Origin: a virus
Length of the DNA stretch: 64,000 nucleotides
Direction: 5' to 3' (one strand)
IMG/VR virus record: IMGVR_UViG_3300025889_000075
Span: 64,001-128,000 of that record
Part shown: positions 1 to 64,000 of the stretch, one piece after another
How positions within the stretch are numbered: position 1 is the first letter of the stretch
Layout: every line of letters starts with the position of its first letter
Notes under the pieces: model-generated
What the model was told of the DNA's origin: nothing
The model's database searches: none
What the model saw: only the letters and a program-made list of their open reading frames with translations
Program-made: the position numbers and the translations under genes

Positions 1-1
1 T

Positions 2-2068
2 GGTACAGTTACTCTCGCAGATTCTACTCTTGAAATCGCTACTGATGATAACTTAAAGGTCTTGATGACTGGAGACTTGGTAGCAGGAGTTGGTCCTACC
101 TTAACATTCTCTTTGAATCCGACAACAGTTACTGCTGGATCATACGGAAGCAGCACTGAGATACCAACATTCACAGTTGATTCTGAAGGTCGTTTGACTG
201 CTGCTGGTACTGCTTCGGTATCACACACTATTACGCTTGCTGCTGATGTTGGTAGCAACGACACATATACTACTGGTAGCACATTAACATTTTCTGGTGG
301 AACTGGTTTAACTTCAGTTGTTGCTGACGATGAAATAACATTTAGACTTGATAGCACCGCAGTAACTCCTGGATCATATGGTAGTTCTACTGCTATCCCA
401 ACGTTTACAGTTGACGCTCAAGGTCGATTGACCGCTGCTAGTACAGCAAGTATTGCTTCTACTTTAGATGTTTCCGCTGAAGGTGCGGACTCTATTGGAA
501 TTAATCTCCTAGACGAAACATTAGACTTTAGGGCATCTGGACCAACTGGCGCGTTAACAGTTGCAACCAACTCTGGTGCTAATTCAGTAACATATGCTAT
601 CGCTACAGCAACCTCTTCTCAACACGGTGTTGCGACATTTAATACTGCTGACTTTGGTGTTTCTTCCGGTGATGTAACAATCAAGACTGGTGGTGTAAGT
701 AATACTCAGTTAGAAAATAGTTCTATCACAATCAACGGAAGGGCATATTCTCTTGGTGATACTGCTACTATCGGAACTGATAGTGTTAGTGAAGGTTCAA
801 CCAACCTTTATTACACTGATGCGAGATCTAGGGCAGCAATTAGCGTAACAGACGCTGGTGGTGATGGGTCATTAGGATATAATAGTGGCACTGGTGTTAT
901 TACCTATACTGGACCAAGTGCCGCAGAAACAAGAGCACATTTTAGTGGTGGCACTGGTGTTACCATTACCAATGGTGAAATAGCAATTGGTCAGGACGTT
1001 GGAACTTCTGCCAATGTAACTTTCCAAACCGTTACCGTTGATGATTTAACAATTGTCGGCACTCAAACGATTATCCAATCTCAGACCTTGACCATCAAGG
1101 ATCCAATGATCCACCTTGCTGATAGCAATGAAACTTCTGATGCAGTGGATATTGGTTTTGTTGGACACTACAGCGATGATGCTGGAGCGACTAAGAAACA
1201 TACTGGTATTTTCCGAGACGCAAGTAACGGACAATATTATATCTATGAAGGTCTTATTGATAGCGATCTTGACAGCGTTACTCCAACGAATAATATTGAT
1301 AGAAGCGGAACAGGATTTACGCTTTCAACGTTAAACGTCGGTACTCTTGTTGGTCAATATGCTGGATTTGATTCAGACTTTACTGCGAAATCTACTGCTG
1401 ACCTTTCTGAAGGTTCAAATCTTTACTATACTGATGAGAGAGTATATGACGCTGTTGCGGCAATGCTTGGAAATGGTTCGCAAACAAATATTACTGTTTC
1501 CTCGACAGATGGTACTGATGATCTAACGTTTAGTGTTGCAACAGCAACTTCTTCAACGCTTGGTGTCGCGTCGTTTAATTCTTCTCAGTTCACTGTTACT
1601 GGTGGAGCAGTAAGTCTTAACGCTCTTGGAAACGCAGGATTACAATTTAATTCTATAACCATCGGCGATAGTTCGGTTGCTCTGGGTGAAACAATTACTG
1701 ATATTACTGGATTGACAGGATTATCTGTTGACAATATTAGAGTCAATGGTAATGATATAACGTCAACAGATACTAATGGTAATATAAACCTCACACCAAA
1801 TGGTGCTGGCAAAACTGTAATTACTAACCTTTATGTTGGTGACGCGTCGACAAGCGCCGAAGAATATATTGAGGATACAATTGCTACTGCCTTGTCATCA
1901 GGTGAAGGTATAACGATTACGTACACTGACGGGACTGGAGAAATTAATATTGCTGCGGAATTAGCAACTACGTCTAATCCTGGTGTGGCAAGTTTCGACG
2001 CTACCAACTTTGATGTTTCAGGGTCTGGAGCAGTAACTATAGATACAATTGATGGTGGTACTTACTAA
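2..2068 (+). CDS. Tail fibre / baseplate-associated fibre protein, 5'-truncated by window edge
   Basis: Frame is open from position 2. T/S/G-rich with repeats (GSYGSST.IPTFTVD..GRLTAA; SEGS.NLYYTD.R; ATSS..GVA.F), and ends in IDGGTY as in T4-like fibre proteins. Confidence 0.7.
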   Translation, partial: GTVTLADSTLEIATDDNLKVLMTGDLVAGVGPTLTFSLNPTTVTAGSYGSSTEIPTFTVDSEGRLTAAGTASVSHTITLAADVGSNDTYTTGSTLTFSGGTGLTSVVADDEITFRLDSTAVTPGSYGSSTAIPTFTVDAQGRLTAASTASIASTLDVSAEGADSIGINLLDETLDFRASGPTGALTVATNSGANSVTYAIATATSSQHGVATFNTADFGVSSGDVTIKTGGVSNTQLENSSITINGRAYSLGDTATIGTDSVSEGSTNLYYTDARSRAAISVTDAGGDGSLGYNSGTGVITYTGPSAAETRAHFSGGTGVTITNGEIAIGQDVGTSANVTFQTVTVDDLTIVGTQTIIQSQTLTIKDPMIHLADSNETSDAVDIGFVGHYSDDAGATKKHTGIFRDASNGQYYIYEGLIDSDLDSVTPTNNIDRSGTGFTLSTLNVGTLVGQYAGFDSDFTAKSTADLSEGSNLYYTDERVYDAVAAMLGNGSQTNITVSSTDGTDDLTFSVATATSSTLGVASFNSSQFTVTGGAVSLNALGNAGLQFNSITIGDSSVALGETITDITGLTGLSVDNIRVNGNDITSTDTNGNINLTPNGAGKTVITNLYVGDASTSAEEYIEDTIATALSSGEGITITYTDGTGEINIAAELATTSNPGVASFDATNFDVSGSGAVTIDTIDGGTY

Positions 2069-2084
2069 AATTTAATTTGATTAT

Positions 2085-2109
2085 ACCCCCATTTTTATGG
2101 GGGTTTTTT
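2085..2109 (+). terminator. Rho-independent terminator
   Basis: Stem-loop ACCCCCAT-TTTT-ATGGGGGT followed by a T run, just after the stop at 2068. Confidence 0.75.
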
Positions 2110-2128
2110 ACCTTTTTTAAGGATCGAG

Positions 2129-5100
2129 ATGGCTCAGAATATCATTCTCAAGAAGTCTTCCGTTCTCGGAAGGATTCCTGACAGTTCAGATTTGGCATAT
2201 GGCGAACTTGCGCTCAACTATTCTGACGGTAAACTTTATTATAAAAAGTCAAACAATGAAATAGACTTTTTCTTAACCGATTCAAATCTCGATTCTGATT
2301 TCATTACTAGCAGAGTTTCTGCTGGTTCATTAGCACTAACCAATTCTCAAATAAGCGCAGTCGTTGACGAATTAACCAACGACATCAAACCATTACTCGA
2401 CGCGCTCTACGATATTGGTGACTCAGTTAGAACATGGAAAGATCTTTACTTAGATTCTCAGGGTAAAGTTTATTTTGGACCTAGTAACTTTTTCAATTTA
2501 TCTAAACTAAATTCTATCTTAGATTCTGCAGATGTAGTCAGTTTAATTAATAATAATGTTACCGGATTAAACTCTGACCAAGCAAATACATTAATTGATG
2601 CCAAAATTCAAATAATCGACATTGGCGATATTGTTGGCGCTGACGGTAACTCCGGACAAATACTTAAGAGTTTAGGCAACGGTAATGCTACTTGGATTAA
2701 TCAAGCAGATCTTGTTCGCCCACATTTAGTTGCTGGTGCAAACATTACATACGATTCTGCGACAGGTGTTATTACTGCCGATTTATCTTCAGCGGGTTTA
2801 GATTCTGCTGCTGTAACTGGGATAATAGATTCTGCTTATATCCAAGCACGTCAAGCAGATATCTTCCGAGACTCAGCGTTTATAACTGGGATTATTGATA
2901 CTGCTTATATTCAGGCAAGGGATCGTATCCGCGATTCTAATTTTGTTCAGGACATCGTTGATTCAGCATATGTTCAATTACGCCAAGCAGCACCTACTGC
3001 TGCTCAGGTGCGACCGTTTATGGTCGCTGGTGCAAACATTACTTATGACTCAGCAACTGGTGTAATTAGTTCAACTGCGAGCGGAACTCTCGATTCTGCT
3101 GCAGTTATCGGGATAATCGACTCTGCCTATATTCAAGCAAGAGATCGATATAGAGACTCTGGGTTTGTAACGGGACTAATTGATTCATCTTATATTAATT
3201 CAAGAGTAACAGCTTCAACTGATTCTTCTACTGTTAATACTCTGATTGACGCAAAGATTCAAGTAATCGACATAGGTGATGTTGTTGGAGCAGACGGTAA
3301 TTCGGGTCAGGTTCTCAAGAGTTTAGGAAACGGTAACTCTACTTGGGTTAATACGTCAACCTTCGTCACTTTAGATTCTTCCACATTAACAAGTGGGTTT
3401 GCTGGTAATATAATTCCAGCGACAGATTCTACTTATGATCTTGGTGATTCTACTCGCCGTTGGAGAGACTTATATCTCTCCGGTAATACAATTTACCTTG
3501 GCGACAGTGCAGTATTAACGGCAGCGAAAGTTAATCTTATTCCTTCAGTCGCTTTAGATTCATCAATAATTTCTTCTATTGCAGTAACTGCTGCAGGTGG
3601 AATCGATTCAGCATTAACAATTTCTTTAATTGATTCTGCTTATGTTCAAGCAAGACAAACGGTTTATCTTGACAGTTCAACAGTTCAGGGTGTTATTTCT
3701 GCTGCTTATATTCAGGCGAATCAAACTACTTATTCAAACGCTGATTTCGCTGATAGTGCGTTTGTAACTGCTCAGATTAATAATTTGATCGATGGAGCAC
3801 CAGGTGCTCTTAATACATTAAATGAGTTGGCAGCTGCTCTTAATGATGACAGTGATGCTTATAATACATTACTTTCGTTAATTAACGCGAATACTTCAGC
3901 TGTTGCCGGTAAACTCGATTCAGCATTAACAATTTCTTTGATTGATTCTGCTTACATTGCTGCTAGAACTACCTCAGGAACTGATTCTGCCGCTGTTAAC
4001 ACGCTTATTGATGCTAAAATACAAGTAATTGACATTGGAGATGTCGTAGGCGCTGATGGTAACTCTGGTCAATTGCTTAAGAGTTTGGGTAACGGCAACT
4101 CAACGTGGGTTAATGCTGCTGATATAGTAAGACCGCAATTAGTAGCGGGTTCTAATATCACGTATGATTCTGCGACTGGTGTTATTTCTTCTAGTGCTAG
4201 TGGCGTTGACTCCGCGTTAACATCTCAATTGATCGATTCAGCATATGTTCAATTGAGACAAATTAAATATTCTACTGCTGATTTCGTAGATTCTGCTTAC
4301 GTAACAACACAAATCAACAATTTGATCGATGGCGCTCCTGGTGCATTAAATACACTTAATGAATTAGCAGCTGCTTTAAATGACGACAGTCAGGCATATA
4401 ATACTCTACTTGCATTAATTAATGCTAATACTACAGCTGTTGCTGGTAAATTAGATTCTGCTCTTACTACACAATTAATCAATGCTGCGTATATTCAAGC
4501 GAACCAAACTAATTTCTTAGATTCCGCATTAACGACGCAGTTGATTAGTGCTGCCTATATTCAGGCGAATCAAACTACTTATGATTTTCTAGACTCAGCA
4601 GAAGTAATATCATTAATTGACTCTGCTTACATTGCTGCTAGAACTACTTCAGGCACTGACTCTGCTTCCGTTAATTCATTAATCGACGCGAAAATTCAGG
4701 TAATCGATATTGGTGATGTCGTCGGCGCTGATGGCAACTCAGGTCAATTACTTAAGAGTTTAGGCAACGGAAACTCAACTTGGGTTGATGCTTTTGATTC
4801 AACAGCAGTTTCTGGAATTCTTTCAGGATATGCTGGGAATATTGTTCCTTCTGCTGATTCTACTTATAGTTTAGGTTCTCCGACCAAAAAATGGAAAGAC
4901 TTATATCTCTCCGGGAATACAATTTATTTTGGCGATAGCGTAACGCTTTCTGCACAACAAGTTCAATATATTCCGACTTCTGTAGCGACTGTTGTTGACT
5001 CTGCCAGTGTTCGTGCTTTGTTCACTAGCGCAGGAGATTTGAATTATAACGAATCTACAGGAACATTTAGTTTAACAGTTTCTTCTGTTGTTGACTCTGC

Positions 5101-8100
5101 TTATATTGCTGCTCGATCTGGTGCGATAAGTTCCGTCAATAACAATTTTAATCCTGGTGCAAATCAACAGTACAGTTTGGGTGATTCTAACAATCGTTGG
5201 AAAGATTTGTATTTAAGCGATAGTAGTATTATATTTGGTACAACTGCGACGTTGACTGCTGCTAAGATTAATCTTATTCCGACGGTTCTTCTTGATTCAG
5301 CGATAATTAAAAATACAATTATTGACGCTGCTTATATTCAGGCGAATCAAACTACCTATTCTACGGCAGATTTCGTAGATTCTGCTTATGTAACAACACA
5401 AATTAATAATCTGATTGACGCTGCTCCTGGTGCATTAAATACACTTAATGAATTAGCAGCTGCCCTTGGTGATGATGCAAACTTTAGCACAACTATCACA
5501 AACCAAATTGCTGGAAAACTTGATTCGTCATTAACCACGCAACTTATTGATTCTTCTTATATTCAATTAAGACAAGCAGCGCCAACAGCATCTCAAGTTA
5601 GAGCGTTCTTGGTCGCTGGATCAAACGTCACGTATGATTCTGCAACTGGTGTTATCTCTGCTTCTGTCAGCGGCGGTAGCGGGATTAATTCCGACCAAGC
5701 AAATACATTAATTGATGCTTCTATTCAAGCAATTGATATTGACGATTTTACGAATGTATCAGGCACTAATGGGTATTTCCTTAAGAGTCTTGGAAACAGA
5801 GAGGCAACTTGGGCAACAATACCTGCCAGCGGTTTAGATTCTTCAGCAGCAATCGCATTAATCGATTCAGCATATATCCAAGCAAGACAGACAGATATTT
5901 TCAGAGACTCTGCGTTTATAACAGGATTAATTGATTCAGCATATATTCAAGCGAAACAATCTGATATCTTTAGAGATTCTGCTTTTGTAACAGGAATTGT
6001 TGATACTGCCTATATTCAGGCAAGAGATCGAATTCGTGATTCTAATTTTGTTCAGGACATCGTTGATTCAGCGTATGTTCAGTTAAGACAAGCAGCGCCT
6101 ACTGCCGCTCAAGTTAGAGCGTTCTTAGTTGCTGGTAGTAACATTACTTATGATTCTGCTTCGGGTGTAATTTCTTCGACTGCTAGTGGTTCTTTAGATT
6201 CTGCTGGTGCTATTGCATTAATCGATTCTGCTTACATTCAAGCACGGCAATCATCTGGAGGCGGTGGAGGAATTGATTCTGCTGCCGCCAATATTTTAAT
6301 TGACGCTTCTATTCAAGCAATTGATATCGACGATTTCACTAATGTAAGCGGAACTAATGGGTATTTCCTTAAAAGTCTAGGAAACAGAGAAGCAACTTGG
6401 GCAACGATACCTGCTAGTGGGTTAGATTCTGCTGCTGCTATAACGTTGATCGATTCTGCATATATTCAAGCAAGACAAGCAGACATCTACAGAGATTCTG
6501 CCTTTGTCACTGGTATTGTTAATGCTTCATATATTCAATCTAACCAAACTAATTTCTTAGATTCCTCATTAACAACACAGCTAATTAATGCGGCGTATAT
6601 TCAGGCAAATCAAACTACCTATTCGACTGCTGATTTTGTCGATAGTGCTTATGTTACTGCCCAGATCAATAGTTTAATTGACGGTGCGCCAGGAACTCTA
6701 GATACGTTAAATGAAATTGCGGCAGCAATTAACGACGACGCAAATGCTTACACAACCCTAGTAGGTTTGATTAATGCAATGCCAGATTCTTCTTGGATTA
6801 CTGCATTGCCTGTTAGCACCTTTAGTAATGATGCAAATTATCTTGACAGCACAACTGTACAAGGGGTAATTTCTTCTTCTTATATTCAGACAAATCAAAC
6901 TACCTATTCAACGGCAGATTTTCCGGATAGTGCTGGTGTAATCACATTAATTGCCGCAAATGAGACAACTTATTCGACTGCTGATTTTACTGATTCTGCC
7001 TATGTTGCAACTCAACTGGCAACAATAGACTCTGCTTATGTTCAGTTACGTCAAGCAGCACCAACAGCAGCACAAGTTAGAGCGTTCTTAGTTGCTGGGT
7101 CGAATATAACATACGATTCTGCTACTGGTGTTATCAGTTCAACTGCTAGTGGTGGTGTAGATTCTGCTGCTGCTAATAGTTTAATCGACGCTAAAATTCA
7201 GGTTCTTGATATTGGCGATGTTGTTGGAGATGACGGTAACTCTGGTCAATTGCTTAAGAGTTTGGGTAACGGTAACTCAACTTGGGTTAATGCTGCTGAT
7301 ATAGTAAGACCACAGTTAGTTGCAGGCAGCAACATTACTTATGATTCTGCTACTGGTGTAATTAGTTCAACTGCAAGCGGTACATTAGATTCTAATGCAG
7401 TAATCGGCATTGTCGATTCCGCTTATATTCAGGCGAGACAGGCAGATATATTCCGAGACTCTGCCTTTATAACAGGAATTATCAGTTCCTCTTATATTCA
7501 ATCTAATCAAACTAACTTTTTAGATTCTGCTTTAACAACACAGTTGATTAGTGCTGCCTATATTCAGGCGAATCAAACTACGTATTCAACGGCAGATTTC
7601 CCAGATAGTGCTTATGTAACAACGCAGATTAATAATTTAATTGATGGTGCACCTGGTGCGCTTAACACCTTGAATGAATTAGCAGCAGCGTTGAATGACG
7701 ACAGTCAGGCATATAATACATTACTCGCTCTAATTAATAGCAACACAACAGCAATTGCAGGAAAGTTAGACTCTGCTCTTACTATCTCTTTAATAGATTC
7801 AGCATATGTTGCTGCAAGAAGTTCAGCAGGAAGCAGCGGTTTAGATTCTGCTGCAGCAAACAGTTTAATTGATGCTAAAATACAAGTAATTGATATCGGT
7901 GATGTTGTTGGAACTGACGGTACTTCTGGACAAATACTAAAGAGTTTAGGAAACGGTTCTTCTACTTGGATTGATCAAGCAGATCTTGTTCGTCCTCATC
8001 TGGTTGCTGGATCAAATATCACATATGATTCATCCACTGGTGTAATTAGTTCAACTGCTAGTGGCGGTGGTTTAGATTCTGCTGGTGCTATTGCATTAAT

Positions 8101-10696
8101 TGACTCTGCATATATTCAAGCAAGACAAACAGATGTATATCGTGATTCTGCTTTCGTTACTGGTATTGTTACAGCGTCTTATATTCAATCTAATCAAACT
8201 ACGTATTCTACTGCAGATTTTGTTGATTCTGCTTATGTTACTACCCAGTTAGCAACAATAGACTCAGCATATGTCCAGTTACGTCAAGCAGCACCTACTG
8301 CTTCACAGGTTCGTGCTTTCTTAGTTGCTGGTAGTAATATCACTTATGATTCAGCGAGCGGTGTTATTAGTTCAACTGCTAGTGGTGGTAGTGGTTTAGA
8401 TTCAGCAGCAGCAAATATTCTAATTGACGCTTCAATTCAAGCAATTGACATCGACGACTTCACTAATGTTTCTGGTACTAATGGATATTTCCTCAAGAGT
8501 ATCGGTAATCGTGAAGCAACTTGGGCAACGATACCTGCTAGTGGATTAGATTCTGCGTCGGTAATATCGTTAATTGATTCTGCTTATATCCAAGCAAAAC
8601 AGTCTGATATCTTCAGAGATTCAGCGTTTGTAACTGGGATTATTGATACTGCCTACATTCAAGCAAGAGATCGTATTAGAGACTCTAACTTTGTTCAAGA
8701 TATTGCTGATTCTGCTTATGTCCAGTTGAGACAAGCAGCACCAACAGCATCTCAGGTTAGAGCGTTTTTAGTTGCTGGTAGTAACATTACTTATGATTCC
8801 GCTTCGGGTGTTATCAGTTCAACTGCGAGCGGGTCATTAGATTCTGCTGGCGCTATAGCATTAATAGATTCTGCTTATGTACAGTTACGACAAGCAGTAC
8901 CAACGGCAGCACAGGTAAGACCATTCTTAGTCGCTGGTAGCAATATCACTTATGACTCAGCGACTGGTGTAATTTCTTCGACTGCTAGTGGTGGTGGTAG
9001 CGGAATCGATTCTGCTGCTGCTAACTTATTAATTGATGCGTCGATACAAGCAATTGATATTGATGATTTCACTAATGTGTCAGGAACAAACGGCAAATTC
9101 CTTAAGAGCGTAGGTAACAGAGAAGCGACTTGGGCGACAGTGATGGATTCTTCTGGTGTTTCTGGTATGCTTTCAAGTTATGCCGGAAATATTGTTCCCG
9201 CTCTTGACTCTACTTATGACCTTGGATCTTCTTCTAAGAAATGGAAAGATCTTTGGTTGAGTGGTAGCACCATTCACTTAGGCACGGCAAAACTTAAAGC
9301 GGCAGCAGATGGTAATCTTGAAGTATTTGATAGTACTGGTACAACTCGTAAGAGTTTACAAGTTGACGAATTGATTATTGGTACTGGTACGAATAAGATT
9401 AAACTGCGTAAATCTGGTTCTGGTCGATTCGAAGCGAAAAGGTTTAATTCTACAACTGATACTGAAGTAGATTCAGACGCTACTAACGTAATTGTTGTTA
9501 AAGTAAGCGGAAGTGCTTATCAGTTAGATGGAACAACTCGCGCTGATACATTTATGAGTCCAAACGTAACCTATCGTTTTGATCAGTCTCATTCAAGTAA
9601 CAGCGGTCATCGATTAGCAATTTCAACCACAAGCGATGGTACTCATAACAGCGGTGCTGAAATAACTGGAGCGTCTGTTTATAATCAGGTTGGAACTCCT
9701 GGTTCTTCTGGAGCATATACTGAAATTGCTTTTGCTGCAGGAAACACGAAGTATTATTACTATTGTGAATCGCATAGTGGATATGGTGGTACAATTAATA
9801 CACATCCATGGTCTGCTATTTCAGTAACAGATGCAGGTGGTGATGGTTCGTTAACGATGTCAACCAAAGGTGTTATTACTTACACTGGACCAAGTGCTTC
9901 TGAAGTAAGAGCGCATATTGATTCTTCTTATATTCAGGCAAGGCAAGCAGCACCAACAGCAGCACAGGTAAGACCATTCTTAGTTGCTGGCAGCAATATC
10001 ACTTATGACTCCGCTACTGGCGTAATTAGTTCAACAGCGTCAGGTGGTGGCGGTAGTGGTGGTTTAGATTCAGCAGCAGTAATATCTTTAGTTGACTCTG
10101 CTTATGTACAATTAAGGCAGTCTGCTGGAGGTGGCGGTGGTGGATCACAAAATGTGTTCTCAACAATTGCTGTCTCGGGTCAGTCGAGTGTTGTCGCTGA
10201 TACTACAACGGATACGCTAACTCTTGTTGCTGGCAGCAATATTACGTTAACAACCAATGCTTCTACTGATACTATTACTATTGCATCATCTGGCGGTGGT
10301 GGCGGTGGTGCTAGCAGTTTAATCTTTACAATGGATCAATTTGGTACACTAGCGACTACTACAGGTACTGCAAGGTGGTATGCACCGTTTGATTTAACAG
10401 TTAGTAAGATTATCGGTAGGGTTGACAGTGCACCAACTGGAGGATCTATAGATAGTTCTGGCATTGAATTTAGAATACATCGTTACGATTCTACTGGATC
10501 ATCAATAGATACTTTAATGGCTATAAATAATGGTAGTTATAATGTTAAAAATACAAGTCCAACACTAGATTCTGCTGGTGGTGGTGGAGCAGTTACATTT
10601 ACAATGAATGAAGACGATTACCTTCTTCTCGATGTTGAAAAAGTAGGGTCAACTCTTCCAGGACAGAACTTAAAAGTAACCTTTGTATATTCGTAG
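2129..10696 (+). CDS. Giant (2855 aa) modular repeat tail-fibre/virion protein, Asp-Ser rich
   Basis: N-terminal LAYGELALNYSDGKLYYK fibre-anchor-like motif; 5x QINNLIDGAPGALNTLNELAAALNDD coiled-coil motif; 5x YDLG...WKDLYLS motif; cupredoxin-like YYYCESHSGYGG near the C-terminus. Confidence 0.75.
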   Translation: MAQNIILKKSSVLGRIPDSSDLAYGELALNYSDGKLYYKKSNNEIDFFLTDSNLDSDFITSRVSAGSLALTNSQISAVVDELTNDIKPLLDALYDIGDSVRTWKDLYLDSQGKVYFGPSNFFNLSKLNSILDSADVVSLINNNVTGLNSDQANTLIDAKIQIIDIGDIVGADGNSGQILKSLGNGNATWINQADLVRPHLVAGANITYDSATGVITADLSSAGLDSAAVTGIIDSAYIQARQADIFRDSAFITGIIDTAYIQARDRIRDSNFVQDIVDSAYVQLRQAAPTAAQVRPFMVAGANITYDSATGVISSTASGTLDSAAVIGIIDSAYIQARDRYRDSGFVTGLIDSSYINSRVTASTDSSTVNTLIDAKIQVIDIGDVVGADGNSGQVLKSLGNGNSTWVNTSTFVTLDSSTLTSGFAGNIIPATDSTYDLGDSTRRWRDLYLSGNTIYLGDSAVLTAAKVNLIPSVALDSSIISSIAVTAAGGIDSALTISLIDSAYVQARQTVYLDSSTVQGVISAAYIQANQTTYSNADFADSAFVTAQINNLIDGAPGALNTLNELAAALNDDSDAYNTLLSLINANTSAVAGKLDSALTISLIDSAYIAARTTSGTDSAAVNTLIDAKIQVIDIGDVVGADGNSGQLLKSLGNGNSTWVNAADIVRPQLVAGSNITYDSATGVISSSASGVDSALTSQLIDSAYVQLRQIKYSTADFVDSAYVTTQINNLIDGAPGALNTLNELAAALNDDSQAYNTLLALINANTTAVAGKLDSALTTQLINAAYIQANQTNFLDSALTTQLISAAYIQANQTTYDFLDSAEVISLIDSAYIAARTTSGTDSASVNSLIDAKIQVIDIGDVVGADGNSGQLLKSLGNGNSTWVDAFDSTAVSGILSGYAGNIVPSADSTYSLGSPTKKWKDLYLSGNTIYFGDSVTLSAQQVQYIPTSVATVVDSASVRALFTSAGDLNYNESTGTFSLTVSSVVDSAYIAARSGAISSVNNNFNPGANQQYSLGDSNNRWKDLYLSDSSIIFGTTATLTAAKINLIPTVLLDSAIIKNTIIDAAYIQANQTTYSTADFVDSAYVTTQINNLIDAAPGALNTLNELAAALGDDANFSTTITNQIAGKLDSSLTTQLIDSSYIQLRQAAPTASQVRAFLVAGSNVTYDSATGVISASVSGGSGINSDQANTLIDASIQAIDIDDFTNVSGTNGYFLKSLGNREATWATIPASGLDSSAAIALIDSAYIQARQTDIFRDSAFITGLIDSAYIQAKQSDIFRDSAFVTGIVDTAYIQARDRIRDSNFVQDIVDSAYVQLRQAAPTAAQVRAFLVAGSNITYDSASGVISSTASGSLDSAGAIALIDSAYIQARQSSGGGGGIDSAAANILIDASIQAIDIDDFTNVSGTNGYFLKSLGNREATWATIPASGLDSAAAITLIDSAYIQARQADIYRDSAFVTGIVNASYIQSNQTNFLDSSLTTQLINAAYIQANQTTYSTADFVDSAYVTAQINSLIDGAPGTLDTLNEIAAAINDDANAYTTLVGLINAMPDSSWITALPVSTFSNDANYLDSTTVQGVISSSYIQTNQTTYSTADFPDSAGVITLIAANETTYSTADFTDSAYVATQLATIDSAYVQLRQAAPTAAQVRAFLVAGSNITYDSATGVISSTASGGVDSAAANSLIDAKIQVLDIGDVVGDDGNSGQLLKSLGNGNSTWVNAADIVRPQLVAGSNITYDSATGVISSTASGTLDSNAVIGIVDSAYIQARQADIFRDSAFITGIISSSYIQSNQTNFLDSALTTQLISAAYIQANQTTYSTADFPDSAYVTTQINNLIDGAPGALNTLNELAAALNDDSQAYNTLLALINSNTTAIAGKLDSALTISLIDSAYVAARSSAGSSGLDSAAANSLIDAKIQVIDIGDVVGTDGTSGQILKSLGNGSSTWIDQADLVRPHLVAGSNITYDSSTGVISSTASGGGLDSAGAIALIDSAYIQARQTDVYRDSAFVTGIVTASYIQSNQTTYSTADFVDSAYVTTQLATIDSAYVQLRQAAPTASQVRAFLVAGSNITYDSASGVISSTASGGSGLDSAAANILIDASIQAIDIDDFTNVSGTNGYFLKSIGNREATWATIPASGLDSASVISLIDSAYIQAKQSDIFRDSAFVTGIIDTAYIQARDRIRDSNFVQDIADSAYVQLRQAAPTASQVRAFLVAGSNITYDSASGVISSTASGSLDSAGAIALIDSAYVQLRQAVPTAAQVRPFLVAGSNITYDSATGVISSTASGGGSGIDSAAANLLIDASIQAIDIDDFTNVSGTNGKFLKSVGNREATWATVMDSSGVSGMLSSYAGNIVPALDSTYDLGSSSKKWKDLWLSGSTIHLGTAKLKAAADGNLEVFDSTGTTRKSLQVDELIIGTGTNKIKLRKSGSGRFEAKRFNSTTDTEVDSDATNVIVVKVSGSAYQLDGTTRADTFMSPNVTYRFDQSHSSNSGHRLAISTTSDGTHNSGAEITGASVYNQVGTPGSSGAYTEIAFAAGNTKYYYYCESHSGYGGTINTHPWSAISVTDAGGDGSLTMSTKGVITYTGPSASEVRAHIDSSYIQARQAAPTAAQVRPFLVAGSNITYDSATGVISSTASGGGGSGGLDSAAVISLVDSAYVQLRQSAGGGGGGSQNVFSTIAVSGQSSVVADTTTDTLTLVAGSNITLTTNASTDTITIASSGGGGGGASSLIFTMDQFGTLATTTGTARWYAPFDLTVSKIIGRVDSAPTGGSIDSSGIEFRIHRYDSTGSSIDTLMAINNGSYNVKNTSPTLDSAGGGGAVTFTMNEDDYLLLDVEKVGSTLPGQNLKVTFVYS

Positions 10697-10704
10697 AGGA
10701 AAAA

Positions 10705-11001
10705 ATGGCAATTACAAATAATGACACTTTTGATTATTTAAAAACAAAATATAATCCACCAGAAGATTATATAGATGATTCAGCAGGTAGTGAAAGATCT
10801 TGGTTTTATTTTTCATCAAATACTGCCAATAATGAGCAGTTTCATGTAGATTATGTTTTTGAGAATGCTAATCAAGCAGAATTTATTATGTCGTCTATGT
10901 CAGGAACATATAAAGAAATGGTATCTATTGGATATGGAACTTTATCTGCAGCAGCTGCTGAACATTGGACAGAAATTGTTAGTGTTGAAGGAGAAGAATA
11001 A
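10705..11001 (+). CDS. Hypothetical protein (fibre-associated)
   Basis: GAGGA SD; TAATG coupling to the next gene. Confidence 0.6.
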   Translation: MAITNNDTFDYLKTKYNPPEDYIDDSAGSERSWFYFSSNTANNEQFHVDYVFENANQAEFIMSSMSGTYKEMVSIGYGTLSAAAAEHWTEIVSVEGEE

Positions 11002-12185
11002 TGGCATATTTTTTTGCGGCTATTAATACAAACAATACGATTGATCTGTCAACGATTGGAAGTATAATTCAAAGATGTGATGATGGAACTACTTCAATGA
11101 GTGTTTCTGCTCCATTTTCTTCCGGCGATTCTTTCCAGTCAGGAACATTACCAACTGCAGGAATTTATGAAGTGACTTCATCTTCAGCGGCGGCGGTTAG
11201 ATTTAAAAAATATCATTATGCTAAGGGTCAAGATAGTGGGAATTTTCAGGCATATACTGAAGTTAGTATTGATTGGGATAGTTCATATGGAATAAGATGG
11301 ACCTTACGGTCTTCTAATGGATCATATGGAATTCCTGCTACTCCATATGATCATCATATGAATAGCCAATATATTCCGACTTCTCCAACATCGCCAACCA
11401 ATCTTCAAGTAATGAAATTGGGTACTGGGGGATTAAGCGCTTATGAGGGATTTCATATCATTGCTAATGATAAAGTTTTTGCGATTGCATTAAATTATGG
11501 CACCTCCTCGACCTATGGTGCGTTGGTATCTGATTTAGAATATATTGCTGCTTTGGACGCTGGGTCGTTTACTGATAATTCTGTTTATACTCCTCAAGTA
11601 TCGCATGTGTGGATTGCTCAGTATCAAAATACAAAATCAGCATACCCACCCTCAGCCAGTTATGCCAACTCTGGATATTTTTATCGATGGCAGTATAAAG
11701 ATTATGCTGGTAATTATCAAAATGGACCAGCACCGTATGGTCATGTTTTTTATTCTCCTCCAACAACTTATGTAGTAAAAGGAGGTAGTTATCCCACAAC
11801 GGCAAATATCAGTTATGCTGGTTATAACTTTAATTATGATGAAAGTTATAGTTACTATGGTACAACATTACCAGAACCAAGGAGAAGAATTTTTCCATTA
11901 AAAAGTTCTACTGGAACAATTCATCCGTTAATACCAATGGTTTGGTTTGGGCATGCAAATGGTGGCGCTAATAGTGGTAATTTTAATACTGGTGACCCAA
12001 GAGTTTCTAGAATGCTTGACATGTATAGAACATCTGAAGAAACATTTCAAAACGGAGATATTGTAACTGATAATGGAGTTAAGTATAGAGTACTTAAATG
12101 GAATAAAGGTGGATCATGTGATATGTATGAAGCAGTTGCCTGTCAAGCACTAGCATTTCCAGAAAATAGTACAGCGTTCTCATGA
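11001..12185 (+). CDS. Hypothetical virion protein (Tyr/Ser/Gly-rich)
   Basis: 394-aa ORF coupled by TAATG in the fibre operon; no recognisable enzyme motif. Confidence 0.6.
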   Translation: MAYFFAAINTNNTIDLSTIGSIIQRCDDGTTSMSVSAPFSSGDSFQSGTLPTAGIYEVTSSSAAAVRFKKYHYAKGQDSGNFQAYTEVSIDWDSSYGIRWTLRSSNGSYGIPATPYDHHMNSQYIPTSPTSPTNLQVMKLGTGGLSAYEGFHIIANDKVFAIALNYGTSSTYGALVSDLEYIAALDAGSFTDNSVYTPQVSHVWIAQYQNTKSAYPPSASYANSGYFYRWQYKDYAGNYQNGPAPYGHVFYSPPTTYVVKGGSYPTTANISYAGYNFNYDESYSYYGTTLPEPRRRIFPLKSSTGTIHPLIPMVWFGHANGGANSGNFNTGDPRVSRMLDMYRTSEETFQNGDIVTDNGVKYRVLKWNKGGSCDMYEAVACQALAFPENSTAFS

Positions 12186-12186
12186 T

Positions 12187-12468
12187 ATGCCGTCTGCGGA
12201 TTCTTCTACTGGAACCTCAATATTACTAGATTCTTCTTGGGAAAATTATTTCACCTTTTCTAGAAGTATTTCTGGATTAAGTTTTTTAGATTCAGATCTC
12301 CACATTGTAGAAAAAAATATATTTGGTAATTCTTTAGATTCCGATGACGCTGCATTTTCTTTTGGCACTAAACAAATTTCTGGTTTGCTTGATGATTGGG
12401 ATAAGGGATCTGATCCTCCTGTTGCAATACAACCTGGTTATAGAAAACAATTTTGGTGGGATGGATAA
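12187..12468 (+). CDS. Small Asp-Ser-rich hypothetical protein
   Basis: 93 aa, tightly packed between neighbours; four DS motifs. Confidence 0.55.
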   Translation: MPSADSSTGTSILLDSSWENYFTFSRSISGLSFLDSDLHIVEKNIFGNSLDSDDAAFSFGTKQISGLLDDWDKGSDPPVAIQPGYRKQFWWDG

Positions 12469-13487
12469 TGCCTGATTTTAATGAATTCGAAGGCAAAACC
12501 ATGATAAAAATACGTGGGTTAATTCTTGGTGGCGATCAATACCAAGAAAAAACTCAAGTGTTTTCAACACAAAGGTTTACTAGAGGTACTGCAGCAACTT
12601 TCGCTTCAGGTGGAGCAGCTGAACCTGGCGGCGTTGTTTTTACTACTACTGGTACACACAGTTGGACAGTTCCAGCTGGTGTTACAGAAGTTCATGTTGT
12701 TTGTGTTGGTGGTGGAGGTGGGTCAGCTGGATCTGGATCAAACAGAGCTGGTGCAGGCGGCGGTGGCGGTGCATTATCGTATGGTACTGTTTCAGTAACC
12801 GCAGGTTCTTCATATACTGTTGTTGTTGGCGCTGGTGGTGCAGGTGGATCAAATAATGCATCAAATGGCGTTTCCGGCGGTGCCTCCTATTTCAGCGCTA
12901 CAGATGTTTTATATGCTGGTGGCGGTAGCGGTGGTGCTTGGGCGAGTCAGAGTTCTGGAGCAGGATCAGCAACATCAGGCGGTTCTAGTTCAGGTTCGGC
13001 AAGACTTGGTGGTGGTTCAGGTGGTTCAGGTGGAAACTCTTTTTACAATGGTGCAGGCGGCGGTGGCGGCGGTGCAGGTGGATACTCTGGTAATGGCGGC
13101 AACGGGAGTTATAGTAATAACAATGTCGGTGGCACTAATGGATCTGGTGGTGCTGGAGGAGGTGGTGGCGGTAGCAGCGGTGGCCATGGCGGCGGTGGTG
13201 GTGTCGGCATATACGGTGAAGGCACCAGTGGAAACTTTGGTGGCAGTACTGGTGGATATGGCGGTTCTGGTGGAGATAATGGGCAAAATGATAATGCTAA
13301 TGGTACTACTAAAGGTGCTAATGGTGGCGCGTATGGGGGCGGTGGTGGTGCACAAGAGGACGATACTACGTCTTCTGGTGGCAATGGTGCCAATGGGGTG
13401 GTTCGAGTTATATGGGGTACTGGACGATCATTTCCTTCTACTGACGTAGATGCAGCATCATCAACTGCCGGAGAAACAACAGTTTAA
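12468..13487 (+). CDS. Glycine-rich tail fibre-associated protein
   Basis: FTTTGTHSWTVPAGVTEVHVVCVGGGGG...GANGVVRVIW glycine-rich domain; start placed at the TAATG overlap at 12468. Confidence 0.7.
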   Translation: MPDFNEFEGKTMIKIRGLILGGDQYQEKTQVFSTQRFTRGTAATFASGGAAEPGGVVFTTTGTHSWTVPAGVTEVHVVCVGGGGGSAGSGSNRAGAGGGGGALSYGTVSVTAGSSYTVVVGAGGAGGSNNASNGVSGGASYFSATDVLYAGGGSGGAWASQSSGAGSATSGGSSSGSARLGGGSGGSGGNSFYNGAGGGGGGAGGYSGNGGNGSYSNNNVGGTNGSGGAGGGGGGSSGGHGGGGGVGIYGEGTSGNFGGSTGGYGGSGGDNGQNDNANGTTKGANGGAYGGGGGAQEDDTTSSGGNGANGVVRVIWGTGRSFPSTDVDAASSTAGETTV

Positions 13488-13491
13488 TTTT

Positions 13492-13499
13492 TATAAATA
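13492..13499 (+). promoter_or_regulatory. T4-type late promoter TATAAATA
   Basis: Exact gp55 consensus in the intergenic gap upstream of 13536. Confidence 0.8.
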
Positions 13500-13535
13500 G
13501 ATGTACAAATCATTATTTCTTAATGGAGTAAAACA

Positions 13536-14477
13536 ATGAGTGATAGCAGTAACAAAGAAGTGGCAATTTATGAAAATATTGTTAGAGATCTTGTCAAGAT
13601 TGAAAACCGCGAAGAGTTTTATGTTCCGGTTGAGAAGGTTTTTGGTCAAGGTACTCTAGCAGAAACACCAAGTTTTGGTGGTAGAAGTTTAGCAGAAAAT
13701 TCTGTAATGGTAACTGAAGCATTTAAGAATACCAACGAACTTCAAAACATCTGGAACAGAAGTCATTCTCAGTGGGACTGGAAACATATTAATATGTCCT
13801 ACCACGGTGACTTTAAAAATGTTCGTCAGATTGCCGCTGAAATTAATCGTAAAAAACAGGCACTTGATGAAGCGAAATGGCGTCATGTCAAGAACGAAAT
13901 CAAGTTAAGGAAGATTGAAGAAAAACTCGAAAACCCTGATCTTGATTATTGGAGGCGAATTGAACTTCAAGTTGAAGTCGCTCAAATGAGAGAAGGTATT
14001 GCTTCTGGTACAACTTATATTGAAGGTGCTATGAAAGATGTTCTTGCTTTGAACAATCTTTATGAGCAAATGAAAGATAAGTTTGAAGGATTTACTGAAG
14101 CAGATTTCGAACGCGAAGAATCAAAATCGCATTTGAAAAGAAGCGTTGTTCAATGTATTCGAGATGTTCGTCAAAGTGGTTCTATCACTAAAGGTGAGCA
14201 AGAATATCTTGAACAAATTGGTGTTAATCCAACAAAAATGCTTTATCTAATTCGAGAATATATAAATAAAGAAGAAGCGAAGGACGATTGGAGCGTTACG
14301 GCGTTACATGATTTTGTTGCTAAGATTGTTGATGAATTGATTGACGTTCTTCAGGTCGATCGTAAGAGAATGGAGTTAATGGGTTTCAATCCAGATCCTG
14401 TTGACGCATTAACTTATGATAATAAAGTTGCTCTTAAATTAGAACACAAAGGAGATGACACCGATGGCAGTAGTTGA
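13536..14477 (+). CDS. Hypothetical helical/coiled-coil protein heading the propeller-array operon
   Basis: 313 aa, charged with heptad-like segments; GGAG SD; directly after a late promoter. Confidence 0.7.
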   Translation: MSDSSNKEVAIYENIVRDLVKIENREEFYVPVEKVFGQGTLAETPSFGGRSLAENSVMVTEAFKNTNELQNIWNRSHSQWDWKHINMSYHGDFKNVRQIAAEINRKKQALDEAKWRHVKNEIKLRKIEEKLENPDLDYWRRIELQVEVAQMREGIASGTTYIEGAMKDVLALNNLYEQMKDKFEGFTEADFEREESKSHLKRSVVQCIRDVRQSGSITKGEQEYLEQIGVNPTKMLYLIREYINKEEAKDDWSVTALHDFVAKIVDELIDVLQVDRKRMELMGFNPDPVDALTYDNKVALKLEHKGDDTDGSS

Positions 14478-14790
14478 GTATAAACTCCATGCAGTTGGAA
14501 CTAATGCGATGCAAGCACCGCATTGGATGAAAGATGGTGGTTACTGGCGCAATCCTGATGATCACACAATGGTTGGTTGGGTTCCAGATAACTCTGAATT
14601 TTGGGTACCGGATACAGTAGTCACATTGACTCGTGCTGAATTTATCACGCGTCAGTTGGGCATTCATGCTGCTCATCCGATGACTGAACCAGCAGACCCT
14701 GCAGATCCAGCGTCTGAACCAACGACATTAACCAACGAACAAGTTGAAACGCAAGCAGGTACTTGGTACGATAATTTCCACGCTGAGTAA
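14464..14790 (+). CDS. Hypothetical protein
   Basis: GGAG SD at 14451 favours the ATG at 14464; overlaps the upstream gene. Confidence 0.65.
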   Translation: MAVVEYKLHAVGTNAMQAPHWMKDGGYWRNPDDHTMVGWVPDNSEFWVPDTVVTLTRAEFITRQLGIHAAHPMTEPADPADPASEPTTLTNEQVETQAGTWYDNFHAE

Positions 14791-14800
14791 GGAATAACAC

Positions 14801-16171
14801 ATGGCGATTAGTGTTCCTGCTCTTCTGGATTCTGCACAGACCTACGCGAGCGCGGCAGATAGTTCTAATGAGGCAATCAACTTACTACAAATAGTTGATG
14901 CTTCTCACGCGTACACGTCTGGTTATACCCGAAGAAACTATTATGACAGTGCTGGTCAATTACCCACTGCTGATAGTTCTATGGAGGGTATGATCACGCT
15001 CGTTAAAGGCACACAAGCAGGTGGACTAGGTAATGGTCTGTATCTATGTACAGGAACTGCTTGGACAGAATTTTATGATTTAGATTCTGGCGATTATATC
15101 GACCCATTTTCTTTACAAGGTTCAACTTCTGGGTTTGTTGCAGGTGGGCATTATACTTTTGCTACAGCATTAAATTCTATTGGAACATATTCTTTCGGAA
15201 GTTCTGTTACTCTTTCAGATCATGGTGATTTGATTAGTGCATCCGCATATTCTGCACCGTCTAATGATGCTTCTTATGGATATGTTCATGGTGGGGTTAG
15301 AACAGCGCCAGTTCCTAATCCTTCTGTGGATAGATTTTCTTTTTCTAGTTCTACTGGTGGAACAAATGTTGGTAGTTTGTCGTTTTCGTATTATTATGCT
15401 GCAGGTTTTAGTTCACCTTCTTCTTATGGATATAACGTAGGTGGACAAGGGCAGACAATTATTCCATCTTTTCCTAGTACATACGGAAATTCAATTCAGA
15501 AATTTCCTCTAACGAGTTCAACTACCTCAACAGACATTGGAGATTTAGTTGTTAACGTACACAGGCAAATTGCTAATAATTCTACTGAATACGGTTACAA
15601 TTCTGGTGGTACAGCCTCACCATGGTCACCATCTCCAACAGCATTTAGTGCTCCAACTCTAGGACCAAGCGGACCTTCTTGGGGTCCAGGATCATATGGA
15701 ACAAATGATGCCAGCCCAGGCACAACTGATTTTTTTGTTGCTGTTAGAGATAAATTTCCATTTGCATCAGACACTAATTCATCTTGGATTGCTAATTTAA
15801 ATCCTTTCAGATCATCAGGCACTGGTGTTAACTCTTCAGACAAAGGGTTTTTCTTTACTGGATATCAAAGAACAAGTCCCTGGATTGGGATTAATGCCCT
15901 CCAACATTTTCCGTTTGCAAGCGATACTACTATTACTAGTAATGGTCTTCTTCAAACAGTAAATACATATCCTGCAGTGTATGTTGAAGGTTCTGGTTCT
16001 TCTTCAACAGATTATGGATATATCCATGGAAGTAGAGGAACTGCTTCTTATCCAGCAATTACTAGTGACATAATTAGATTTCCATGGTCTGCTACAGGCG
16101 GTGGAGAAACAGACGTTGGAGACATAACTTCTGGATATGGTAGGATTAATGCCACAGGACATCAGGTGTAA
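14801..16171 (+). CDS. Adaptor (class A) + Kelch-like beta-propeller protein, paralog 1 (divergent)
   Basis: Repeats GY..GG...I.KFPF.S......GDL; C-terminal GHQV. Confidence 0.7.
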   Translation: MAISVPALLDSAQTYASAADSSNEAINLLQIVDASHAYTSGYTRRNYYDSAGQLPTADSSMEGMITLVKGTQAGGLGNGLYLCTGTAWTEFYDLDSGDYIDPFSLQGSTSGFVAGGHYTFATALNSIGTYSFGSSVTLSDHGDLISASAYSAPSNDASYGYVHGGVRTAPVPNPSVDRFSFSSSTGGTNVGSLSFSYYYAAGFSSPSSYGYNVGGQGQTIIPSFPSTYGNSIQKFPLTSSTTSTDIGDLVVNVHRQIANNSTEYGYNSGGTASPWSPSPTAFSAPTLGPSGPSWGPGSYGTNDASPGTTDFFVAVRDKFPFASDTNSSWIANLNPFRSSGTGVNSSDKGFFFTGYQRTSPWIGINALQHFPFASDTTITSNGLLQTVNTYPAVYVEGSGSSSTDYGYIHGSRGTASYPAITSDIIRFPWSATGGGETDVGDITSGYGRINATGHQV

Positions 16172-16173
16172 TT

Positions 16174-17424
16174 ATGGCAATTAATATAACAAAACTAATT
16201 AATGCCGTATCCGGAATCGTAGGAAACCTGGACAGTGACAACACGCTCACTGAATTGAACCGTGGTACAATTGCTGCACAGGAAGTAAACGAGGCGAGAG
16301 ACGCTCTCTCGTTCGCTACGGTTGCTGATTTCGAAACAGCTGACTCAACCAATGAGGGTAATATTGTCTATGCTAGTTCAACGAAAAAATATTACGTTTC
16401 TATTCACAATCGTTGGGCGCCAATTAATTTAACAGGTCCATCAACGACTGCTCCTGCTGCTCCATCTAGTCTAATCGTTCAAGGTTCTAGTTATGGGTAT
16501 ACGACTGGTGGTGCCGCGTCACCGGTATTGAATAATACGCAGTCATTAACTCAAATTTTACAATTTTCCTTTACTTCTGATGGTAATGCAACGGACGTTG
16601 GAGACATTAACCCAGCAGTTCCGCTTGGAAGAGTTGCTTCTAGTTCACAGACTTCTTCGACTCATGGTTATCATTCTGGTGGGTTAGTAACCCCACCACA
16701 AATTACGTCAACAAATAATATACAAAAATGGTCATTTACCAGTCCATATAATGGATCAGATGTCGCAGATTTGTCTTCTGATACTTTTAGACCGTTTGGG
16801 TCTAGTTCACCAACTGATGGTTATTCAACTGGGGGAAGAGGAGGAACACCAATAGTTTATCTAACAGTTCATGATAAATTTCCAACCTCTTCCGATACAA
16901 ATGCTACGGACAATGGTGATTTGACAGCGGGTAGATATCAGACTGGGGGAGGAAATTCTTCTTCTTCTGCTTCATATTTCGCTGGTGGATCCACACCCAC
17001 AGGGGCTGTGAATATAATAGAAAAAATACCTTTTGCGGCGGGTGGAACAGCAACAGACGTTGGCGACCTCACAACACCGAACATCAACAGCACTGGTGCA
17101 AATACTTCTGATCATGGTTACACTCTCGGTGGTTCTAATAATGGATATGCAGAAGCAAATTTAAATGTGATACAGAGATTTTCATATTCTTCTGATGGTA
17201 ACGCTACAGACTATGCTGATCTTGCAAACGGAGTTTACACTGGGGCAGGTTGTTCATCAACATCTTATGGTTATACAACTGGCGGACAAAGTTCACCAGG
17301 TGCCCCGCAAGCAGGTGCTGCAATTAATGTAATACAGAAATTTCCTTTCTCTACTGCTACAAATGGCACTGACGTGGGAGATTTGACTAGCATCTTAGCT
17401 AATCATTCAGGAAATCAAAACTAA
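16174..17424 (+). CDS. Adaptor (class B-like) + Kelch-like beta-propeller protein, paralog 2
   Basis: MAINI start; about six SDGNATDVGDL-type repeats; ends GNQN. Confidence 0.7.
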   Translation: MAINITKLINAVSGIVGNLDSDNTLTELNRGTIAAQEVNEARDALSFATVADFETADSTNEGNIVYASSTKKYYVSIHNRWAPINLTGPSTTAPAAPSSLIVQGSSYGYTTGGAASPVLNNTQSLTQILQFSFTSDGNATDVGDINPAVPLGRVASSSQTSSTHGYHSGGLVTPPQITSTNNIQKWSFTSPYNGSDVADLSSDTFRPFGSSSPTDGYSTGGRGGTPIVYLTVHDKFPTSSDTNATDNGDLTAGRYQTGGGNSSSSASYFAGGSTPTGAVNIIEKIPFAAGGTATDVGDLTTPNINSTGANTSDHGYTLGGSNNGYAEANLNVIQRFSYSSDGNATDYADLANGVYTGAGCSSTSYGYTTGGQSSPGAPQAGAAINVIQKFPFSTATNGTDVGDLTSILANHSGNQN

Positions 17425-18626
17425 TGACAATCAGCATAACAAACATAATAACAGCAATTGAGAACAAGATAGCAGCTCTTGACAGTTCTGTATCATCTCA
17501 AGATATGCGTCATTATTTTAGTGCTGCTGGTTTGACCAACACTACGATCACTCAGTATTATGATAGTGCAGGTCTTTTGCCAACAGCAGATTCTGATTAC
17601 AAAGGGCAGATTGTTTTAGTATCAAATCCTTCATCAGCAGCTTCAGGAAATGCATTGTATATTTGTACTGACTCTGGTGGAGGTGTTGCTTGGTCAGCGT
17701 GGCAGACACTTGATTCTGCTCCTACGTATTCGCCTGCACAGGGTTCATCATATGGGTATAATTCTGGTGGTGGATTCCCATCACCTGTAAATACTATTCA
17801 AAAATACTCATTTACATCAGATGGTAATGCTACTGACGTTGGTGATTTAACAGAGGTTAGATCTGCTTTAGCAGGGCAATCTTCAGATGTTAGTGGATAT
17901 GTTTCTGGTGGAACTCAAAGTAGTGGAAACAGGAATTACATCGAAAATTTTCCTTTCTCTACTGACGCTAATTCTACTGACGTTGGAGATTTGACAATAG
18001 GTAGATGGGGGTGTTCAGGTACTATGTCAGATGCTAATGGGTATACTTCTGGCGGTACTGGTACGCCGACGATTGTAAATGTCATCGACAAATTTCCATT
18101 GTCGTCTAATGCAAATGCTACTGATGTAGGCGATTTAACATCAGGAAGATATGGTGCGGCAGGTAATTCATCAACTACTAATGGATATGCTTCTGGTGGT
18201 TACCAACCACCTACTATAAATGCTATAGAGAAATTCCCATTCTCGTCTGATGCGAATTCTTCTGACGTAGGAGATTTGATAGCAGCAAGATACTATTCAG
18301 CAGGTCAATCATCAGATAATAGTGGTTATGTTTCTGGAGGATCAACTCTTGTAGCGCCGAGCGCTTTAAACGTCGTTGACAAATTCCCATTCTCTTCTGA
18401 CGCTAATTCTACCGAGGTGGGTAGTTTGACTCAAGCAAGGGGTCAAATGGCGGGAACATCATCAACTGTCAGTGGATATAATTCTGGCGGTTGGGTGCCA
18501 CCATCTTATCCGGTCAGTGGTTCTACAAACATTATAGACAAATTTCCATTTGCTTCTAATGGTAGTGCTACTGATGTTGGTGATCTTTTAACATTACAAC
18601 TGTTATCAGCAGGACAGCAGGTATAA
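17424..18626 (+). CDS. Adaptor (class A-like) + Kelch-like beta-propeller protein, paralog 3
   Basis: YYDSAGLLPTADS adaptor; six GY.SGG...IDKFPFSSDANATDVGDL repeats; ends GQQV. Confidence 0.75.
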   Translation: MTISITNIITAIENKIAALDSSVSSQDMRHYFSAAGLTNTTITQYYDSAGLLPTADSDYKGQIVLVSNPSSAASGNALYICTDSGGGVAWSAWQTLDSAPTYSPAQGSSYGYNSGGGFPSPVNTIQKYSFTSDGNATDVGDLTEVRSALAGQSSDVSGYVSGGTQSSGNRNYIENFPFSTDANSTDVGDLTIGRWGCSGTMSDANGYTSGGTGTPTIVNVIDKFPLSSNANATDVGDLTSGRYGAAGNSSTTNGYASGGYQPPTINAIEKFPFSSDANSSDVGDLIAARYYSAGQSSDNSGYVSGGSTLVAPSALNVVDKFPFSSDANSTEVGSLTQARGQMAGTSSTVSGYNSGGWVPPSYPVSGSTNIIDKFPFASNGSATDVGDLLTLQLLSAGQQV

Positions 18627-18629
18627 ACA

Positions 18630-19820
18630 ATGGCAATTAATATACAAACCTTGTTAGATGTAATTAATGCTAAGATCACCGCTGGTGTAGCAGCAGGATC
18701 CACTGACTCTGATCGATTAGTTACGTTGACTGCTTGGAGAGACAATCACCAGAATGCAGCATTCTTTAATACATTTGCTGATTTGCCCGCTGCTGATTCT
18801 TCGAATGCAGGAAATTTCTTTTCTACAGGTACAGGTTCTAGTAAAAAATACTATGTTTCTTGGAAAAATAAATTGAAAGAAGTTTTGTCAACAGATAGTG
18901 ATGCAGTAGGAAATCAAACATTACCTAACTCAGTAGGTCAAACTTATGGTTTTCATGCTGCAGGAATATCAGGAAACGATCCAGATACAACGCATACAAA
19001 TATAATTGAAAGATTTCCTTTTTCCTCTGACGCTAATGCTACTGATGTTGGTGATTTGTCTCCGACTCCTTTAGGTGGAAACCTTGGATCTTCTTCTTCG
19101 GTTGATCGAGGGTGGGCATTCGGCGGTAGCGGTGGCGTAAACTTTACGTTTGCTAATTCTAATTTGAGCAGCAATAATGCTTATTCAGCTAGCAATTTTG
19201 GTATACAAGGGGGTCAAAGCGAAACACATCTTTATGCTTTAGGTGGGCGTCCGACAAGTTTGCCTACTGCACCAAACGATACCTTTGCGCAAAAAAGACA
19301 ATTTTCTAATACAACTACTACTACTCTAACTTCTTTTTCTAATGCTAGACATCACGCAGCAACCGTTTCTGGTCCTGCTGCAGTTTATACTTCGGGTGGA
19401 TATAGATATTGGCATCCAAACGATAATCCTGCACTTATTACTCAGTCGCCCGGAACAGAAAAACATTCTTTTAGTAATGATGCTAGGTCTACTGTGCCTG
19501 GACTTCCCGCAAAATCTCCATATTATAATGTCCATCAAGGAATGCAAAATGAAGTAAATGGATATCTTGGAAGAGCAACACAATTAATAAAATTTCCATT
19601 TGCTTCGGAAACTCCAGTTTCAGTTAGTCAACCAATAATGCCAATCGGCGGGTATTTTTCTGCTAGTTCTTCTTCATCAGGTTATGGTTATAGATTCGCT
19701 GGTGGACCACCCGGTAGTTATCCAGGAATAGTTAAGTTTCCTTGGAACAGCGAATCAACAGTAACTAGCGTAGGAAATTTAACTTCTCCAAGAACTAGGG
19801 GTTCGGGGCATCAAAATTAG
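18630..19820 (+). CDS. Adaptor (class B-like) + beta-propeller protein, paralog 4 (divergent)
   Basis: MAINIQ start; LPAADSSNAGN adaptor; degenerate repeats; ends GHQN. Confidence 0.7.
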   Translation: MAINIQTLLDVINAKITAGVAAGSTDSDRLVTLTAWRDNHQNAAFFNTFADLPAADSSNAGNFFSTGTGSSKKYYVSWKNKLKEVLSTDSDAVGNQTLPNSVGQTYGFHAAGISGNDPDTTHTNIIERFPFSSDANATDVGDLSPTPLGGNLGSSSSVDRGWAFGGSGGVNFTFANSNLSSNNAYSASNFGIQGGQSETHLYALGGRPTSLPTAPNDTFAQKRQFSNTTTTTLTSFSNARHHAATVSGPAAVYTSGGYRYWHPNDNPALITQSPGTEKHSFSNDARSTVPGLPAKSPYYNVHQGMQNEVNGYLGRATQLIKFPFASETPVSVSQPIMPIGGYFSASSSSSGYGYRFAGGPPGSYPGIVKFPWNSESTVTSVGNLTSPRTRGSGHQN

Positions 19821-19828
19821 GAACTATT

Positions 19829-21028
19829 ATGGCAGTCGATATTAAAAAACTATTAGAGATTGTACAGAAAAGAATTAATAATCTTGATTCTTCGACAGTC
19901 ACATTGCAAGAGTTAATTGATATTGCTAACTTTACTGATAAAGCATCAAAGGGCACATTGCAATTTGTTGATGATTCGAGCGATTTGCCAAACTTATTAA
20001 GTGGTAATACGCCTAGTGCAGAGTCTCAAAAACAATTGATTTTTGTTAAGAACTCAGGAAGAATGTTTGTCAAAAAAGATAAGTGGAAACCATTTACGTA
20101 CAGAGGTTTGATTCCTTCCTCTGGACCATCCTTTGTTTATGGTGGTACTACAACAGGGTTTCGTGCTGGGTTGGTTTCAATTCCAACTTGGACATATTCA
20201 GACGCTATTTCTTCTTTTCCGTTCGCTAGTGATACTCCTTTCGCTAGTTGGGGATCTTTAACAGTTGCTAATGGTTATAACCATGGTTGGAGTAGTACAA
20301 CTCATGGATATACTGCTGGTGGTTATGGTCCTGCTGTACCAGGAGACAATAGTAAAATCGATAAATTTTCTATGAGTTCGCCTGGTAATGCCAGTACCAC
20401 TGCAAACCTTCCTCTTGGTAGATCACAGGGTGTAGCGCACCATAATGACACTAATGGGTATTTATCTGGCGGCAGTGGTGGTGGTTCATATGCATTTAAA
20501 TTTATTTTTTCCAGCGATACTACTAATGCTACTACTGTTCCAGCATTGGCGACACCTTTAAGTCTTAACAATAGATCTCCGCAGGTGAGCACAACTTATG
20601 GGTATACTTCTGGAGGAACTACCTTTTCCAATTCAATAGAAAAGTTTCCCTTTGCTTCAGAGGATGCCTGGTCTGATGTAGGAGATTTAACTGTTGGTGG
20701 ACGCAAATCATCAGGAATGTCTTCTGATACACACGGATATAATGCTGGTGGACAAATATCTCCACATCCAACGATAGGTAACGATATTAATAAATTCCCT
20801 TTCGCTTCAGATACAAACGCTACTGATGTAGCAAGTTTAACTACTGCAGCTGCAGCGAATACTGGTGTAAGTTCAACCACTAACGGATATTCTTTAGGAG
20901 GATGGACTCTTAACCCTGGATATAATAATGTATCTACAAGCGATAAATTTCCGTTTTCGTCAGAAACAAGCATTTCTAATGTGTTCAGTAATACAGGTGG
21001 TGGTGAAGCGGCAGGACATCAGGTATAA
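19829..21028 (+). CDS. Adaptor (class D) + beta-propeller protein, paralog 5
   Basis: Adaptor and PSFVYGG linker shared with the 43629 paralog; ends GHQV. Confidence 0.7.
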   Translation: MAVDIKKLLEIVQKRINNLDSSTVTLQELIDIANFTDKASKGTLQFVDDSSDLPNLLSGNTPSAESQKQLIFVKNSGRMFVKKDKWKPFTYRGLIPSSGPSFVYGGTTTGFRAGLVSIPTWTYSDAISSFPFASDTPFASWGSLTVANGYNHGWSSTTHGYTAGGYGPAVPGDNSKIDKFSMSSPGNASTTANLPLGRSQGVAHHNDTNGYLSGGSGGGSYAFKFIFSSDTTNATTVPALATPLSLNNRSPQVSTTYGYTSGGTTFSNSIEKFPFASEDAWSDVGDLTVGGRKSSGMSSDTHGYNAGGQISPHPTIGNDINKFPFASDTNATDVASLTTAAAANTGVSSTTNGYSLGGWTLNPGYNNVSTSDKFPFSSETSISNVFSNTGGGEAAGHQV

Positions 21029-21053
21029 GAGTTAATTCTCACATAATTTTTTT

Positions 21054-21061
21054 TATAAATA
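21054..21061 (+). promoter_or_regulatory. T4-type late promoter TATAAATA
   Basis: Exact consensus in the only sizeable gap within the array. Confidence 0.8.
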
Positions 21062-21091
21062 GATTGTGATAATTTGTGTGAGGATATTTCC

Positions 21092-21406
21092 GTGGTATTA
21101 AATCTAACCGCATTAATTGCAAGTCTCGACTCCGCTGCTAACCTGGCAGACTCAAGCGACCCTGCATTAGATCTTTTACAAATTCTTGATGCAACAAGAA
21201 TGAACAACAACGCGACGACTAAATATTATGCAGCTCGCGCTGATCTGCCTATTGCAGATTCAGCGAATGAGGGCATGGTTGTTCTCGTTTCTGATTTAAC
21301 TGGAGCAAACGCAGAAAGAGGTTTGTTTGTTAGCACAGGAACATTTTGGAAAGAATTGCAAGGGTTTGAAGCAGGTAGTTCATTAACGCCAAGAACAAAC
21401 CCGTAA
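21092..21406 (+). CDS. Stand-alone class A adaptor domain (no propeller)
   Basis: GAGGA SD then GTG at 21092. Aligns by eye with the N-terminal ~100 aa of 14801 (LDSA...ADSS...LLQI.DA...LP.ADS..EGM..LV...GL...TGT.W). Confidence 0.65.
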   Translation: MVLNLTALIASLDSAANLADSSDPALDLLQILDATRMNNNATTKYYAARADLPIADSANEGMVVLVSDLTGANAERGLFVSTGTFWKELQGFEAGSSLTPRTNP

Positions 21407-21418
21407 GGTAATTAATTC

Positions 21419-22711
21419 ATGGCGATTAATATTCAAAAACTGTTAGACGCTGTACAGGCAAAAATCAATGCCAGTACCGGATCATCTGGTATGGTTGAAT
21501 TGAATCATTTGTCTAATTTGTCGCAGTGGTTGAATAGTTACACCAATCAATCAAGCGTTAAAGAATATACTAATCTAGCAGCATTTCCAACTGCAGACTC
21601 AGCAAACCACGGAGATATAGCATTTAGTCTTGACAGTGGCGCTTATCGTATTTCTGAACAATTAGCGTGGAGAGAAATATCACTAAATGCTGATAGTGCG
21701 ATTTCTTCTGGACCTAGTTCTCCACCTTCGCCATTACAAGCAGCGAGTAATTATGGATACGTTGTTGGAGGTCAAACTCCTGTTACTGCTTCTATGGAAA
21801 GGTTTGCTTTTGCAAGTTCTGCCAACGGGACGTCTACTGGAAATTTATCGACCCCAAGATGGGGTGCGGCGGGTTATTCTTCTTCTACTGATGGATATGC
21901 TATTGGTGGTTCGACTCCTTTAGTGACACCGCATTTAAATGGTTATGATGATGTTTTAAAATACCCGTTTGCTTCTAGTACTCCATCCACCCAAATAGGA
22001 ACTTTGAATGCCCTTTCACCTGCTCCGACAGGAACTCCAGGAGGGGGAAGAATGGGTACTTCTAATATTTGTTCTCCAACTTCTGGATATGTTGTTGGAT
22101 TTGGTGGTAGATTAAGTCCCCCAAATCCGCTAGAACCACAATATCTATCAACTAATTGGAAATTCCCTTTTTCTTCTCCAACAGTAACTGATCTGTCGCT
22201 AGTAGGGGATTTAACAAGCGCCATATTTTACAGCAGTGGATCTTCATCAGGAGATTATGGGTACTTGGCGGGTGGTGAAACTGATGTTCCATCTCCAGCA
22301 TTAGTCTCCACTGTTGAAAAATGGTCTTTCTCTTCCGATGGTAATTCAACATCTGTTGGTTCTTTGTCTGGTCATTCTCGATCTGATGGGGGAAGTTCTG
22401 GTCCTACAAATGGTTATGCTCAGGGATCAAATCCAGCAGTAGGAACACCGACCGCAGTAGATAAAGTATGGAAATATAGTTTTACTTCTGACGGAAATGC
22501 AACAGAAATTGGAACTCTTTCAATAGATAGGTTTGGTGTGAATGGACATTCTGGTGGAACTCATGGATATGCGTCTGGCGGTGTTTTACCGAGCAACGGA
22601 GGTTATTCAAATGTTATTGATAGATTTCCTTTTTCTGCTGATACTAATTCTTCTGATGTAGGCGATCTAGCAGTTGCATCTCGTAATTATGCTGCTCCAG
22701 CGTCAAACTAG
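21419..22711 (+). CDS. Adaptor (class B) + beta-propeller protein, paralog 6
   Basis: FPTADSANHGDIAFSLDSGAYRISEQLAWREI adaptor; propeller repeats. Confidence 0.75.
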   Translation: MAINIQKLLDAVQAKINASTGSSGMVELNHLSNLSQWLNSYTNQSSVKEYTNLAAFPTADSANHGDIAFSLDSGAYRISEQLAWREISLNADSAISSGPSSPPSPLQAASNYGYVVGGQTPVTASMERFAFASSANGTSTGNLSTPRWGAAGYSSSTDGYAIGGSTPLVTPHLNGYDDVLKYPFASSTPSTQIGTLNALSPAPTGTPGGGRMGTSNICSPTSGYVVGFGGRLSPPNPLEPQYLSTNWKFPFSSPTVTDLSLVGDLTSAIFYSSGSSSGDYGYLAGGETDVPSPALVSTVEKWSFSSDGNSTSVGSLSGHSRSDGGSSGPTNGYAQGSNPAVGTPTAVDKVWKYSFTSDGNATEIGTLSIDRFGVNGHSGGTHGYASGGVLPSNGGYSNVIDRFPFSADTNSSDVGDLAVASRNYAAPASN

Positions 22712-22720
22712 GTATAACTT

Positions 22721-23866
22721 ATGGCAATCGATCTAAAAGAATTACTCATAGCAGCACAGAATAAGATCGGTAATTCGACCATCTCAACTGCAACCAGAGA
22801 TCTTGTATTTCTGGCAAAAACTGCTACACGTGGTGATACGTCAATCGTTGCTTTTGATTCTGATGGTGAGTTTCTTGATTCAGCATCACATGTTCATAGA
22901 ATTGCATATCATAGAGGGAGACAAAATCTATTCTTGTTAGATAGTGATAGAACATGGAAACCGATCAGTGGTACTGTTGCTGCTGAATATTCATTCCAAG
23001 GAAGCACTTCTGGATATGTTTCTGGTGGCTTCGCGCCAGGGTCAACAAATACCATCCAGAAATACCCATACACTTCTAATGGTAATGCGACTGATGTTGG
23101 TGATTTGACTGAAGCAAAAGTAGGTACATCAGGACAATCATCCTCTGATAATGGATATAATTCTGGCGGAACCCCAAATATAAACACCATAGAGAAATTC
23201 CCATTCTCATCTGACGCCAATTCTACTGATGTGGGTGATTTGACAGTAGTAAAACCATATACAGCAGGTCAATCATCAGCAAGTAATGGATATTCTTCTG
23301 GTGCTAATAGTCCTGCTGCAAACGGTGGTAATACCATTGACAAATTTCCGTTTGCTGCTGATGCGAACGCTACTGATGTCGGAGATATAACGGTAGCAAC
23401 TGGTCTGTCAGCAGGTCAATCATCCGAAACTCATGGTTATACTTCTGGAGGTGCGATGATTGACAAATTTCCATTTGCTTCTGATGGTAATGCTACTGAT
23501 GTGGGCGATCAATCAATATACAGAACCGAAGTGAGTGGTCAATCATCCGAAACTCATGGTTATATGTCTGGCGGTTGGAATTACAATGGAGGTTCTCCAC
23601 TTATGTATAATGTTATAGATAAATTCCCATTCTCATCTGATACTAACGCGACTGATGTCGGAGATATGACATCGGTGAGGAGAGCGGCGGGAGGTACATC
23701 GTCAACTACTAGCGGATATACTGCTGGTGGCGTAATTCCTACTGGATCCACGCCATTCTTAAACATCATAGACAAATTTCCATTCTCTTCTGATGGTAAT
23801 GCTACTGACGTAGGAGATTTGCTCGCCCCAAATTATTATATAGGTTCTGTAGGACAACAGGTATAA
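22721..23866 (+). CDS. Adaptor (class C) + beta-propeller protein, paralog 7
   Basis: FDSDGEFLDSA adaptor; six regular repeats; ends GQQV. Confidence 0.75.
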   Translation: MAIDLKELLIAAQNKIGNSTISTATRDLVFLAKTATRGDTSIVAFDSDGEFLDSASHVHRIAYHRGRQNLFLLDSDRTWKPISGTVAAEYSFQGSTSGYVSGGFAPGSTNTIQKYPYTSNGNATDVGDLTEAKVGTSGQSSSDNGYNSGGTPNINTIEKFPFSSDANSTDVGDLTVVKPYTAGQSSASNGYSSGANSPAANGGNTIDKFPFAADANATDVGDITVATGLSAGQSSETHGYTSGGAMIDKFPFASDGNATDVGDQSIYRTEVSGQSSETHGYMSGGWNYNGGSPLMYNVIDKFPFSSDTNATDVGDMTSVRRAAGGTSSTTSGYTAGGVIPTGSTPFLNIIDKFPFSSDGNATDVGDLLAPNYYIGSVGQQV

Positions 23867-23869
23867 CTT

Positions 23870-25069
23870 ATGGCAATTAATATAAGAAATTTAATGACAG
23901 TAGTGCAAACGAAGTTAAACGCGACAACTTCGACCACTCCTGCACTTGAATTTAATCGCCTGTCAAAATTAGCAGATACCTTGAATGATTTTACAACTGG
24001 TATTAAAACATATACAGTTGCTGCAAGACCTGTTGCAGATTCTGCCAATCATGGAGAAATTATTTTTAGTTCAGATAGTGGAGCATTTTTTATCTCGGAA
24101 CAACTATCATGGAGAGAATTAGCAGTTGGTGATAGTGCGATTGTTGCTACTCCTACTTATACCTTCCAAGGGAGCACTTCTGGATATACTTCTGGTGGTA
24201 GAACAGCAGCAAGTAACGTTGCACTAAACACTATTGACAAATTTTCTTTTGCTCCAGGTGCTCAGAATGCTACAGACGTAGGTGATTTGACATTAGGTAT
24301 GTATGGTGGCGCTGCAGGTCAATCATCATCTGTATCTGGTTATACTTCTGGTGGATATCCAGGAACTCGATCCAGCGTAATAGATAAATTTCCATTCGCT
24401 TCTGACGGTAACGCAACAGATGTTGGTGATTTAACATCATCAAGATGGTATCTTTCAGGTCAATCTTCTTCTTCTAATGGGTATTCTGCTGGTGGTCCTG
24501 GTTCAAACAATGTTATTGATAAATTCCCATTTTCTTCAGACGCTAACGCTACTGACGTAGGAGATTTGACAGTAGGAAGATACGGATCATCAGGTCAATC
24601 ATCTACGACTCATGGATATGCTTCTGGTGGATTTACTCCTCTCTCAAATGTCATTGATAAATTCCCGTTTTCATCCGACGCTAATGCTACTGACGTTGGC
24701 GATATAACAGTAGCAAGACGTTATACAGCAGGTCAATCATCAACAGATAATGGATATACTTCTGGTGGAGAGCAAAATCCTCTGGCCACGAATACTGCTT
24801 CCAATGTCATAGATAAATTCCCATTTTCATCTGATGCTAACGCTACTGACGTTGGTAATTTAACAATAGCGCGAGCTCATGTTACCGGACAATCCTCGAC
24901 TGTTAATGGATATACTACTGGTGGATGGTTATGGCAGCCATTCCCGACTCCACCAGTTGTCTATAATACAATTGATAGGTTCCCATTCTCTACTACTGCT
25001 AACGCTACTGACATTGGAGATTTAACAATAGCAAGATATAGTGGAAATACAGAGGGACAACAGGTATAA
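23870..25069 (+). CDS. Adaptor (class B) + beta-propeller protein, paralog 8
   Basis: ADSANHGEIIFSSDSGAFFISEQLSWRE adaptor; six regular repeats; ends GQQV. Confidence 0.75.
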   Translation: MAINIRNLMTVVQTKLNATTSTTPALEFNRLSKLADTLNDFTTGIKTYTVAARPVADSANHGEIIFSSDSGAFFISEQLSWRELAVGDSAIVATPTYTFQGSTSGYTSGGRTAASNVALNTIDKFSFAPGAQNATDVGDLTLGMYGGAAGQSSSVSGYTSGGYPGTRSSVIDKFPFASDGNATDVGDLTSSRWYLSGQSSSSNGYSAGGPGSNNVIDKFPFSSDANATDVGDLTVGRYGSSGQSSTTHGYASGGFTPLSNVIDKFPFSSDANATDVGDITVARRYTAGQSSTDNGYTSGGEQNPLATNTASNVIDKFPFSSDANATDVGNLTIARAHVTGQSSTVNGYTTGGWLWQPFPTPPVVYNTIDRFPFSTTANATDIGDLTIARYSGNTEGQQV

Positions 25070-25072
25070 CTT

Positions 25073-26223
25073 ATGGCAATTAATATACAAAAATTACTAG
25101 AAGCGATACAAACAAGTATAGGTAATGCCACACCTGCTACACCCACACGCGAACTCGAAATTCTTACCAAAGGTGCATTTAAGTGGGGCGACAATCAAAT
25201 CACTTCATTTGATTCTGATGGAGAATTTCTTGACTCAGCAACTACTTCGCCATATATGTTAGCATACCATACAGGCCATATATGTTAGCATACCATACAG
25301 GTAAGAAAAACATTTATGCATTTGACAGCGGATCATGGCAATCGATCAGTGGTACTGTTGCTGCTGGATATTCATTCCAAGGTTCTACCAGTGGATATAC
25401 TTCTGGTGGATTGGTACCACCATTCTCTAACGTCATTGACAAATTCCCATTCTCATCTGACGGTAATGCTACTGATGTAGGAGATTTGACAGTAGCAAGA
25501 TCTAATGCAGCAGGTCAATCATCGTCTGCTAGTGGATATACTTCTGGTGGACATCCCTTCCCACTAGACGTAATTGACAAATTCCCATTCTCAGCTGATG
25601 CTAACGCTACTGATGTTGGTGATTTAACAGTAGCAAGACGGTATCTTGCAGGTCAATCTTCTTCTGCTAATGGGTATTCTGCTGGTGGTCCTGGTTCAAA
25701 CGTAATTGACAAATTCCCGTTTTCTTCTGATGCTAATGCTACTGATGTAGGCGATTTGACAGTAGCAAGATATTATTTAGCAGGTCAATCATCTACTGTT
25801 AGCGGATATTCTTCTGGTGGCACTCCACCATACACAAACGTCATTGATAAATTCCCATTTTCTGCTGATGCTAATGCTACTGATGTAGGTGATCTGACAG
25901 TAGCAAGAGGATATGTAACAGGTCAATCATCAACTGTTAGTGGGTATACTTCTGGGGGATTTAGTCCAGCTCAACAATCAAACGTAATTGACAAGTTTTC
26001 ATTCTCAACTGACACTAACGCTACTGACGTTGGGGATTTGACAGTAGCAAGATACAATTTAGCAGGAGGTCAATCATCTACTGCTAGCGGGTATACTTCT
26101 GGAGGTACGACATCCGACGCTACCAACATCATAGATAAATTCCCATTCTCATCTGATGGTAATGCTACGGATGTAGGTGATTTATCAGTAACTAGATATG
26201 GTGGAGCAGGTCAACAGGTATAA
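25073..26223 (+). pseudogene. Adaptor (class C) + beta-propeller paralog 9, frameshifted by a 26-bp tandem duplication
   Basis: ORFs 25073..25288 and 25282..26223 fuse into one 374-aa ORF if one copy of CCATATATGTTAGCATACCATACAGG is removed. Confidence 0.8.
25250..25301 (+). repeat. Exact 26-bp tandem duplication
   Basis: CCATATATGTTAGCATACCATACAGG at 25250-25275 and 25276-25301. Confidence 0.95.
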
Positions 26224-26226
26224 GTT

Positions 26227-27384
26227 ATGGCAATTAATATACAGAATTTATTAAATGTTGTTCAGGCGAAGTTAAACGCAACAACGCCAACGACACCTGC
26301 ACTTGAATTTTCTAGATTGTCATCGATATCTGATATGTTAGAAGATCATGGAGCGGCTGTTAAATCTTATCCTGGATTAGCATCATTTCCAACAGCAGAC
26401 TCAGCGAATCATGGTGACATTGCTTACAGTTTAGATAGCGCAACGTATAGAATATCAGAGCAACTTGCTTGGAGAGAAATATCATTAAATGCTGATAGTG
26501 TGATTGCTGCTGCTCCTACTAGCACACAAGCACAAGGTTCTACCAGTGGATATAATTCTGGTGGATTTTTAAATTCCGGCAACTCAAACGTCATCGAAAA
26601 ATTTCCATTCTCTACTGACGCTAATGCTACTGATGTTGGTGATTTGACACTAGGAAGATATAATGCATCAGGTCAATCTTCAACTGCTAGTGGGTATACT
26701 TCTGGTGGATCCAGTCCTGGACTATCACCCTATATTGTCAATAACATTGATAAATTTCCATTCTCTGCTGATGGTAATGCTACCGATGTAGGGGATTTGT
26801 CAGTAACAAGAACTGGAACAGCAGGACAATCTTCAGACGCTAGTGGATATATTTCTGGAGGTAGTTTGCCTGCTGCTTCTAATGTCATTGATAAATTCTC
26901 ATTCTCTTCTGATGGTAATGCAACTGACGTAGGCGATTTAACAGAAGCAAGAATAAAACCATCAGGACAATCATCAACTGTTAGTGGATATAATTCTGGT
27001 GGAACAGGGACTGGCAATATCATAGATAAATTCCCGTTCGCCTCTAATGCTAATGCTACCGATGTTGGTGATATAACGGTAGCGAGAAACTATGCTGTAG
27101 GTCAAAATTCAGACGCTAGTGGTTATACCTCTGGAGGATCCCCAACGTCGAATGTTATCGATAAATTCCCGTTTTCATCCGACGCGAATGCTACTGACGT
27201 AGGAGATTTGACAGTAGCAAGATATACATCAGCAGGTCAATCGTCAACTGCTAGTGGATATACTTCTGGAGGGTATCCATATCAAAACACTATTGATAAA
27301 TTCTCATTCTCTTCTGATGGTAATGCGACTGACGTTGGAGATATGACAGAAGTAAAGGGTTTCGTTATAGGACAACAGGTATAA
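26227..27384 (+). CDS. Adaptor (class B) + beta-propeller protein, paralog 10
   Basis: FPTADSANHGDIAYSLDSATYRISEQLAWREI adaptor; six regular repeats; ends GQQV. Confidence 0.75.
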   Translation: MAINIQNLLNVVQAKLNATTPTTPALEFSRLSSISDMLEDHGAAVKSYPGLASFPTADSANHGDIAYSLDSATYRISEQLAWREISLNADSVIAAAPTSTQAQGSTSGYNSGGFLNSGNSNVIEKFPFSTDANATDVGDLTLGRYNASGQSSTASGYTSGGSSPGLSPYIVNNIDKFPFSADGNATDVGDLSVTRTGTAGQSSDASGYISGGSLPAASNVIDKFSFSSDGNATDVGDLTEARIKPSGQSSTVSGYNSGGTGTGNIIDKFPFASNANATDVGDITVARNYAVGQNSDASGYTSGGSPTSNVIDKFPFSSDANATDVGDLTVARYTSAGQSSTASGYTSGGYPYQNTIDKFSFSSDGNATDVGDMTEVKGFVIGQQV

Positions 27385-27387
27385 ATT

Positions 27388-28638
27388 ATGGCAATTGATC
27401 TAAAAGAATTATTAAGTGCAGTACAGAGCAAGATTGGTAATCTTACGCCGTCAAGTCCATCGCGTCAAATTGAATTCTTGGCGAAAGCAGCAGTTAGGTC
27501 AGGAGAGAATTTAGTTCGCTCTTACGATTCTGATGGTGAGTTTTTAGATTCTGCGACAACTTCGCCTTATTTAATGCTCTATCATACAACAGATAAAAAT
27601 ATCTACATGTGGGATAGCGATGGTACTTGGAAACCGATTAGCGGCAATGAAGCGTTATTGGTTGGTTTACAAGGGGATTTAGCGGGGTATGCTATAACAG
27701 GAAGAAAAGCCACAAACTCCGACATAGATAATATTGTTGCATTTAGGTTTGCTTCAGGATCAGAAACTATCTATAATCAGGGTCTTAGTGGGGTAAACTC
27801 TTTGCCGGCAGGTGTTGGTATGGGTCATGGTCGTGGTACAATGAGTGAGACTAATGGATATCATTACGGTGGTTATAATCCTCCTTCTCCAATGTCAAGC
27901 ACAATGTATAAATTTCCATTTTCTTCTACTGGTGGACTTTCTGGTTTAAGTAGTATGAGTCCGCATGGAGCATATGCTTGGACTGCAGCTGTTTCAGCAC
28001 AAGGTCCAGGATACGGTTATTATTCAGCTGGGCGAGCATTACCCGCAGGTGCATCAAGCGCAACACATAAATTTCAATTTTCTAATGATACTTCTGCGGC
28101 GACTCCTGTTGGGACTACTAATTTTAGCTCTTATGCTACTGGTCAAACAGATGTCGTAGGCGGGCAGGGTCATATATTTCAATATGATATCATTGGAGGA
28201 TCATCAAGAGATAAATACCCATTTGCCTCTGATGTTAATGCTACTGCTATAACAAGTATTTCGATCTCAAAATATGGTTCTCAAGGATCTACTGGAGACG
28301 CTAGTAATTATTATCAAGCAGGTGGAGTAAACCCAAGCGGAAGTACCATTTACACTGATATTTACAAAATGAATTTCACAAGTGAAGGACCTTCAACAAA
28401 CATCGGCGATTTAACTACTGCAAGATATCAGACTGGAGGTTATTCTTATTCTGGCGGAACTGCTTTTATTGCGGGGGGGAGTTCCGGAACTCCTTCTCCA
28501 AACTATTTAAACCCATTAGCATATACATCAACTATTGAAGGTATTTCTTTTGCTAGTGATACCATCGGTGTTGCTGCTGGTTCTGGAATGTCTGGACCAT
28601 CGCCAGCTCGATCTGGATATGGTTGCGTTCAGGTTTGA
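27388..28638 (+). CDS. Adaptor (class C) + beta-propeller protein, paralog 11 (divergent blades)
   Basis: YDSDGEFLDSATTSPYL adaptor; degenerate repeats; ends VQV. Confidence 0.7.
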   Translation: MAIDLKELLSAVQSKIGNLTPSSPSRQIEFLAKAAVRSGENLVRSYDSDGEFLDSATTSPYLMLYHTTDKNIYMWDSDGTWKPISGNEALLVGLQGDLAGYAITGRKATNSDIDNIVAFRFASGSETIYNQGLSGVNSLPAGVGMGHGRGTMSETNGYHYGGYNPPSPMSSTMYKFPFSSTGGLSGLSSMSPHGAYAWTAAVSAQGPGYGYYSAGRALPAGASSATHKFQFSNDTSAATPVGTTNFSSYATGQTDVVGGQGHIFQYDIIGGSSRDKYPFASDVNATAITSISISKYGSQGSTGDASNYYQAGGVNPSGSTIYTDIYKMNFTSEGPSTNIGDLTTARYQTGGYSYSGGTAFIAGGSSGTPSPNYLNPLAYTSTIEGISFASDTIGVAAGSGMSGPSPARSGYGCVQV

Positions 28639-28663
28639 TTCTCTTTAAAATTTAATATATACT
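28635..28663 (+). promoter_or_regulatory. Sigma70-like promoter for the sulfotransferase/oxygenase pair
   Basis: TTGATT-N17-TATACT. Confidence 0.65.
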
Positions 28664-28688
28664 ATTGTTATTTAATTATTAATTTATT

Positions 28689-29528
28689 ATGAAACAATTA
28701 CATTTTTGCGGTGGACTTCCACGTTCAGGATCAACAGTCTTAATGAATATACTTCAGCAAAACCCTGAAGTATTCACGACCACAACTGATCCTCTTCCGA
28801 TGAATCTTCAACGATATATTCTTCAGAGATTTCGTGTAACTGAAATGTTCCAAGCAATGGACGGTGATCATGCAGATCGTGCGTTGTATGGTATGGCAAT
28901 GGGAGCAATTAATGGTTGGTACAGCGGATTAACAAATAAACCTGTTGTTATCTCTAAGACTCGTTATTGGAATCGTATACATCATTTACTGCCGAATGCA
29001 AAAATATTAATTATGATTCGAGACTTGAGGGACATCGTCGAAAGTTTCAACAAAGTTAATTTAAGATTAAAAGCATTACATTCATACGAAACAGAAGGTA
29101 GCGCGTTATATGCTGCTATGACTGAGATGCAAAAATTTGATTATCATTTCGGCAAAGATAATTCTTTAAGTGCATCATTACAAGAAGAAGTACCAGCAGC
29201 AATGGAATTTTGGATGTATGAGAATAAACAAGACACAATTAAGTTTATTCGTTACGAAGACTTTCTTAAAGATCCTATAGATACAATTAGATCAATCTAT
29301 GCTTTTCTTAATTTAAATTATTACGAACACGACTTAAATAATATTTCACAATCAGAAATGTTTGAACATGATAATGCCTATTTTATGGAGAAAACTGATC
29401 ATCGGACCAAACCCTCCTTTATTAAATGGCAACCACCAAAAAGGTTATTAAGCGAACGTATACATAATCGTATACTTAAAGAATATCAATGGTTTTATGA
29501 AGGATTTTATCCGGAGGAATTAAAATAA
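28689..29528 (+). CDS. PAPS-dependent sulfotransferase
   Basis: 5'-PSB loop GLPRSGST, 3'-PB motif IRDLRDIVES, and IRYEDF motif. Confidence 0.85.
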   Translation: MKQLHFCGGLPRSGSTVLMNILQQNPEVFTTTTDPLPMNLQRYILQRFRVTEMFQAMDGDHADRALYGMAMGAINGWYSGLTNKPVVISKTRYWNRIHHLLPNAKILIMIRDLRDIVESFNKVNLRLKALHSYETEGSALYAAMTEMQKFDYHFGKDNSLSASLQEEVPAAMEFWMYENKQDTIKFIRYEDFLKDPIDTIRSIYAFLNLNYYEHDLNNISQSEMFEHDNAYFMEKTDHRTKPSFIKWQPPKRLLSERIHNRILKEYQWFYEGFYPEELK

Positions 29529-30883
29529 TGGAAATGGCAGCGCAACAACAATATACCGCAGCAGATGCTTTTCGTGATAGGGGATACGTATATTTAAATA
29601 GTACCATCTCTAGAAAAGATTGTGAAGAACTAACGAAGTATATGTTCTCACTTTATGATAAAGGAGTGCTTGAAAAAGACGAGCAATGTCCTCTTTCCGA
29701 TTCAGTTTATGGTGATGAAATCTTTGATGGTATCGCTAGAGAATTAGCAGGTCCGTTGTCGAATCAACTCGGCGTTCAGTTGCTCCCTACCTACACTTAC
29801 GCCAGGATTTATCGCAACGGGGAAATACTAGTGCGTCATAAAGATCGCCCCTCATGCGAGATCTCAGGAACCATGACACTCGGTTTCGATGATGGTTCAG
29901 GACTTTGGCCAATTTATTTCGCTGAGAATGATGACGATCAAATAGGAACTCCTTACGAAATTAATATCGGTGATTTGGTAATGTACCGTGGTTGCGAACT
30001 TCCTCACTGGAGACCGAAATATAAAGGTAAGTGGCAAGTTCAAATCTTTTTCCATTTTGTTGATGCTAATGGTCCACACAAAGATTTTGTCTGGGACGGC
30101 AGGAAGTCAATGGGGAAAAAGAAAACTCCAGATAATATGAGAGAAAAAGGTGAAACTCCTACGCTCGACATGTTTAAGGGTAAGGTCATCAATGATGAAG
30201 TTGATGTTATGCGCGGAAGAAACATTCCTGAAGATATTAAATTCTATCATCTTCCACAATCACAATGGATCACTAATGGTATTATGATTCGAACTTGTGA
30301 TAACGAGTTTCCTGGTGCTTCGTTCTTCAGTAAAAAAGGCGTTCATCCTGAAATGACATTAAGTCTAGAAGAATGTAAACGAGTAATCTCTTATGCCGAT
30401 CAAAAATATGGAATGAAATCTACCGTTGGTTCTGATGAATCAAGAGCATACAATAAGGAAATTCGTGAAGTTGATACATACACTCTGGAGCATACACCAG
30501 AAACTTCTTGGTTGTTTCAGAAAGTAGCAGCTGCCGTGGGTGTAGTAAACGCTGAATACTACCGCTGGAATCTTCTTGGTATTACTCATGCTCTGCAGTT
30601 ACTACATTATAAAGGCGAAGATAAATCTCATTATCAGTGGCATATTGACGCGGGACCAACGAGCAGCGCAACGAGAAAACTATCTCTTTCTATTCCGCTC
30701 AATGATGACTATGAGGGAGGCGATCTTATAATCAATAGCAACGGTGTTATAATGACTGCGCCCAAAGAACTCGGATCTATTTCTTTCTTCCCAAGTTTCA
30801 GTTTGCATAAAGTTGAACCTGTTACTAAAGGTGAGCGCTGGGTAATCGTCGCTTGGATTCATGGACCTGATCGATTTAAATAG
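29528..30883 (+). CDS. Tandem two-domain 2OG-Fe(II) oxygenase (prolyl-hydroxylase/PKHD-like)
   Basis: Domain 1: HKDRPSCEIS...HWR. Domain 2: WHID...RKLS...EGGDL...FPSF..HKVEPVTKGERW. Confidence 0.85.
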   Translation: MEMAAQQQYTAADAFRDRGYVYLNSTISRKDCEELTKYMFSLYDKGVLEKDEQCPLSDSVYGDEIFDGIARELAGPLSNQLGVQLLPTYTYARIYRNGEILVRHKDRPSCEISGTMTLGFDDGSGLWPIYFAENDDDQIGTPYEINIGDLVMYRGCELPHWRPKYKGKWQVQIFFHFVDANGPHKDFVWDGRKSMGKKKTPDNMREKGETPTLDMFKGKVINDEVDVMRGRNIPEDIKFYHLPQSQWITNGIMIRTCDNEFPGASFFSKKGVHPEMTLSLEECKRVISYADQKYGMKSTVGSDESRAYNKEIREVDTYTLEHTPETSWLFQKVAAAVGVVNAEYYRWNLLGITHALQLLHYKGEDKSHYQWHIDAGPTSSATRKLSLSIPLNDDYEGGDLIINSNGVIMTAPKELGSISFFPSFSLHKVEPVTKGERWVIVAWIHGPDRFK

Positions 30884-30891
30884 CGAATCCT

Positions 30892-30899
30892 TATAAATA
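30892..30899 (+). promoter_or_regulatory. T4-type late promoter TATAAATA
   Basis: Exact consensus upstream of gp13. Confidence 0.85.
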
Positions 30900-30927
30900 A
30901 ACAGGAGTCAATTAGGATTATGCTAAA

Positions 30928-31683
30928 ATGCCAGCAATTACAAGTAGAGATACGCTTATTGATTATTGCTTGAGGAAACTTGGCGACCCTGTTATTGAAA
31001 TAAACGTCGATCAGGATCAAATAGAAGATAAAGTAGATGATGCTCTGCAAATGTATCAGGAGTATCATAGCGACGCAACAATTCGTACTTATTTGAAGCA
31101 TCTCGTTACTGCTGATGATGTTTCGAATAAGTACATTCCTATTTCATCAGATATTATTTACGTATCTAAACTATTCCCCGTAACGTCAACCTTTGGATCA
31201 TCAGGCAACTTATTTGATATTCGTTATCAGATGATGTTGAACAACATGGGCGACTTTATTAACTTTGCTGGTGATATTGCTTATCTTTATCAGATGGAGC
31301 AATACCTCAGCATGGTCGATCAAACATTGCACGGCAATCCATTAGTTAGATTTTCTAGAAGACAAAACCGTCTTTATCTCTTTGGAGATTTCGAAGATAA
31401 AGATGTCAAAGCAGGTGACTATTTAATTGCTGAGGTTTATCAAATAGTAAACCCACAATCTCACACCAGCGTTTATAACGACATGTTCATTAAGAACTAT
31501 ACTACTGCGCTAATTAAACAGCAGTGGGGTATTAACATGTCTAAATTTGAAGGTATGCAATTACCTGGAGGAGTAACAGTTAGCGGAAGACAAATGTATG
31601 ATGACGCAACAACTGAGTTAGAAAAACTCGAAGAGAAACTGCGTCTTGAACAAGAATTACCTCCTGACTTTTTTGTAGGTTAA
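30928..31683 (+). CDS. gp13: Neck protein gp13
   Basis: YCLRKLGDPVIEINVD...TALIKQQWG.NMSKFEGMQLPGGVT; synteny. Confidence 0.92.
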   Translation: MPAITSRDTLIDYCLRKLGDPVIEINVDQDQIEDKVDDALQMYQEYHSDATIRTYLKHLVTADDVSNKYIPISSDIIYVSKLFPVTSTFGSSGNLFDIRYQMMLNNMGDFINFAGDIAYLYQMEQYLSMVDQTLHGNPLVRFSRRQNRLYLFGDFEDKDVKAGDYLIAEVYQIVNPQSHTSVYNDMFIKNYTTALIKQQWGINMSKFEGMQLPGGVTVSGRQMYDDATTELEKLEEKLRLEQELPPDFFVG

Positions 31684-31684
31684 A

Positions 31685-32296
31685 ATGGCGACAAATCAAT
31701 ATTTCTCTCGCGGATCTAAATCCGAGCAAAGACTTTATGAGGATCTAGTAATAGAATCTTTGAAGATGTACGGGCAAGATGTTTATTATGTCCCGAGAGA
31801 AATCGTGCGCAGAGATACTATTTTCAATGAAGCGACATTATCTCGTTTTTTAAATGCATATAAAATAGAAATGTATTTAGAAAATACAGATGGGTTTGAG
31901 GGCGAAGGCGATTTGTTTACTAAGTTCGGTATTCAAATTAGAGATACTGCTAATTTTGTTGTTTCAAGAAAAAGATTTAACTGGGAAGTTGGTAGTATAG
32001 AAAATGGTGGTGATCCAAATAAATTCTATAGACCAAGAGAAGGTGATGTAATTCATTTACCTCTTTCTAATTCTACTTTCCAGATTATGAAAGTTGAAGA
32101 TGAAACACCATTTTATCAATTAAAAAATCTTCCAACGTTTAGACTTTCTTGCGAATTATTTGAATACGCTGATGAAAACTTCGATACTCAAATTGCTGAA
32201 ATTGATAATATTGAAACTTACGCAGCATATCAATATGTTCTTACTATACGTACGGCAGAACAAGCCAGAGCAACTGCAACAGCGAGTATTGACTAA
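31685..32296 (+). CDS. gp14: Neck/head-completion protein gp14 (N-terminal core)
   Basis: ESLKMYGQDVYYVPRE...GFEGEGDLFTKFG...RPREGD...CELFEY. Confidence 0.88.
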   Translation: MATNQYFSRGSKSEQRLYEDLVIESLKMYGQDVYYVPREIVRRDTIFNEATLSRFLNAYKIEMYLENTDGFEGEGDLFTKFGIQIRDTANFVVSRKRFNWEVGSIENGGDPNKFYRPREGDVIHLPLSNSTFQIMKVEDETPFYQLKNLPTFRLSCELFEYADENFDTQIAEIDNIETYAAYQYVLTIRTAEQARATATASID

Positions 32297-33102
32297 TGGC
32301 AGGTATTAGCTCATTATCATTAACTTTCGCTGGAGCAAACTATCAAGTAGCTCCAAGCGTTACAATTGCGCTTCCAGATTTAGATTCTGGTAACGCTACT
32401 GCAACTATCACTTTAAATGATAGCGGATTTGTCAGTTCTATTAATGTTACTGATGGTGGTGCTTATTATACCTCTGCTCCAAATGCATCATTTACTTACG
32501 TTGACTCTGATGGAAACAGCGGAACAATTATTGTTGGTACTACTATTAATATTGACGGCACAGTTACTGCAGTAGATAAACCAATAACATCAGCGCCAAT
32601 TGTTTCCTCTTCTATAACAATAGATTCGGCGACTGGTACAAAAAATGATTTTAGAGCAAGAGTTACTTCGATACTCGATTCAGCAAACAGCGTAGTTAGT
32701 GGGTTCAATATAATCGATTCTGGTGGGGGTTATACAGTAGCGCCAGCGGTTACAATTGATTTCTCTTACACAGATTTAAATTATGTGGTAGGAGAAAATG
32801 CTATACAACAAAATGCTACGTTTAATATGGTTGGTGAAGTTCAGGGTTGGAACGATTCGGATAGAGAATTAAAACTAATTCGAGTTGGTGCTTCTGATGG
32901 TAAATTTCATGAATGGAATACTACCAATCCAGTTCGAGGCGAAACTTCAGGTTCTTCTGGTTCTATACTGTCAGTTAGAGAAGTACAAACAATGGATCCT
33001 GATGCTGGCGGTGGTTCTTCTGGTAACGTTACTGATTTCGATGTTTCTGCGCTCGAGTTTATTGATTTCAGCGAAAATAATCCGTTCGGAGATCCAATCT
33101 AA
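32296..33102 (+). CDS. gp14 C-terminal extension encoded as a separate ORF
   Basis: GA.Y..AP.VTI repeats and terminal DFSENNPFGD motif, which typically ends gp14 in marine T4-like phages. Confidence 0.65.
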   Translation: MAGISSLSLTFAGANYQVAPSVTIALPDLDSGNATATITLNDSGFVSSINVTDGGAYYTSAPNASFTYVDSDGNSGTIIVGTTINIDGTVTAVDKPITSAPIVSSSITIDSATGTKNDFRARVTSILDSANSVVSGFNIIDSGGGYTVAPAVTIDFSYTDLNYVVGENAIQQNATFNMVGEVQGWNDSDRELKLIRVGASDGKFHEWNTTNPVRGETSGSSGSILSVREVQTMDPDAGGGSSGNVTDFDVSALEFIDFSENNPFGDPI

Positions 33103-33878
33103 TGTTAACTGGTCATTTCTATCACGAACATATTCGCAAATCAGTAGCGGTCTTTGGATCTCTTTTCAACGACATTTATATTTTTAGAAAAACAAATAGT
33201 GGCGTTGGTCAAGGTCAAATGAAAGTTCCTTTGAGTTATGGTCCAAGGAATAATTTCTTAACACGTATCGCAGAGATGGCAAACGGCGAAGAAGCAGAGC
33301 GTCAGTTAGCAATCAGATTACCGAGAATGTCGTTTGAGATTCTAGGTTTAAATTATGATCCTGTTAGAAAATTACCGACCAACAATTCTACAGTTCAGGC
33401 ATTGGTTGGATCAAACAGTCAGACTGCTAGAACTAAAATGTTCACCGCTGTTCCTTACAACATTTTATTTCAATTAAATATTTATGGTAAAACTCAAGAC
33501 GACGCGCTACAAATAACAGAGCAAATCTTGCCTTACTTTAATCCACAATATACAGTTAGAGTTAAACCAATTGCTGATATTCCAGCAATTATAGATGATG
33601 TACCAATTATCTTGCAAGGCGTAACATTTACTGACGATTATGAAGGATCTATTGAACAAAGAAGAACAATTCTTTATACTTTAGATTTTGAAATGAAAAT
33701 AAACTTTTATGGACCTGTCGTTTCTAAAGATATTGTCACAGAAGTTCAAACGAGTTTGTTTCAAATGGATACTGGTTTATCAGATAGTGATGAATTACTT
33801 AGCACGTTAACAACTACTGCTACTCCTTCTGGGGTTGGACCAGATAGTGATTTTTCTTTATTAACTACTATATCATAG
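33102..33878 (+). CDS. gp15: Tail sheath stabiliser / terminator gp15
   Basis: FYHEHIRK...FGSLFN...VPLSYGP...LPRMSFE...QILPYFNP. Confidence 0.92.
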   Translation: MLTGHFYHEHIRKSVAVFGSLFNDIYIFRKTNSGVGQGQMKVPLSYGPRNNFLTRIAEMANGEEAERQLAIRLPRMSFEILGLNYDPVRKLPTNNSTVQALVGSNSQTARTKMFTAVPYNILFQLNIYGKTQDDALQITEQILPYFNPQYTVRVKPIADIPAIIDDVPIILQGVTFTDDYEGSIEQRRTILYTLDFEMKINFYGPVVSKDIVTEVQTSLFQMDTGLSDSDELLSTLTTTATPSGVGPDSDFSLLTTIS

Positions 33879-33885
33879 GTAATGT

Positions 33886-34236
33886 ATGAATGAAAAAAAT
33901 AATAATATCAGAAATGACTACGAATACTCCCGAGAGACTTATTACGATCTACTAGAGAAGGGAAGAGAGTCACTTGAGTTAATGATTGAAGTTGCCAGAG
34001 AAAGCGAGCATCCACGTGCATTCGAAGTCCTATCAAACATGATGAAGAATATGGCAGACATTAATGATAAGTTAATGGACCTCAATAAGAAAAATAAAGA
34101 CATTAACAAAGAAGAAGTTAAAGAGACAAAACAGATTACAAATAATAACGTGTTTTTAGGAAGCACAACTGATCTACAAAGATTTTTACAGGATGAAAAA
34201 AAGGTGATTGATGTTACTCCAGAATCGAATGAATAA
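33886..34236 (+). CDS. gp16: Terminase small subunit gp16
   Basis: DYEYSRE...ESEHPRAFEV...NNNVFLGSTTDL. Confidence 0.9.
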   Translation: MNEKNNNIRNDYEYSRETYYDLLEKGRESLELMIEVARESEHPRAFEVLSNMMKNMADINDKLMDLNKKNKDINKEEVKETKQITNNNVFLGSTTDLQRFLQDEKKVIDVTPESNE

Positions 34237-35830
34237 TGAAACATATCTTGGCAATATCAATGTAAAACGCGATGGTGTTGTTCAAGAATGGACTAGGGAG
34301 CAAGTTCTTGAATATAAAAAGTGTATGGATAGTCCCGCATATTTTGCGGAAAAGTATGTCAAAATTATTTCGTTGGATAGGGGACTTGTTCCTTTTAATC
34401 TTTACCCCTATCAAAGAGATATGTTCGAACATTTTAACAGCAATCGTTTTAATGTTGTTCTTGCTTGTCGACAAAGCGGTAAGTCTATCTCCTCCGTCGC
34501 CTATCTCCTTTGGTACGCTATATTCAATTCAGAAAAAACAATTGCTGTCCTTGCAAACAAAGGGGCAACTGCTAGAGAAATGTTGGCTCGTGTTACTCTT
34601 ATGCTGGAGAACCTTCCTTTCTTTTTGCAACCAGGTTGTAAAACTCTCAATAAAGGGAGTATTGATTTTTCTAATAACAGTAGGATTATTGCTGCTGCCA
34701 CTAGCGGGTCTTCTATTCGCGGTATGTCTGTTAATTTGCTCTATCTCGATGAGTTTGCTTTTGTTGAGCGAGCAGCTGAATTCTACACTTCAACCTATCC
34801 TGTCGTCTCAGCAGGTAAAGAAACAAAAGTCATCATTACCTCAACAGCAAACGGCATCGGAAACGTCTTCCATAAAATCTGGGAAGGTGCCAATCAAGGT
34901 GTAAATGAATTCAAACCATTTAGAGTCGACTGGTGGGATGTTCCAGGAAGAGACGAAAACTGGAAACAAGAAACTATCGCTAATACGAGTCCTCTCCAGT
35001 TTGATCAGGAATTTGGAAATACCTTTTTCGGAACTGGAGATACCCTGATAAATGCAGAGACGCTCTTGTCATTGCGAGCAAGAGCGCCACTACAAGTTTT
35101 AGAGGGCGGTCTTTTTCTTTCTTATAAAGAACCTGCTAGCAAGCACGAATACATCATGACCGTTGATGTTTCGAAAGGAAGAGGTCAGGATTACTCTACG
35201 TTCAATATTATCGATATTACGACACGCCCTTTTGAACAGGTGGCTGTGTATCGGAACAATTCTATCTCTCCAATACTCTTCCCTAATATTATCTATAAGT
35301 ATGCGAAAGTCTACAATGAAGCATATGTGGTTGTAGAATCAAATGATCAAGGTGGCGTTGTTTGTAATGGTTTGTATTATGATCTTGAATATGAAAATGT
35401 ACATGTGTCATCAGCAATTAAAGCAAACTCTATCGGGATTGAGATTAATAGGAAAACCAAGCGTCTTGGTTGCTCTGGTATTAAAGATATTTTAGAGGAA
35501 CAGAAATTAGAAATTTATGATGAAAACACAATTTTAGAAATATCAACTTTTGTCGCTAAAGGGCAGTCATATGAAGCAAGTGAAGGAAACCATGATGACT
35601 TAATGATGAATCTGGTCATGTTTGGTTATTTTGCAACAACGCAGTTTTTCAGCGACATGACAAACATCAATTTAAAAGAAATGATGTTCCAACAAAAAAT
35701 GCGACAGATAGAAGAAGACATTGTTCCATTTGGTTTTATTGACGATGGATTAGATGCAATTGAGGTTTTAGAAGATCAAGAACGATGGAAAAATCAAGAG
35801 TGGTTGATTCCTCATCCCGAAGAATGGTAG
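34229..35830 (+). CDS. gp17: Terminase large subunit gp17
   Basis: Walker A RQSGKS, Walker B LLYLDEFAFV, nuclease DVSKGRGQDYS and HDDL. Confidence 0.96.
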   Translation: MNNETYLGNINVKRDGVVQEWTREQVLEYKKCMDSPAYFAEKYVKIISLDRGLVPFNLYPYQRDMFEHFNSNRFNVVLACRQSGKSISSVAYLLWYAIFNSEKTIAVLANKGATAREMLARVTLMLENLPFFLQPGCKTLNKGSIDFSNNSRIIAAATSGSSIRGMSVNLLYLDEFAFVERAAEFYTSTYPVVSAGKETKVIITSTANGIGNVFHKIWEGANQGVNEFKPFRVDWWDVPGRDENWKQETIANTSPLQFDQEFGNTFFGTGDTLINAETLLSLRARAPLQVLEGGLFLSYKEPASKHEYIMTVDVSKGRGQDYSTFNIIDITTRPFEQVAVYRNNSISPILFPNIIYKYAKVYNEAYVVVESNDQGGVVCNGLYYDLEYENVHVSSAIKANSIGIEINRKTKRLGCSGIKDILEEQKLEIYDENTILEISTFVAKGQSYEASEGNHDDLMMNLVMFGYFATTQFFSDMTNINLKEMMFQQKMRQIEEDIVPFGFIDDGLDAIEVLEDQERWKNQEWLIPHPEEW

Positions 35831-35846
35831 TCAAAAGTCCCTTTTT

Positions 35847-35854
35847 AATAAATA
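35847..35854 (+). promoter_or_regulatory. Late promoter variant AATAAATA
   Basis: One mismatch to TATAAATA, upstream of gp18. Confidence 0.6.
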
Positions 35855-35922
35855 AATGCATTGAGCAATTACCTTGTAATGTTATTCTTATCATTAGCTA
35901 ATAGAAAAGAAGGACACGAATT

Positions 35923-37671
35923 ATGGCACTTTTTACCCAATCCGCGTCTCCTGGTATCACTATAAAGGAAATAGACTTAACGGGTGTTGTCCCGAATGTC
36001 ACGACTTCTACTGGTGCCTTTGTTGGAGATTTTAGTTGGGGACCAGCGGAAACACCAGTTCTAGTTGACAATGAAGGGACTTTGGTGTCTACGTTCGGTT
36101 CACCAACGACAAGTAACAATGTTGACTTTTTGTCAGCAGCAGCGTTCTTAAAATATTCGAACAGCCTTTATGTTGTTCGCGAAGCAACTGGTGTTGCTAA
36201 AAACGCATATTTTGCAACAGGAATTTCTGTAACAGATCCATTTGTCAAAGACGCAACAGATTTTGATAATCAAGCATCCAGTTTGGATTCTGATGGTCAT
36301 ACTTTTGTTGCTCGCTATCACGGCACAGCAGGAAACAGTATTAAAGTTTCTGTTTGCCCAGTAGAAGACGGTGATGCTGCATTCTCATCATGGACGTATC
36401 GAACTGAATTCGATGGCGCTCCAGGAACGAGTTCATATGCATCAGCAGCTGGTGGATCAAACGACGAAGTTCATGTTGTAGTTGTTGATGAAGACGGTGA
36501 TCTCACTGGAACTGCTGGTACAGTTCTTGAAAGATATCCTTATGTCTCTCTCGCAACTGACGCTAAAACATCTGATGGCACTAAAAACAACTGGAAAGAC
36601 GTAATTAATGCGCGTTCTAGTTATATTTGGGCAGTCAGCATGAACAAAGCGAACGATGTTTCTGATCAGCAATTTAGCGAAGCATCAACAGCAGCAAGCA
36701 CTAATTTCGTTTTAGCAGATCCAGTATCAAAAGATTTCAGTTTAACTGCCGGCGTAAATTCTGGCGTGTTTGGAACATCTGAATATTTGTCTGGTTTCGA
36801 TAAATTCGAAAGCAACGAAGACATTCAGGTTGATTTCTTAATCGCTCCTGGAATGTCTTCTTCATCAGATCAAGCAACTGTAGTAAATGATCTAGTTGCA
36901 ACTGCTGCTAGTTTAAGAAAAGATTGCGTTGTTGTTACTTCTCCAAACCGCGCTGGCGTTGTTGGGGTAACTTCTGCTGCCACGATTGTTACTAATACGA
37001 CAACTTGTGCGAACCTATTTACGGCATCATCTTATCTGATTATGGATAACAACTACTTGAAAGTTTATGATAAATATAACGACAAGTATGTGTTTATTCC
37101 TGCTGCTTCATCAACCGCTGGTTTGATGGCAGGTACAGATGCAGTTGCTGCTCCATGGTTCTCGCCAGCGGGTAATCGTAGGGGTCAATATTTCGGTGTT
37201 ACTTCTCTCGCCTATTCAGCTAGTCAATCTCAACGAGATACGCTTTACAAGGCAGGTGTTAACCCAATCGTTAATCTTCCTGGCCAGGGTGTTACTCTCT
37301 TTGGTGACAAAACTAAAGAGTCTCGCCCATCAGCGTTCGATAGGATTAACGTTCGTCGCTTGTTCTTGGCAGTTGAGAGAGCAATCTCTGCTGCTGCTAG
37401 AAACGTTATGTTTGAATTTAACGACGAATTTACAAGAGCGGAATTTGTTAATATCGTTGAACCATTCTTGAGAGAAATCAAGGGTCGTCGCGGTATCACA
37501 GATTTCAGAGTAGTTTGTGACGAAACTAACAACACGGCAGCGGTCATTGATCGTAACGAGTTTATTGCTAGTGTCTTCATCAAACCCGCACGTTCTATTA
37601 ACTACATTACATTGAACTTTGTAGCGGTTAGAACTGGCGTAAACTTTGAAGAAGTAGTTGGTTTAGTCTAA
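35923..37671 (+). CDS. gp18: Tail sheath protein gp18
   Basis: SPGITIKEIDLT...WGP...PWFSPAG..RG...FDRINVRRLF...IKPARSINYITLNF. Confidence 0.96.
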   Translation: MALFTQSASPGITIKEIDLTGVVPNVTTSTGAFVGDFSWGPAETPVLVDNEGTLVSTFGSPTTSNNVDFLSAAAFLKYSNSLYVVREATGVAKNAYFATGISVTDPFVKDATDFDNQASSLDSDGHTFVARYHGTAGNSIKVSVCPVEDGDAAFSSWTYRTEFDGAPGTSSYASAAGGSNDEVHVVVVDEDGDLTGTAGTVLERYPYVSLATDAKTSDGTKNNWKDVINARSSYIWAVSMNKANDVSDQQFSEASTAASTNFVLADPVSKDFSLTAGVNSGVFGTSEYLSGFDKFESNEDIQVDFLIAPGMSSSSDQATVVNDLVATAASLRKDCVVVTSPNRAGVVGVTSAATIVTNTTTCANLFTASSYLIMDNNYLKVYDKYNDKYVFIPAASSTAGLMAGTDAVAAPWFSPAGNRRGQYFGVTSLAYSASQSQRDTLYKAGVNPIVNLPGQGVTLFGDKTKESRPSAFDRINVRRLFLAVERAISAAARNVMFEFNDEFTRAEFVNIVEPFLREIKGRRGITDFRVVCDETNNTAAVIDRNEFIASVFIKPARSINYITLNFVAVRTGVNFEEVVGLV

Positions 37672-37691
37672 GCGCACTAAGGAGAAAATAA

Positions 37692-38219
37692 ATGGCAATT
37701 TTAGGAGTCGATGACTTTAAATCCAAACTGAAAGGTGGAGGTGCGCGTCCCAATCTATTCAAAGCGACCATAAACTTTCCAGTATACGCAGGTGGAGATG
37801 TTGAATTAACATCTTTCCTTTGCGAAGCAGCACAATTGCCTGGATCAACGATCGGGTTGATCACAGTACCGTTTCGCGGTAGGCAATTAAAAATTGCTGG
37901 AGATCGTACGTTCGAACCATGGACAGTGACAGTTATCAATGATACTGATTTCGCTGTTCGTGATTCAATGGAACGTTGGATGAATGGTATGAACGAACAT
38001 TCAGCAAATACGGGATTAACCAATCCTGTTGATTATCAAGCAGACCTTTTGGTCGAGCAACTTGATAAAGACGGTACCTCTGTTAAGAAGTATAACTTCA
38101 GGGGTTGTTTCCCAACAAACGTAAGTCCGATTGATGTCAACTATGCTACTGTAGATGACATCGAAAGGTTTACGGTTGAGTTCCAGATTCAATACTGGGA
38201 ATCAAATACCACGAGTTAA
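37692..38219 (+). CDS. gp19: Tail tube protein gp19
   Basis: GGARPNLF...PFRGRQLKIAGDRTFEPWTVTVIND. Confidence 0.95.
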   Translation: MAILGVDDFKSKLKGGGARPNLFKATINFPVYAGGDVELTSFLCEAAQLPGSTIGLITVPFRGRQLKIAGDRTFEPWTVTVINDTDFAVRDSMERWMNGMNEHSANTGLTNPVDYQADLLVEQLDKDGTSVKKYNFRGCFPTNVSPIDVNYATVDDIERFTVEFQIQYWESNTTS

Positions 38220-38225
38220 TCTCAA

Positions 38226-38260
38226 AATAAATACTTGGGACTTCATTAATTTGGAGTCCC
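38226..38260 (+). promoter_or_regulatory. Late promoter variant AATAAATA followed by a hairpin
   Basis: AATAAATA at 38226-38233; stem GGGACTTCA/TGGAGTCCC at 38237-38260 upstream of gp20. Confidence 0.5.
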
Positions 38261-38287
38261 TTGTGTTTAACACTGTGAGAAAATTAA

Positions 38288-39862
38288 ATGGCAGACGACA
38301 GCGTTTTAAAATTATTTGGATTTGAAATAAAAAGGGCAGGAGCGAAGGAGAAAAAAGTTCTCCCTTCAGTCGTTCCACCTGTTGATGATGATGGAGCAGG
38401 ATATGTTTCTGCTACCGCTGGTCATTATGGTCAATACATTAACATGGATGGTGATAACTCTAAGGATAATCATCATCTTATTTTGAGATATCGCGGTGTA
38501 GCGATGCATCCTGAAGTTGATATGGCGATTGAAGAAATCGTTAATGAATCAATTTCAGCGTCAGAATTAGAATCAACTGTTGAGTTATCGCTCGACAAAG
38601 TTGAAGCACCAGATAAAATCAAAGATCAAATTACGGAAGAGTTTGAGAATATTGTTTCAATGTTAAAGTTCAATGAACTTGGGCATGATATTTTCAGATC
38701 TTGGTATGTTGACGGTCGAATCTATTATCATCTACTAGTAAACGAAAGCAATCTCAAAGCAGGTATTCAAGAGATTAGAAGTATTGACGCGTCAAAGATT
38801 CGCAAAGTGAAAAACATTAAGTATAAAAAAGATCCGATTACTGGGGCAAAACTCGTTGACAAAATAGACGAATTCTATATTTTTGAAGATAAACCAGGAC
38901 AGCAAAATTCTGGTGTTAAAATGTCTCTTGACTCGATCACATATGTGACTTCGGGCATGTTAGACGAAACAAAGAAAAAAGTAGTTTCACATTTACATAA
39001 AGCATTAAAACCCATCAACCAGTTACGTATGATGGAAGACTCTCTTGTAATCTATCGATTAGCAAGAGCACCTGAAAGAAGAATCTTTTATATTGATGTT
39101 GGTAATTTACCTACAGGTAAAGCAGAACAATATATGAAAGATATTATGGCGAAATATCGTAACAAATTAGTTTACGACGCCAGCACAGGTGAAATGAAAG
39201 ATGATCGTAAACATATGTCAATGCTTGAAGACTTTTGGTTGCCTCGTCGTGAAGGTGGTAGAGGTACTGAAATCTCTACATTGCCTGGTGGCGAGAACCT
39301 TGGTCAGATTGATGATATAATTTATTTTCAAAAGAGATTATATCGTTCATTGAATGTTCCAATAAACCGTTTGGAACAAGAAGCACAGTTTTCTTTGGGT
39401 CGTTCAACAGAAATTACTAGGGACGAACTAAAGTTTCAAAAGTTTATTGATAGATTGAGAAAGAAATTTGCTAACGTATTTCTCAATATCCTCAAGAAAC
39501 AACTTATCCTTAAAGGTGTTATTACTGATCAAGATTGGGATGAGTGGAAAAACGACATTGTAGTAGATTTCGTTAAAGATAACCATTTCACAGAATTGAA
39601 AGAAATGGAAATCCTTAGAGAGAAATTGAATACAATGAATGAGATTCAACCGTTCGTTGGAGAATTCTTCTCTAAAGAATGGATTATGAAAAATGTTATG
39701 AGATTATCTGATGAAGATATCGAAGACATGAAGAAAGAAATTGATCAAGAGATCAGTTCTGGTGATATTGATACAGGCGAAGAAGAGGGTCAACCTCCTG
39801 AATCTGCTCCAGCAGCACAGGAAAAGAAACCTCAGCCACCTAAAGCAGAGAAAGAGGAGTAA
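38288..39862 (+). CDS. gp20: Portal protein gp20
   Basis: LVIYRLARAPERRIFYIDVGNLP...MLEDFWLPRREGGRGTEISTLPGG. Confidence 0.97.
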   Translation: MADDSVLKLFGFEIKRAGAKEKKVLPSVVPPVDDDGAGYVSATAGHYGQYINMDGDNSKDNHHLILRYRGVAMHPEVDMAIEEIVNESISASELESTVELSLDKVEAPDKIKDQITEEFENIVSMLKFNELGHDIFRSWYVDGRIYYHLLVNESNLKAGIQEIRSIDASKIRKVKNIKYKKDPITGAKLVDKIDEFYIFEDKPGQQNSGVKMSLDSITYVTSGMLDETKKKVVSHLHKALKPINQLRMMEDSLVIYRLARAPERRIFYIDVGNLPTGKAEQYMKDIMAKYRNKLVYDASTGEMKDDRKHMSMLEDFWLPRREGGRGTEISTLPGGENLGQIDDIIYFQKRLYRSLNVPINRLEQEAQFSLGRSTEITRDELKFQKFIDRLRKKFANVFLNILKKQLILKGVITDQDWDEWKNDIVVDFVKDNHFTELKEMEILREKLNTMNEIQPFVGEFFSKEWIMKNVMRLSDEDIEDMKKEIDQEISSGDIDTGEEEGQPPESAPAAQEKKPQPPKAEKEE

Positions 39863-39865
39863 ATT

Positions 39866-40213
39866 ATGTCTGAACAAGAAGCATTGGTTGCCGACGAACA
39901 AGAAATTGAAATGCCTTCAAACCAACAGGGTATTTTAGATTTTCTTAAACACATTGAAGACGGCGACTTCACTAATGCAGAAAGAGGATTTAATTCTTTA
40001 GTCAACGATAAGATCACTGACGTATTAGATCAAACTAAAATGAAACTCGCCGATCAAATCTTCAATGATTATGAAGACGATGGTGATGATGATGAAGAAA
40101 TTGAATATGAAGAAGACTTCGACGAAGATGATGAAGAAATCGACGAAGAAGACGAAGATGATGATGACGAAGAGTGGGAAGAAGACGACGAAGAAGATCC
40201 TTCTGAAAATTAA
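39866..40213 (+). CDS. Acidic prohead core protein (gp67-like)
   Basis: Position after gp20; long D/E tract at the C-terminus. Confidence 0.65.
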   Translation: MSEQEALVADEQEIEMPSNQQGILDFLKHIEDGDFTNAERGFNSLVNDKITDVLDQTKMKLADQIFNDYEDDGDDDEEIEYEEDFDEDDEEIDEEDEDDDDEEWEEDDEEDPSEN

Positions 40214-40218
40214 TTTTT

Positions 40219-40226
40219 TATAAATA
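40219..40226 (+). promoter_or_regulatory. T4-type late promoter TATAAATA
   Basis: Exact consensus upstream of 40233/gp21. Confidence 0.8.
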
Positions 40227-40232
40227 AATAAC

Positions 40233-40442
40233 ATGAAATCGTTTACACAAATACGAGAAAAGACCAGCAAGATGCCTCCTGGAGAGCATGTCTTTGACAA
40301 AAAGGTTGGTAAAGTCAAAGTAATGGTTCATAAAACCGATAAGGGATTTGTGGTTTATGTAGACGGTGACAAGTTAGATACATATAGATCTAAATCAGAA
40401 GCGCAAAGGATGGGAATCCAATTCGCTAAGGAACTCAAATGA
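40233..40442 (+). CDS. Small basic head-assembly-region protein (gp68 position)
   Basis: 69 aa; ATGA overlap with gp21. Confidence 0.55.
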   Translation: MKSFTQIREKTSKMPPGEHVFDKKVGKVKVMVHKTDKGFVVYVDGDKLDTYRSKSEAQRMGIQFAKELK

Positions 40443-41104
40443 AACTGATCGCAGAGTATATCGAACACGATTTAGAAGTTATCACCGAGAAAAAAGAAAA
40501 CGGTGAAAAGTCTTACGCCATTGAAGGCGTTTTTGCGCAAGCAGAACAAAAGAATCGTAACGGTCGCATTTATCCTCGCCCTATTATGGAAAAGGCAGTC
40601 GACAAATATGTGGTTGAACAAGTTTCACAAAAGAGAGCAGTTGGAGAATTAAATCATCCAGAGGGTCCGACTGTTAATTTAGATAAAGTTTCTCACCTCA
40701 TCACTGACCTTCGCTTCGAGGGCAATGATGTGGTTGGAAAAGCATCTATACTGGATACTCCTAATGGCAAGATTGTTAAAGGATTGTTAGATGGGGGCGT
40801 CAGATTAGGTGTTTCAACTCGTGGTATGGGTAGTCTTGAGAATCGTGGTGGTACTATGTACGTTAAGGATGACTTCATTCTTAATACAGTAGACATTGTA
40901 CAAGATCCATCAGCACCAGCAGCTTTCGTTAATGGAATTATGGAAGGTGTTGAATGGGTTTGGAACAATGGCATTATCGAACCTCAAGTAATTGAAGAAA
41001 TGGAGACTGAAATTAAAACAGCTCCGCGCAAGCATCTCTACGAGACGCAAGTTCGTGAGTTTAAAAATTTCCTCTCGTTGCTTAAATCGAACTTTAAGGA
41101 GTAA
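40439..41104 (+). CDS. gp21: Prohead protease gp21
   Basis: NRNGRIYP...GELNHP...LGVSTRGMGSL...DIVQDPSAP. Confidence 0.95.
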   Translation: MKLIAEYIEHDLEVITEKKENGEKSYAIEGVFAQAEQKNRNGRIYPRPIMEKAVDKYVVEQVSQKRAVGELNHPEGPTVNLDKVSHLITDLRFEGNDVVGKASILDTPNGKIVKGLLDGGVRLGVSTRGMGSLENRGGTMYVKDDFILNTVDIVQDPSAPAAFVNGIMEGVEWVWNNGIIEPQVIEEMETEIKTAPRKHLYETQVREFKNFLSLLKSNFKE

Positions 41105-41107
41105 AAT

Positions 41108-42148
41108 ATGTCTGAAGAATACTTAGACAATGTTGAACTTCACGATGAGGACAACCAAGTCGAGGAAGGTCACGACATGAAAAACGCAGAAGCGCAAAGC
41201 GTAGCGTCCGTGGATAAAGCATCTGAACCTGGCAAAAAAGCAAAAGCTCGTAAGGGTGATAACACTAAACAGGATCCGATGCCGAAAACTAAAGCAGGCA
41301 TGATCAATGCAATGTATACAAAGATGGCAGGTATGAAGAAAGAAGACCTCGCTCTCGCGTATTCTAAAATGCATGAAGAGTTTGGCGAAATGGAAGAAGA
41401 CGAAACTGTCGAACTTCCAGAAATGTCTTATGATTTTTCTGCCGAACTTACAGATCTCGTTGAATCAGAATCAACTCTTTCTGATGAATTCAAGTCAAAG
41501 ACTGCTGTAATTTTCGAAACTGCAATTCGTTCCAAGATCGCTGAAGAAGTTGATCGATTGGAAGATGATTATCAATCACGACTGGAAGAAGAACTTGAGT
41601 CATCACGTTCTGATATGGTCGAGAAGGTTGATTCCTACCTCAACTATGTTGTTGAAACTTGGATGGAAGAAAACCGTGTTGCTGTTGAGCAAGGTTTACG
41701 TACTGAAATCGCTGAGAACTTTATGGGCAAACTCAAGGAGTTGTTTGTTGAGTCTCACATCGAAGTACCTGAGTCCAAAGTTGACCTAGTTGACGAACTC
41801 GCTGCACAAGTTGATGAGTTGGAAGAAAAACTCAACGCACAAACTTCTGCTGCTATTGCAATGCAAGAAAAAATGGAAGAGTATCAAAGAGAATCTGTGA
41901 TTCGTGAGAATGCACGTGACCTCGCTGATACCGAAGTAGAAAAACTGAGGTCACTCGTATCTTCACTTGACTTTGAAGACCAAGAGTCTTTCGCTCATAA
42001 AGTTAAGACTGTTAAAGAATCTTATTTCAAGAAAGCAGTTGCAACTGAGTCCGAAGAAATCGCTGAAGATTGGAGCGCTGACGTAACTGAAACATCAAGC
42101 GCAATGGATCTCTATCTTAAATCAATCAAGAAAATGCATAAGGAGTAA
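41108..42148 (+). CDS. gp22: Prohead core scaffold gp22
   Basis: Acidic coiled coil, LSDEFKSK...VDSYLNYVVETWMEEN; synteny. Confidence 0.9.
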   Translation: MSEEYLDNVELHDEDNQVEEGHDMKNAEAQSVASVDKASEPGKKAKARKGDNTKQDPMPKTKAGMINAMYTKMAGMKKEDLALAYSKMHEEFGEMEEDETVELPEMSYDFSAELTDLVESESTLSDEFKSKTAVIFETAIRSKIAEEVDRLEDDYQSRLEEELESSRSDMVEKVDSYLNYVVETWMEENRVAVEQGLRTEIAENFMGKLKELFVESHIEVPESKVDLVDELAAQVDELEEKLNAQTSAAIAMQEKMEEYQRESVIRENARDLADTEVEKLRSLVSSLDFEDQESFAHKVKTVKESYFKKAVATESEEIAEDWSADVTETSSAMDLYLKSIKKMHKE

Positions 42149-42151
42149 ACA

Positions 42152-43507
42152 ATGCAACAAGTTTCTTATGATCAATTAGTTGAGAAATGGGCACCTGTAC
42201 TCAACGAAGAGTCTGCTGGTAAGATCCAGGACGCTCATCGTCGTGCAGTAACTGCCGCTGTTCTCGAAAACCAAGAAATCGCTTTCCGTGAAGAGGCTGC
42301 TCAAAATGGAATGCTTAACGAAACTCCAGCAAACGTAACGACTAACGTTGCTAACTGGAACCCAGTACTTATCGCCCTCGTGCGTCGTGCAATGCCTAAC
42401 TTGATGGCATATGACGTTTGTGGTGTTCAACCTATGTCTGGTCCTACTGGTTTGATCTTCGCTATGAAGTCAACCTATAAGACTACTCGTGGTGGCGCTA
42501 CTACTGGCGACGAAGCGTTGTTTAATGAACCACGCGCCGCATATTCTGGTGATTCATCAATAACTTCATCTGGTTATTCATCAGGTTTGGACGGTGTTAC
42601 TGATACAGATAACGACAGTTCTATCGCTGATTCAGGCGGTTCTTATATTCCTAATGGAATTGGAACTCCTCCTGCTGGTGCTGGTATGTCTACTGCTGAC
42701 GCTGAATCTTTGGGTAACACTGGATCTGCTTTTGCAGAAATGGGTTTCACCATTGAAAAAGCAACAGTAACTGCACAATCACGTGCTCTGAAAGCAGAAT
42801 ACACGCTTGAACTCGCTCAAGACTTGAAAGCAATTCATGGTCTTGACGCTGAGACAGAACTTGCTAATATTCTGTCAACAGAAATCCTTGCTGAGATTAA
42901 CCGCGAAGTAATTCGTACGATTAACTCTCAAGCATTGATTGGTGCTACTACGTCTAACCTTCAAACTAAAGGTATTTTTGATCTTTCTACAGACGCTGAT
43001 GGTCGTTGGTCTGCAGAAAAATTCAAGGGTCTTGTAGTTCAGTTGGATCGTGAGTGTAACCAAATCGCTAAAGACACTCGTCGTGGTAAGGGTAACGTTG
43101 TAATCTGTTCTTCAGATGTCGCGACTGCTCTTTCTGCTTCAGGTATGCTTGATTATACTCCTGCTATGTCTACTTCTTTGCAAGTTGACGACACAGGTAA
43201 CACTTTCGCTGGTACTTTGAATGGTCGAGTTCGCGTTTACATCGATCCATATGCTGGCGCTGACTACATCACAGTTGGTTATAAGGGTACTAACCCATAT
43301 GACGCTGGTGTGTTCTACTGTCCTTACGTGCCCCTCCAAATGGTACGTGCGGTTGGTGAGAATGACTTCCAGCCACGTATCGGGTTCAAGACTCGTTATG
43401 GCATGGCTTCCAACCCATACGTTGGTTCAACTCCTGCTAACGGTCTTGCTACAGTACGTACTAACCAATACTATCGTATCTTCCGCGTCGATAATATTTT
43501 GACCTAA
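42152..43507 (+). CDS. gp23: Major capsid protein gp23
   Basis: GVQPMSGPTGLIFAM...SRALKAEYTLELAQDLKAIHGLDAE...FQPRIGFKTRYG. Confidence 0.98.
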   Translation: MQQVSYDQLVEKWAPVLNEESAGKIQDAHRRAVTAAVLENQEIAFREEAAQNGMLNETPANVTTNVANWNPVLIALVRRAMPNLMAYDVCGVQPMSGPTGLIFAMKSTYKTTRGGATTGDEALFNEPRAAYSGDSSITSSGYSSGLDGVTDTDNDSSIADSGGSYIPNGIGTPPAGAGMSTADAESLGNTGSAFAEMGFTIEKATVTAQSRALKAEYTLELAQDLKAIHGLDAETELANILSTEILAEINREVIRTINSQALIGATTSNLQTKGIFDLSTDADGRWSAEKFKGLVVQLDRECNQIAKDTRRGKGNVVICSSDVATALSASGMLDYTPAMSTSLQVDDTGNTFAGTLNGRVRVYIDPYAGADYITVGYKGTNPYDAGVFYCPYVPLQMVRAVGENDFQPRIGFKTRYGMASNPYVGSTPANGLATVRTNQYYRIFRVDNILT

Positions 43508-43554
43508 TAAGAAGAACAATAGTTGCCGATTGGTGACATCCATTCGGATTAATT

Positions 43555-43579
43555 GGGGGACTTCGGTCCCCCTTTTTTT
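43555..43579 (+). terminator. Rho-independent terminator with UUCG tetraloop
   Basis: GGGGGAC-TTCG-GTCCCCC-TTTTTTT after gp23. Confidence 0.92.
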
Positions 43580-43592
43580 GCGTCAAATTTAT

Positions 43593-43600
43593 TATAAATA
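43593..43600 (+). promoter_or_regulatory. T4-type late promoter TATAAATA
   Basis: Exact consensus after the gp23 terminator. Confidence 0.85.
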
Positions 43601-43628
43601 GAGTTGTAATATTACTCGTGAGAATTCC

Positions 43629-44861
43629 ATGGCAACAGTTAATCTTAAAGAAGTAATGGAAGCAGTACAAAAGAAAATTTATGCTGCTGATTCTTCTACC
43701 TCTAATCTTCAAGATTTAATCTATCTTCTCAAAGCAGCAAAAAGAGGAGATGGTACTATGGTTCAGCAGGTAGCGTCTGCTTCTGTTTTGCCTGATTTAA
43801 CTGACAGTGCTGCTGATACTGAGATGATAGCATTCGTACAGAATGAAGGCAAGTTGTATTTTAAACAGGACAGTTCTGGTACGACTGTTTGGAAAACGTA
43901 TACAGTAACTCCGTCAGCACCATCATTTGTTTATGGTGGCGAAACGAGTGGATTTTTTTCTGGTTCTTTATTATATCCAGGAGGCGGCGGGACAAGCAGT
44001 TCATCAATCATAAAAATTCCATTTACGTCCGATACAGGATCTAGTTCTCAAGGGAGCACAACTGTTGCGATGAATAATGCGCACGGATGGTCTAATTCTA
44101 CAAATGGATATATTGCTGGTGGTTCAAGCAGTCCAGTTACTGCCTTCGACTTAACGCAGATTGAAAAATTCCCAATGTCTTCTGCAGCGAGTTCTTCTGA
44201 CACTGGTGCAGATCTGTCCACTTTTCGCGGTGGCGGCGCTGCCAACCACAATGAAAGTTACGGGTACGCTACAGCAGGTAATCCTGTTGCTTCACCTACT
44301 GTTGCTAACGCTACTGATAAATATACTTTTGCGAACGAAACATCAAATGCTGCTATAATCTCAGGACTAACAAACGTCAGTCCTCAGATGCGTTATTCTA
44401 GTGGAGTCCCTAGTCCAACATATGCTTATATAGCAGGTGGACAAAACCCTGCTGTAAGTGCTTATCTTAACAATATTGAAAAATTTCCTTTCGCTGCTGA
44501 AGATACTGTTAGTGATGTTGGTGATTTATTTTTAGCACATCACTCTGGTGCTGCAGTAGCGTCAACAGAAAATGGTTACATTATGGGAGGAAACATTAGT
44601 CCTACTTACACTAATACAATTCAAAAATGGTCTTTTAGTTCTGACGGTAATGGTACTGATGTAGCAGATTTAACAGCTGCCAGTTATGGATCAGGTGGTT
44701 GTTCTTCAACGACTGCTGGATATAAAGCAGGTGGTATCATTACATCACCAACCTTTACTACGTTGACAAATACTGAAAAATTCACTTTTTCATCTGAGTC
44801 CAATTCTTCGAATATAGGTACAAGTCCGATCGGTTCTGATGCAGCAACCCAACAGGTATAA
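43629..44861 (+). CDS. Adaptor (class D) + beta-propeller protein, orphan paralog
   Basis: Same repeat (IEKFPFAAEDTVSDVGDL; SSDGNGTDVADL) and QQV end; closest by eye to 19829. Confidence 0.75.
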   Translation: MATVNLKEVMEAVQKKIYAADSSTSNLQDLIYLLKAAKRGDGTMVQQVASASVLPDLTDSAADTEMIAFVQNEGKLYFKQDSSGTTVWKTYTVTPSAPSFVYGGETSGFFSGSLLYPGGGGTSSSSIIKIPFTSDTGSSSQGSTTVAMNNAHGWSNSTNGYIAGGSSSPVTAFDLTQIEKFPMSSAASSSDTGADLSTFRGGGAANHNESYGYATAGNPVASPTVANATDKYTFANETSNAAIISGLTNVSPQMRYSSGVPSPTYAYIAGGQNPAVSAYLNNIEKFPFAAEDTVSDVGDLFLAHHSGAAVASTENGYIMGGNISPTYTNTIQKWSFSSDGNGTDVADLTAASYGSGGCSSTTAGYKAGGIITSPTFTTLTNTEKFTFSSESNSSNIGTSPIGSDAATQQV

Positions 44862-44864
44862 ACA

Positions 44865-45386
44865 ATGGCATTAACAACAAACATTAATTACCTGCAACCT
44901 ACTGGGTTTGGTATCACGATTAATCGTGAAAACTATCCAAACCTTGAATATTTTGCGCAGGCAGTTTATCATCCAACTGTTAATGTTTCTGGCGTAGAAT
45001 TACCCGTTAGAAGAACTCGTCTTGCTTTTCCTGGTGATAATATCTCGTTTGGAGATCTTAACGTTACTTTCTTAATTGACGAAGATATGAACTCGTATAC
45101 TGAAATGTATAATTGGTTGGTTCGTATTATTCAAAAAAACAACACTACATCATTTAAAGGTATTAGTCTTGGAGGTTTCGATGAAGAAACTATTACAGAA
45201 ATTCCAACAGAGTGTGACATCACAGTATCAATGCTTACTTCTTCGAACAACCCTAATAAGAGAATACGATATTATAATGCCTTTCCTACCTCTATTAGCG
45301 ATATTGAAATGACAGCGACTCAAACTGACATCACACCACTTGTTTTCACATCATCATTTAGATTTGCTTATTTCGAAATAGTATAG
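44865..45386 (+). CDS. gp3: Tail completion / tube terminator gp3
   Basis: NYLQPTGF...LEYFAQ...GDNISFGDLNVTFLIDEDM..Y...AFPTS; synteny. Confidence 0.85.
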   Translation: MALTTNINYLQPTGFGITINRENYPNLEYFAQAVYHPTVNVSGVELPVRRTRLAFPGDNISFGDLNVTFLIDEDMNSYTEMYNWLVRIIQKNNTTSFKGISLGGFDEETITEIPTECDITVSMLTSSNNPNKRIRYYNAFPTSISDIEMTATQTDITPLVFTSSFRFAYFEIV

Positions 45387-45392
45387 TATACT
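45364..45392 (+). promoter_or_regulatory. Sigma70-like promoter for uvsY-uvsW
   Basis: TTGCTT-N17-TATACT. Confidence 0.6.
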
Positions 45393-45416
45393 AACTCTTT
45401 TGACTGAAATTACATT

Positions 45417-45860
45417 ATGAACCTGAATAAAATCCTCGAAGAGTGGAAAGAAGATTCACAACTAGAATCTAACTACCTTGACGAATCTTCTAGATTGACT
45501 CCTTTTCTTCATTCTAAATATCTAGAACTGCTTTCTAATGCTAAGTTACAATTAAAACAGGCAGAGTATAAACAGAAATCATTAATGAAAAAGAAATGGT
45601 TATGGTATAATGGTAAACTGAGTCAGCAAGAAGTTGAAGAACTCGGGTGGGACCCAGACCCATTTGATGGTCTTAAAATACTTAAAGGCGAGATGGAACA
45701 TTATGTTAATGCTGATCCAGAGCTCGTTGAATCGCAAGCGAAAATAGATTACCTTACTACTGTAATAGATACATTGAAAGAAATACTTTCTCATATAACA
45801 TGGCGCCATCAAACAATTAAGAACATGATTGATTGGCGTAAGTTTGAATCAGGCGTTTAA
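45417..45860 (+). CDS. uvsY: Recombination mediator UvsY
   Basis: WKEDS...LHSKYL...WYNGK...IKNMIDWRKF; synteny. Confidence 0.88.
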   Translation: MNLNKILEEWKEDSQLESNYLDESSRLTPFLHSKYLELLSNAKLQLKQAEYKQKSLMKKKWLWYNGKLSQQEVEELGWDPDPFDGLKILKGEMEHYVNADPELVESQAKIDYLTTVIDTLKEILSHITWRHQTIKNMIDWRKFESGV

Positions 45861-47341
45861 TGGAAACCATAGAAACAACACTGAAAGATTATAGCATGAT
45901 TCGCGTGAATTGTTCTAGCGGTATTGCTCAAGAACTTTCAGATTATTTTTGTTTCTTTGTTCCTGGTTATAAGTTTATGCCAGCGTATCGCCGTAAAGTT
46001 TGGGACGGTAAGATACGTTTATTTAATCGAACCAACGGCGAGATTAGTGCAGGTCTTTTCTGGCAGATTAAAAAGTTTGCTATGGAAAGAGGATATGGCG
46101 TTTCTGTTAAAGAAACAAAATATGGTTTACCAAACGATCAAAATAAAGTAAATCATATTGAACTACTCAAAAGCATTTCTCAGTTCGAGAACTTACCTTT
46201 CCTACCGCGCGATTATCAGTATGACGCAATAACCCACGCAATAGAAAAGAAACGTGCAGTTCTAGTTTCTCCGACGGGTTCAGGTAAATCGTTTATAATC
46301 TATTTGTTAATGCGTTGGTTCCTTGAACATAACGAAGATCAGAAAGTTTTAATCGTGGTGCCGACTACAGGACTCGTACAACAGATGTATTCTGACTTTG
46401 ACGAGTACGGGTTTGATTCAGAGACTCATTGCCACCAGATTTATTCTGGTAAAGATAAAGACACCGACAAAAGAATTATCATTACAACCTGGCAATCTGT
46501 TTATAAACTCAGCGGTAAGTGGTTTGAAAACATTGGCGTCATATTCGGCGACGAGTGTCATGGATTTAAAGCGAAGTCTTTATCTTCTATTATGAATAAA
46601 GCGATTAATGCTGAGTATCGTTTTGGTACAACAGGTACGCTCGACGGAACTCAAACACACAAAATGGTTTTAGAAGGTTTATTTGGTCCTGTTTATAAAG
46701 TAACAACAACTGCTAAACTGCAGAAAGAAAAGAAACTTGCAGACCTAAATATTGATATCATACAACTTACTTATCCTAAGGAAGTATGCGATGGATTCGA
46801 AAATAAAACGTATCAAGAAGAAATTGATTTCTTGGTGGGTCATAGAGGTCGCAATTTATTTATTCGCAATCTATGCTGTAGTTTGGATGGCAACACTCTT
46901 GTCTTATTTAATTTGGTAGATAAACACGGTAAGGTATTAAGAGATTTAATCGAAGACAAACTAGAAACCAAAAGAAAATTATTTTATGTATCTGGCGAAA
47001 CTAAATCAAGCGATAGAGAATATGTTAGAAAAATTGTCGAAACTCAAACCGACGCAGTGGTTATCGCATCCTTGGGCACCTTTTCTACTGGGATTAATAT
47101 TAGGAATTTGCATAATATCATTTTTGCATCTCCTTCAAAATCTCAAATCAGAGTATTACAGTCAATCGGACGTGGGTTGCGAGTGTCGGAAGATGGTCGC
47201 GAAACAAAACTCTACGATATTGCCGATGACTTACGATCAAAAGGGAAACCAAATTTTACCTTGCAGCACAGCGCCGAAAGAATAAAAATATATAAGAATG
47301 AGAAGTTTAATTTTAAAGTTACCAGAGTAAATATTTCATGA
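45860..47341 (+). CDS. uvsW: SF2 DNA helicase UvsW
   Basis: SPTGSGKS, DECH, GTTGT, QSIGRGLR. Confidence 0.95.
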   Translation: METIETTLKDYSMIRVNCSSGIAQELSDYFCFFVPGYKFMPAYRRKVWDGKIRLFNRTNGEISAGLFWQIKKFAMERGYGVSVKETKYGLPNDQNKVNHIELLKSISQFENLPFLPRDYQYDAITHAIEKKRAVLVSPTGSGKSFIIYLLMRWFLEHNEDQKVLIVVPTTGLVQQMYSDFDEYGFDSETHCHQIYSGKDKDTDKRIIITTWQSVYKLSGKWFENIGVIFGDECHGFKAKSLSSIMNKAINAEYRFGTTGTLDGTQTHKMVLEGLFGPVYKVTTTAKLQKEKKLADLNIDIIQLTYPKEVCDGFENKTYQEEIDFLVGHRGRNLFIRNLCCSLDGNTLVLFNLVDKHGKVLRDLIEDKLETKRKLFYVSGETKSSDREYVRKIVETQTDAVVIASLGTFSTGINIRNLHNIIFASPSKSQIRVLQSIGRGLRVSEDGRETKLYDIADDLRSKGKPNFTLQHSAERIKIYKNEKFNFKVTRVNIS

Positions 47342-47739
47342 CAATAAGACAAATAAAATTTACGAACGGTGAAGAAATACTTTGCAATGTTATGGAATGG
47401 GATGATGAACTTCTCGTTAAAGATGCTATGCGTATTGAAGCAGTAGGTAGGGGTAATCAAAAGTTTTATGTTTTTCGCCCTTGGTTACATTATCAAGAAA
47501 GTCCTTATAATATTATTTCTATTCAGAGCGAACACATAACTGCAGTTGCTGATCCTAACACTCATTTAAAAGATCAGTATTTTGATGCTGTACATGATAT
47601 GCACGACACCGATGAAGAAAGAAACCAATATTATTTGGCAGAGAGAATGCAGAAATTAAGTGAGATCGCAGGTTCGATAGCAAACGCACAAGCGTTAGAT
47701 TCTGCTAAAAATAATATAATTCAGTTCCCAAGAAATTAG
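47338..47739 (+). CDS. Conserved hypothetical protein between uvsW and gp55
   Basis: IK..NGEEILC N-terminus; ATGA overlap with uvsW. Confidence 0.7.
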   Translation: MTIRQIKFTNGEEILCNVMEWDDELLVKDAMRIEAVGRGNQKFYVFRPWLHYQESPYNIISIQSEHITAVADPNTHLKDQYFDAVHDMHDTDEERNQYYLAERMQKLSEIAGSIANAQALDSAKNNIIQFPRN

Positions 47740-47768
47740 TATGATCCTCCGGCAACCGCTAAGCTCTT

Positions 47769-47797
47769 ATTCTACTGAATTTTTTTAATAAAAGCAA
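47769..47797 (-). promoter_or_regulatory. Antisense sigma70-like promoter upstream of gp55
   Basis: Minus strand TTGCTT-N17-TAGAAT. Confidence 0.5.
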
Positions 47798-47846
47798 CCT
47801 TTTTTACAAATTAAATTTATAGTATAATTTTCTATTTGAGGCAATT

Positions 47847-48437
47847 ATGAAACCAAGTGAAAAACCCCATTACGTTAACAACGCAGAATTTTCTGCAGCA
47901 GTCGTAAAGTACGTAAGTTCTGCTAACCAAGCGAAAGAGAATAATGAACCTAAGCCAATCATTCCTGACTATGTGGCAAGATGTTTCCTTAAAATTGCTG
48001 AAGGGTTGTCACACAAAGCAAACTTTGTTCGTTATACCTATCGCGAAGAAATGGTTATGGATGCAGTAGAGAACTGCCTCAAAGCAATTGAGAATTATAA
48101 TCTGGAAACTGCAACCAGGACAGGTAAACCAAATGCTTTCGCATATTTTACCCAGATTGCTTGGTATGCATTTTTACGAAGAATTCAAAAAGAAAAGAAA
48201 CAGCAAGATATCAAATTAAAGTATCTCGCTGAGTCGGGTTTAGAGCTTCTTGTTTCTGAGGAGATAGATAATGATGAAGCATCAAGACAAACCCAAGCAT
48301 TTGTTGATGAATTAAGACAAAGAATCGATGTTGTCAAAGAACACGATAACCAATTTACTCAATATGTCAAAGAAGAAAAAACTAGAAGAAGAACGAGACA
48401 CGCGGACTCTGACTTAACCGAATTCTTGGTGAATTAA
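47847..48437 (+). CDS. gp55: Late transcription sigma factor gp55
   Basis: HYVNNAEF...IAEGLSHKANF..YTYREEMVMD...NAFAYFTQI...AFLRRIQKEKKQ. Confidence 0.95.
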   Translation: MKPSEKPHYVNNAEFSAAVVKYVSSANQAKENNEPKPIIPDYVARCFLKIAEGLSHKANFVRYTYREEMVMDAVENCLKAIENYNLETATRTGKPNAFAYFTQIAWYAFLRRIQKEKKQQDIKLKYLAESGLELLVSEEIDNDEASRQTQAFVDELRQRIDVVKEHDNQFTQYVKEEKTRRRTRHADSDLTEFLVN

Positions 48438-48595
48438 TGAAACTCTGGACGATCTGGAAATATGCTCTTGGTGGATTCTCAGACGATAAGACCGAACCTT
48501 ACGATGATTATGTTGCTTTACTTCGAACAGTAATTGTTGGAGTAAACTTCATGACTTGTTTTTTTATTATGGCAAACGTGGTGCATAACTGGTGA
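48437..48595 (+). CDS. Small membrane protein (52 aa), absent from the ORF track
   Basis: MKLWTIWKYALGGFSDDKTEPYDDYVALLRTVIVGVNFMTCFFIMANVVHNW; TAATG and GTGA coupling on both sides. Confidence 0.75.
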   Translation: MKLWTIWKYALGGFSDDKTEPYDDYVALLRTVIVGVNFMTCFFIMANVVHNW

Positions 48596-49647
48596 AAATA
48601 GCAATACTAAACGATACTCATTGTGGTATACGAAACTCTTCTGAAATCTTTATGGATTATCAGGAAAAGTTTTATAGAGATGTGTTCTTTCCGTTTTTAA
48701 AAGAAAACGATATTAAGAAAATTATTCATCTGGGAGATTATTATGAAAACAGGACTTCGATCAATTTTAAAGCACTTAATCACAATCGTAGGATATTCCT
48801 TGACGTTCTTAGGGATATGCATATTCACATGGATATTATTCCTGGGAATCACGATGTCTACTACAAAAACACCAATAAACTAAATGCGTTGAAAGAACTT
48901 CTTGGTCATTATATGAACGAGGTTCGTATTATTGAGAAACCAACCGTAGAACAATATGACAGCCTAAAGATAGCGTTAATCCCCTGGATTAATCCAGACA
49001 ATGAAGAAGAAACAGTTCAGTTTATTAATAATTGCACTGCTGATGTTGTTGGAGCACACTTAGAATTATTTGGGTTCGAAATGCAAAAAGGCGTGTCGTG
49101 TCCAGCGGGTATGGATCATTCGTTATTTTCCCGTTTCGAAGCAGTTCTCTCAGGTCATTTTCATACTAAGTCACAGAACGATAATGTTCATTATCTTGGT
49201 TCTCAGATGCAGTTCTTTTGGTCAGATTGCGACGATAGAAAATACTTTCATGTTCTTGATACTGAAACTCGTGAACTTCAAGCAGTTGAGAACCCAATAA
49301 CAATATTTGAAAAAATTTATTATGACGATAACAAATCAGCGCTGACTAATTTATCGCACCTAGATGATAAGTTTGTTAAATTGATTGTTGTTAATAAATC
49401 AAACCCAGTAGAATTTGAGAAATTTGTTGATAAAATAAACGCTAGAAAAATATTTGGTTTACAAATCGTTGAGAATTTTCAAGATTTTTCAGGATCAAAT
49501 GTGCTCGACGATAAAATATCAGTTGAAAACACTGAAACTTTATTATATACTTACATTGATGCAGTTGATACTGATCTTGACAAAGATAGAATTAAATCTG
49601 ATGTAAGGCGTTTGATGATTGAAGCACAAACTATGGAGATTGCGTGA
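48592..49647 (+). CDS. gp47: Recombination endonuclease gp47 (Mre11/SbcD-like)
   Basis: DTH, GD, GNHD and GHFH phosphoesterase motifs. Confidence 0.94.
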   Translation: MKIAILNDTHCGIRNSSEIFMDYQEKFYRDVFFPFLKENDIKKIIHLGDYYENRTSINFKALNHNRRIFLDVLRDMHIHMDIIPGNHDVYYKNTNKLNALKELLGHYMNEVRIIEKPTVEQYDSLKIALIPWINPDNEEETVQFINNCTADVVGAHLELFGFEMQKGVSCPAGMDHSLFSRFEAVLSGHFHTKSQNDNVHYLGSQMQFFWSDCDDRKYFHVLDTETRELQAVENPITIFEKIYYDDNKSALTNLSHLDDKFVKLIVVNKSNPVEFEKFVDKINARKIFGLQIVENFQDFSGSNVLDDKISVENTETLLYTYIDAVDTDLDKDRIKSDVRRLMIEAQTMEIA

Positions 49648-51350
49648 TAGTTTTTAATAAACTACGGTTCAAAAATTTTCTTTCCTCTGGCGATAACTTT
49701 GTAGAACTAGAACTTAGCAAGTCAAACTCTACGCTAATTGTAGGACAAAACGGCGCGGGTAAGTCGACAATGCTTGACGCGTTGTCTTTTGCTTTGTTTG
49801 GAAAAGCACATCGCAATGTTAATAAACCACAGTTAATTAATAGTATTAATAATAAAAACTGTTTGGTTGAGGTTGAGTTTACTGTATTTGGGCAACAATT
49901 TAAGATTGTTCGTGGTTTAAAACCAACGATATTTGAGATATGGAAAAATAATGAATTAATTAATCAGGATTCTCATAATAAAGAGTATCAAAAAATACTT
50001 GAACAAAACATTCTGAAATTAAATCATAAATCATTCCATCAAGTTGTAGTATTGGGAAGTTCATCGTTTATACCTTTTATGCAATTACCGTCTCACATTC
50101 GGAGAGAGGTAATTGAAGATATACTAGATATTAACGTGTTCTCAAAAATGAATACTATCCTCAAAGAGCAAACAGCAAAGTTGAAGGATAATATTTTAAA
50201 TAATTCGCACGACCTTGAAATCGTACAAACTAAAATAGACGCACAGAAGAAACATATCTGTGAGTTAGAAAAAATCTCTGAATCTGCGAAAAGGGAAAAA
50301 GAAACTGAACTCAAAGAGCAGCAAGCAGAGTTGGCCCGCCTTGAGAGTGAGTTCGAGGGTATACAAACAGAAATCCTAGATGAACTGAATGTTAACCTGA
50401 ACAAACTTGGTAAGAAAAAAATGGAGTTCGAGAAATATCAATTTCAATTCGAACAAAAGATTAAGAAGTTTGACAAGGATATATTATTCTATGAGGAGAA
50501 CGATACCTGCCCGACTTGTGACCAGGAAATTACAGAACTTACTAAGGAAAACAAAGTTACTGAGAGCAAAGATAAAAAACAAGAGATTATTAATGCTTCA
50601 AATGATCTCACCACCCAACTCCAAACGCTACAAGTTTCGATTGATGAAGTCCAGACCAAATATCTTGAAGAGAATAATCGAATCGATGATGCGAAAATGG
50701 TACAAGAGAAAATTAGTTGGGCAAAGAAAAGAGTTAATTCTTTACAGAGTGACGTTTCCGAACTCTCGACAGGTATGGATAGCATGTCAACCGCACGAGA
50801 TACACTTGAGAGTCTCAGAAATACGAAGGAAATACATACAACCGAAAGACTCAAACTCGCTGAAGAAAGAGAGTACAATTCAGTAATTACTACCTTACTA
50901 AAAGATACTGGAATCAAGACAAAGATTATTAAACAGTATTTACCTGTTATAAATAAACTCACAAATCAATATCTACAAATTTTAGATTTTTATGTACACT
51001 TTGATCTAGACGAATCATTCAAAGAAACTATTCGCTCGCGACACCGCGATGCTTTTTCTTATGATTCTTTCAGCGAGGGTGAAAAACAACGTATCGATCT
51101 TGCTCTGCTTTTTACCTGGCGTCAAATCGCTAAGATGAAGAACAGCGTTGCTACTAATCTGTTAATCCTCGACGAAACGTTTGACTCATCCCTAGACGCA
51201 GACGGTGTTGAGAATCTAATGAAGATATTAGATACATTAGATAACACAACGAATGTGTTTGTTATCTCTCACAAAGGTGAACTTCTTGACAATAAGTTCG
51301 ATCGTAAGATTGAGTTTGTTAAGGCGAAGAATTTCAGCAAGGTCGCTTGA
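49644..51350 (+). CDS. gp46: Recombination ATPase gp46 (Rad50/SbcC-like)
   Basis: GQNGAGKS, CPTC zinc hook, FSEGEK signature, LILDE. Confidence 0.95.
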   Translation: MIVFNKLRFKNFLSSGDNFVELELSKSNSTLIVGQNGAGKSTMLDALSFALFGKAHRNVNKPQLINSINNKNCLVEVEFTVFGQQFKIVRGLKPTIFEIWKNNELINQDSHNKEYQKILEQNILKLNHKSFHQVVVLGSSSFIPFMQLPSHIRREVIEDILDINVFSKMNTILKEQTAKLKDNILNNSHDLEIVQTKIDAQKKHICELEKISESAKREKETELKEQQAELARLESEFEGIQTEILDELNVNLNKLGKKKMEFEKYQFQFEQKIKKFDKDILFYEENDTCPTCDQEITELTKENKVTESKDKKQEIINASNDLTTQLQTLQVSIDEVQTKYLEENNRIDDAKMVQEKISWAKKRVNSLQSDVSELSTGMDSMSTARDTLESLRNTKEIHTTERLKLAEEREYNSVITTLLKDTGIKTKIIKQYLPVINKLTNQYLQILDFYVHFDLDESFKETIRSRHRDAFSYDSFSEGEKQRIDLALLFTWRQIAKMKNSVATNLLILDETFDSSLDADGVENLMKILDTLDNTTNVFVISHKGELLDNKFDRKIEFVKAKNFSKVA

Positions 51351-51375
51351 TTATTCTTCTTAAATATAATATAAT
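51347..51375 (+). promoter_or_regulatory. Sigma70-like promoter for gp45
   Basis: TTGATT-N17-TATAAT. Confidence 0.7.
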
Positions 51376-51402
51376 GCACTGAAATAAACAAAAGGATATA
51401 TT

Positions 51403-52077
51403 ATGCAACTAAGTGAAAAGACTGTAGAGATTCTGCGCAACTTTTCTTCTATTAACCCCAACGTTGTTATTAATGAAGGCAAAGTTGTTAAGACTATCTC
51501 AGAGGCGAAAAACGTTTTGAGTACAGCGGTGCTTGATGACGAGTTTCCATCTACATTTGGAATCTATGATCTCAACGAATTCCTAAGTGTTATCTCTTTG
51601 GTTGACGACGCTCGACTAAAGTTTGAGAGCACACATGTCTTAATTGGTGATGGTAGCGGTAGATCACGAATCAAGTATTTTTATTCTGATCTTGATATGC
51701 TGACTAAACCCTCTAAAGATATTATAATGCCAGAGGCAGAAGTGAAGTTTGAACTTGATGAAGAAGTATTACGTCGGGTTAAAAAAGCATCTTCTGTTCT
51801 CGGACATACAGAGATGTCAGTCTCTGCTTCAAATGGTGTGATTAGTTTATCGGTAATTGACAACAACGACAAGACTTCCAACGTCTTTTCAATTGACGTC
51901 AACGGTACGGTAAACAGCGAGAATTTTAACTTCGTATTTAACATTAGTAATCTTAAGATGATTGATGGTAATTATGATGTTTCAATTTCCTCTAAATTAA
52001 TTTCGCACTTTGTTAACAAAGAAACCGCTATCGAATATTGGGTAGCACTCGAAAAATCCAGTACGTACGGAGAATAA
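51403..52077 (+). CDS. gp45: Sliding clamp gp45
   Basis: LRNFSSIN...FGIYDLNEFL...YWVALE. Confidence 0.93.
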   Translation: MQLSEKTVEILRNFSSINPNVVINEGKVVKTISEAKNVLSTAVLDDEFPSTFGIYDLNEFLSVISLVDDARLKFESTHVLIGDGSGRSRIKYFYSDLDMLTKPSKDIIMPEAEVKFELDEEVLRRVKKASSVLGHTEMSVSASNGVISLSVIDNNDKTSNVFSIDVNGTVNSENFNFVFNISNLKMIDGNYDVSISSKLISHFVNKETAIEYWVALEKSSTYGE

Positions 52078-52079
52078 TT

Positions 52080-52307
52080 ATGTCGGACAATCAACAAATG
52101 ATTGATCTCGCGAATCGAGTCACGCGCAGCACTGTTGCTGTTATTGACACGATTGCAGCGCGAGGTGGTTTTAAAGGCGAAGAACTCGCCACGATTGGTC
52201 AATTACGTGACCAGTGTATTGCGTTAATCTCAGTAGTTGAGAACGCGCAAAATGCACCATTGAAAACGCCAGCACAGGAAGAAGCGGAAAAGAAAGAAAA
52301 GAAATAA
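52080..52307 (+). CDS. Conserved small hypothetical protein
   Basis: GGAG SD, ATG at 52080; VIDTIAARGGFKGEELATIGQLRD. Confidence 0.7.
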   Translation: MSDNQQMIDLANRVTRSTVAVIDTIAARGGFKGEELATIGQLRDQCIALISVVENAQNAPLKTPAQEEAEKKEKK

Positions 52308-52308
52308 C

Positions 52309-52337
52309 TTGATTACTCCACCTTGAACCTTTATTAT
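52309..52337 (+). promoter_or_regulatory. Sigma70-like promoter for gp44
   Basis: TTGATT-N17-TATTAT. Confidence 0.55.
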
Positions 52338-52357
52338 ATTATGAAATGGAGTAAATC

Positions 52358-53296
52358 ATGTCTACTGACTTTCTTTGGGTCGAGAAATACCGACCCCGCA
52401 AAATAGAAGATACAATTCTTCCTGAATCCTTGAAGACTACATTCCGGAATATAGTCGACAAGGAAGAACTACCGAACATGCTTTTTACTGGTTCGGCGGG
52501 TCTTGGAAAAACAACTGTTGCTCGAGCAATCTGTGATGAACTTGGTTACGATTATATCGTGGTCAATGGATCAGAAGAAGGTAACATTGACACCTTGAGG
52601 GGTAAGATCAAGAGGTTCGCCTCTTCGATCTCCCTCACTGGTGACTTAAAGGTTGTTATCCTTGACGAAGCGGATTATCTTAATCCTCAATCAACTCAAC
52701 CTGCTCTTCGTGCATTCATCGAAGAGTTTTCTCAGAACTGTCGATTTATTCTAACTTGTAACTTCAAGAACAGAATAATTGAACCGCTGCATTCTCGATG
52801 TGGTGTTTATGAATTCAATACTACTAAGAAAGAAATGCAGAGTCTCTGTGCTGATTTCTTTGTGCGATTGATTTACATTCTTGAGTCTGAACAAGTTGAA
52901 TTTAACAAAGACCTAATCGCTCAGATGATTATGAAACACGCTCCTGATTGGCGTCGAATCATATCCGAGTGTCAGCGCCACAGTATTGGTGGACAACTTA
53001 CCACTGAGATTCTTTCTAACTCTATCGATAAGAACTTCGATACGCTATTTGAAATTCTTAAGACCAAAGAGTTTAAAAAGATGAGATCCTGGGTCGCTAA
53101 TAACGTTGACCTAGATATGACTGTGGTTCTTCGTCATATATTTGACTCGATGTACGAGCGCGTAGAACCTGCTTCAATACCGCAATTGGTATTGATTATG
53201 GCAGACTATCAATATAAGAATGCGTTCGTTGCTGATCATGAACTTAACCTTGTTGCTTGTCTGACTGAGATTATGGCAAACGTGGAGGTTAAATGA
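52358..53296 (+). CDS. gp44: Clamp loader large subunit gp44
   Basis: WVEKYRP, GLGKTT, DEAD, SRC motifs. Confidence 0.95.
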   Translation: MSTDFLWVEKYRPRKIEDTILPESLKTTFRNIVDKEELPNMLFTGSAGLGKTTVARAICDELGYDYIVVNGSEEGNIDTLRGKIKRFASSISLTGDLKVVILDEADYLNPQSTQPALRAFIEEFSQNCRFILTCNFKNRIIEPLHSRCGVYEFNTTKKEMQSLCADFFVRLIYILESEQVEFNKDLIAQMIMKHAPDWRRIISECQRHSIGGQLTTEILSNSIDKNFDTLFEILKTKEFKKMRSWVANNVDLDMTVVLRHIFDSMYERVEPASIPQLVLIMADYQYKNAFVADHELNLVACLTEIMANVEVK

Positions 53297-54027
53297 AAGT
53301 TCTATTAACAGGATCGAGTGGTTTTATCGGACGTAATTTTTTCAAACAGTATATTGGAAAATATGATTTCCTTTGTCTTGATATGAAAGAAGACAATGAT
53401 GATATACGCAAGCACACTCGGGATCCTTCGATTGAGGCAGTTGTACATCTTGGAGCATACGCTGGTGTTAGGAGATCTCACGAGATACCTCAGCAGTTTT
53501 GGGAAATGAACGTCGACGGATCAAGGAATATTTTTAATCAGTATAAAGATGTTCCTATAATCTATGCGTCTTCTTCGAGCATTTACGAATGGTGGTTGTC
53601 TCCTTACGCTACTACTAAAAAGGTAGTTGAAGAGATAGCACCTCCTAATTCAATTGGTCTTAGATTTCATACTGTTTATGGGGTTGATTCTCGACCTGAT
53701 ATGCTTTATGATAAGATGCTTAAAAGAAAGGTTGAGTATATTACCAATCATACACGCGATTGGACGCATGTTGAAGACGTTTGTGAGGCAATAGATATTT
53801 GCCTTGATAACATTCCGAAACTCAAATTTCACCGAGCGATTGACGTTGGTAATGGAGAACCTGTTTCTGTTAAAGAAATGGCAGATAAACTTTGGCCAGG
53901 AAACAACTTACCTGTTCGAGAAGTCACTGGCGAGCGCGAGCATACATGTGCGAACTCTAAAGAACTTTTCAACTTGGGTTGGAATCCAAAGCATCATATG
54001 TTGAGGGACGATCATGAATCCGTTTGA
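53293..54027 (+). CDS. NAD-dependent nucleotide-sugar epimerase/dehydratase (extended SDR)
   Basis: TGSSGFIG, HLGA, ASSSS, YATTK (YxxxK), RFHTVYG, RDWTHVED. Confidence 0.88.
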   Translation: MKVLLTGSSGFIGRNFFKQYIGKYDFLCLDMKEDNDDIRKHTRDPSIEAVVHLGAYAGVRRSHEIPQQFWEMNVDGSRNIFNQYKDVPIIYASSSSIYEWWLSPYATTKKVVEEIAPPNSIGLRFHTVYGVDSRPDMLYDKMLKRKVEYITNHTRDWTHVEDVCEAIDICLDNIPKLKFHRAIDVGNGEPVSVKEMADKLWPGNNLPVREVTGEREHTCANSKELFNLGWNPKHHMLRDDHESV

Positions 54028-54391
54028 GTTTGTTAATTCTATTAACTACAGCAAAAAAGATATAATGGATGATGATCTTACCGAGAAGGCATACAACTCA
54101 TTTTTGATCAATCGTCAGTTATCTTACTTTCAAGACACTGTTATTGTTGCAAACGAGATGAATCGGTATCATCAGATCGATAATAAGTTGCAATATCATT
54201 TTTTACTAAATATTATTCGTAAGCGCAAAAGATTCTCTAAATGGATTAAACCTGAGAGAGAAGATGATGTGGAAGCGATTAAAGAGTATTATGGATATAG
54301 CAACGAAAAAGCACGCCAGTCTCTTGACCTGCTTTCACCTGAACAAAAAGAAATAATTAGAAACAAGGTGCAGAAAGGTGGAAGAAGATAA
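54014..54391 (+). CDS. gp62: Clamp loader small subunit gp62
   Basis: YNSFLINRQLS...ANEMN...RKRKRFSKW...KEYYGYS. Confidence 0.92.
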   Translation: MNPFEFVNSINYSKKDIMDDDLTEKAYNSFLINRQLSYFQDTVIVANEMNRYHQIDNKLQYHFLLNIIRKRKRFSKWIKPEREDDVEAIKEYYGYSNEKARQSLDLLSPEQKEIIRNKVQKGGRR

Positions 54392-54782
54392 AATTTGGTC
54401 ACCAGCAGATATGCTTGAGGTGACGTTAAATGAACCCGATGATTTTCTAAAGGTCCGAGAAACTTTAACTCGTATTGGCGTCGCGTCAAGAAAAGAAAAC
54501 AAACTGTTTCAATCCTGTCATATTCTACATAAGCAGGGTCGTTACTTTATTGTTCACTTCAAAGAGTTGTTCCTGTTAGATGGTAAGAAATCTAACCTAG
54601 AAGAGAATGATGTTTTAAGAAGAAACACTATAGCAACATTGCTGAGCGACTGGGGGTTGATTACTATTAATGACCGCTCTAAAGCAGCAGAGTGTGCACC
54701 TCTCAGGCAGATTAAGATTATCTCTCATAAAGAAAAACACGAGTGGGAACTTTGTCCGAAATATAATATCGGAAATAAGTAA
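54378..54782 (+). CDS. regA: Translational repressor RegA
   Basis: DDFLKVRETLTRIG...QSCHILHKQGRYFIVHFKELF. Confidence 0.96.
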   Translation: MEEDKIWSPADMLEVTLNEPDDFLKVRETLTRIGVASRKENKLFQSCHILHKQGRYFIVHFKELFLLDGKKSNLEENDVLRRNTIATLLSDWGLITINDRSKAAECAPLRQIKIISHKEKHEWELCPKYNIGNK

Positions 54783-54787
54783 AAAAC

Positions 54788-54816
54788 TTGATTCTAGCAG
54801 AAAAATAAGTTATATA
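54788..54816 (+). promoter_or_regulatory. Sigma70-like promoter for hsp20
   Basis: TTGATT-N17-TATATA. Confidence 0.5.
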
Positions 54817-54821
54817 TATTA

Positions 54822-54886
54822 CCGTCCTCGCGGAATGGTCCGGAGGATAGACAACAACCTTGCTTAAAGATAAGGAGGCAAATATG
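54822..54886 (+). promoter_or_regulatory. ROSE-like RNA thermometer in the hsp20 5'-UTR
   Basis: Upstream hairpin plus CCUUGCUUA-AAGA-UAAGGAGG, where the UUGCU motif pairs with the SD and leaves a bulged G. Confidence 0.7.
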
Positions 54887-55315
54887 GTTACTACACGTAC
54901 TAAAGTGTTTTCATTTCCACATTCTCGTTTCATTGGTTTCGACCATGTCTGGGATGAGATCGAAAGACTAACTGCTGCTGGCGCTAACGAAAAGGGATTT
55001 CCCCGTCACAATATTGTTAAGTATAGTGATACGGAATATGCCATGGAGTTTGCACTCGGTGGTTACAGGAAGAAAGATCTAGAGATCGAAGCAAAACCTG
55101 GCGTCTTGGTGATTCGCGGTAATCCTGAAGACGATACTCGACAGTATCTTCACAAGGGTATTACAACGAAGAAGTTCGTGGAAACTTTTAGACTTGCTGA
55201 CCACGTTGTCGTTGATGGAGCTGAATTCGTCAACGGACTACTAGTCATTAAATTGAGAGTGGAACTACCCGAAGAACAGCGTCCGAGAAAGATCCAAATT
55301 CAATCTCACTCATAA
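54884..55315 (+). CDS. hsp20: Small heat-shock protein Hsp20 (IbpA-like)
   Basis: FIGFD...FPRHNIVK...YLHKGIT...F.LADHVVV.GAEFVNGLLVI.L...PEEQRPRKI; AGGAGG SD before ATG 54884. Confidence 0.92.
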   Translation: MVTTRTKVFSFPHSRFIGFDHVWDEIERLTAAGANEKGFPRHNIVKYSDTEYAMEFALGGYRKKDLEIEAKPGVLVIRGNPEDDTRQYLHKGITTKKFVETFRLADHVVVDGAEFVNGLLVIKLRVELPEEQRPRKIQIQSHS

Positions 55316-55325
55316 GGACGTAAAA

Positions 55326-55424
55326 ATGAAAGTTTTATATAACGAGACTGCTCAAGCAGTATACACAATTGCCATCACATTATTAGTTGCCCCTGCAATG
55401 ATTGCATTGGTGGTGTTATCATGA
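55326..55424 (+). CDS. Hydrophobic micropeptide (32 aa)
   Basis: AAGGA SD; MKVLYNETAQAVYTIAITLLVAPAMIALVVLS. Confidence 0.55.
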   Translation: MKVLYNETAQAVYTIAITLLVAPAMIALVVLS

Positions 55425-55546
55425 TTATTAAAATCAGAAACTACATGTTAGCAGCAATTGTTATTGGTGGTTGTATCCTTGGGTTTGCGGGTCCAATCAT
55501 GTACCCCGAACTTATGGTGAATGCTACCTACATGCCGATGATCTAA
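55421..55546 (+). CDS. Hydrophobic micropeptide (41 aa)
   Basis: ATGA-coupled; MIIKIRNYMLAAIVIGGCILGFAGPIMYPELMVNATYMPMI. Confidence 0.55.
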   Translation: MIIKIRNYMLAAIVIGGCILGFAGPIMYPELMVNATYMPMI

Positions 55547-55556
55547 GGAGAATATT

Positions 55557-55703
55557 ATGCAAATGTGTTTAGTGTTAGCGGCAGTATTCTTTATTGCATC
55601 CTCTGGTGAACGTGCTGAGTTAAAAAGAACTTGCGAAAGAGAAGTCGCAGCAAAAGTCTTTGAAACAAAGCGTGAATGTTATCAGTGGTATAAAGAAGAT
55701 TAA
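55557..55703 (+). CDS. Small protein (48 aa) with hydrophobic N-terminus
   Basis: AAGGAG SD; MQMCLVLAAVFFIASSGERAELKRTCEREVAAKVFETKRECYQWYKED. Confidence 0.6.
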   Translation: MQMCLVLAAVFFIASSGERAELKRTCEREVAAKVFETKRECYQWYKED

Positions 55704-55711
55704 AAAAGTCC

Positions 55712-55786
55712 GTAGCGTACTTAGAGATAAAGGATTCTCGAAACGCTACTAGAGGTTTTGTGGTGTTCCTCCTCAAAAACACCACA
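55712..55786 (+). other. Structured intergenic RNA element (two hairpins)
   Basis: GTAGCGT/ACGCTAC stem enclosing GAGA/TCTC; TGTGGTGTT/AACACCACA stem with CCTCCTC loop. Confidence 0.45.
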
Positions 55787-55804
55787 CCATTTAAGGATTA
55801 TATT

Positions 55805-56479
55805 ATGCACCACGCTTTAATGATAACGGATTTAAATAATCCGATTTCAAATGAGTATAGAAACCACGCAATCTCTTCTTTTAATTCTGTTAAAGATATT
55901 ATTGATATAGAACCTTACCAATGTTACACTCCAAAAAATCCATCTAAACAAATACGATTTAATCCAAGCAAAAAAAGATCTCCGACTGAAATCGCAATTC
56001 TTGAAACATATTACTCGTTATTTAAAAAAATTGCGAACGGTGAAAAATTTATTATTATGGAACACGATGCTTACCTTAGAGGAGATCGTGAAGAAATCTT
56101 TCGTAATCTTTTATCTGAGATAGATTCTTTTGATGTTTGGAACGTCGGTATTGCTGTTGAATGTCATACATTGAAACAAGAATATGCACAACAGTTCTGT
56201 GATAATTTAGAGGATGATTTTGGTGGATCCTTCAAAGGTCCAATGTCTTTGATGAGAAAGTTAAATAATCTACAGTCTGTAGTTTATGTTAAAGATGGAC
56301 AAACAGGAGAACTTTGTAAAGCGAAAAATACGAACGATGCTGCTAAAGGCGTTGGAGAGAGTATCCTCGCTCCTGTTACGCAGTGTTACATACCAAAACT
56401 TGGCTTGACTAACACGGGAAGATCACATAATGAATATACTATTCAAACGCAACCACAGATGATTTTTCTTGACATCTGA
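55805..56479 (+). CDS. Putative glycosyltransferase (GT25-like)
   Basis: TEIAIL..Y.SL.K.I...EKFIIMEHDA resembles the GT25 core (E.GC..SH..LW......ILEDDA); divergent. Confidence 0.5.
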   Translation: MHHALMITDLNNPISNEYRNHAISSFNSVKDIIDIEPYQCYTPKNPSKQIRFNPSKKRSPTEIAILETYYSLFKKIANGEKFIIMEHDAYLRGDREEIFRNLLSEIDSFDVWNVGIAVECHTLKQEYAQQFCDNLEDDFGGSFKGPMSLMRKLNNLQSVVYVKDGQTGELCKAKNTNDAAKGVGESILAPVTQCYIPKLGLTNTGRSHNEYTIQTQPQMIFLDI

Positions 56480-56497
56480 TTCAAAGAAGGATAGAAT
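56469..56497 (+). promoter_or_regulatory. Sigma70-like promoter for gp43
   Basis: TTGACA-N17-TAGAAT. Confidence 0.75.
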
Positions 56498-56503
56498 ACT
56501 TGT

Positions 56504-58933
56504 ATGAAATTCTATACTAATGTATCAAAAGTCGGCAACAACATCCTCTATCGAGGATACAAAGACGGTCAACGTCATTCAGAGAAAATAAAATTTAAAC
56601 CGACCCTTTTCGTTGAGTCCCCAAACGCCACTGGTGAATACAAAACCCTGTACGGCAAACCTGTTGCTCCTATGCAGTTTGACGATTTAAACGAGGCGAG
56701 GGATTTCTACGAAAGATACAAAAACGTTCAAAACTTCGAGATACACGGAATGAGTAATTTTGTGTATCAGTATCTCGCGCACGCATACCCGAACGAAGTT
56801 AAGTTTGACCGCGACCGAATCAACGTCACCACAATAGACATTGAGGTTGCTTCAGACGAAGGGTTCCCAGAACCAGCACAGGCAAACCACCAAGTTATCT
56901 CAATTACTTGCAAGAATAATATCGACAACGTCTATTATGTTTGGGGATTATATCACTATGATGAAACCCTGAGCGAAAAAAATATTAATTATTTCCTTTG
57001 TGAAAACGAAGCAAACTTACTTCGTTCTTTCCTTGGTTGGTGGTCCAGCGCAGTCAATTACCCTGACGTTGTAACTGGTTGGAACACCAAGATGTTTGAT
57101 ATACCTTATCTCGTTAATAGAATTGAGCATGTCCTCGGAAACAATGAATACAAAAGACTCTCCCCATGGGGTTTGGTCAAAGAACGTAAGTTCCATACGC
57201 GCATGGGTCAGGAAGCATTCACCTACGAACTCGAAGGTATCTCTAGTCTCGATTATTATGATCTGTTTCAAAAGTTTGGCGTCCTAACCTACGGACAACA
57301 GGAATCATTTAAACTTGATCATATTGCCCACGTTGTCCTCGGCGAGAAGAAACTATCCTATGAAGAGTACGGTTCGCTACACTCTCTTTACCGTCATGAC
57401 TTTCAAAAGTTTATTGACTACAATATCAAAGACGTTGAACTTGTCGACCGTCTCGAAGAAAAGATGGCATTGATCACGCTCGCTATGACTATGGCGTACA
57501 AAGCGAAATGTAATTATAATGATGCATTCGGCACGACTGGTATATGGGACTCTGTTATATACAACGAACTGATTCCACTCAAGATCATCGTTCCCCCAAA
57601 GGTTGACAAGTTCAAGTCATCAATCGTTGGTGGGTTCGTTAAAGATCCAAAGATTGGAATGCATGAATGGGTTTGTTCCTTTGATTTAAATTCTCTCTAT
57701 CCCAATATCATTGTACAATATAATATGTCGCCCGAGACTATTAGTGAAGACGGTATTTGCGAGGCAGCAAACGGGACTCGATATCGTAATGATGTTGAAG
57801 GTATCATTCCCCGAGTAATTAAGAAGTTCTATGCTGACCGCGTTGAAGCGAAAGATAAAATGCTCGAGGCGAAGAGAAAATATCAAGAGGCACCGACTAA
57901 AAAACTAGAGAATGAAATCACGATCTACGATAACCAGCAGATGGCAGTTAAGATCTTGATGAACTCTCTCTATGGTGCGCTCGCGAATAAGTATTTTCGT
58001 TACTTCGATTTACGTATTGCTGAGGCAGTTACGACCTCTGGTCAACGAGCGATCCTCTGCGCCGAGAAGGCAGTTAATGATGAGATGCAAGAAATACTTG
58101 GCACTAAAGAAGATTATGTCCTGGCGATTGACACTGACTCAGTTTACATTAACATGGCACCTCTTGTAACTGAACATAAACCAGCGAACCCAGTTAAGTT
58201 TCTTGATAAAGTCTGTGAACATTTTGAGAAGAAGATTGCCAAGGCATATGAGAAACAAGCAAAGGAAACAAAGGCATACGAAAACCGTATGATCATGAAG
58301 CGGGAAGCGATTGCCGACCGAGGCATCTGGACTGCTAAGAAGCGATATATACTACAGGTACACAATAACGAGGGTGTACAATATACTGAACCTAAGATGA
58401 AGGTCATGGGTATTGAGGCGATTAAATCCAGCACGCCCCAGATCTGCCGTGATAAGTTTCAGGAAATCTTTAAGGTGTTGTTGAATGGGTCTGAGTCTGA
58501 GACCCAGAAGTTTATCCGAGAGTTCAAGAAAGAGTTTTGTTCGACTCGTCCTGAGGAGGTTGCCTTTCCAAGAACTGCTAAAGAGATATCTAAGTTTCGT
58601 GATAAGAATACGATCTATGGTAAGGGCACTCCAATTCATGTGCGCGGGTCGCTTCTTTATAATCATTACATTAAGGAGAATAAATTACAAAACAAGTATG
58701 AATTAATTAAGAACGGTGAGAAGATCAAGTTTGTTTACCTCAGGACACCAAATTTTATCAAAGAAAATATCATCGCATTTCCGAACGAATTTCCAACTGA
58801 GTTGAAACTGCATAAATACGTGGACTATGAGAAAATGTTTGACAAAACATTCCTTGAACCGTTACGTCCTCTCCTCGACGCTATCGGGTGGCAGGACGAA
58901 CCTAAAGCGTCCCTTGAAGATTTCTTTGGATAA
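56504..58933 (+). CDS. gp43: Family B DNA polymerase gp43
   Basis: ExoI DIEV, FDIPY, YNIKDV; Pol [24 protein letters not shown]. Confidence 0.97.
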
Positions 58934-58948
58934 TCAATGACTTATCGC

Positions 58949-58977
58949 TTTACATTTGTGACAGAATATGGCATAAT
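58949..58977 (+). promoter_or_regulatory. Sigma70-like promoter
   Basis: TTTACA-N17-CATAAT. Confidence 0.5.
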
Positions 58978-58983
58978 TGTTTC

Positions 58984-59913
58984 ATGTATTCTCTAACGAT
59001 ATTCAAAAACACGTTTGATAATAAAACGCATCGCGGAATGGCATTTGAATCCTGGGAAGGGTTCGAATCGCTTTTGTGTAACTTATCTAAAAAGGAAGGT
59101 CAGAAAGGTGGAAACAATTCTTCTCCTCTTATTAGTCCTGCTTGTTATTTTTCCGGCACTACGCGTTCTAATAAAAATGTTGATTATTGGGGCGCTTGGG
59201 CTGCTATTGATGTTGATGATTATGGCGACGTTTGGCACGACATAACTGATCTTCAGGATATATGTGGCGAATATGAATTTGTTTGTTATTCTACAGCATC
59301 ATCTACGCCGATACAACCTAAGTTTCGATTGGTTTTTCCCTTAACAAGAACAGTCCCAGCGAAAGAGATACCGCATTTTTGGTTTGGTATAACGAAAGAA
59401 ACCAAAGAGATTGGAGATAAGCAAACAAAAGATCTATCAAGAATGTATTATGTTCCTGCGCAGTATCCAGATGCATTTAACTTTTACTTTCATAATGAAG
59501 GCAAGTTTATGGATCCCGCAGATATTATGAACAAGTGGGAATATACTGCACCAAGCAGCGGTAAAGGTTTCCTAGATAGATTACCCGAAGCAATTAGAGA
59601 AGAGGTTGTTAAGTATAGAAAAGAGCAAATGACTAATACATCAGTCAATTGGTCTTCTTATCGAGACTGCCCTTTCTTCCCAAAAAAACTAGGGCAAGAA
59701 TATATTGCTTTGAGTGGAACAGGATGGTATCATAAGATGTATCAGATTATGGTTGCCATTGCGGGAAACGCAGTTAAGTCTGAGTATCCCATAACAGCAA
59801 AACAGATCGCTGAACTCTGTAAAGAATTCGATCGCGATACTGGTAACTGGTACGAGAATCGTCCCTTTGAACTTGAAGCGGATAGTGCACTAGAATATGT
59901 GTATAGAAACTAG
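58984..59913 (+). CDS. Putative AEP-superfamily primase-polymerase-like protein
   Basis: AAIDVDD (DxD), YSTASS...KFRLVFPL, D...KD.SRMYYVP; helical C-terminal domain. Confidence 0.6.
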   Translation: MYSLTIFKNTFDNKTHRGMAFESWEGFESLLCNLSKKEGQKGGNNSSPLISPACYFSGTTRSNKNVDYWGAWAAIDVDDYGDVWHDITDLQDICGEYEFVCYSTASSTPIQPKFRLVFPLTRTVPAKEIPHFWFGITKETKEIGDKQTKDLSRMYYVPAQYPDAFNFYFHNEGKFMDPADIMNKWEYTAPSSGKGFLDRLPEAIREEVVKYRKEQMTNTSVNWSSYRDCPFFPKKLGQEYIALSGTGWYHKMYQIMVAIAGNAVKSEYPITAKQIAELCKEFDRDTGNWYENRPFELEADSALEYVYRN

Positions 59914-59924
59914 AGGAAAAAATT

Positions 59925-60815
59925 ATGAGTGAAGTAATTGATCTGAAAGCAGAGATGCTTGAAGAAGAGCAAGAAAAAAAATTACAACAGCAATCAAATG
60001 CTAAATTAAAAGTTTCTGTCCTTGGAGATAACTCCCTAGCAGTTGGAATAAAAACGTTGTTTTCTGGAAATAAAACTGAAGTTGTTTTGTTTGATGACAT
60101 TGATGCGTCAGTTTCATGGGGACCAAACTTGACGTTCGTTTGTTATTCAACTGAACTTCTTTCAAACGACACAATTGACGATAGTGAAATTATAACTGCT
60201 ATTCAAAAAACAATTAAGCAAACTGGTGGAGGCATTTGTTTAAAAACAGCTGTTTCTCCTGAAACCATTGGAAGAATTCAATCTTCTATTGATACTGAAT
60301 CTTTCGAAAAAAGATTTGCTTATAATCCAGAAATCTATGACGCAGAAGATATAGAATCGATAATTAATCCATCATTAATTATTGTTGGTGGTTATCCTCC
60401 TTCTGCTAGTGCTTTGATTGATGTGTATAGAAATTATAGTAATCTAATAATTGATTCTTCTTCAATTGAGATGTGTAATCCATATGAAGCAGCGTTTGCT
60501 AAACTAGCGATTAGTGGTTTTCTTGCTGTTAAACAGACATTTTTTAATCAACTCTACGAAGCAGCAATTGAAATTGATAACCTAAATTTCAATGCGGTTA
60601 GAAGAATATTTTCTGCTCGAGATTTGGTAAAAGAAAAAACGACTACTATTCCAACATTTATTCGAGTTAAAGATCAAAACAACTTGAACATTAAAATGGC
60701 AAAAAGTCATAAGGGAGAGTACTTAAATCGTGACGTGAAAATTTTCTCAGCGATGAGCGATAAAATTCCACTAATTGATGAATGCGTTAATTACAAAAAT
60801 CTTAAAGAGGATTAA
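59925..60815 (+). CDS. Degenerate UDP-glucose/GDP-mannose dehydrogenase-like protein
   Basis: KTAVSPET, YNPE, IIVGG, EAAFAKLAISGFLAVKQTFFNQL; lacks GxGxxG and the catalytic GGxC. Confidence 0.6.
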   Translation: MSEVIDLKAEMLEEEQEKKLQQQSNAKLKVSVLGDNSLAVGIKTLFSGNKTEVVLFDDIDASVSWGPNLTFVCYSTELLSNDTIDDSEIITAIQKTIKQTGGGICLKTAVSPETIGRIQSSIDTESFEKRFAYNPEIYDAEDIESIINPSLIIVGGYPPSASALIDVYRNYSNLIIDSSSIEMCNPYEAAFAKLAISGFLAVKQTFFNQLYEAAIEIDNLNFNAVRRIFSARDLVKEKTTTIPTFIRVKDQNNLNIKMAKSHKGEYLNRDVKIFSAMSDKIPLIDECVNYKNLKED

Positions 60816-60818
60816 TCT

Positions 60819-61847
60819 ATGTCTCTAATGAGCAAACTCAAAAAGAATAGCAAACTCAAACATACTGAGGTATTGTCTGATTCTGAGTTTTTTACCAGCA
60901 AAGAAATGGTTAAAACTGACGTTCCAATGTTGAACGTTGCTTTATCTGGTTCTTTTGACGGTGGTTTAGCACCAGGACTAACAGTTCTCGCTGGACCTTC
61001 TAAACATTTTAAAACGTCATTTGCTTTGAAGATTGCATCAGCATATCTGAAGGCAGACCCCGAAGCGGTAATGCTTTTTTATGATTCTGAATTTGGTTCA
61101 CCCCAATCTTATTTTGACACGTTTGAAATTGATACCGCCAGAGTTCTACATGTTCCAATCACAAATGTTGAAGAACTCAAATTCGATTTAATTTCGCAAT
61201 TAGATAATGTAGAGAAGGGTGAAAAAGTAATTGTTGTAATTGACTCTATTGGTAATCTAGCGTCTAAGAAAGAATTAGAGGATGCGCTCGACGAGAAATC
61301 AGTTGCTGACATGTCACGCGCCAAAGCATTAAAAGGTTTGTTCCGTATGACAACACCTTACCTAACAATGAAGAATGTTCCTCTCTTAGCAGTGAATCAT
61401 ACCTACAAAGAAATTGGTTTGTTCCCGAAAGATATCGTTGGCGGTGGTACTGGTATTTACTACAGCGCTGATAATATCTGGATCCTCGGTCGACGTCAAA
61501 ATAAAACAGGAACTGAAGTTGTTGGTTATGATTTTATTATTAACGTTGACAAATCAAGGTTTGTTAAAGAAAAGAGTAAGATTCCGATTAGCGTAACGTG
61601 GGATGGTGGCATAGATCAGTTTAGTGGTTTATTGGATGTTGCTCTTGCTTCTGGTCATGTAATTAAACCATCTAACGGATGGTATCAGAAAGTAAATGAA
61701 GAAAAGAAATATCGTGCTTCTGAACTTGATGGAGACTTCTGGAAAGGTATCTTGTCCAGCGTAACGTTTAAAGAAGAAGTTGAGCGTTTGTATAAAATTG
61801 GTAAGAAACCAACGTTAGAACTTGACTTGGAAGAAGTTAATGATTAA
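60819..61847 (+). CDS. uvsX: RecA-like recombinase UvsX
   Basis: AGPSKHFKT, FYDSEFG, IDSIGNLASKKE, GGGTGIYYSAD. Confidence 0.96.
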   Translation: MSLMSKLKKNSKLKHTEVLSDSEFFTSKEMVKTDVPMLNVALSGSFDGGLAPGLTVLAGPSKHFKTSFALKIASAYLKADPEAVMLFYDSEFGSPQSYFDTFEIDTARVLHVPITNVEELKFDLISQLDNVEKGEKVIVVIDSIGNLASKKELEDALDEKSVADMSRAKALKGLFRMTTPYLTMKNVPLLAVNHTYKEIGLFPKDIVGGGTGIYYSADNIWILGRRQNKTGTEVVGYDFIINVDKSRFVKEKSKIPISVTWDGGIDQFSGLLDVALASGHVIKPSNGWYQKVNEEKKYRASELDGDFWKGILSSVTFKEEVERLYKIGKKPTLELDLEEVND

Positions 61848-62160
61848 TGTTGACAAAGTATCAGAGGATATCGATTACGAATTAATTCCTGCGGTTGGGT
61901 CGAATAACGCCCAAGCGTGGGACATTCGTATATTAACAGGAGAGTTTACTGAAACAATTATTCGTTTCGGTAATGTTTCTTTTAATGGAAAAAACGATTG
62001 CCTTAATTTTAATTTTAAGGTAATATCAACTCCTGATCCTGATTTAAATGTTACTTATGTCCCGTTACAAGATCACGCTGCTCTTATCCTTGAAGATGTT
62101 ATGGCAAAGAGCATTGGTAACGGATCGATTGTCTTAAAAGATATGGAACAAAATGATTGA
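61840..62160 (+). CDS. Hypothetical protein (T4 gp40 position)
   Basis: Between uvsX and gp41, overlapping both. Confidence 0.6.
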   Translation: MINVDKVSEDIDYELIPAVGSNNAQAWDIRILTGEFTETIIRFGNVSFNGKNDCLNFNFKVISTPDPDLNVTYVPLQDHAALILEDVMAKSIGNGSIVLKDMEQND

Positions 62161-63529
62161 CCTTGAAAAAACTATACTTCGCAATCTTCTAACCAATGAA
62201 GAGTTTATGCGAAGAGTCTTACCTTTTATCAAAAAAGATTATTTCCAAGGAGTTTATAAAGAACTATTCACACAAGTCGTTAAGTATGTTTCAAGATATA
62301 ATAAACTTCCAACTCAGGAAGCGTTCAAGATTAATGTAGATAGTCTTGACACATTAACTGAAGAAACTTACAAACACGCAATTGATATTTTACCAGACAT
62401 CTTTACCTTTAAAGAAGAGGACGGTGACTGGTTACTTGACACTACAGAAAAGTGGTGTCAGGATCGTGCGCTTCATGGTGCAATTATGGAGTCTATCACG
62501 ATCCTTGACGGCAAGCATAACAAACTTACTAAGAATTCCTTGCCGGACCTTCTTCAAAATGCACTAGCAGTTTGCTTTGACACAAACATTGGTCATGATT
62601 ACCTTGAGAATGTGGAAGAGAGATATGACTTTTATCATGAACAGGAAGAACGTATTCCTTTTGACCTAGATTATTTCAACCGCATTACTAAAGGTGGGTT
62701 GCCGAACAAAACCCTTAACATTGCGCTCGCTGGAACTGGCGTTGGTAAGAGTTTGTTCATGTGTCACAGCGCTGCTAGTGCGCTCTCTCAAGGATACAAT
62801 GTATTATATATTACACTTGAAATGTCAGAAGAACGTATCGCTGAACGTATCGACGCTAACTTAATGAACGTCGCAATCGATCAGTTAGAAAATATGTCTA
62901 AGAGCATGTTTACTGATCGAGTGAAGCGAATCGCTGATAAAACTAAAGGTAAGTTGATCATTAAAGAGTATCCGACTGGTCAAGCACACGCGAATCATTT
63001 CCGTGCGCTATTCAACGAGCTGAAACTGAAACGCTCGTTCAAACCAGAGATTGTGTTCATAGATTACCTAAATATATGTGCGTCCTCGCGTATGAAAGGT
63101 ATGGGTGGCGCAATTAATTCCTACAGTTATATCAAGGCGATTGCTGAGGAAATACGTGGGTTGGCAGTAGAATTTGATGTTCCTATTATGTCTGCTACAC
63201 AGACAACTCGTAGTGGGTTCTCTAGTTCTGATCCTGGACTTGAAGATACATCTGAGTCATTTGGTCTGCCAGCAACTGCAGATTTAATGTTTGCTTTGAT
63301 CTCGAATGAGGAACTTTCCTCTTTGAACCAGATTATGGTTAAACAGTTGAAGAATCGTTATAATGACCCGAACGTGAATCTAAGATTCTGTATTGGGGTG
63401 GATCGTTCTAAGATGAGATTGTTTGATGTCGATCAAACTAAAGATAAATCGATTATTGAGCAAGAAGATAAACCTGTGTTTGATAATACAACTGCAGGTA
63501 AGAGACTTAGTAGCATTAAAGTTTCATAG
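62153..63529 (+). CDS. gp41: Replicative helicase gp41
   Basis: AGTGVGKS, YITLEM, IDYLNI, ATQTTR, SESFGLPATAD, KNRY. Confidence 0.96.
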   Translation: MIDLEKTILRNLLTNEEFMRRVLPFIKKDYFQGVYKELFTQVVKYVSRYNKLPTQEAFKINVDSLDTLTEETYKHAIDILPDIFTFKEEDGDWLLDTTEKWCQDRALHGAIMESITILDGKHNKLTKNSLPDLLQNALAVCFDTNIGHDYLENVEERYDFYHEQEERIPFDLDYFNRITKGGLPNKTLNIALAGTGVGKSLFMCHSAASALSQGYNVLYITLEMSEERIAERIDANLMNVAIDQLENMSKSMFTDRVKRIADKTKGKLIIKEYPTGQAHANHFRALFNELKLKRSFKPEIVFIDYLNICASSRMKGMGGAINSYSYIKAIAEEIRGLAVEFDVPIMSATQTTRSGFSSSDPGLEDTSESFGLPATADLMFALISNEELSSLNQIMVKQLKNRYNDPNVNLRFCIGVDRSKMRLFDVDQTKDKSIIEQEDKPVFDNTTAGKRLSSIKVS

Positions 63530-63538
63530 GAGAAACGT

Positions 63539-63802
63539 ATGGATCCATTATATCAAACGGTCTTAACACTTTTTTGTATGTTTGGTGCATATCTTTGGGG
63601 TAGGTCCCAAGGAGTTATGTCTGGTTGTACAATGACTTGGTTGGTTGTTATTGAGAGTTTTCGAGCGAAAGAATTGAATATTGATGAAGATACCCAAGAA
63701 ATATTCTTTACGGATAATTGGGGCAGAGTCAAAAGTTCTCTAACATTTTGGAATGAAGATGGAAATCGAGATAAAGAACCAGAAGTTCTTGAGCAGACTT
63801 AA
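63539..63802 (+). CDS. Hypothetical membrane-anchored protein
   Basis: AGGAG SD; hydrophobic N-terminus. Confidence 0.6.
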   Translation: MDPLYQTVLTLFCMFGAYLWGRSQGVMSGCTMTWLVVIESFRAKELNIDEDTQEIFFTDNWGRVKSSLTFWNEDGNRDKEPEVLEQT

Positions 63803-64000
63803 TGGTCTGATTGAAGAGTTTAATAGTATTAGAGGCGATTCTATACTACCTTCTATAAAATCTGTTGATTCTAATTTTGAATCATATCTTTCAAGAGAAA
63901 GACTTAATGAGTTAATGTCCGCTCCTCATCGCGGGGATCCAGTGGACTATCATGCCACACCCGTTGGTGATCTTAGATTAAAATATTCTGAATGGATTAA
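63759..64000 (+). CDS. Hypothetical protein, 3'-truncated by window edge
   Basis: Open frame MEIEIKNQKFLSRLNGLIEEF... running to the window end. Confidence 0.45.
   Translation, partial: MEIEIKNQKFLSRLNGLIEEFNSIRGDSILPSIKSVDSNFESYLSRERLNELMSAPHRGDPVDYHATPVGDLRLKYSEWI

Follow-up and report, generated by a model that had tools for sequence, protein, structure and literature searches.

Gene content of the window

The window analysed here is a stretch of 64,000 nucleotides (positions 64,001 to 128,000 of IMG/VR record IMGVR_UViG_3300025889_000075) from an uncultured marine T4-like phage with a 155-kb genome. It encodes a giant tail fibre and its neighbours, an array of propeller paralogues, neck, sheath and head proteins, and several putative modifying enzymes (Table 1). 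A preliminary description of this DNA had read the dipeptide Asp-Ser (DS) as a virion-wide signature, selected as an O-glycosylation sequon, possibly with sulfation, and served by enzymes of the window. Pfam confirmed three of these enzymes: the sulfotransferase, the 2OG-Fe(II) oxygenase and the epimerase. The UDP-glucose-dehydrogenase-like ORF has a PHROG match and nothing beyond it, and the supposed GT25-like ORF could be assigned to no family of Pfam or PHROG (its PF01755 score of 13.7 bits falls short of the cut-off, 24). The genuine GT25 genes are encoded elsewhere in the genome: four ORFs at genome positions 9434-10009, 16015-16695, 17832-18533 and 18530-19177 match PF01755 with 33-50 bits (gathering cut-off 24). 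They form a glycan island (genome 9-19 kb) with a conserved GT8-like gene and a radical SAM/SPASM gene. GT25 and GT8 are classical LPS/LOS-core transferase families. The 155-kb genome contains neither GT1/GT4-type genes (PF00534) nor GT2-type genes (PF00535). A Maf-like enzyme was rejected: a genome-wide search with PF01973 gave no hit at E <= 1, although a miniature or divergent form could escape this profile.

Table 1. Features of the window (window coordinates unless marked as genome coordinates)
Feature	Position	Strand	Matches and remarks
C-terminal part of an 855-aa fibre-like protein	1..2068 (whole protein, genome 63501-66068)	+	
2855-aa tail fibre	2129..10696	+	mosaic, ~8 repeat modules; 116 DS (77 DSA)
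93-aa ORF	12187..12468	+	no family match
Glycine-rich, tail-fibre-assembly-like protein	12453..13487	+	Pfam PF21722, PHROG 863; zero DS
11 N-terminal adaptor + propeller paralogues and two adaptor-only ORFs	14801..28638	+	
Adaptor-only ORFs within the propeller array	21074-21406, 25073-25288	+	
Sulfotransferase	28689..29528	+	Pfam PF13469, E 2e-20
Two-domain 2OG-Fe(II) oxygenase-like protein	29528..30883	+	PHROG 2954 and 61, Pfam PF13640
gp14 (neck), two abutting ORFs	31685-32296, 32296-33102	+	PHROG 460 matches split between both
gp15	33102..33878	+	
gp18 sheath	35923..37671	+	
gp23 major head protein	42152..43507	+	
Twelfth adaptor + propeller paralogue, downstream of gp23	43629..44861	+	DS at residues 21, 59, 81 only
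NAD-dependent sugar epimerase, 244 aa	53293..54027	+	Pfam PF01370
Candidate GT25-like ORF	55760..56479	+	below threshold
UDP-glucose-dehydrogenase-like ORF	59925..60815	+	PHROG 9148 only, E 2.8e-11

DS dipeptides across the virion

Expected DS counts were obtained by shuffling for some proteins and otherwise from amino-acid composition. Over whole proteomes the observed/expected ratio (O/E) of DS was 0.79-0.88 in seven phages, unrelated or related. The replication proteins, described as sparse in DS, have an O/E of 0.72, which is low yet near this baseline. A virion-wide signature was not found: head, sheath, tube, neck and portal are without excess, and the pooled neck, sheath, tube and head proteins contain 21 DS (23.1 expected). 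Most of the clusters described in single proteins did not exceed chance on counting. gp23 has 3 DS against 1.9 expected, all inside one D/S/G-rich loop, gp15 has 2 against 1.1, gp18 has 1 against 4.1, and the 93-aa ORF has 4 against 2.1 (p 0.14); for these four, an account by composition and repeats that needs no selection on the motif is sufficient. The cluster in the C-terminal gp14 ORF stood, marginally (7 vs 3.0, p 0.015 uncorrected), and the 855-aa fibre-like protein shows no significant excess (13 vs 8.3).

The 2855-aa fibre is as rich in DS as had been described, with 116 occurrences against 31.5 expected and only 11 SD. The propeller paralogues, too, carry DS in their adaptors and not in their blades: all 36 fall within the first 100 residues (9.9 expected) and none in the blades (31.4 expected), at about three positions common to the paralogues. 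The raw fibre count is inflated by repeat expansion, three repeat-context clusters holding 85 of the 116 sites, and that repeats supply most of this count speaks for the account by composition and repeats. Five outer-baseplate proteins encoded directly upstream of the window (gp7-like, gp9-like, gp8, a 1948-aa protein and an 856-aa protein) show a modest excess of plain DS (39 vs 26.3 expected). Read from dipeptides alone, the signal seemed to belong to the fibre repeats only, a reading that was overturned by the tripeptide Asp-Ser-Ala (DSA).

A directional, serine-specific motif in the peripheral tail

DSA occurs 77 times in the fibre (4.1 expected) and 20 times in the five outer-baseplate proteins (1.9 expected), while the other five orderings of D, S and A reach counts of 0-4 in these sets. 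The inner baseplate (1 vs 1.3), the neck, sheath, tube and head proteins (2 vs 1.5) and the non-structural proteins (2 vs 5.7) are near or below expectation. Single substitutions are rare: DTA, ESA, NSA, DGA and DAA occur 0-4 times each where the same sets have 19-77 DSA. Asp is required before Ser (ESA 0-1, NSA 0-2 in four protein sets), and Thr is not used in place of Ser (DTA 1-3); DT is even depleted, with 10 against 23 expected in the fibre and 19 against 35 in the outer baseplate. The motif is written in diverse codons (13-14 distinct 9-mers for 19-20 sites), its Ser codon families follow usage elsewhere, and the DNA word for DSA is found in frame 0 only. A DNA-level cause was rejected, GANTC (from GAY-TCN) occurring 526 times outside the fibre against ~507 expected and ES not being enriched.

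Relatives show the same pattern with a wider third position, where Asp or Val may stand besides Ala. The structural proteins of relative G005 have 25 DSA (6.3 expected), and DSD is found 20 times in G005 (2.2 expected) and 16 times in G001 (2.1 expected). DSD in the source phage numbers 5 against 2.1 in the outer baseplate and 3 against 2.7 in the fibre, where DSA dominates. DS is the highest-ranked dipeptide in three G005 proteins and ranks 3/304 over all its structural proteins, and IMG/VR loci replicate the pattern. For the peripheral tail, composition and repeats alone are thus already contradicted: DSA stands 10-fold over expectation in five non- or weakly repetitive outer-baseplate proteins, and the other orderings do not. 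As a general explanation we regard them as very improbable. The counts support a short, directional, Ser-specific motif at the protein level, enriched across several non-homologous peripheral tail proteins and confined to the fibre repeats, the N-terminal anchors of the propeller paralogues and the outer baseplate. The earlier argument that homology cannot explain the motif holds in that it recurs independently across protein families, and fails in that repeats and paralogy multiply counts within the fibre and among the paralogues.

Fibre repeats and helix starts

Fibre sites share the context hydrophobic-D-S-A-x-hydrophobic: 72% have a hydrophobic residue at -1, 62% have one at +4, and Ala follows DS in 77 of 116. 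A helix N-cap with a hydrophobic staple is a general rule of protein structure, and the fibre sites can be written in its terms as hydrophobic (N')-Asp (N-cap)-Ser-Ala-x-hydrophobic (N4). One may ask whether DS plus a small residue is simply an unmodified Asx-turn or helix N-cap, multiplied by fibre repeats and adaptor paralogy and turned into a habit of the clade where tail proteins are rich in loops. In that case the GT25/GT8-like island would act on the LPS of the host, remodelling its core or O-chain (superinfection exclusion), and have only ancestry in common with the motif. This is the main rival of the reading proposed below, and we consider it possible but rather unlikely. The three repeat-context clusters and the shared adaptor positions agree with it, as do substitutions within the repeats. 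The 'D' position of the repeat unit takes D, N, S and T only (P too in relatives). At the 'S' position Ala outnumbers Thr by far: over 1015 units of the fibre family Ser gives way to Ala in 14% and to Thr in 1.5%, which suits a constraint to a small residue. Among 119 fibre homologues the median O/E is 3.4 for DS and 0.47 for DT.

An AlphaFold monomer of fibre residues 196-410 has a pLDDT of 47, and therefore only its secondary structure was used, cautiously. Helices start 1-3 residues after the Asp in 6/6 cases; the fibre DS residues probably also start helices, another point in favour of the N-cap. One fibre module matches the tail collar fibre PDB 9d93, and a relative among solved structures was found only for the module 'APxxLxTLNELAAAL'. 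tblastn of the fibre repeats against isolated phages gave nothing, or matched only the N-terminal ~40 residues.

Turnover of sites in gp8

The N-cap does not fit gp8. The AlphaFold model of gp8 (pLDDT 87) has the T4 gp8 fold, with the DS sites in inter-strand loops and not at helix starts, and their positions are not conserved. In 120 homologues, 871 DS spread over 51 alignment columns, many in place of unrelated dipeptides; the mean per protein is ~7 against 3.2 expected, with SD near expectation. DS alternates with DA at some columns, which again fits a 'small residue' constraint. Between source-phage and G005 orthologues, common DS positions number only 5/39 and 5/59. These alignments support the view that motif sites turn over between orthologues.

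In a gp8 tree of 89 tips, one clade of 61 tips has a DS O/E of 2.26, against 1.10 outside it, although counts per genome are small (1-13). The excess is directional (SD O/E 1.15 in the same clade), and outgroup gp8 proteins of the same fold stay at about 1.0-1.2. A structural rule would leave unexplained both this restriction to a clade and that to peripheral tail proteins.

Co-variation with transferase genes

A comparison across relatives, which the preliminary description had proposed, showed that the motif tracks the glycosyltransferase genes of the phages, with one loss nested in the rich clade. Of the genomes that carry several GT25 genes, all eight are DS-rich (67 vs 25.4 expected); genomes without GT25 are DS-poor (22 vs 18.6). 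The subclade of Phage C48C1 is nested within the DS-rich clade (supports 0.95 and 1.0) and has 9 DS against 8.0 expected; the complete C48C1 genome carries neither a GT25 nor a GT8-like gene. Structural habit alone predicts no such joint loss. The GT25 and GT8 families are of LPS type, and such genes have been read in print as acting on LPS (PMC7029224), in keeping with an island that acts on the host surface. Two cyanophages that carry one GT25 gene each are DS-poor, and the DS-rich G011 has no GT8-like gene. No DSA-enriched protein was found in the outgroup phages HTVC008M, Mosig, Melnitz, S-SKS1, S-SSM7 or DLP_6. The absence of GT25 from gp8 contigs of 7-43 kb (0/50) is uninformative because the island lies ~30 kb from gp8 in the source genome. 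The co-variation rests on few independent events, roughly one gain and one or two losses.

The enzymes of the window fare differently. The roles given to the epimerase and the UDP-glucose-dehydrogenase-like protein were not upheld, both being also carried by DS-poor C48C1 (as an annotated nucleotide-sugar epimerase and a syntenic UDP-glucose-dehydrogenase-like gene). The link to sulfation was rejected as well: two DS-rich genomes, G010 and G011, have no sulfotransferase gene, and S-SKS1, which is DS-poor, has one. This also weighs on a further alternative, that the motif is functional without being a glycosylation tag and serves another modification (for instance by the 2OG-Fe(II) oxygenase, the sulfotransferase or the radical-SAM/SPASM enzyme) or binds cations or a host ligand. 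Two of these genes do lie inside the fibre region and the third in the glycan island, the motif is restricted to host-touching parts, and DSD is common in relatives. However, 2OG oxygenases are common in marine T4-like phages, we know of no metal- or sugar-binding motif that is simply D-S-A, and marine outgroup phages in the same ionic medium are without excess. We judge this alternative improbable.

A candidate glycosylation tag

We tentatively propose that DS(A) tags the proteins of the peripheral tail for O-glycosylation in the cytoplasm by enzymes of the phage. Asp-Ser followed by Ala (Asp or Val in relatives) would be the recognition tag on fibres, anchors and outer baseplate. Soluble phage transferases, the four GT25 enzymes and the GT8-like one, would O-glycosylate the tagged Ser while the proteins are still in the cytoplasm, either ahead of tail assembly or in its course, and the outcome would be a sugar-coated host-recognition apparatus. 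Three elements of this proposal are inferred: the existence of a modification, its nature as glycosylation and the identity of the initiating enzyme. What the sequon reading of the preliminary description retains is the motif on non-homologous tail proteins, its turnover, its place in gp8 loops and its co-variation with transferases; its virion-wide extent and the sulfation and epimerase parts are given up. Extended to the clade, the proposal is one we hold with some reserve: that marine T4-like phages of this abundant group may coat their host-recognition apparatus with glycans at Asp-Ser-(Ala/Asp/Val), using LPS-type GT25/GT8 enzymes repurposed for proteins.

Should the tag prove real, phages of a large group that is common in the ocean would decorate their host-contacting parts. 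This would bear on host range, on resistance to proteases and to grazers, on adsorption to debris and on the stickiness of particles, and the LPS-type transferases of marine phages would do more than remodel the host surface. From motif density one could then simply read off the genome which virion surfaces are shielded, and phages would have their first known case of protein glycosylation directed by a sequon. Even a purely structural motif would remain a clade marker for a very large family of giant fibres without a solved structure.

Comparison with known systems

The layout of the locus resembles the host recognition cluster of pelagimyophages and cyanomyophages, in which a hypervariable island of fibres and modification enzymes stands in the structural module ahead of the neck genes (Zaragoza-Solas et al. 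2020, PMC7029224): window positions 1-30883 are laid out in this way, with fibres, propeller paralogues, the sulfotransferase and the 2OG oxygenase directly upstream of gp13/gp14. The GT25 and GT8-like genes of the source phage, in contrast, sit in a separate island and not among the fibres. Pelagimyophage glycosyltransferases have been read as modifiers of the host O-chain, and no fibre sequence motif was described (PMC7029224).

A bacterial parallel is SdgB, which O-GlcNAcylates Ser in a minimal DSD motif in vitro; the targets of SdgB/SdgA are the long, fibrous serine-aspartate repeat adhesins of staphylococci, whose sugar coat protects them from proteases (PMC8561734). The likeness lies in a Ser next to Asp; DSD is among the enriched tripeptides of G005 and G001, while DSA dominates the fibre of the source phage. 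SdgB, however, is a GT-B enzyme acting on uninterrupted SD arrays, whereas the source-phage sites are isolated Φ-D-S-A/D/V tripeptides (Φ, hydrophobic) and the candidate enzymes are GT25 and GT8-like, PF00534 being without a match.

The general O-glycosylation sequon of Bacteroidota, D-(S/T)-(A/I/L/V/M/T), is similar in form (PMC12871550). Each motif is a tripeptide in which Asp must precede the hydroxyl residue and the third residue is small or hydrophobic, and genome-wide enrichment of the motif in the target protein class is that system's own signature. As a mechanism the analogy does not carry over. The Bacteroidota system is periplasmic, uses a lipid-linked glycan donor, acts on exported proteins and accepts Thr (PMC12871550), whereas the source phage excludes Thr, allows Asp at position 3 and has T4-like tail proteins as targets, the fibre N-terminus having no hydrophobic, signal-peptide-like leader. 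Moreover, Shine-Dalgarno-like words precede 44% of ORFs (background 8%; 47-49% in SAR11 and OM43 phages), a usage that resembles phages of Proteobacteria and indirectly suggests a non-Bacteroidota host. Host Bacteroidota O-glycosylation was therefore rejected as the mechanism on compartment, Thr and Shine-Dalgarno use, and is kept as an analogy.

A phage precedent is found in mycobacteriophages, whose virion proteins, according to PMC12619734, which cites Freeman et al. 2023, are glycosylated by phage-encoded glycosyltransferases, giving a shield. The glycans described there are on the C-terminal parts of capsid and tail-tube subunits. The capsid and tube of the source phage are without the motif, which is a defined tripeptide of the peripheral tail only, and a GT2-type gene is absent; in the proposal made here, too, phage enzymes would modify the phage's own structural proteins and give them a shield.

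Results

The window, bases 64001-128000 of a 155-kb IMG/VR contig, comes from a T4-like marine myophage. The phage's gp23 shares 67% identity with its counterpart in Phage C48C1 and ~59% with the gp23 of Pelagibacter and Methylophilales myophages, and the window's layout is the same as that of the pelagimyophage 'host recognition cluster' (PMC7029224). Features are listed below; ORFs are longest-ORF calls, uncurated. For gp14, positions 14-209 of the PHROG head-closure profile match the first ORF and 222-376 the second, which holds an internal duplicated unit like G-F-V-x-x-I-x-V-x-D-G-G-x-Y-T-x-A-P; the gp14 of relative G005 is a single 314-aa ORF.

Features of the phage and of two relatives, with the basis of assignment
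Feature	Position	Setting or content	Assigned by
2855-aa tail fibre (+)	window 2129-10696	upstream of gp13-gp23; small fibre-accessory ORFs after	PHROG + Pfam
Array of ~400-aa adaptor-propeller paralogues	window 14801-28638, one more at 43629-44861		PHROG + Pfam
Two adaptor-only ORFs among the paralogues	window 21074-21406 and 25073-25288		
Sulfotransferase and 2OG-Fe(II) oxygenase		upstream of gp13-gp23 block	PHROG + Pfam
gp13, gp14, gp15, gp16, gp17, gp18, gp19, gp20, gp21, gp22, gp23	window 30928-43507	replication genes next	PHROG + Pfam
gp14 (neck)	window 31685-33102	two abutting ORFs; base 32296 common to both	
Glycan island	genome 7.6-19.2 kb (L017:2645-14178), outside window	soluble glycan-synthesis genes	
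Five outer-baseplate proteins	genome 45075-57260, upstream of window	gp7-like, gp9-like, gp8, 1948-aa and 856-aa proteins	
1231-aa protein	genome 57274-60969		
Five small genes	genome 140047-142820, outside window		
Giant repeat protein of C48C1	L019:21012-31055		
GT8-like gene of relative G010	G010:C1:71099-71880	broken over three frames, one TAA	

The preliminary description had proposed a virion-wide Asp-Ser (DS) signature. Measured against shuffles within each protein, the fibre is indeed DS-rich (116 observed, 31.9 expected, z 17; SD 11, DT 10 with 23 expected), and every other pool lies at expectation: 21 vs 23.1 for neck, sheath, tube and head, 47 vs 47.9 for fibre accessory proteins and paralogues, and 71 vs 67.5 for the upstream baseplate. 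Nor are four further proteins that it named enriched (gp23, 3 vs 1.9; gp18, 1 vs 4.1; gp15, 2 vs 1.1; the 93-aa ORF, 4 vs 2.1, p 0.14), and the C-terminal ORF of gp14 shows a marginal excess (7 vs 3.0, p 0.015 uncorrected). With all non-fibre pools at expectation and these proteins unenriched, the dipeptide signature is not virion-wide. Non-structural proteins carry 68 DS vs 91.5 expected; since seven other phages among 13 genomes compared, all without the motif, have a whole-proteome observed/expected (O/E) under 1 (0.79-0.88), this count is near baseline, and the mild deficit seems to be a general phage property rather than avoidance.

A sharper signal was obtained with the tripeptide DSA, for which the other five orderings of its residues, with an identical expectation from composition, served as control.

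DSA tripeptides by protein set
Protein set	Observed	Expected	Other five orderings
Fibre	77	4.1	0-4
Five outer-baseplate proteins	20	1.9	0-4
Inner baseplate	1	1.3	0-2
Neck, sheath, tube and head	2	1.5	1-2
Non-structural	2	5.7	3-5
G005, structural	25	6.3	4-8
G005, non-structural	3	8.1	3-7

This motif is a strict one: in sets holding 19-77 DSA, each of DTA, ESA, NSA, DGA and DAA is counted 0-4 times. In relatives, DSD and DSV show ~6-9-fold enrichment too. Because the 19-20 DSA sites fall in 13-14 distinct 9-mers, the two Ser codon families are employed no differently from elsewhere, and the corresponding DNA word is confined to frame 0, there is selection on the motif at the protein level; that the signal is a pure artefact is highly improbable. 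A DNA-level cause acting through GANTC sites fails as an explanation. The fibre gene does hold 113 GANTC sites in 8.6 kb (~30 expected; the remaining genome is at expectation), and because DS is mostly encoded GAY-TCN this excess seems to be a side effect of the motif. The sites would become relevant if the phage is a target of a GANTC-specific methylase or nuclease.

About eight modules, in 5-19 copies each, make up the mosaic fibre; 85 of its 116 DS belong to three context clusters, and the DS logo reads hydrophobic-D-S-A-x-hydrophobic. In the 12 paralogues, the earlier observation that DS marks the adaptors and is sparse in the propeller blades was confirmed: all 36 DS lie within the first 100 residues (9.9 expected) and none in the blades (31.4 expected), which are SD-rich. 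Adaptor DS occupy about three positions common to the paralogues (e.g. PTADSANHG), so independent events are few.

Fibre homologues number at least 250 in metagenomes, and among the 119 listed the median O/E is 3.4 for DS and 0.47 for DT. In a comparison of 13 genomes or long contigs, proteins enriched in DSA are present in this phage and its relatives G005, G001 and G002; C48C1 and G007 have one protein each that passes the enrichment test, and none was found in HTVC008M, Mosig, Melnitz, S-SKS1, S-SSM7 or DLP_6. Among orthologues, gp6 is enriched nowhere, and gp7-like, gp9-like and gp8 are enriched only in the group of this phage, G005, G001 and G002. The positions themselves are unconserved, only 5/39 and 5/59 DS being common to orthologues of this phage and G005. 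The 120 gp8 homologues average ~7 DS vs 3.2 expected (SD 2.6), and their 871 DS spread over 51 alignment columns, a few of them nearly fixed and many alternating with unrelated dipeptides. Among 80 IMG/VR gp8 loci, those ≥40% identical to the gp8 of this phage have a DS O/E of 2.4, and those <33% identical have 0.99. A separate, DS-poor fibre architecture consists of giant proteins of short repeats of the R-x-S-T-Y-x-G-T-Y or F-x-G-x-R type (one in C48C1, and the 650-aa and 711-aa proteins of G005), which match the 1231-aa protein of this phage at 25-33% identity.

A PF01755 (GT25 glycosyltransferase) search of the genome found four genes, none inside the window; all lie in the glycan island, with a radical SAM/SPASM protein, a HAD-nucleotidyltransferase fusion, a cupin, methyltransferases, a conserved 261-aa GT8-like protein (GT8 in 22% of members of its language-model neighbours) and several ORFs without any family. 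No GT2 or GT1 gene is present in the whole genome, and a PF01973 search of it gave no support to a Maf lead. Several GT25 genes occur in G005, G006, G007, G001, G010, G011, G015, G016 (one, on a partial contig) and G019, and one each in S-SKS1 and S-SSM7. The complete C48C1, HTVC008M, Mosig, Melnitz and DLP_6 genomes lack GT25, as do G012 (92% complete), G013 (81%) and G014 (61%).

On a gp8 tree (FastTree, 89 tips, rooted on DLP_6, SH-like supports), DS O/E is 2.26 within a 61-tip clade and 1.10 outside, and the DS-rich/poor trait requires 17 changes vs a mean of 30 with shuffled labels. Pooled gp8 DS is 67 vs 25.4 expected for the eight tips with several GT25 and 22 vs 18.6 for the six GT25-free outgroup tips. 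The C48C1 subclade sits inside the DS-rich clade (supports 0.95 and 1.0) with 9 DS vs 8.0 expected; tip L262 (61% complete, GT25 not found) has 5 vs 3.6, and its sister L235 is DS-rich and GT25-positive. The check proposed earlier, whether related phages swap motif and glycosyltransferase set together, thus has a favourable outcome, on small counts and with roughly a single gain and one or two losses behind it. The GT8-like gene, which G005, G001, G007, G010, G015 and G019 carry but G011 and every DS-poor genome lack, tracks the motif almost as well as GT25. In G010, a DS-rich, GT25-positive phage, this gene is split, either decaying or an assembly error. Three other enzymes put forward with the motif fare less well: the sulfotransferase does not track it across relatives, and both the epimerase and the UDP-glucose dehydrogenase are encoded by DS-poor C48C1. 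Five small genes of this phage recur only in DS-rich G005, G001 and G007; absent in C48C1 and pelagiphages, they track the clade like GT25.

Discussion

That DS is a structural motif, left unmodified, is a serious though rather unlikely explanation. In a poor monomer model of fibre residues 196-410 (pLDDT 47), each of the six long helices starts 1-3 residues past a DS Asp, and TYDSATG hairpins hold two further DS; with hydrophobic residues at -1 and +4, the modelled helix starts agree with an N-cap plus hydrophobic staple. In the good gp8 model (pLDDT 87, pTM 0.82; match to T4 gp8, 1n7z, E 1.4e-9), all six DS of this phage's gp8, and ~18-19 of the family's 25 commonest DS columns, lie in coil between strands, not at helix starts. 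No single structural role therefore serves all sites, and the gp8 loops, as modelled, would be enzyme-accessible.

Our own tentative reading is that DS is a putative glycosylation tag. The motif lies on accessible regions of a number of proteins that are unrelated but belong to a single assembly. The pattern looks like a modification tag in being short, directional and Ser-specific, in the turnover of its positions and in its loss with the transferase set. Against this, GT25 and GT8 are LPS-core families and an LPS reading has been published (PMC7029224), the fibre sites are also compatible with a helix cap, and Ser is often replaced by Ala (in 1015 family repeat units, the 'D' position is D 91%, N 6%, P 2% and the 'S' position S 81%, A 14%, T 1.5%). 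Some other function or other modification is an improbable alternative.

Among known systems, Bacteroidota O-glycosylation likewise has its sequon enriched in the target protein class (PMC12871550), as the motif is here. As a mechanism it was rejected, since it operates in the wrong compartment and accepts Thr, and the host is probably outside Bacteroidota. Mycobacteriophages are a known case of virion glycosylation by phage-encoded enzymes (as cited in PMC12619734). The closest working analogy to the proposed DS tag is SdgB, which O-GlcNAcylates Ser in fibrous adhesins with DSD as minimal motif (PMC8561734).
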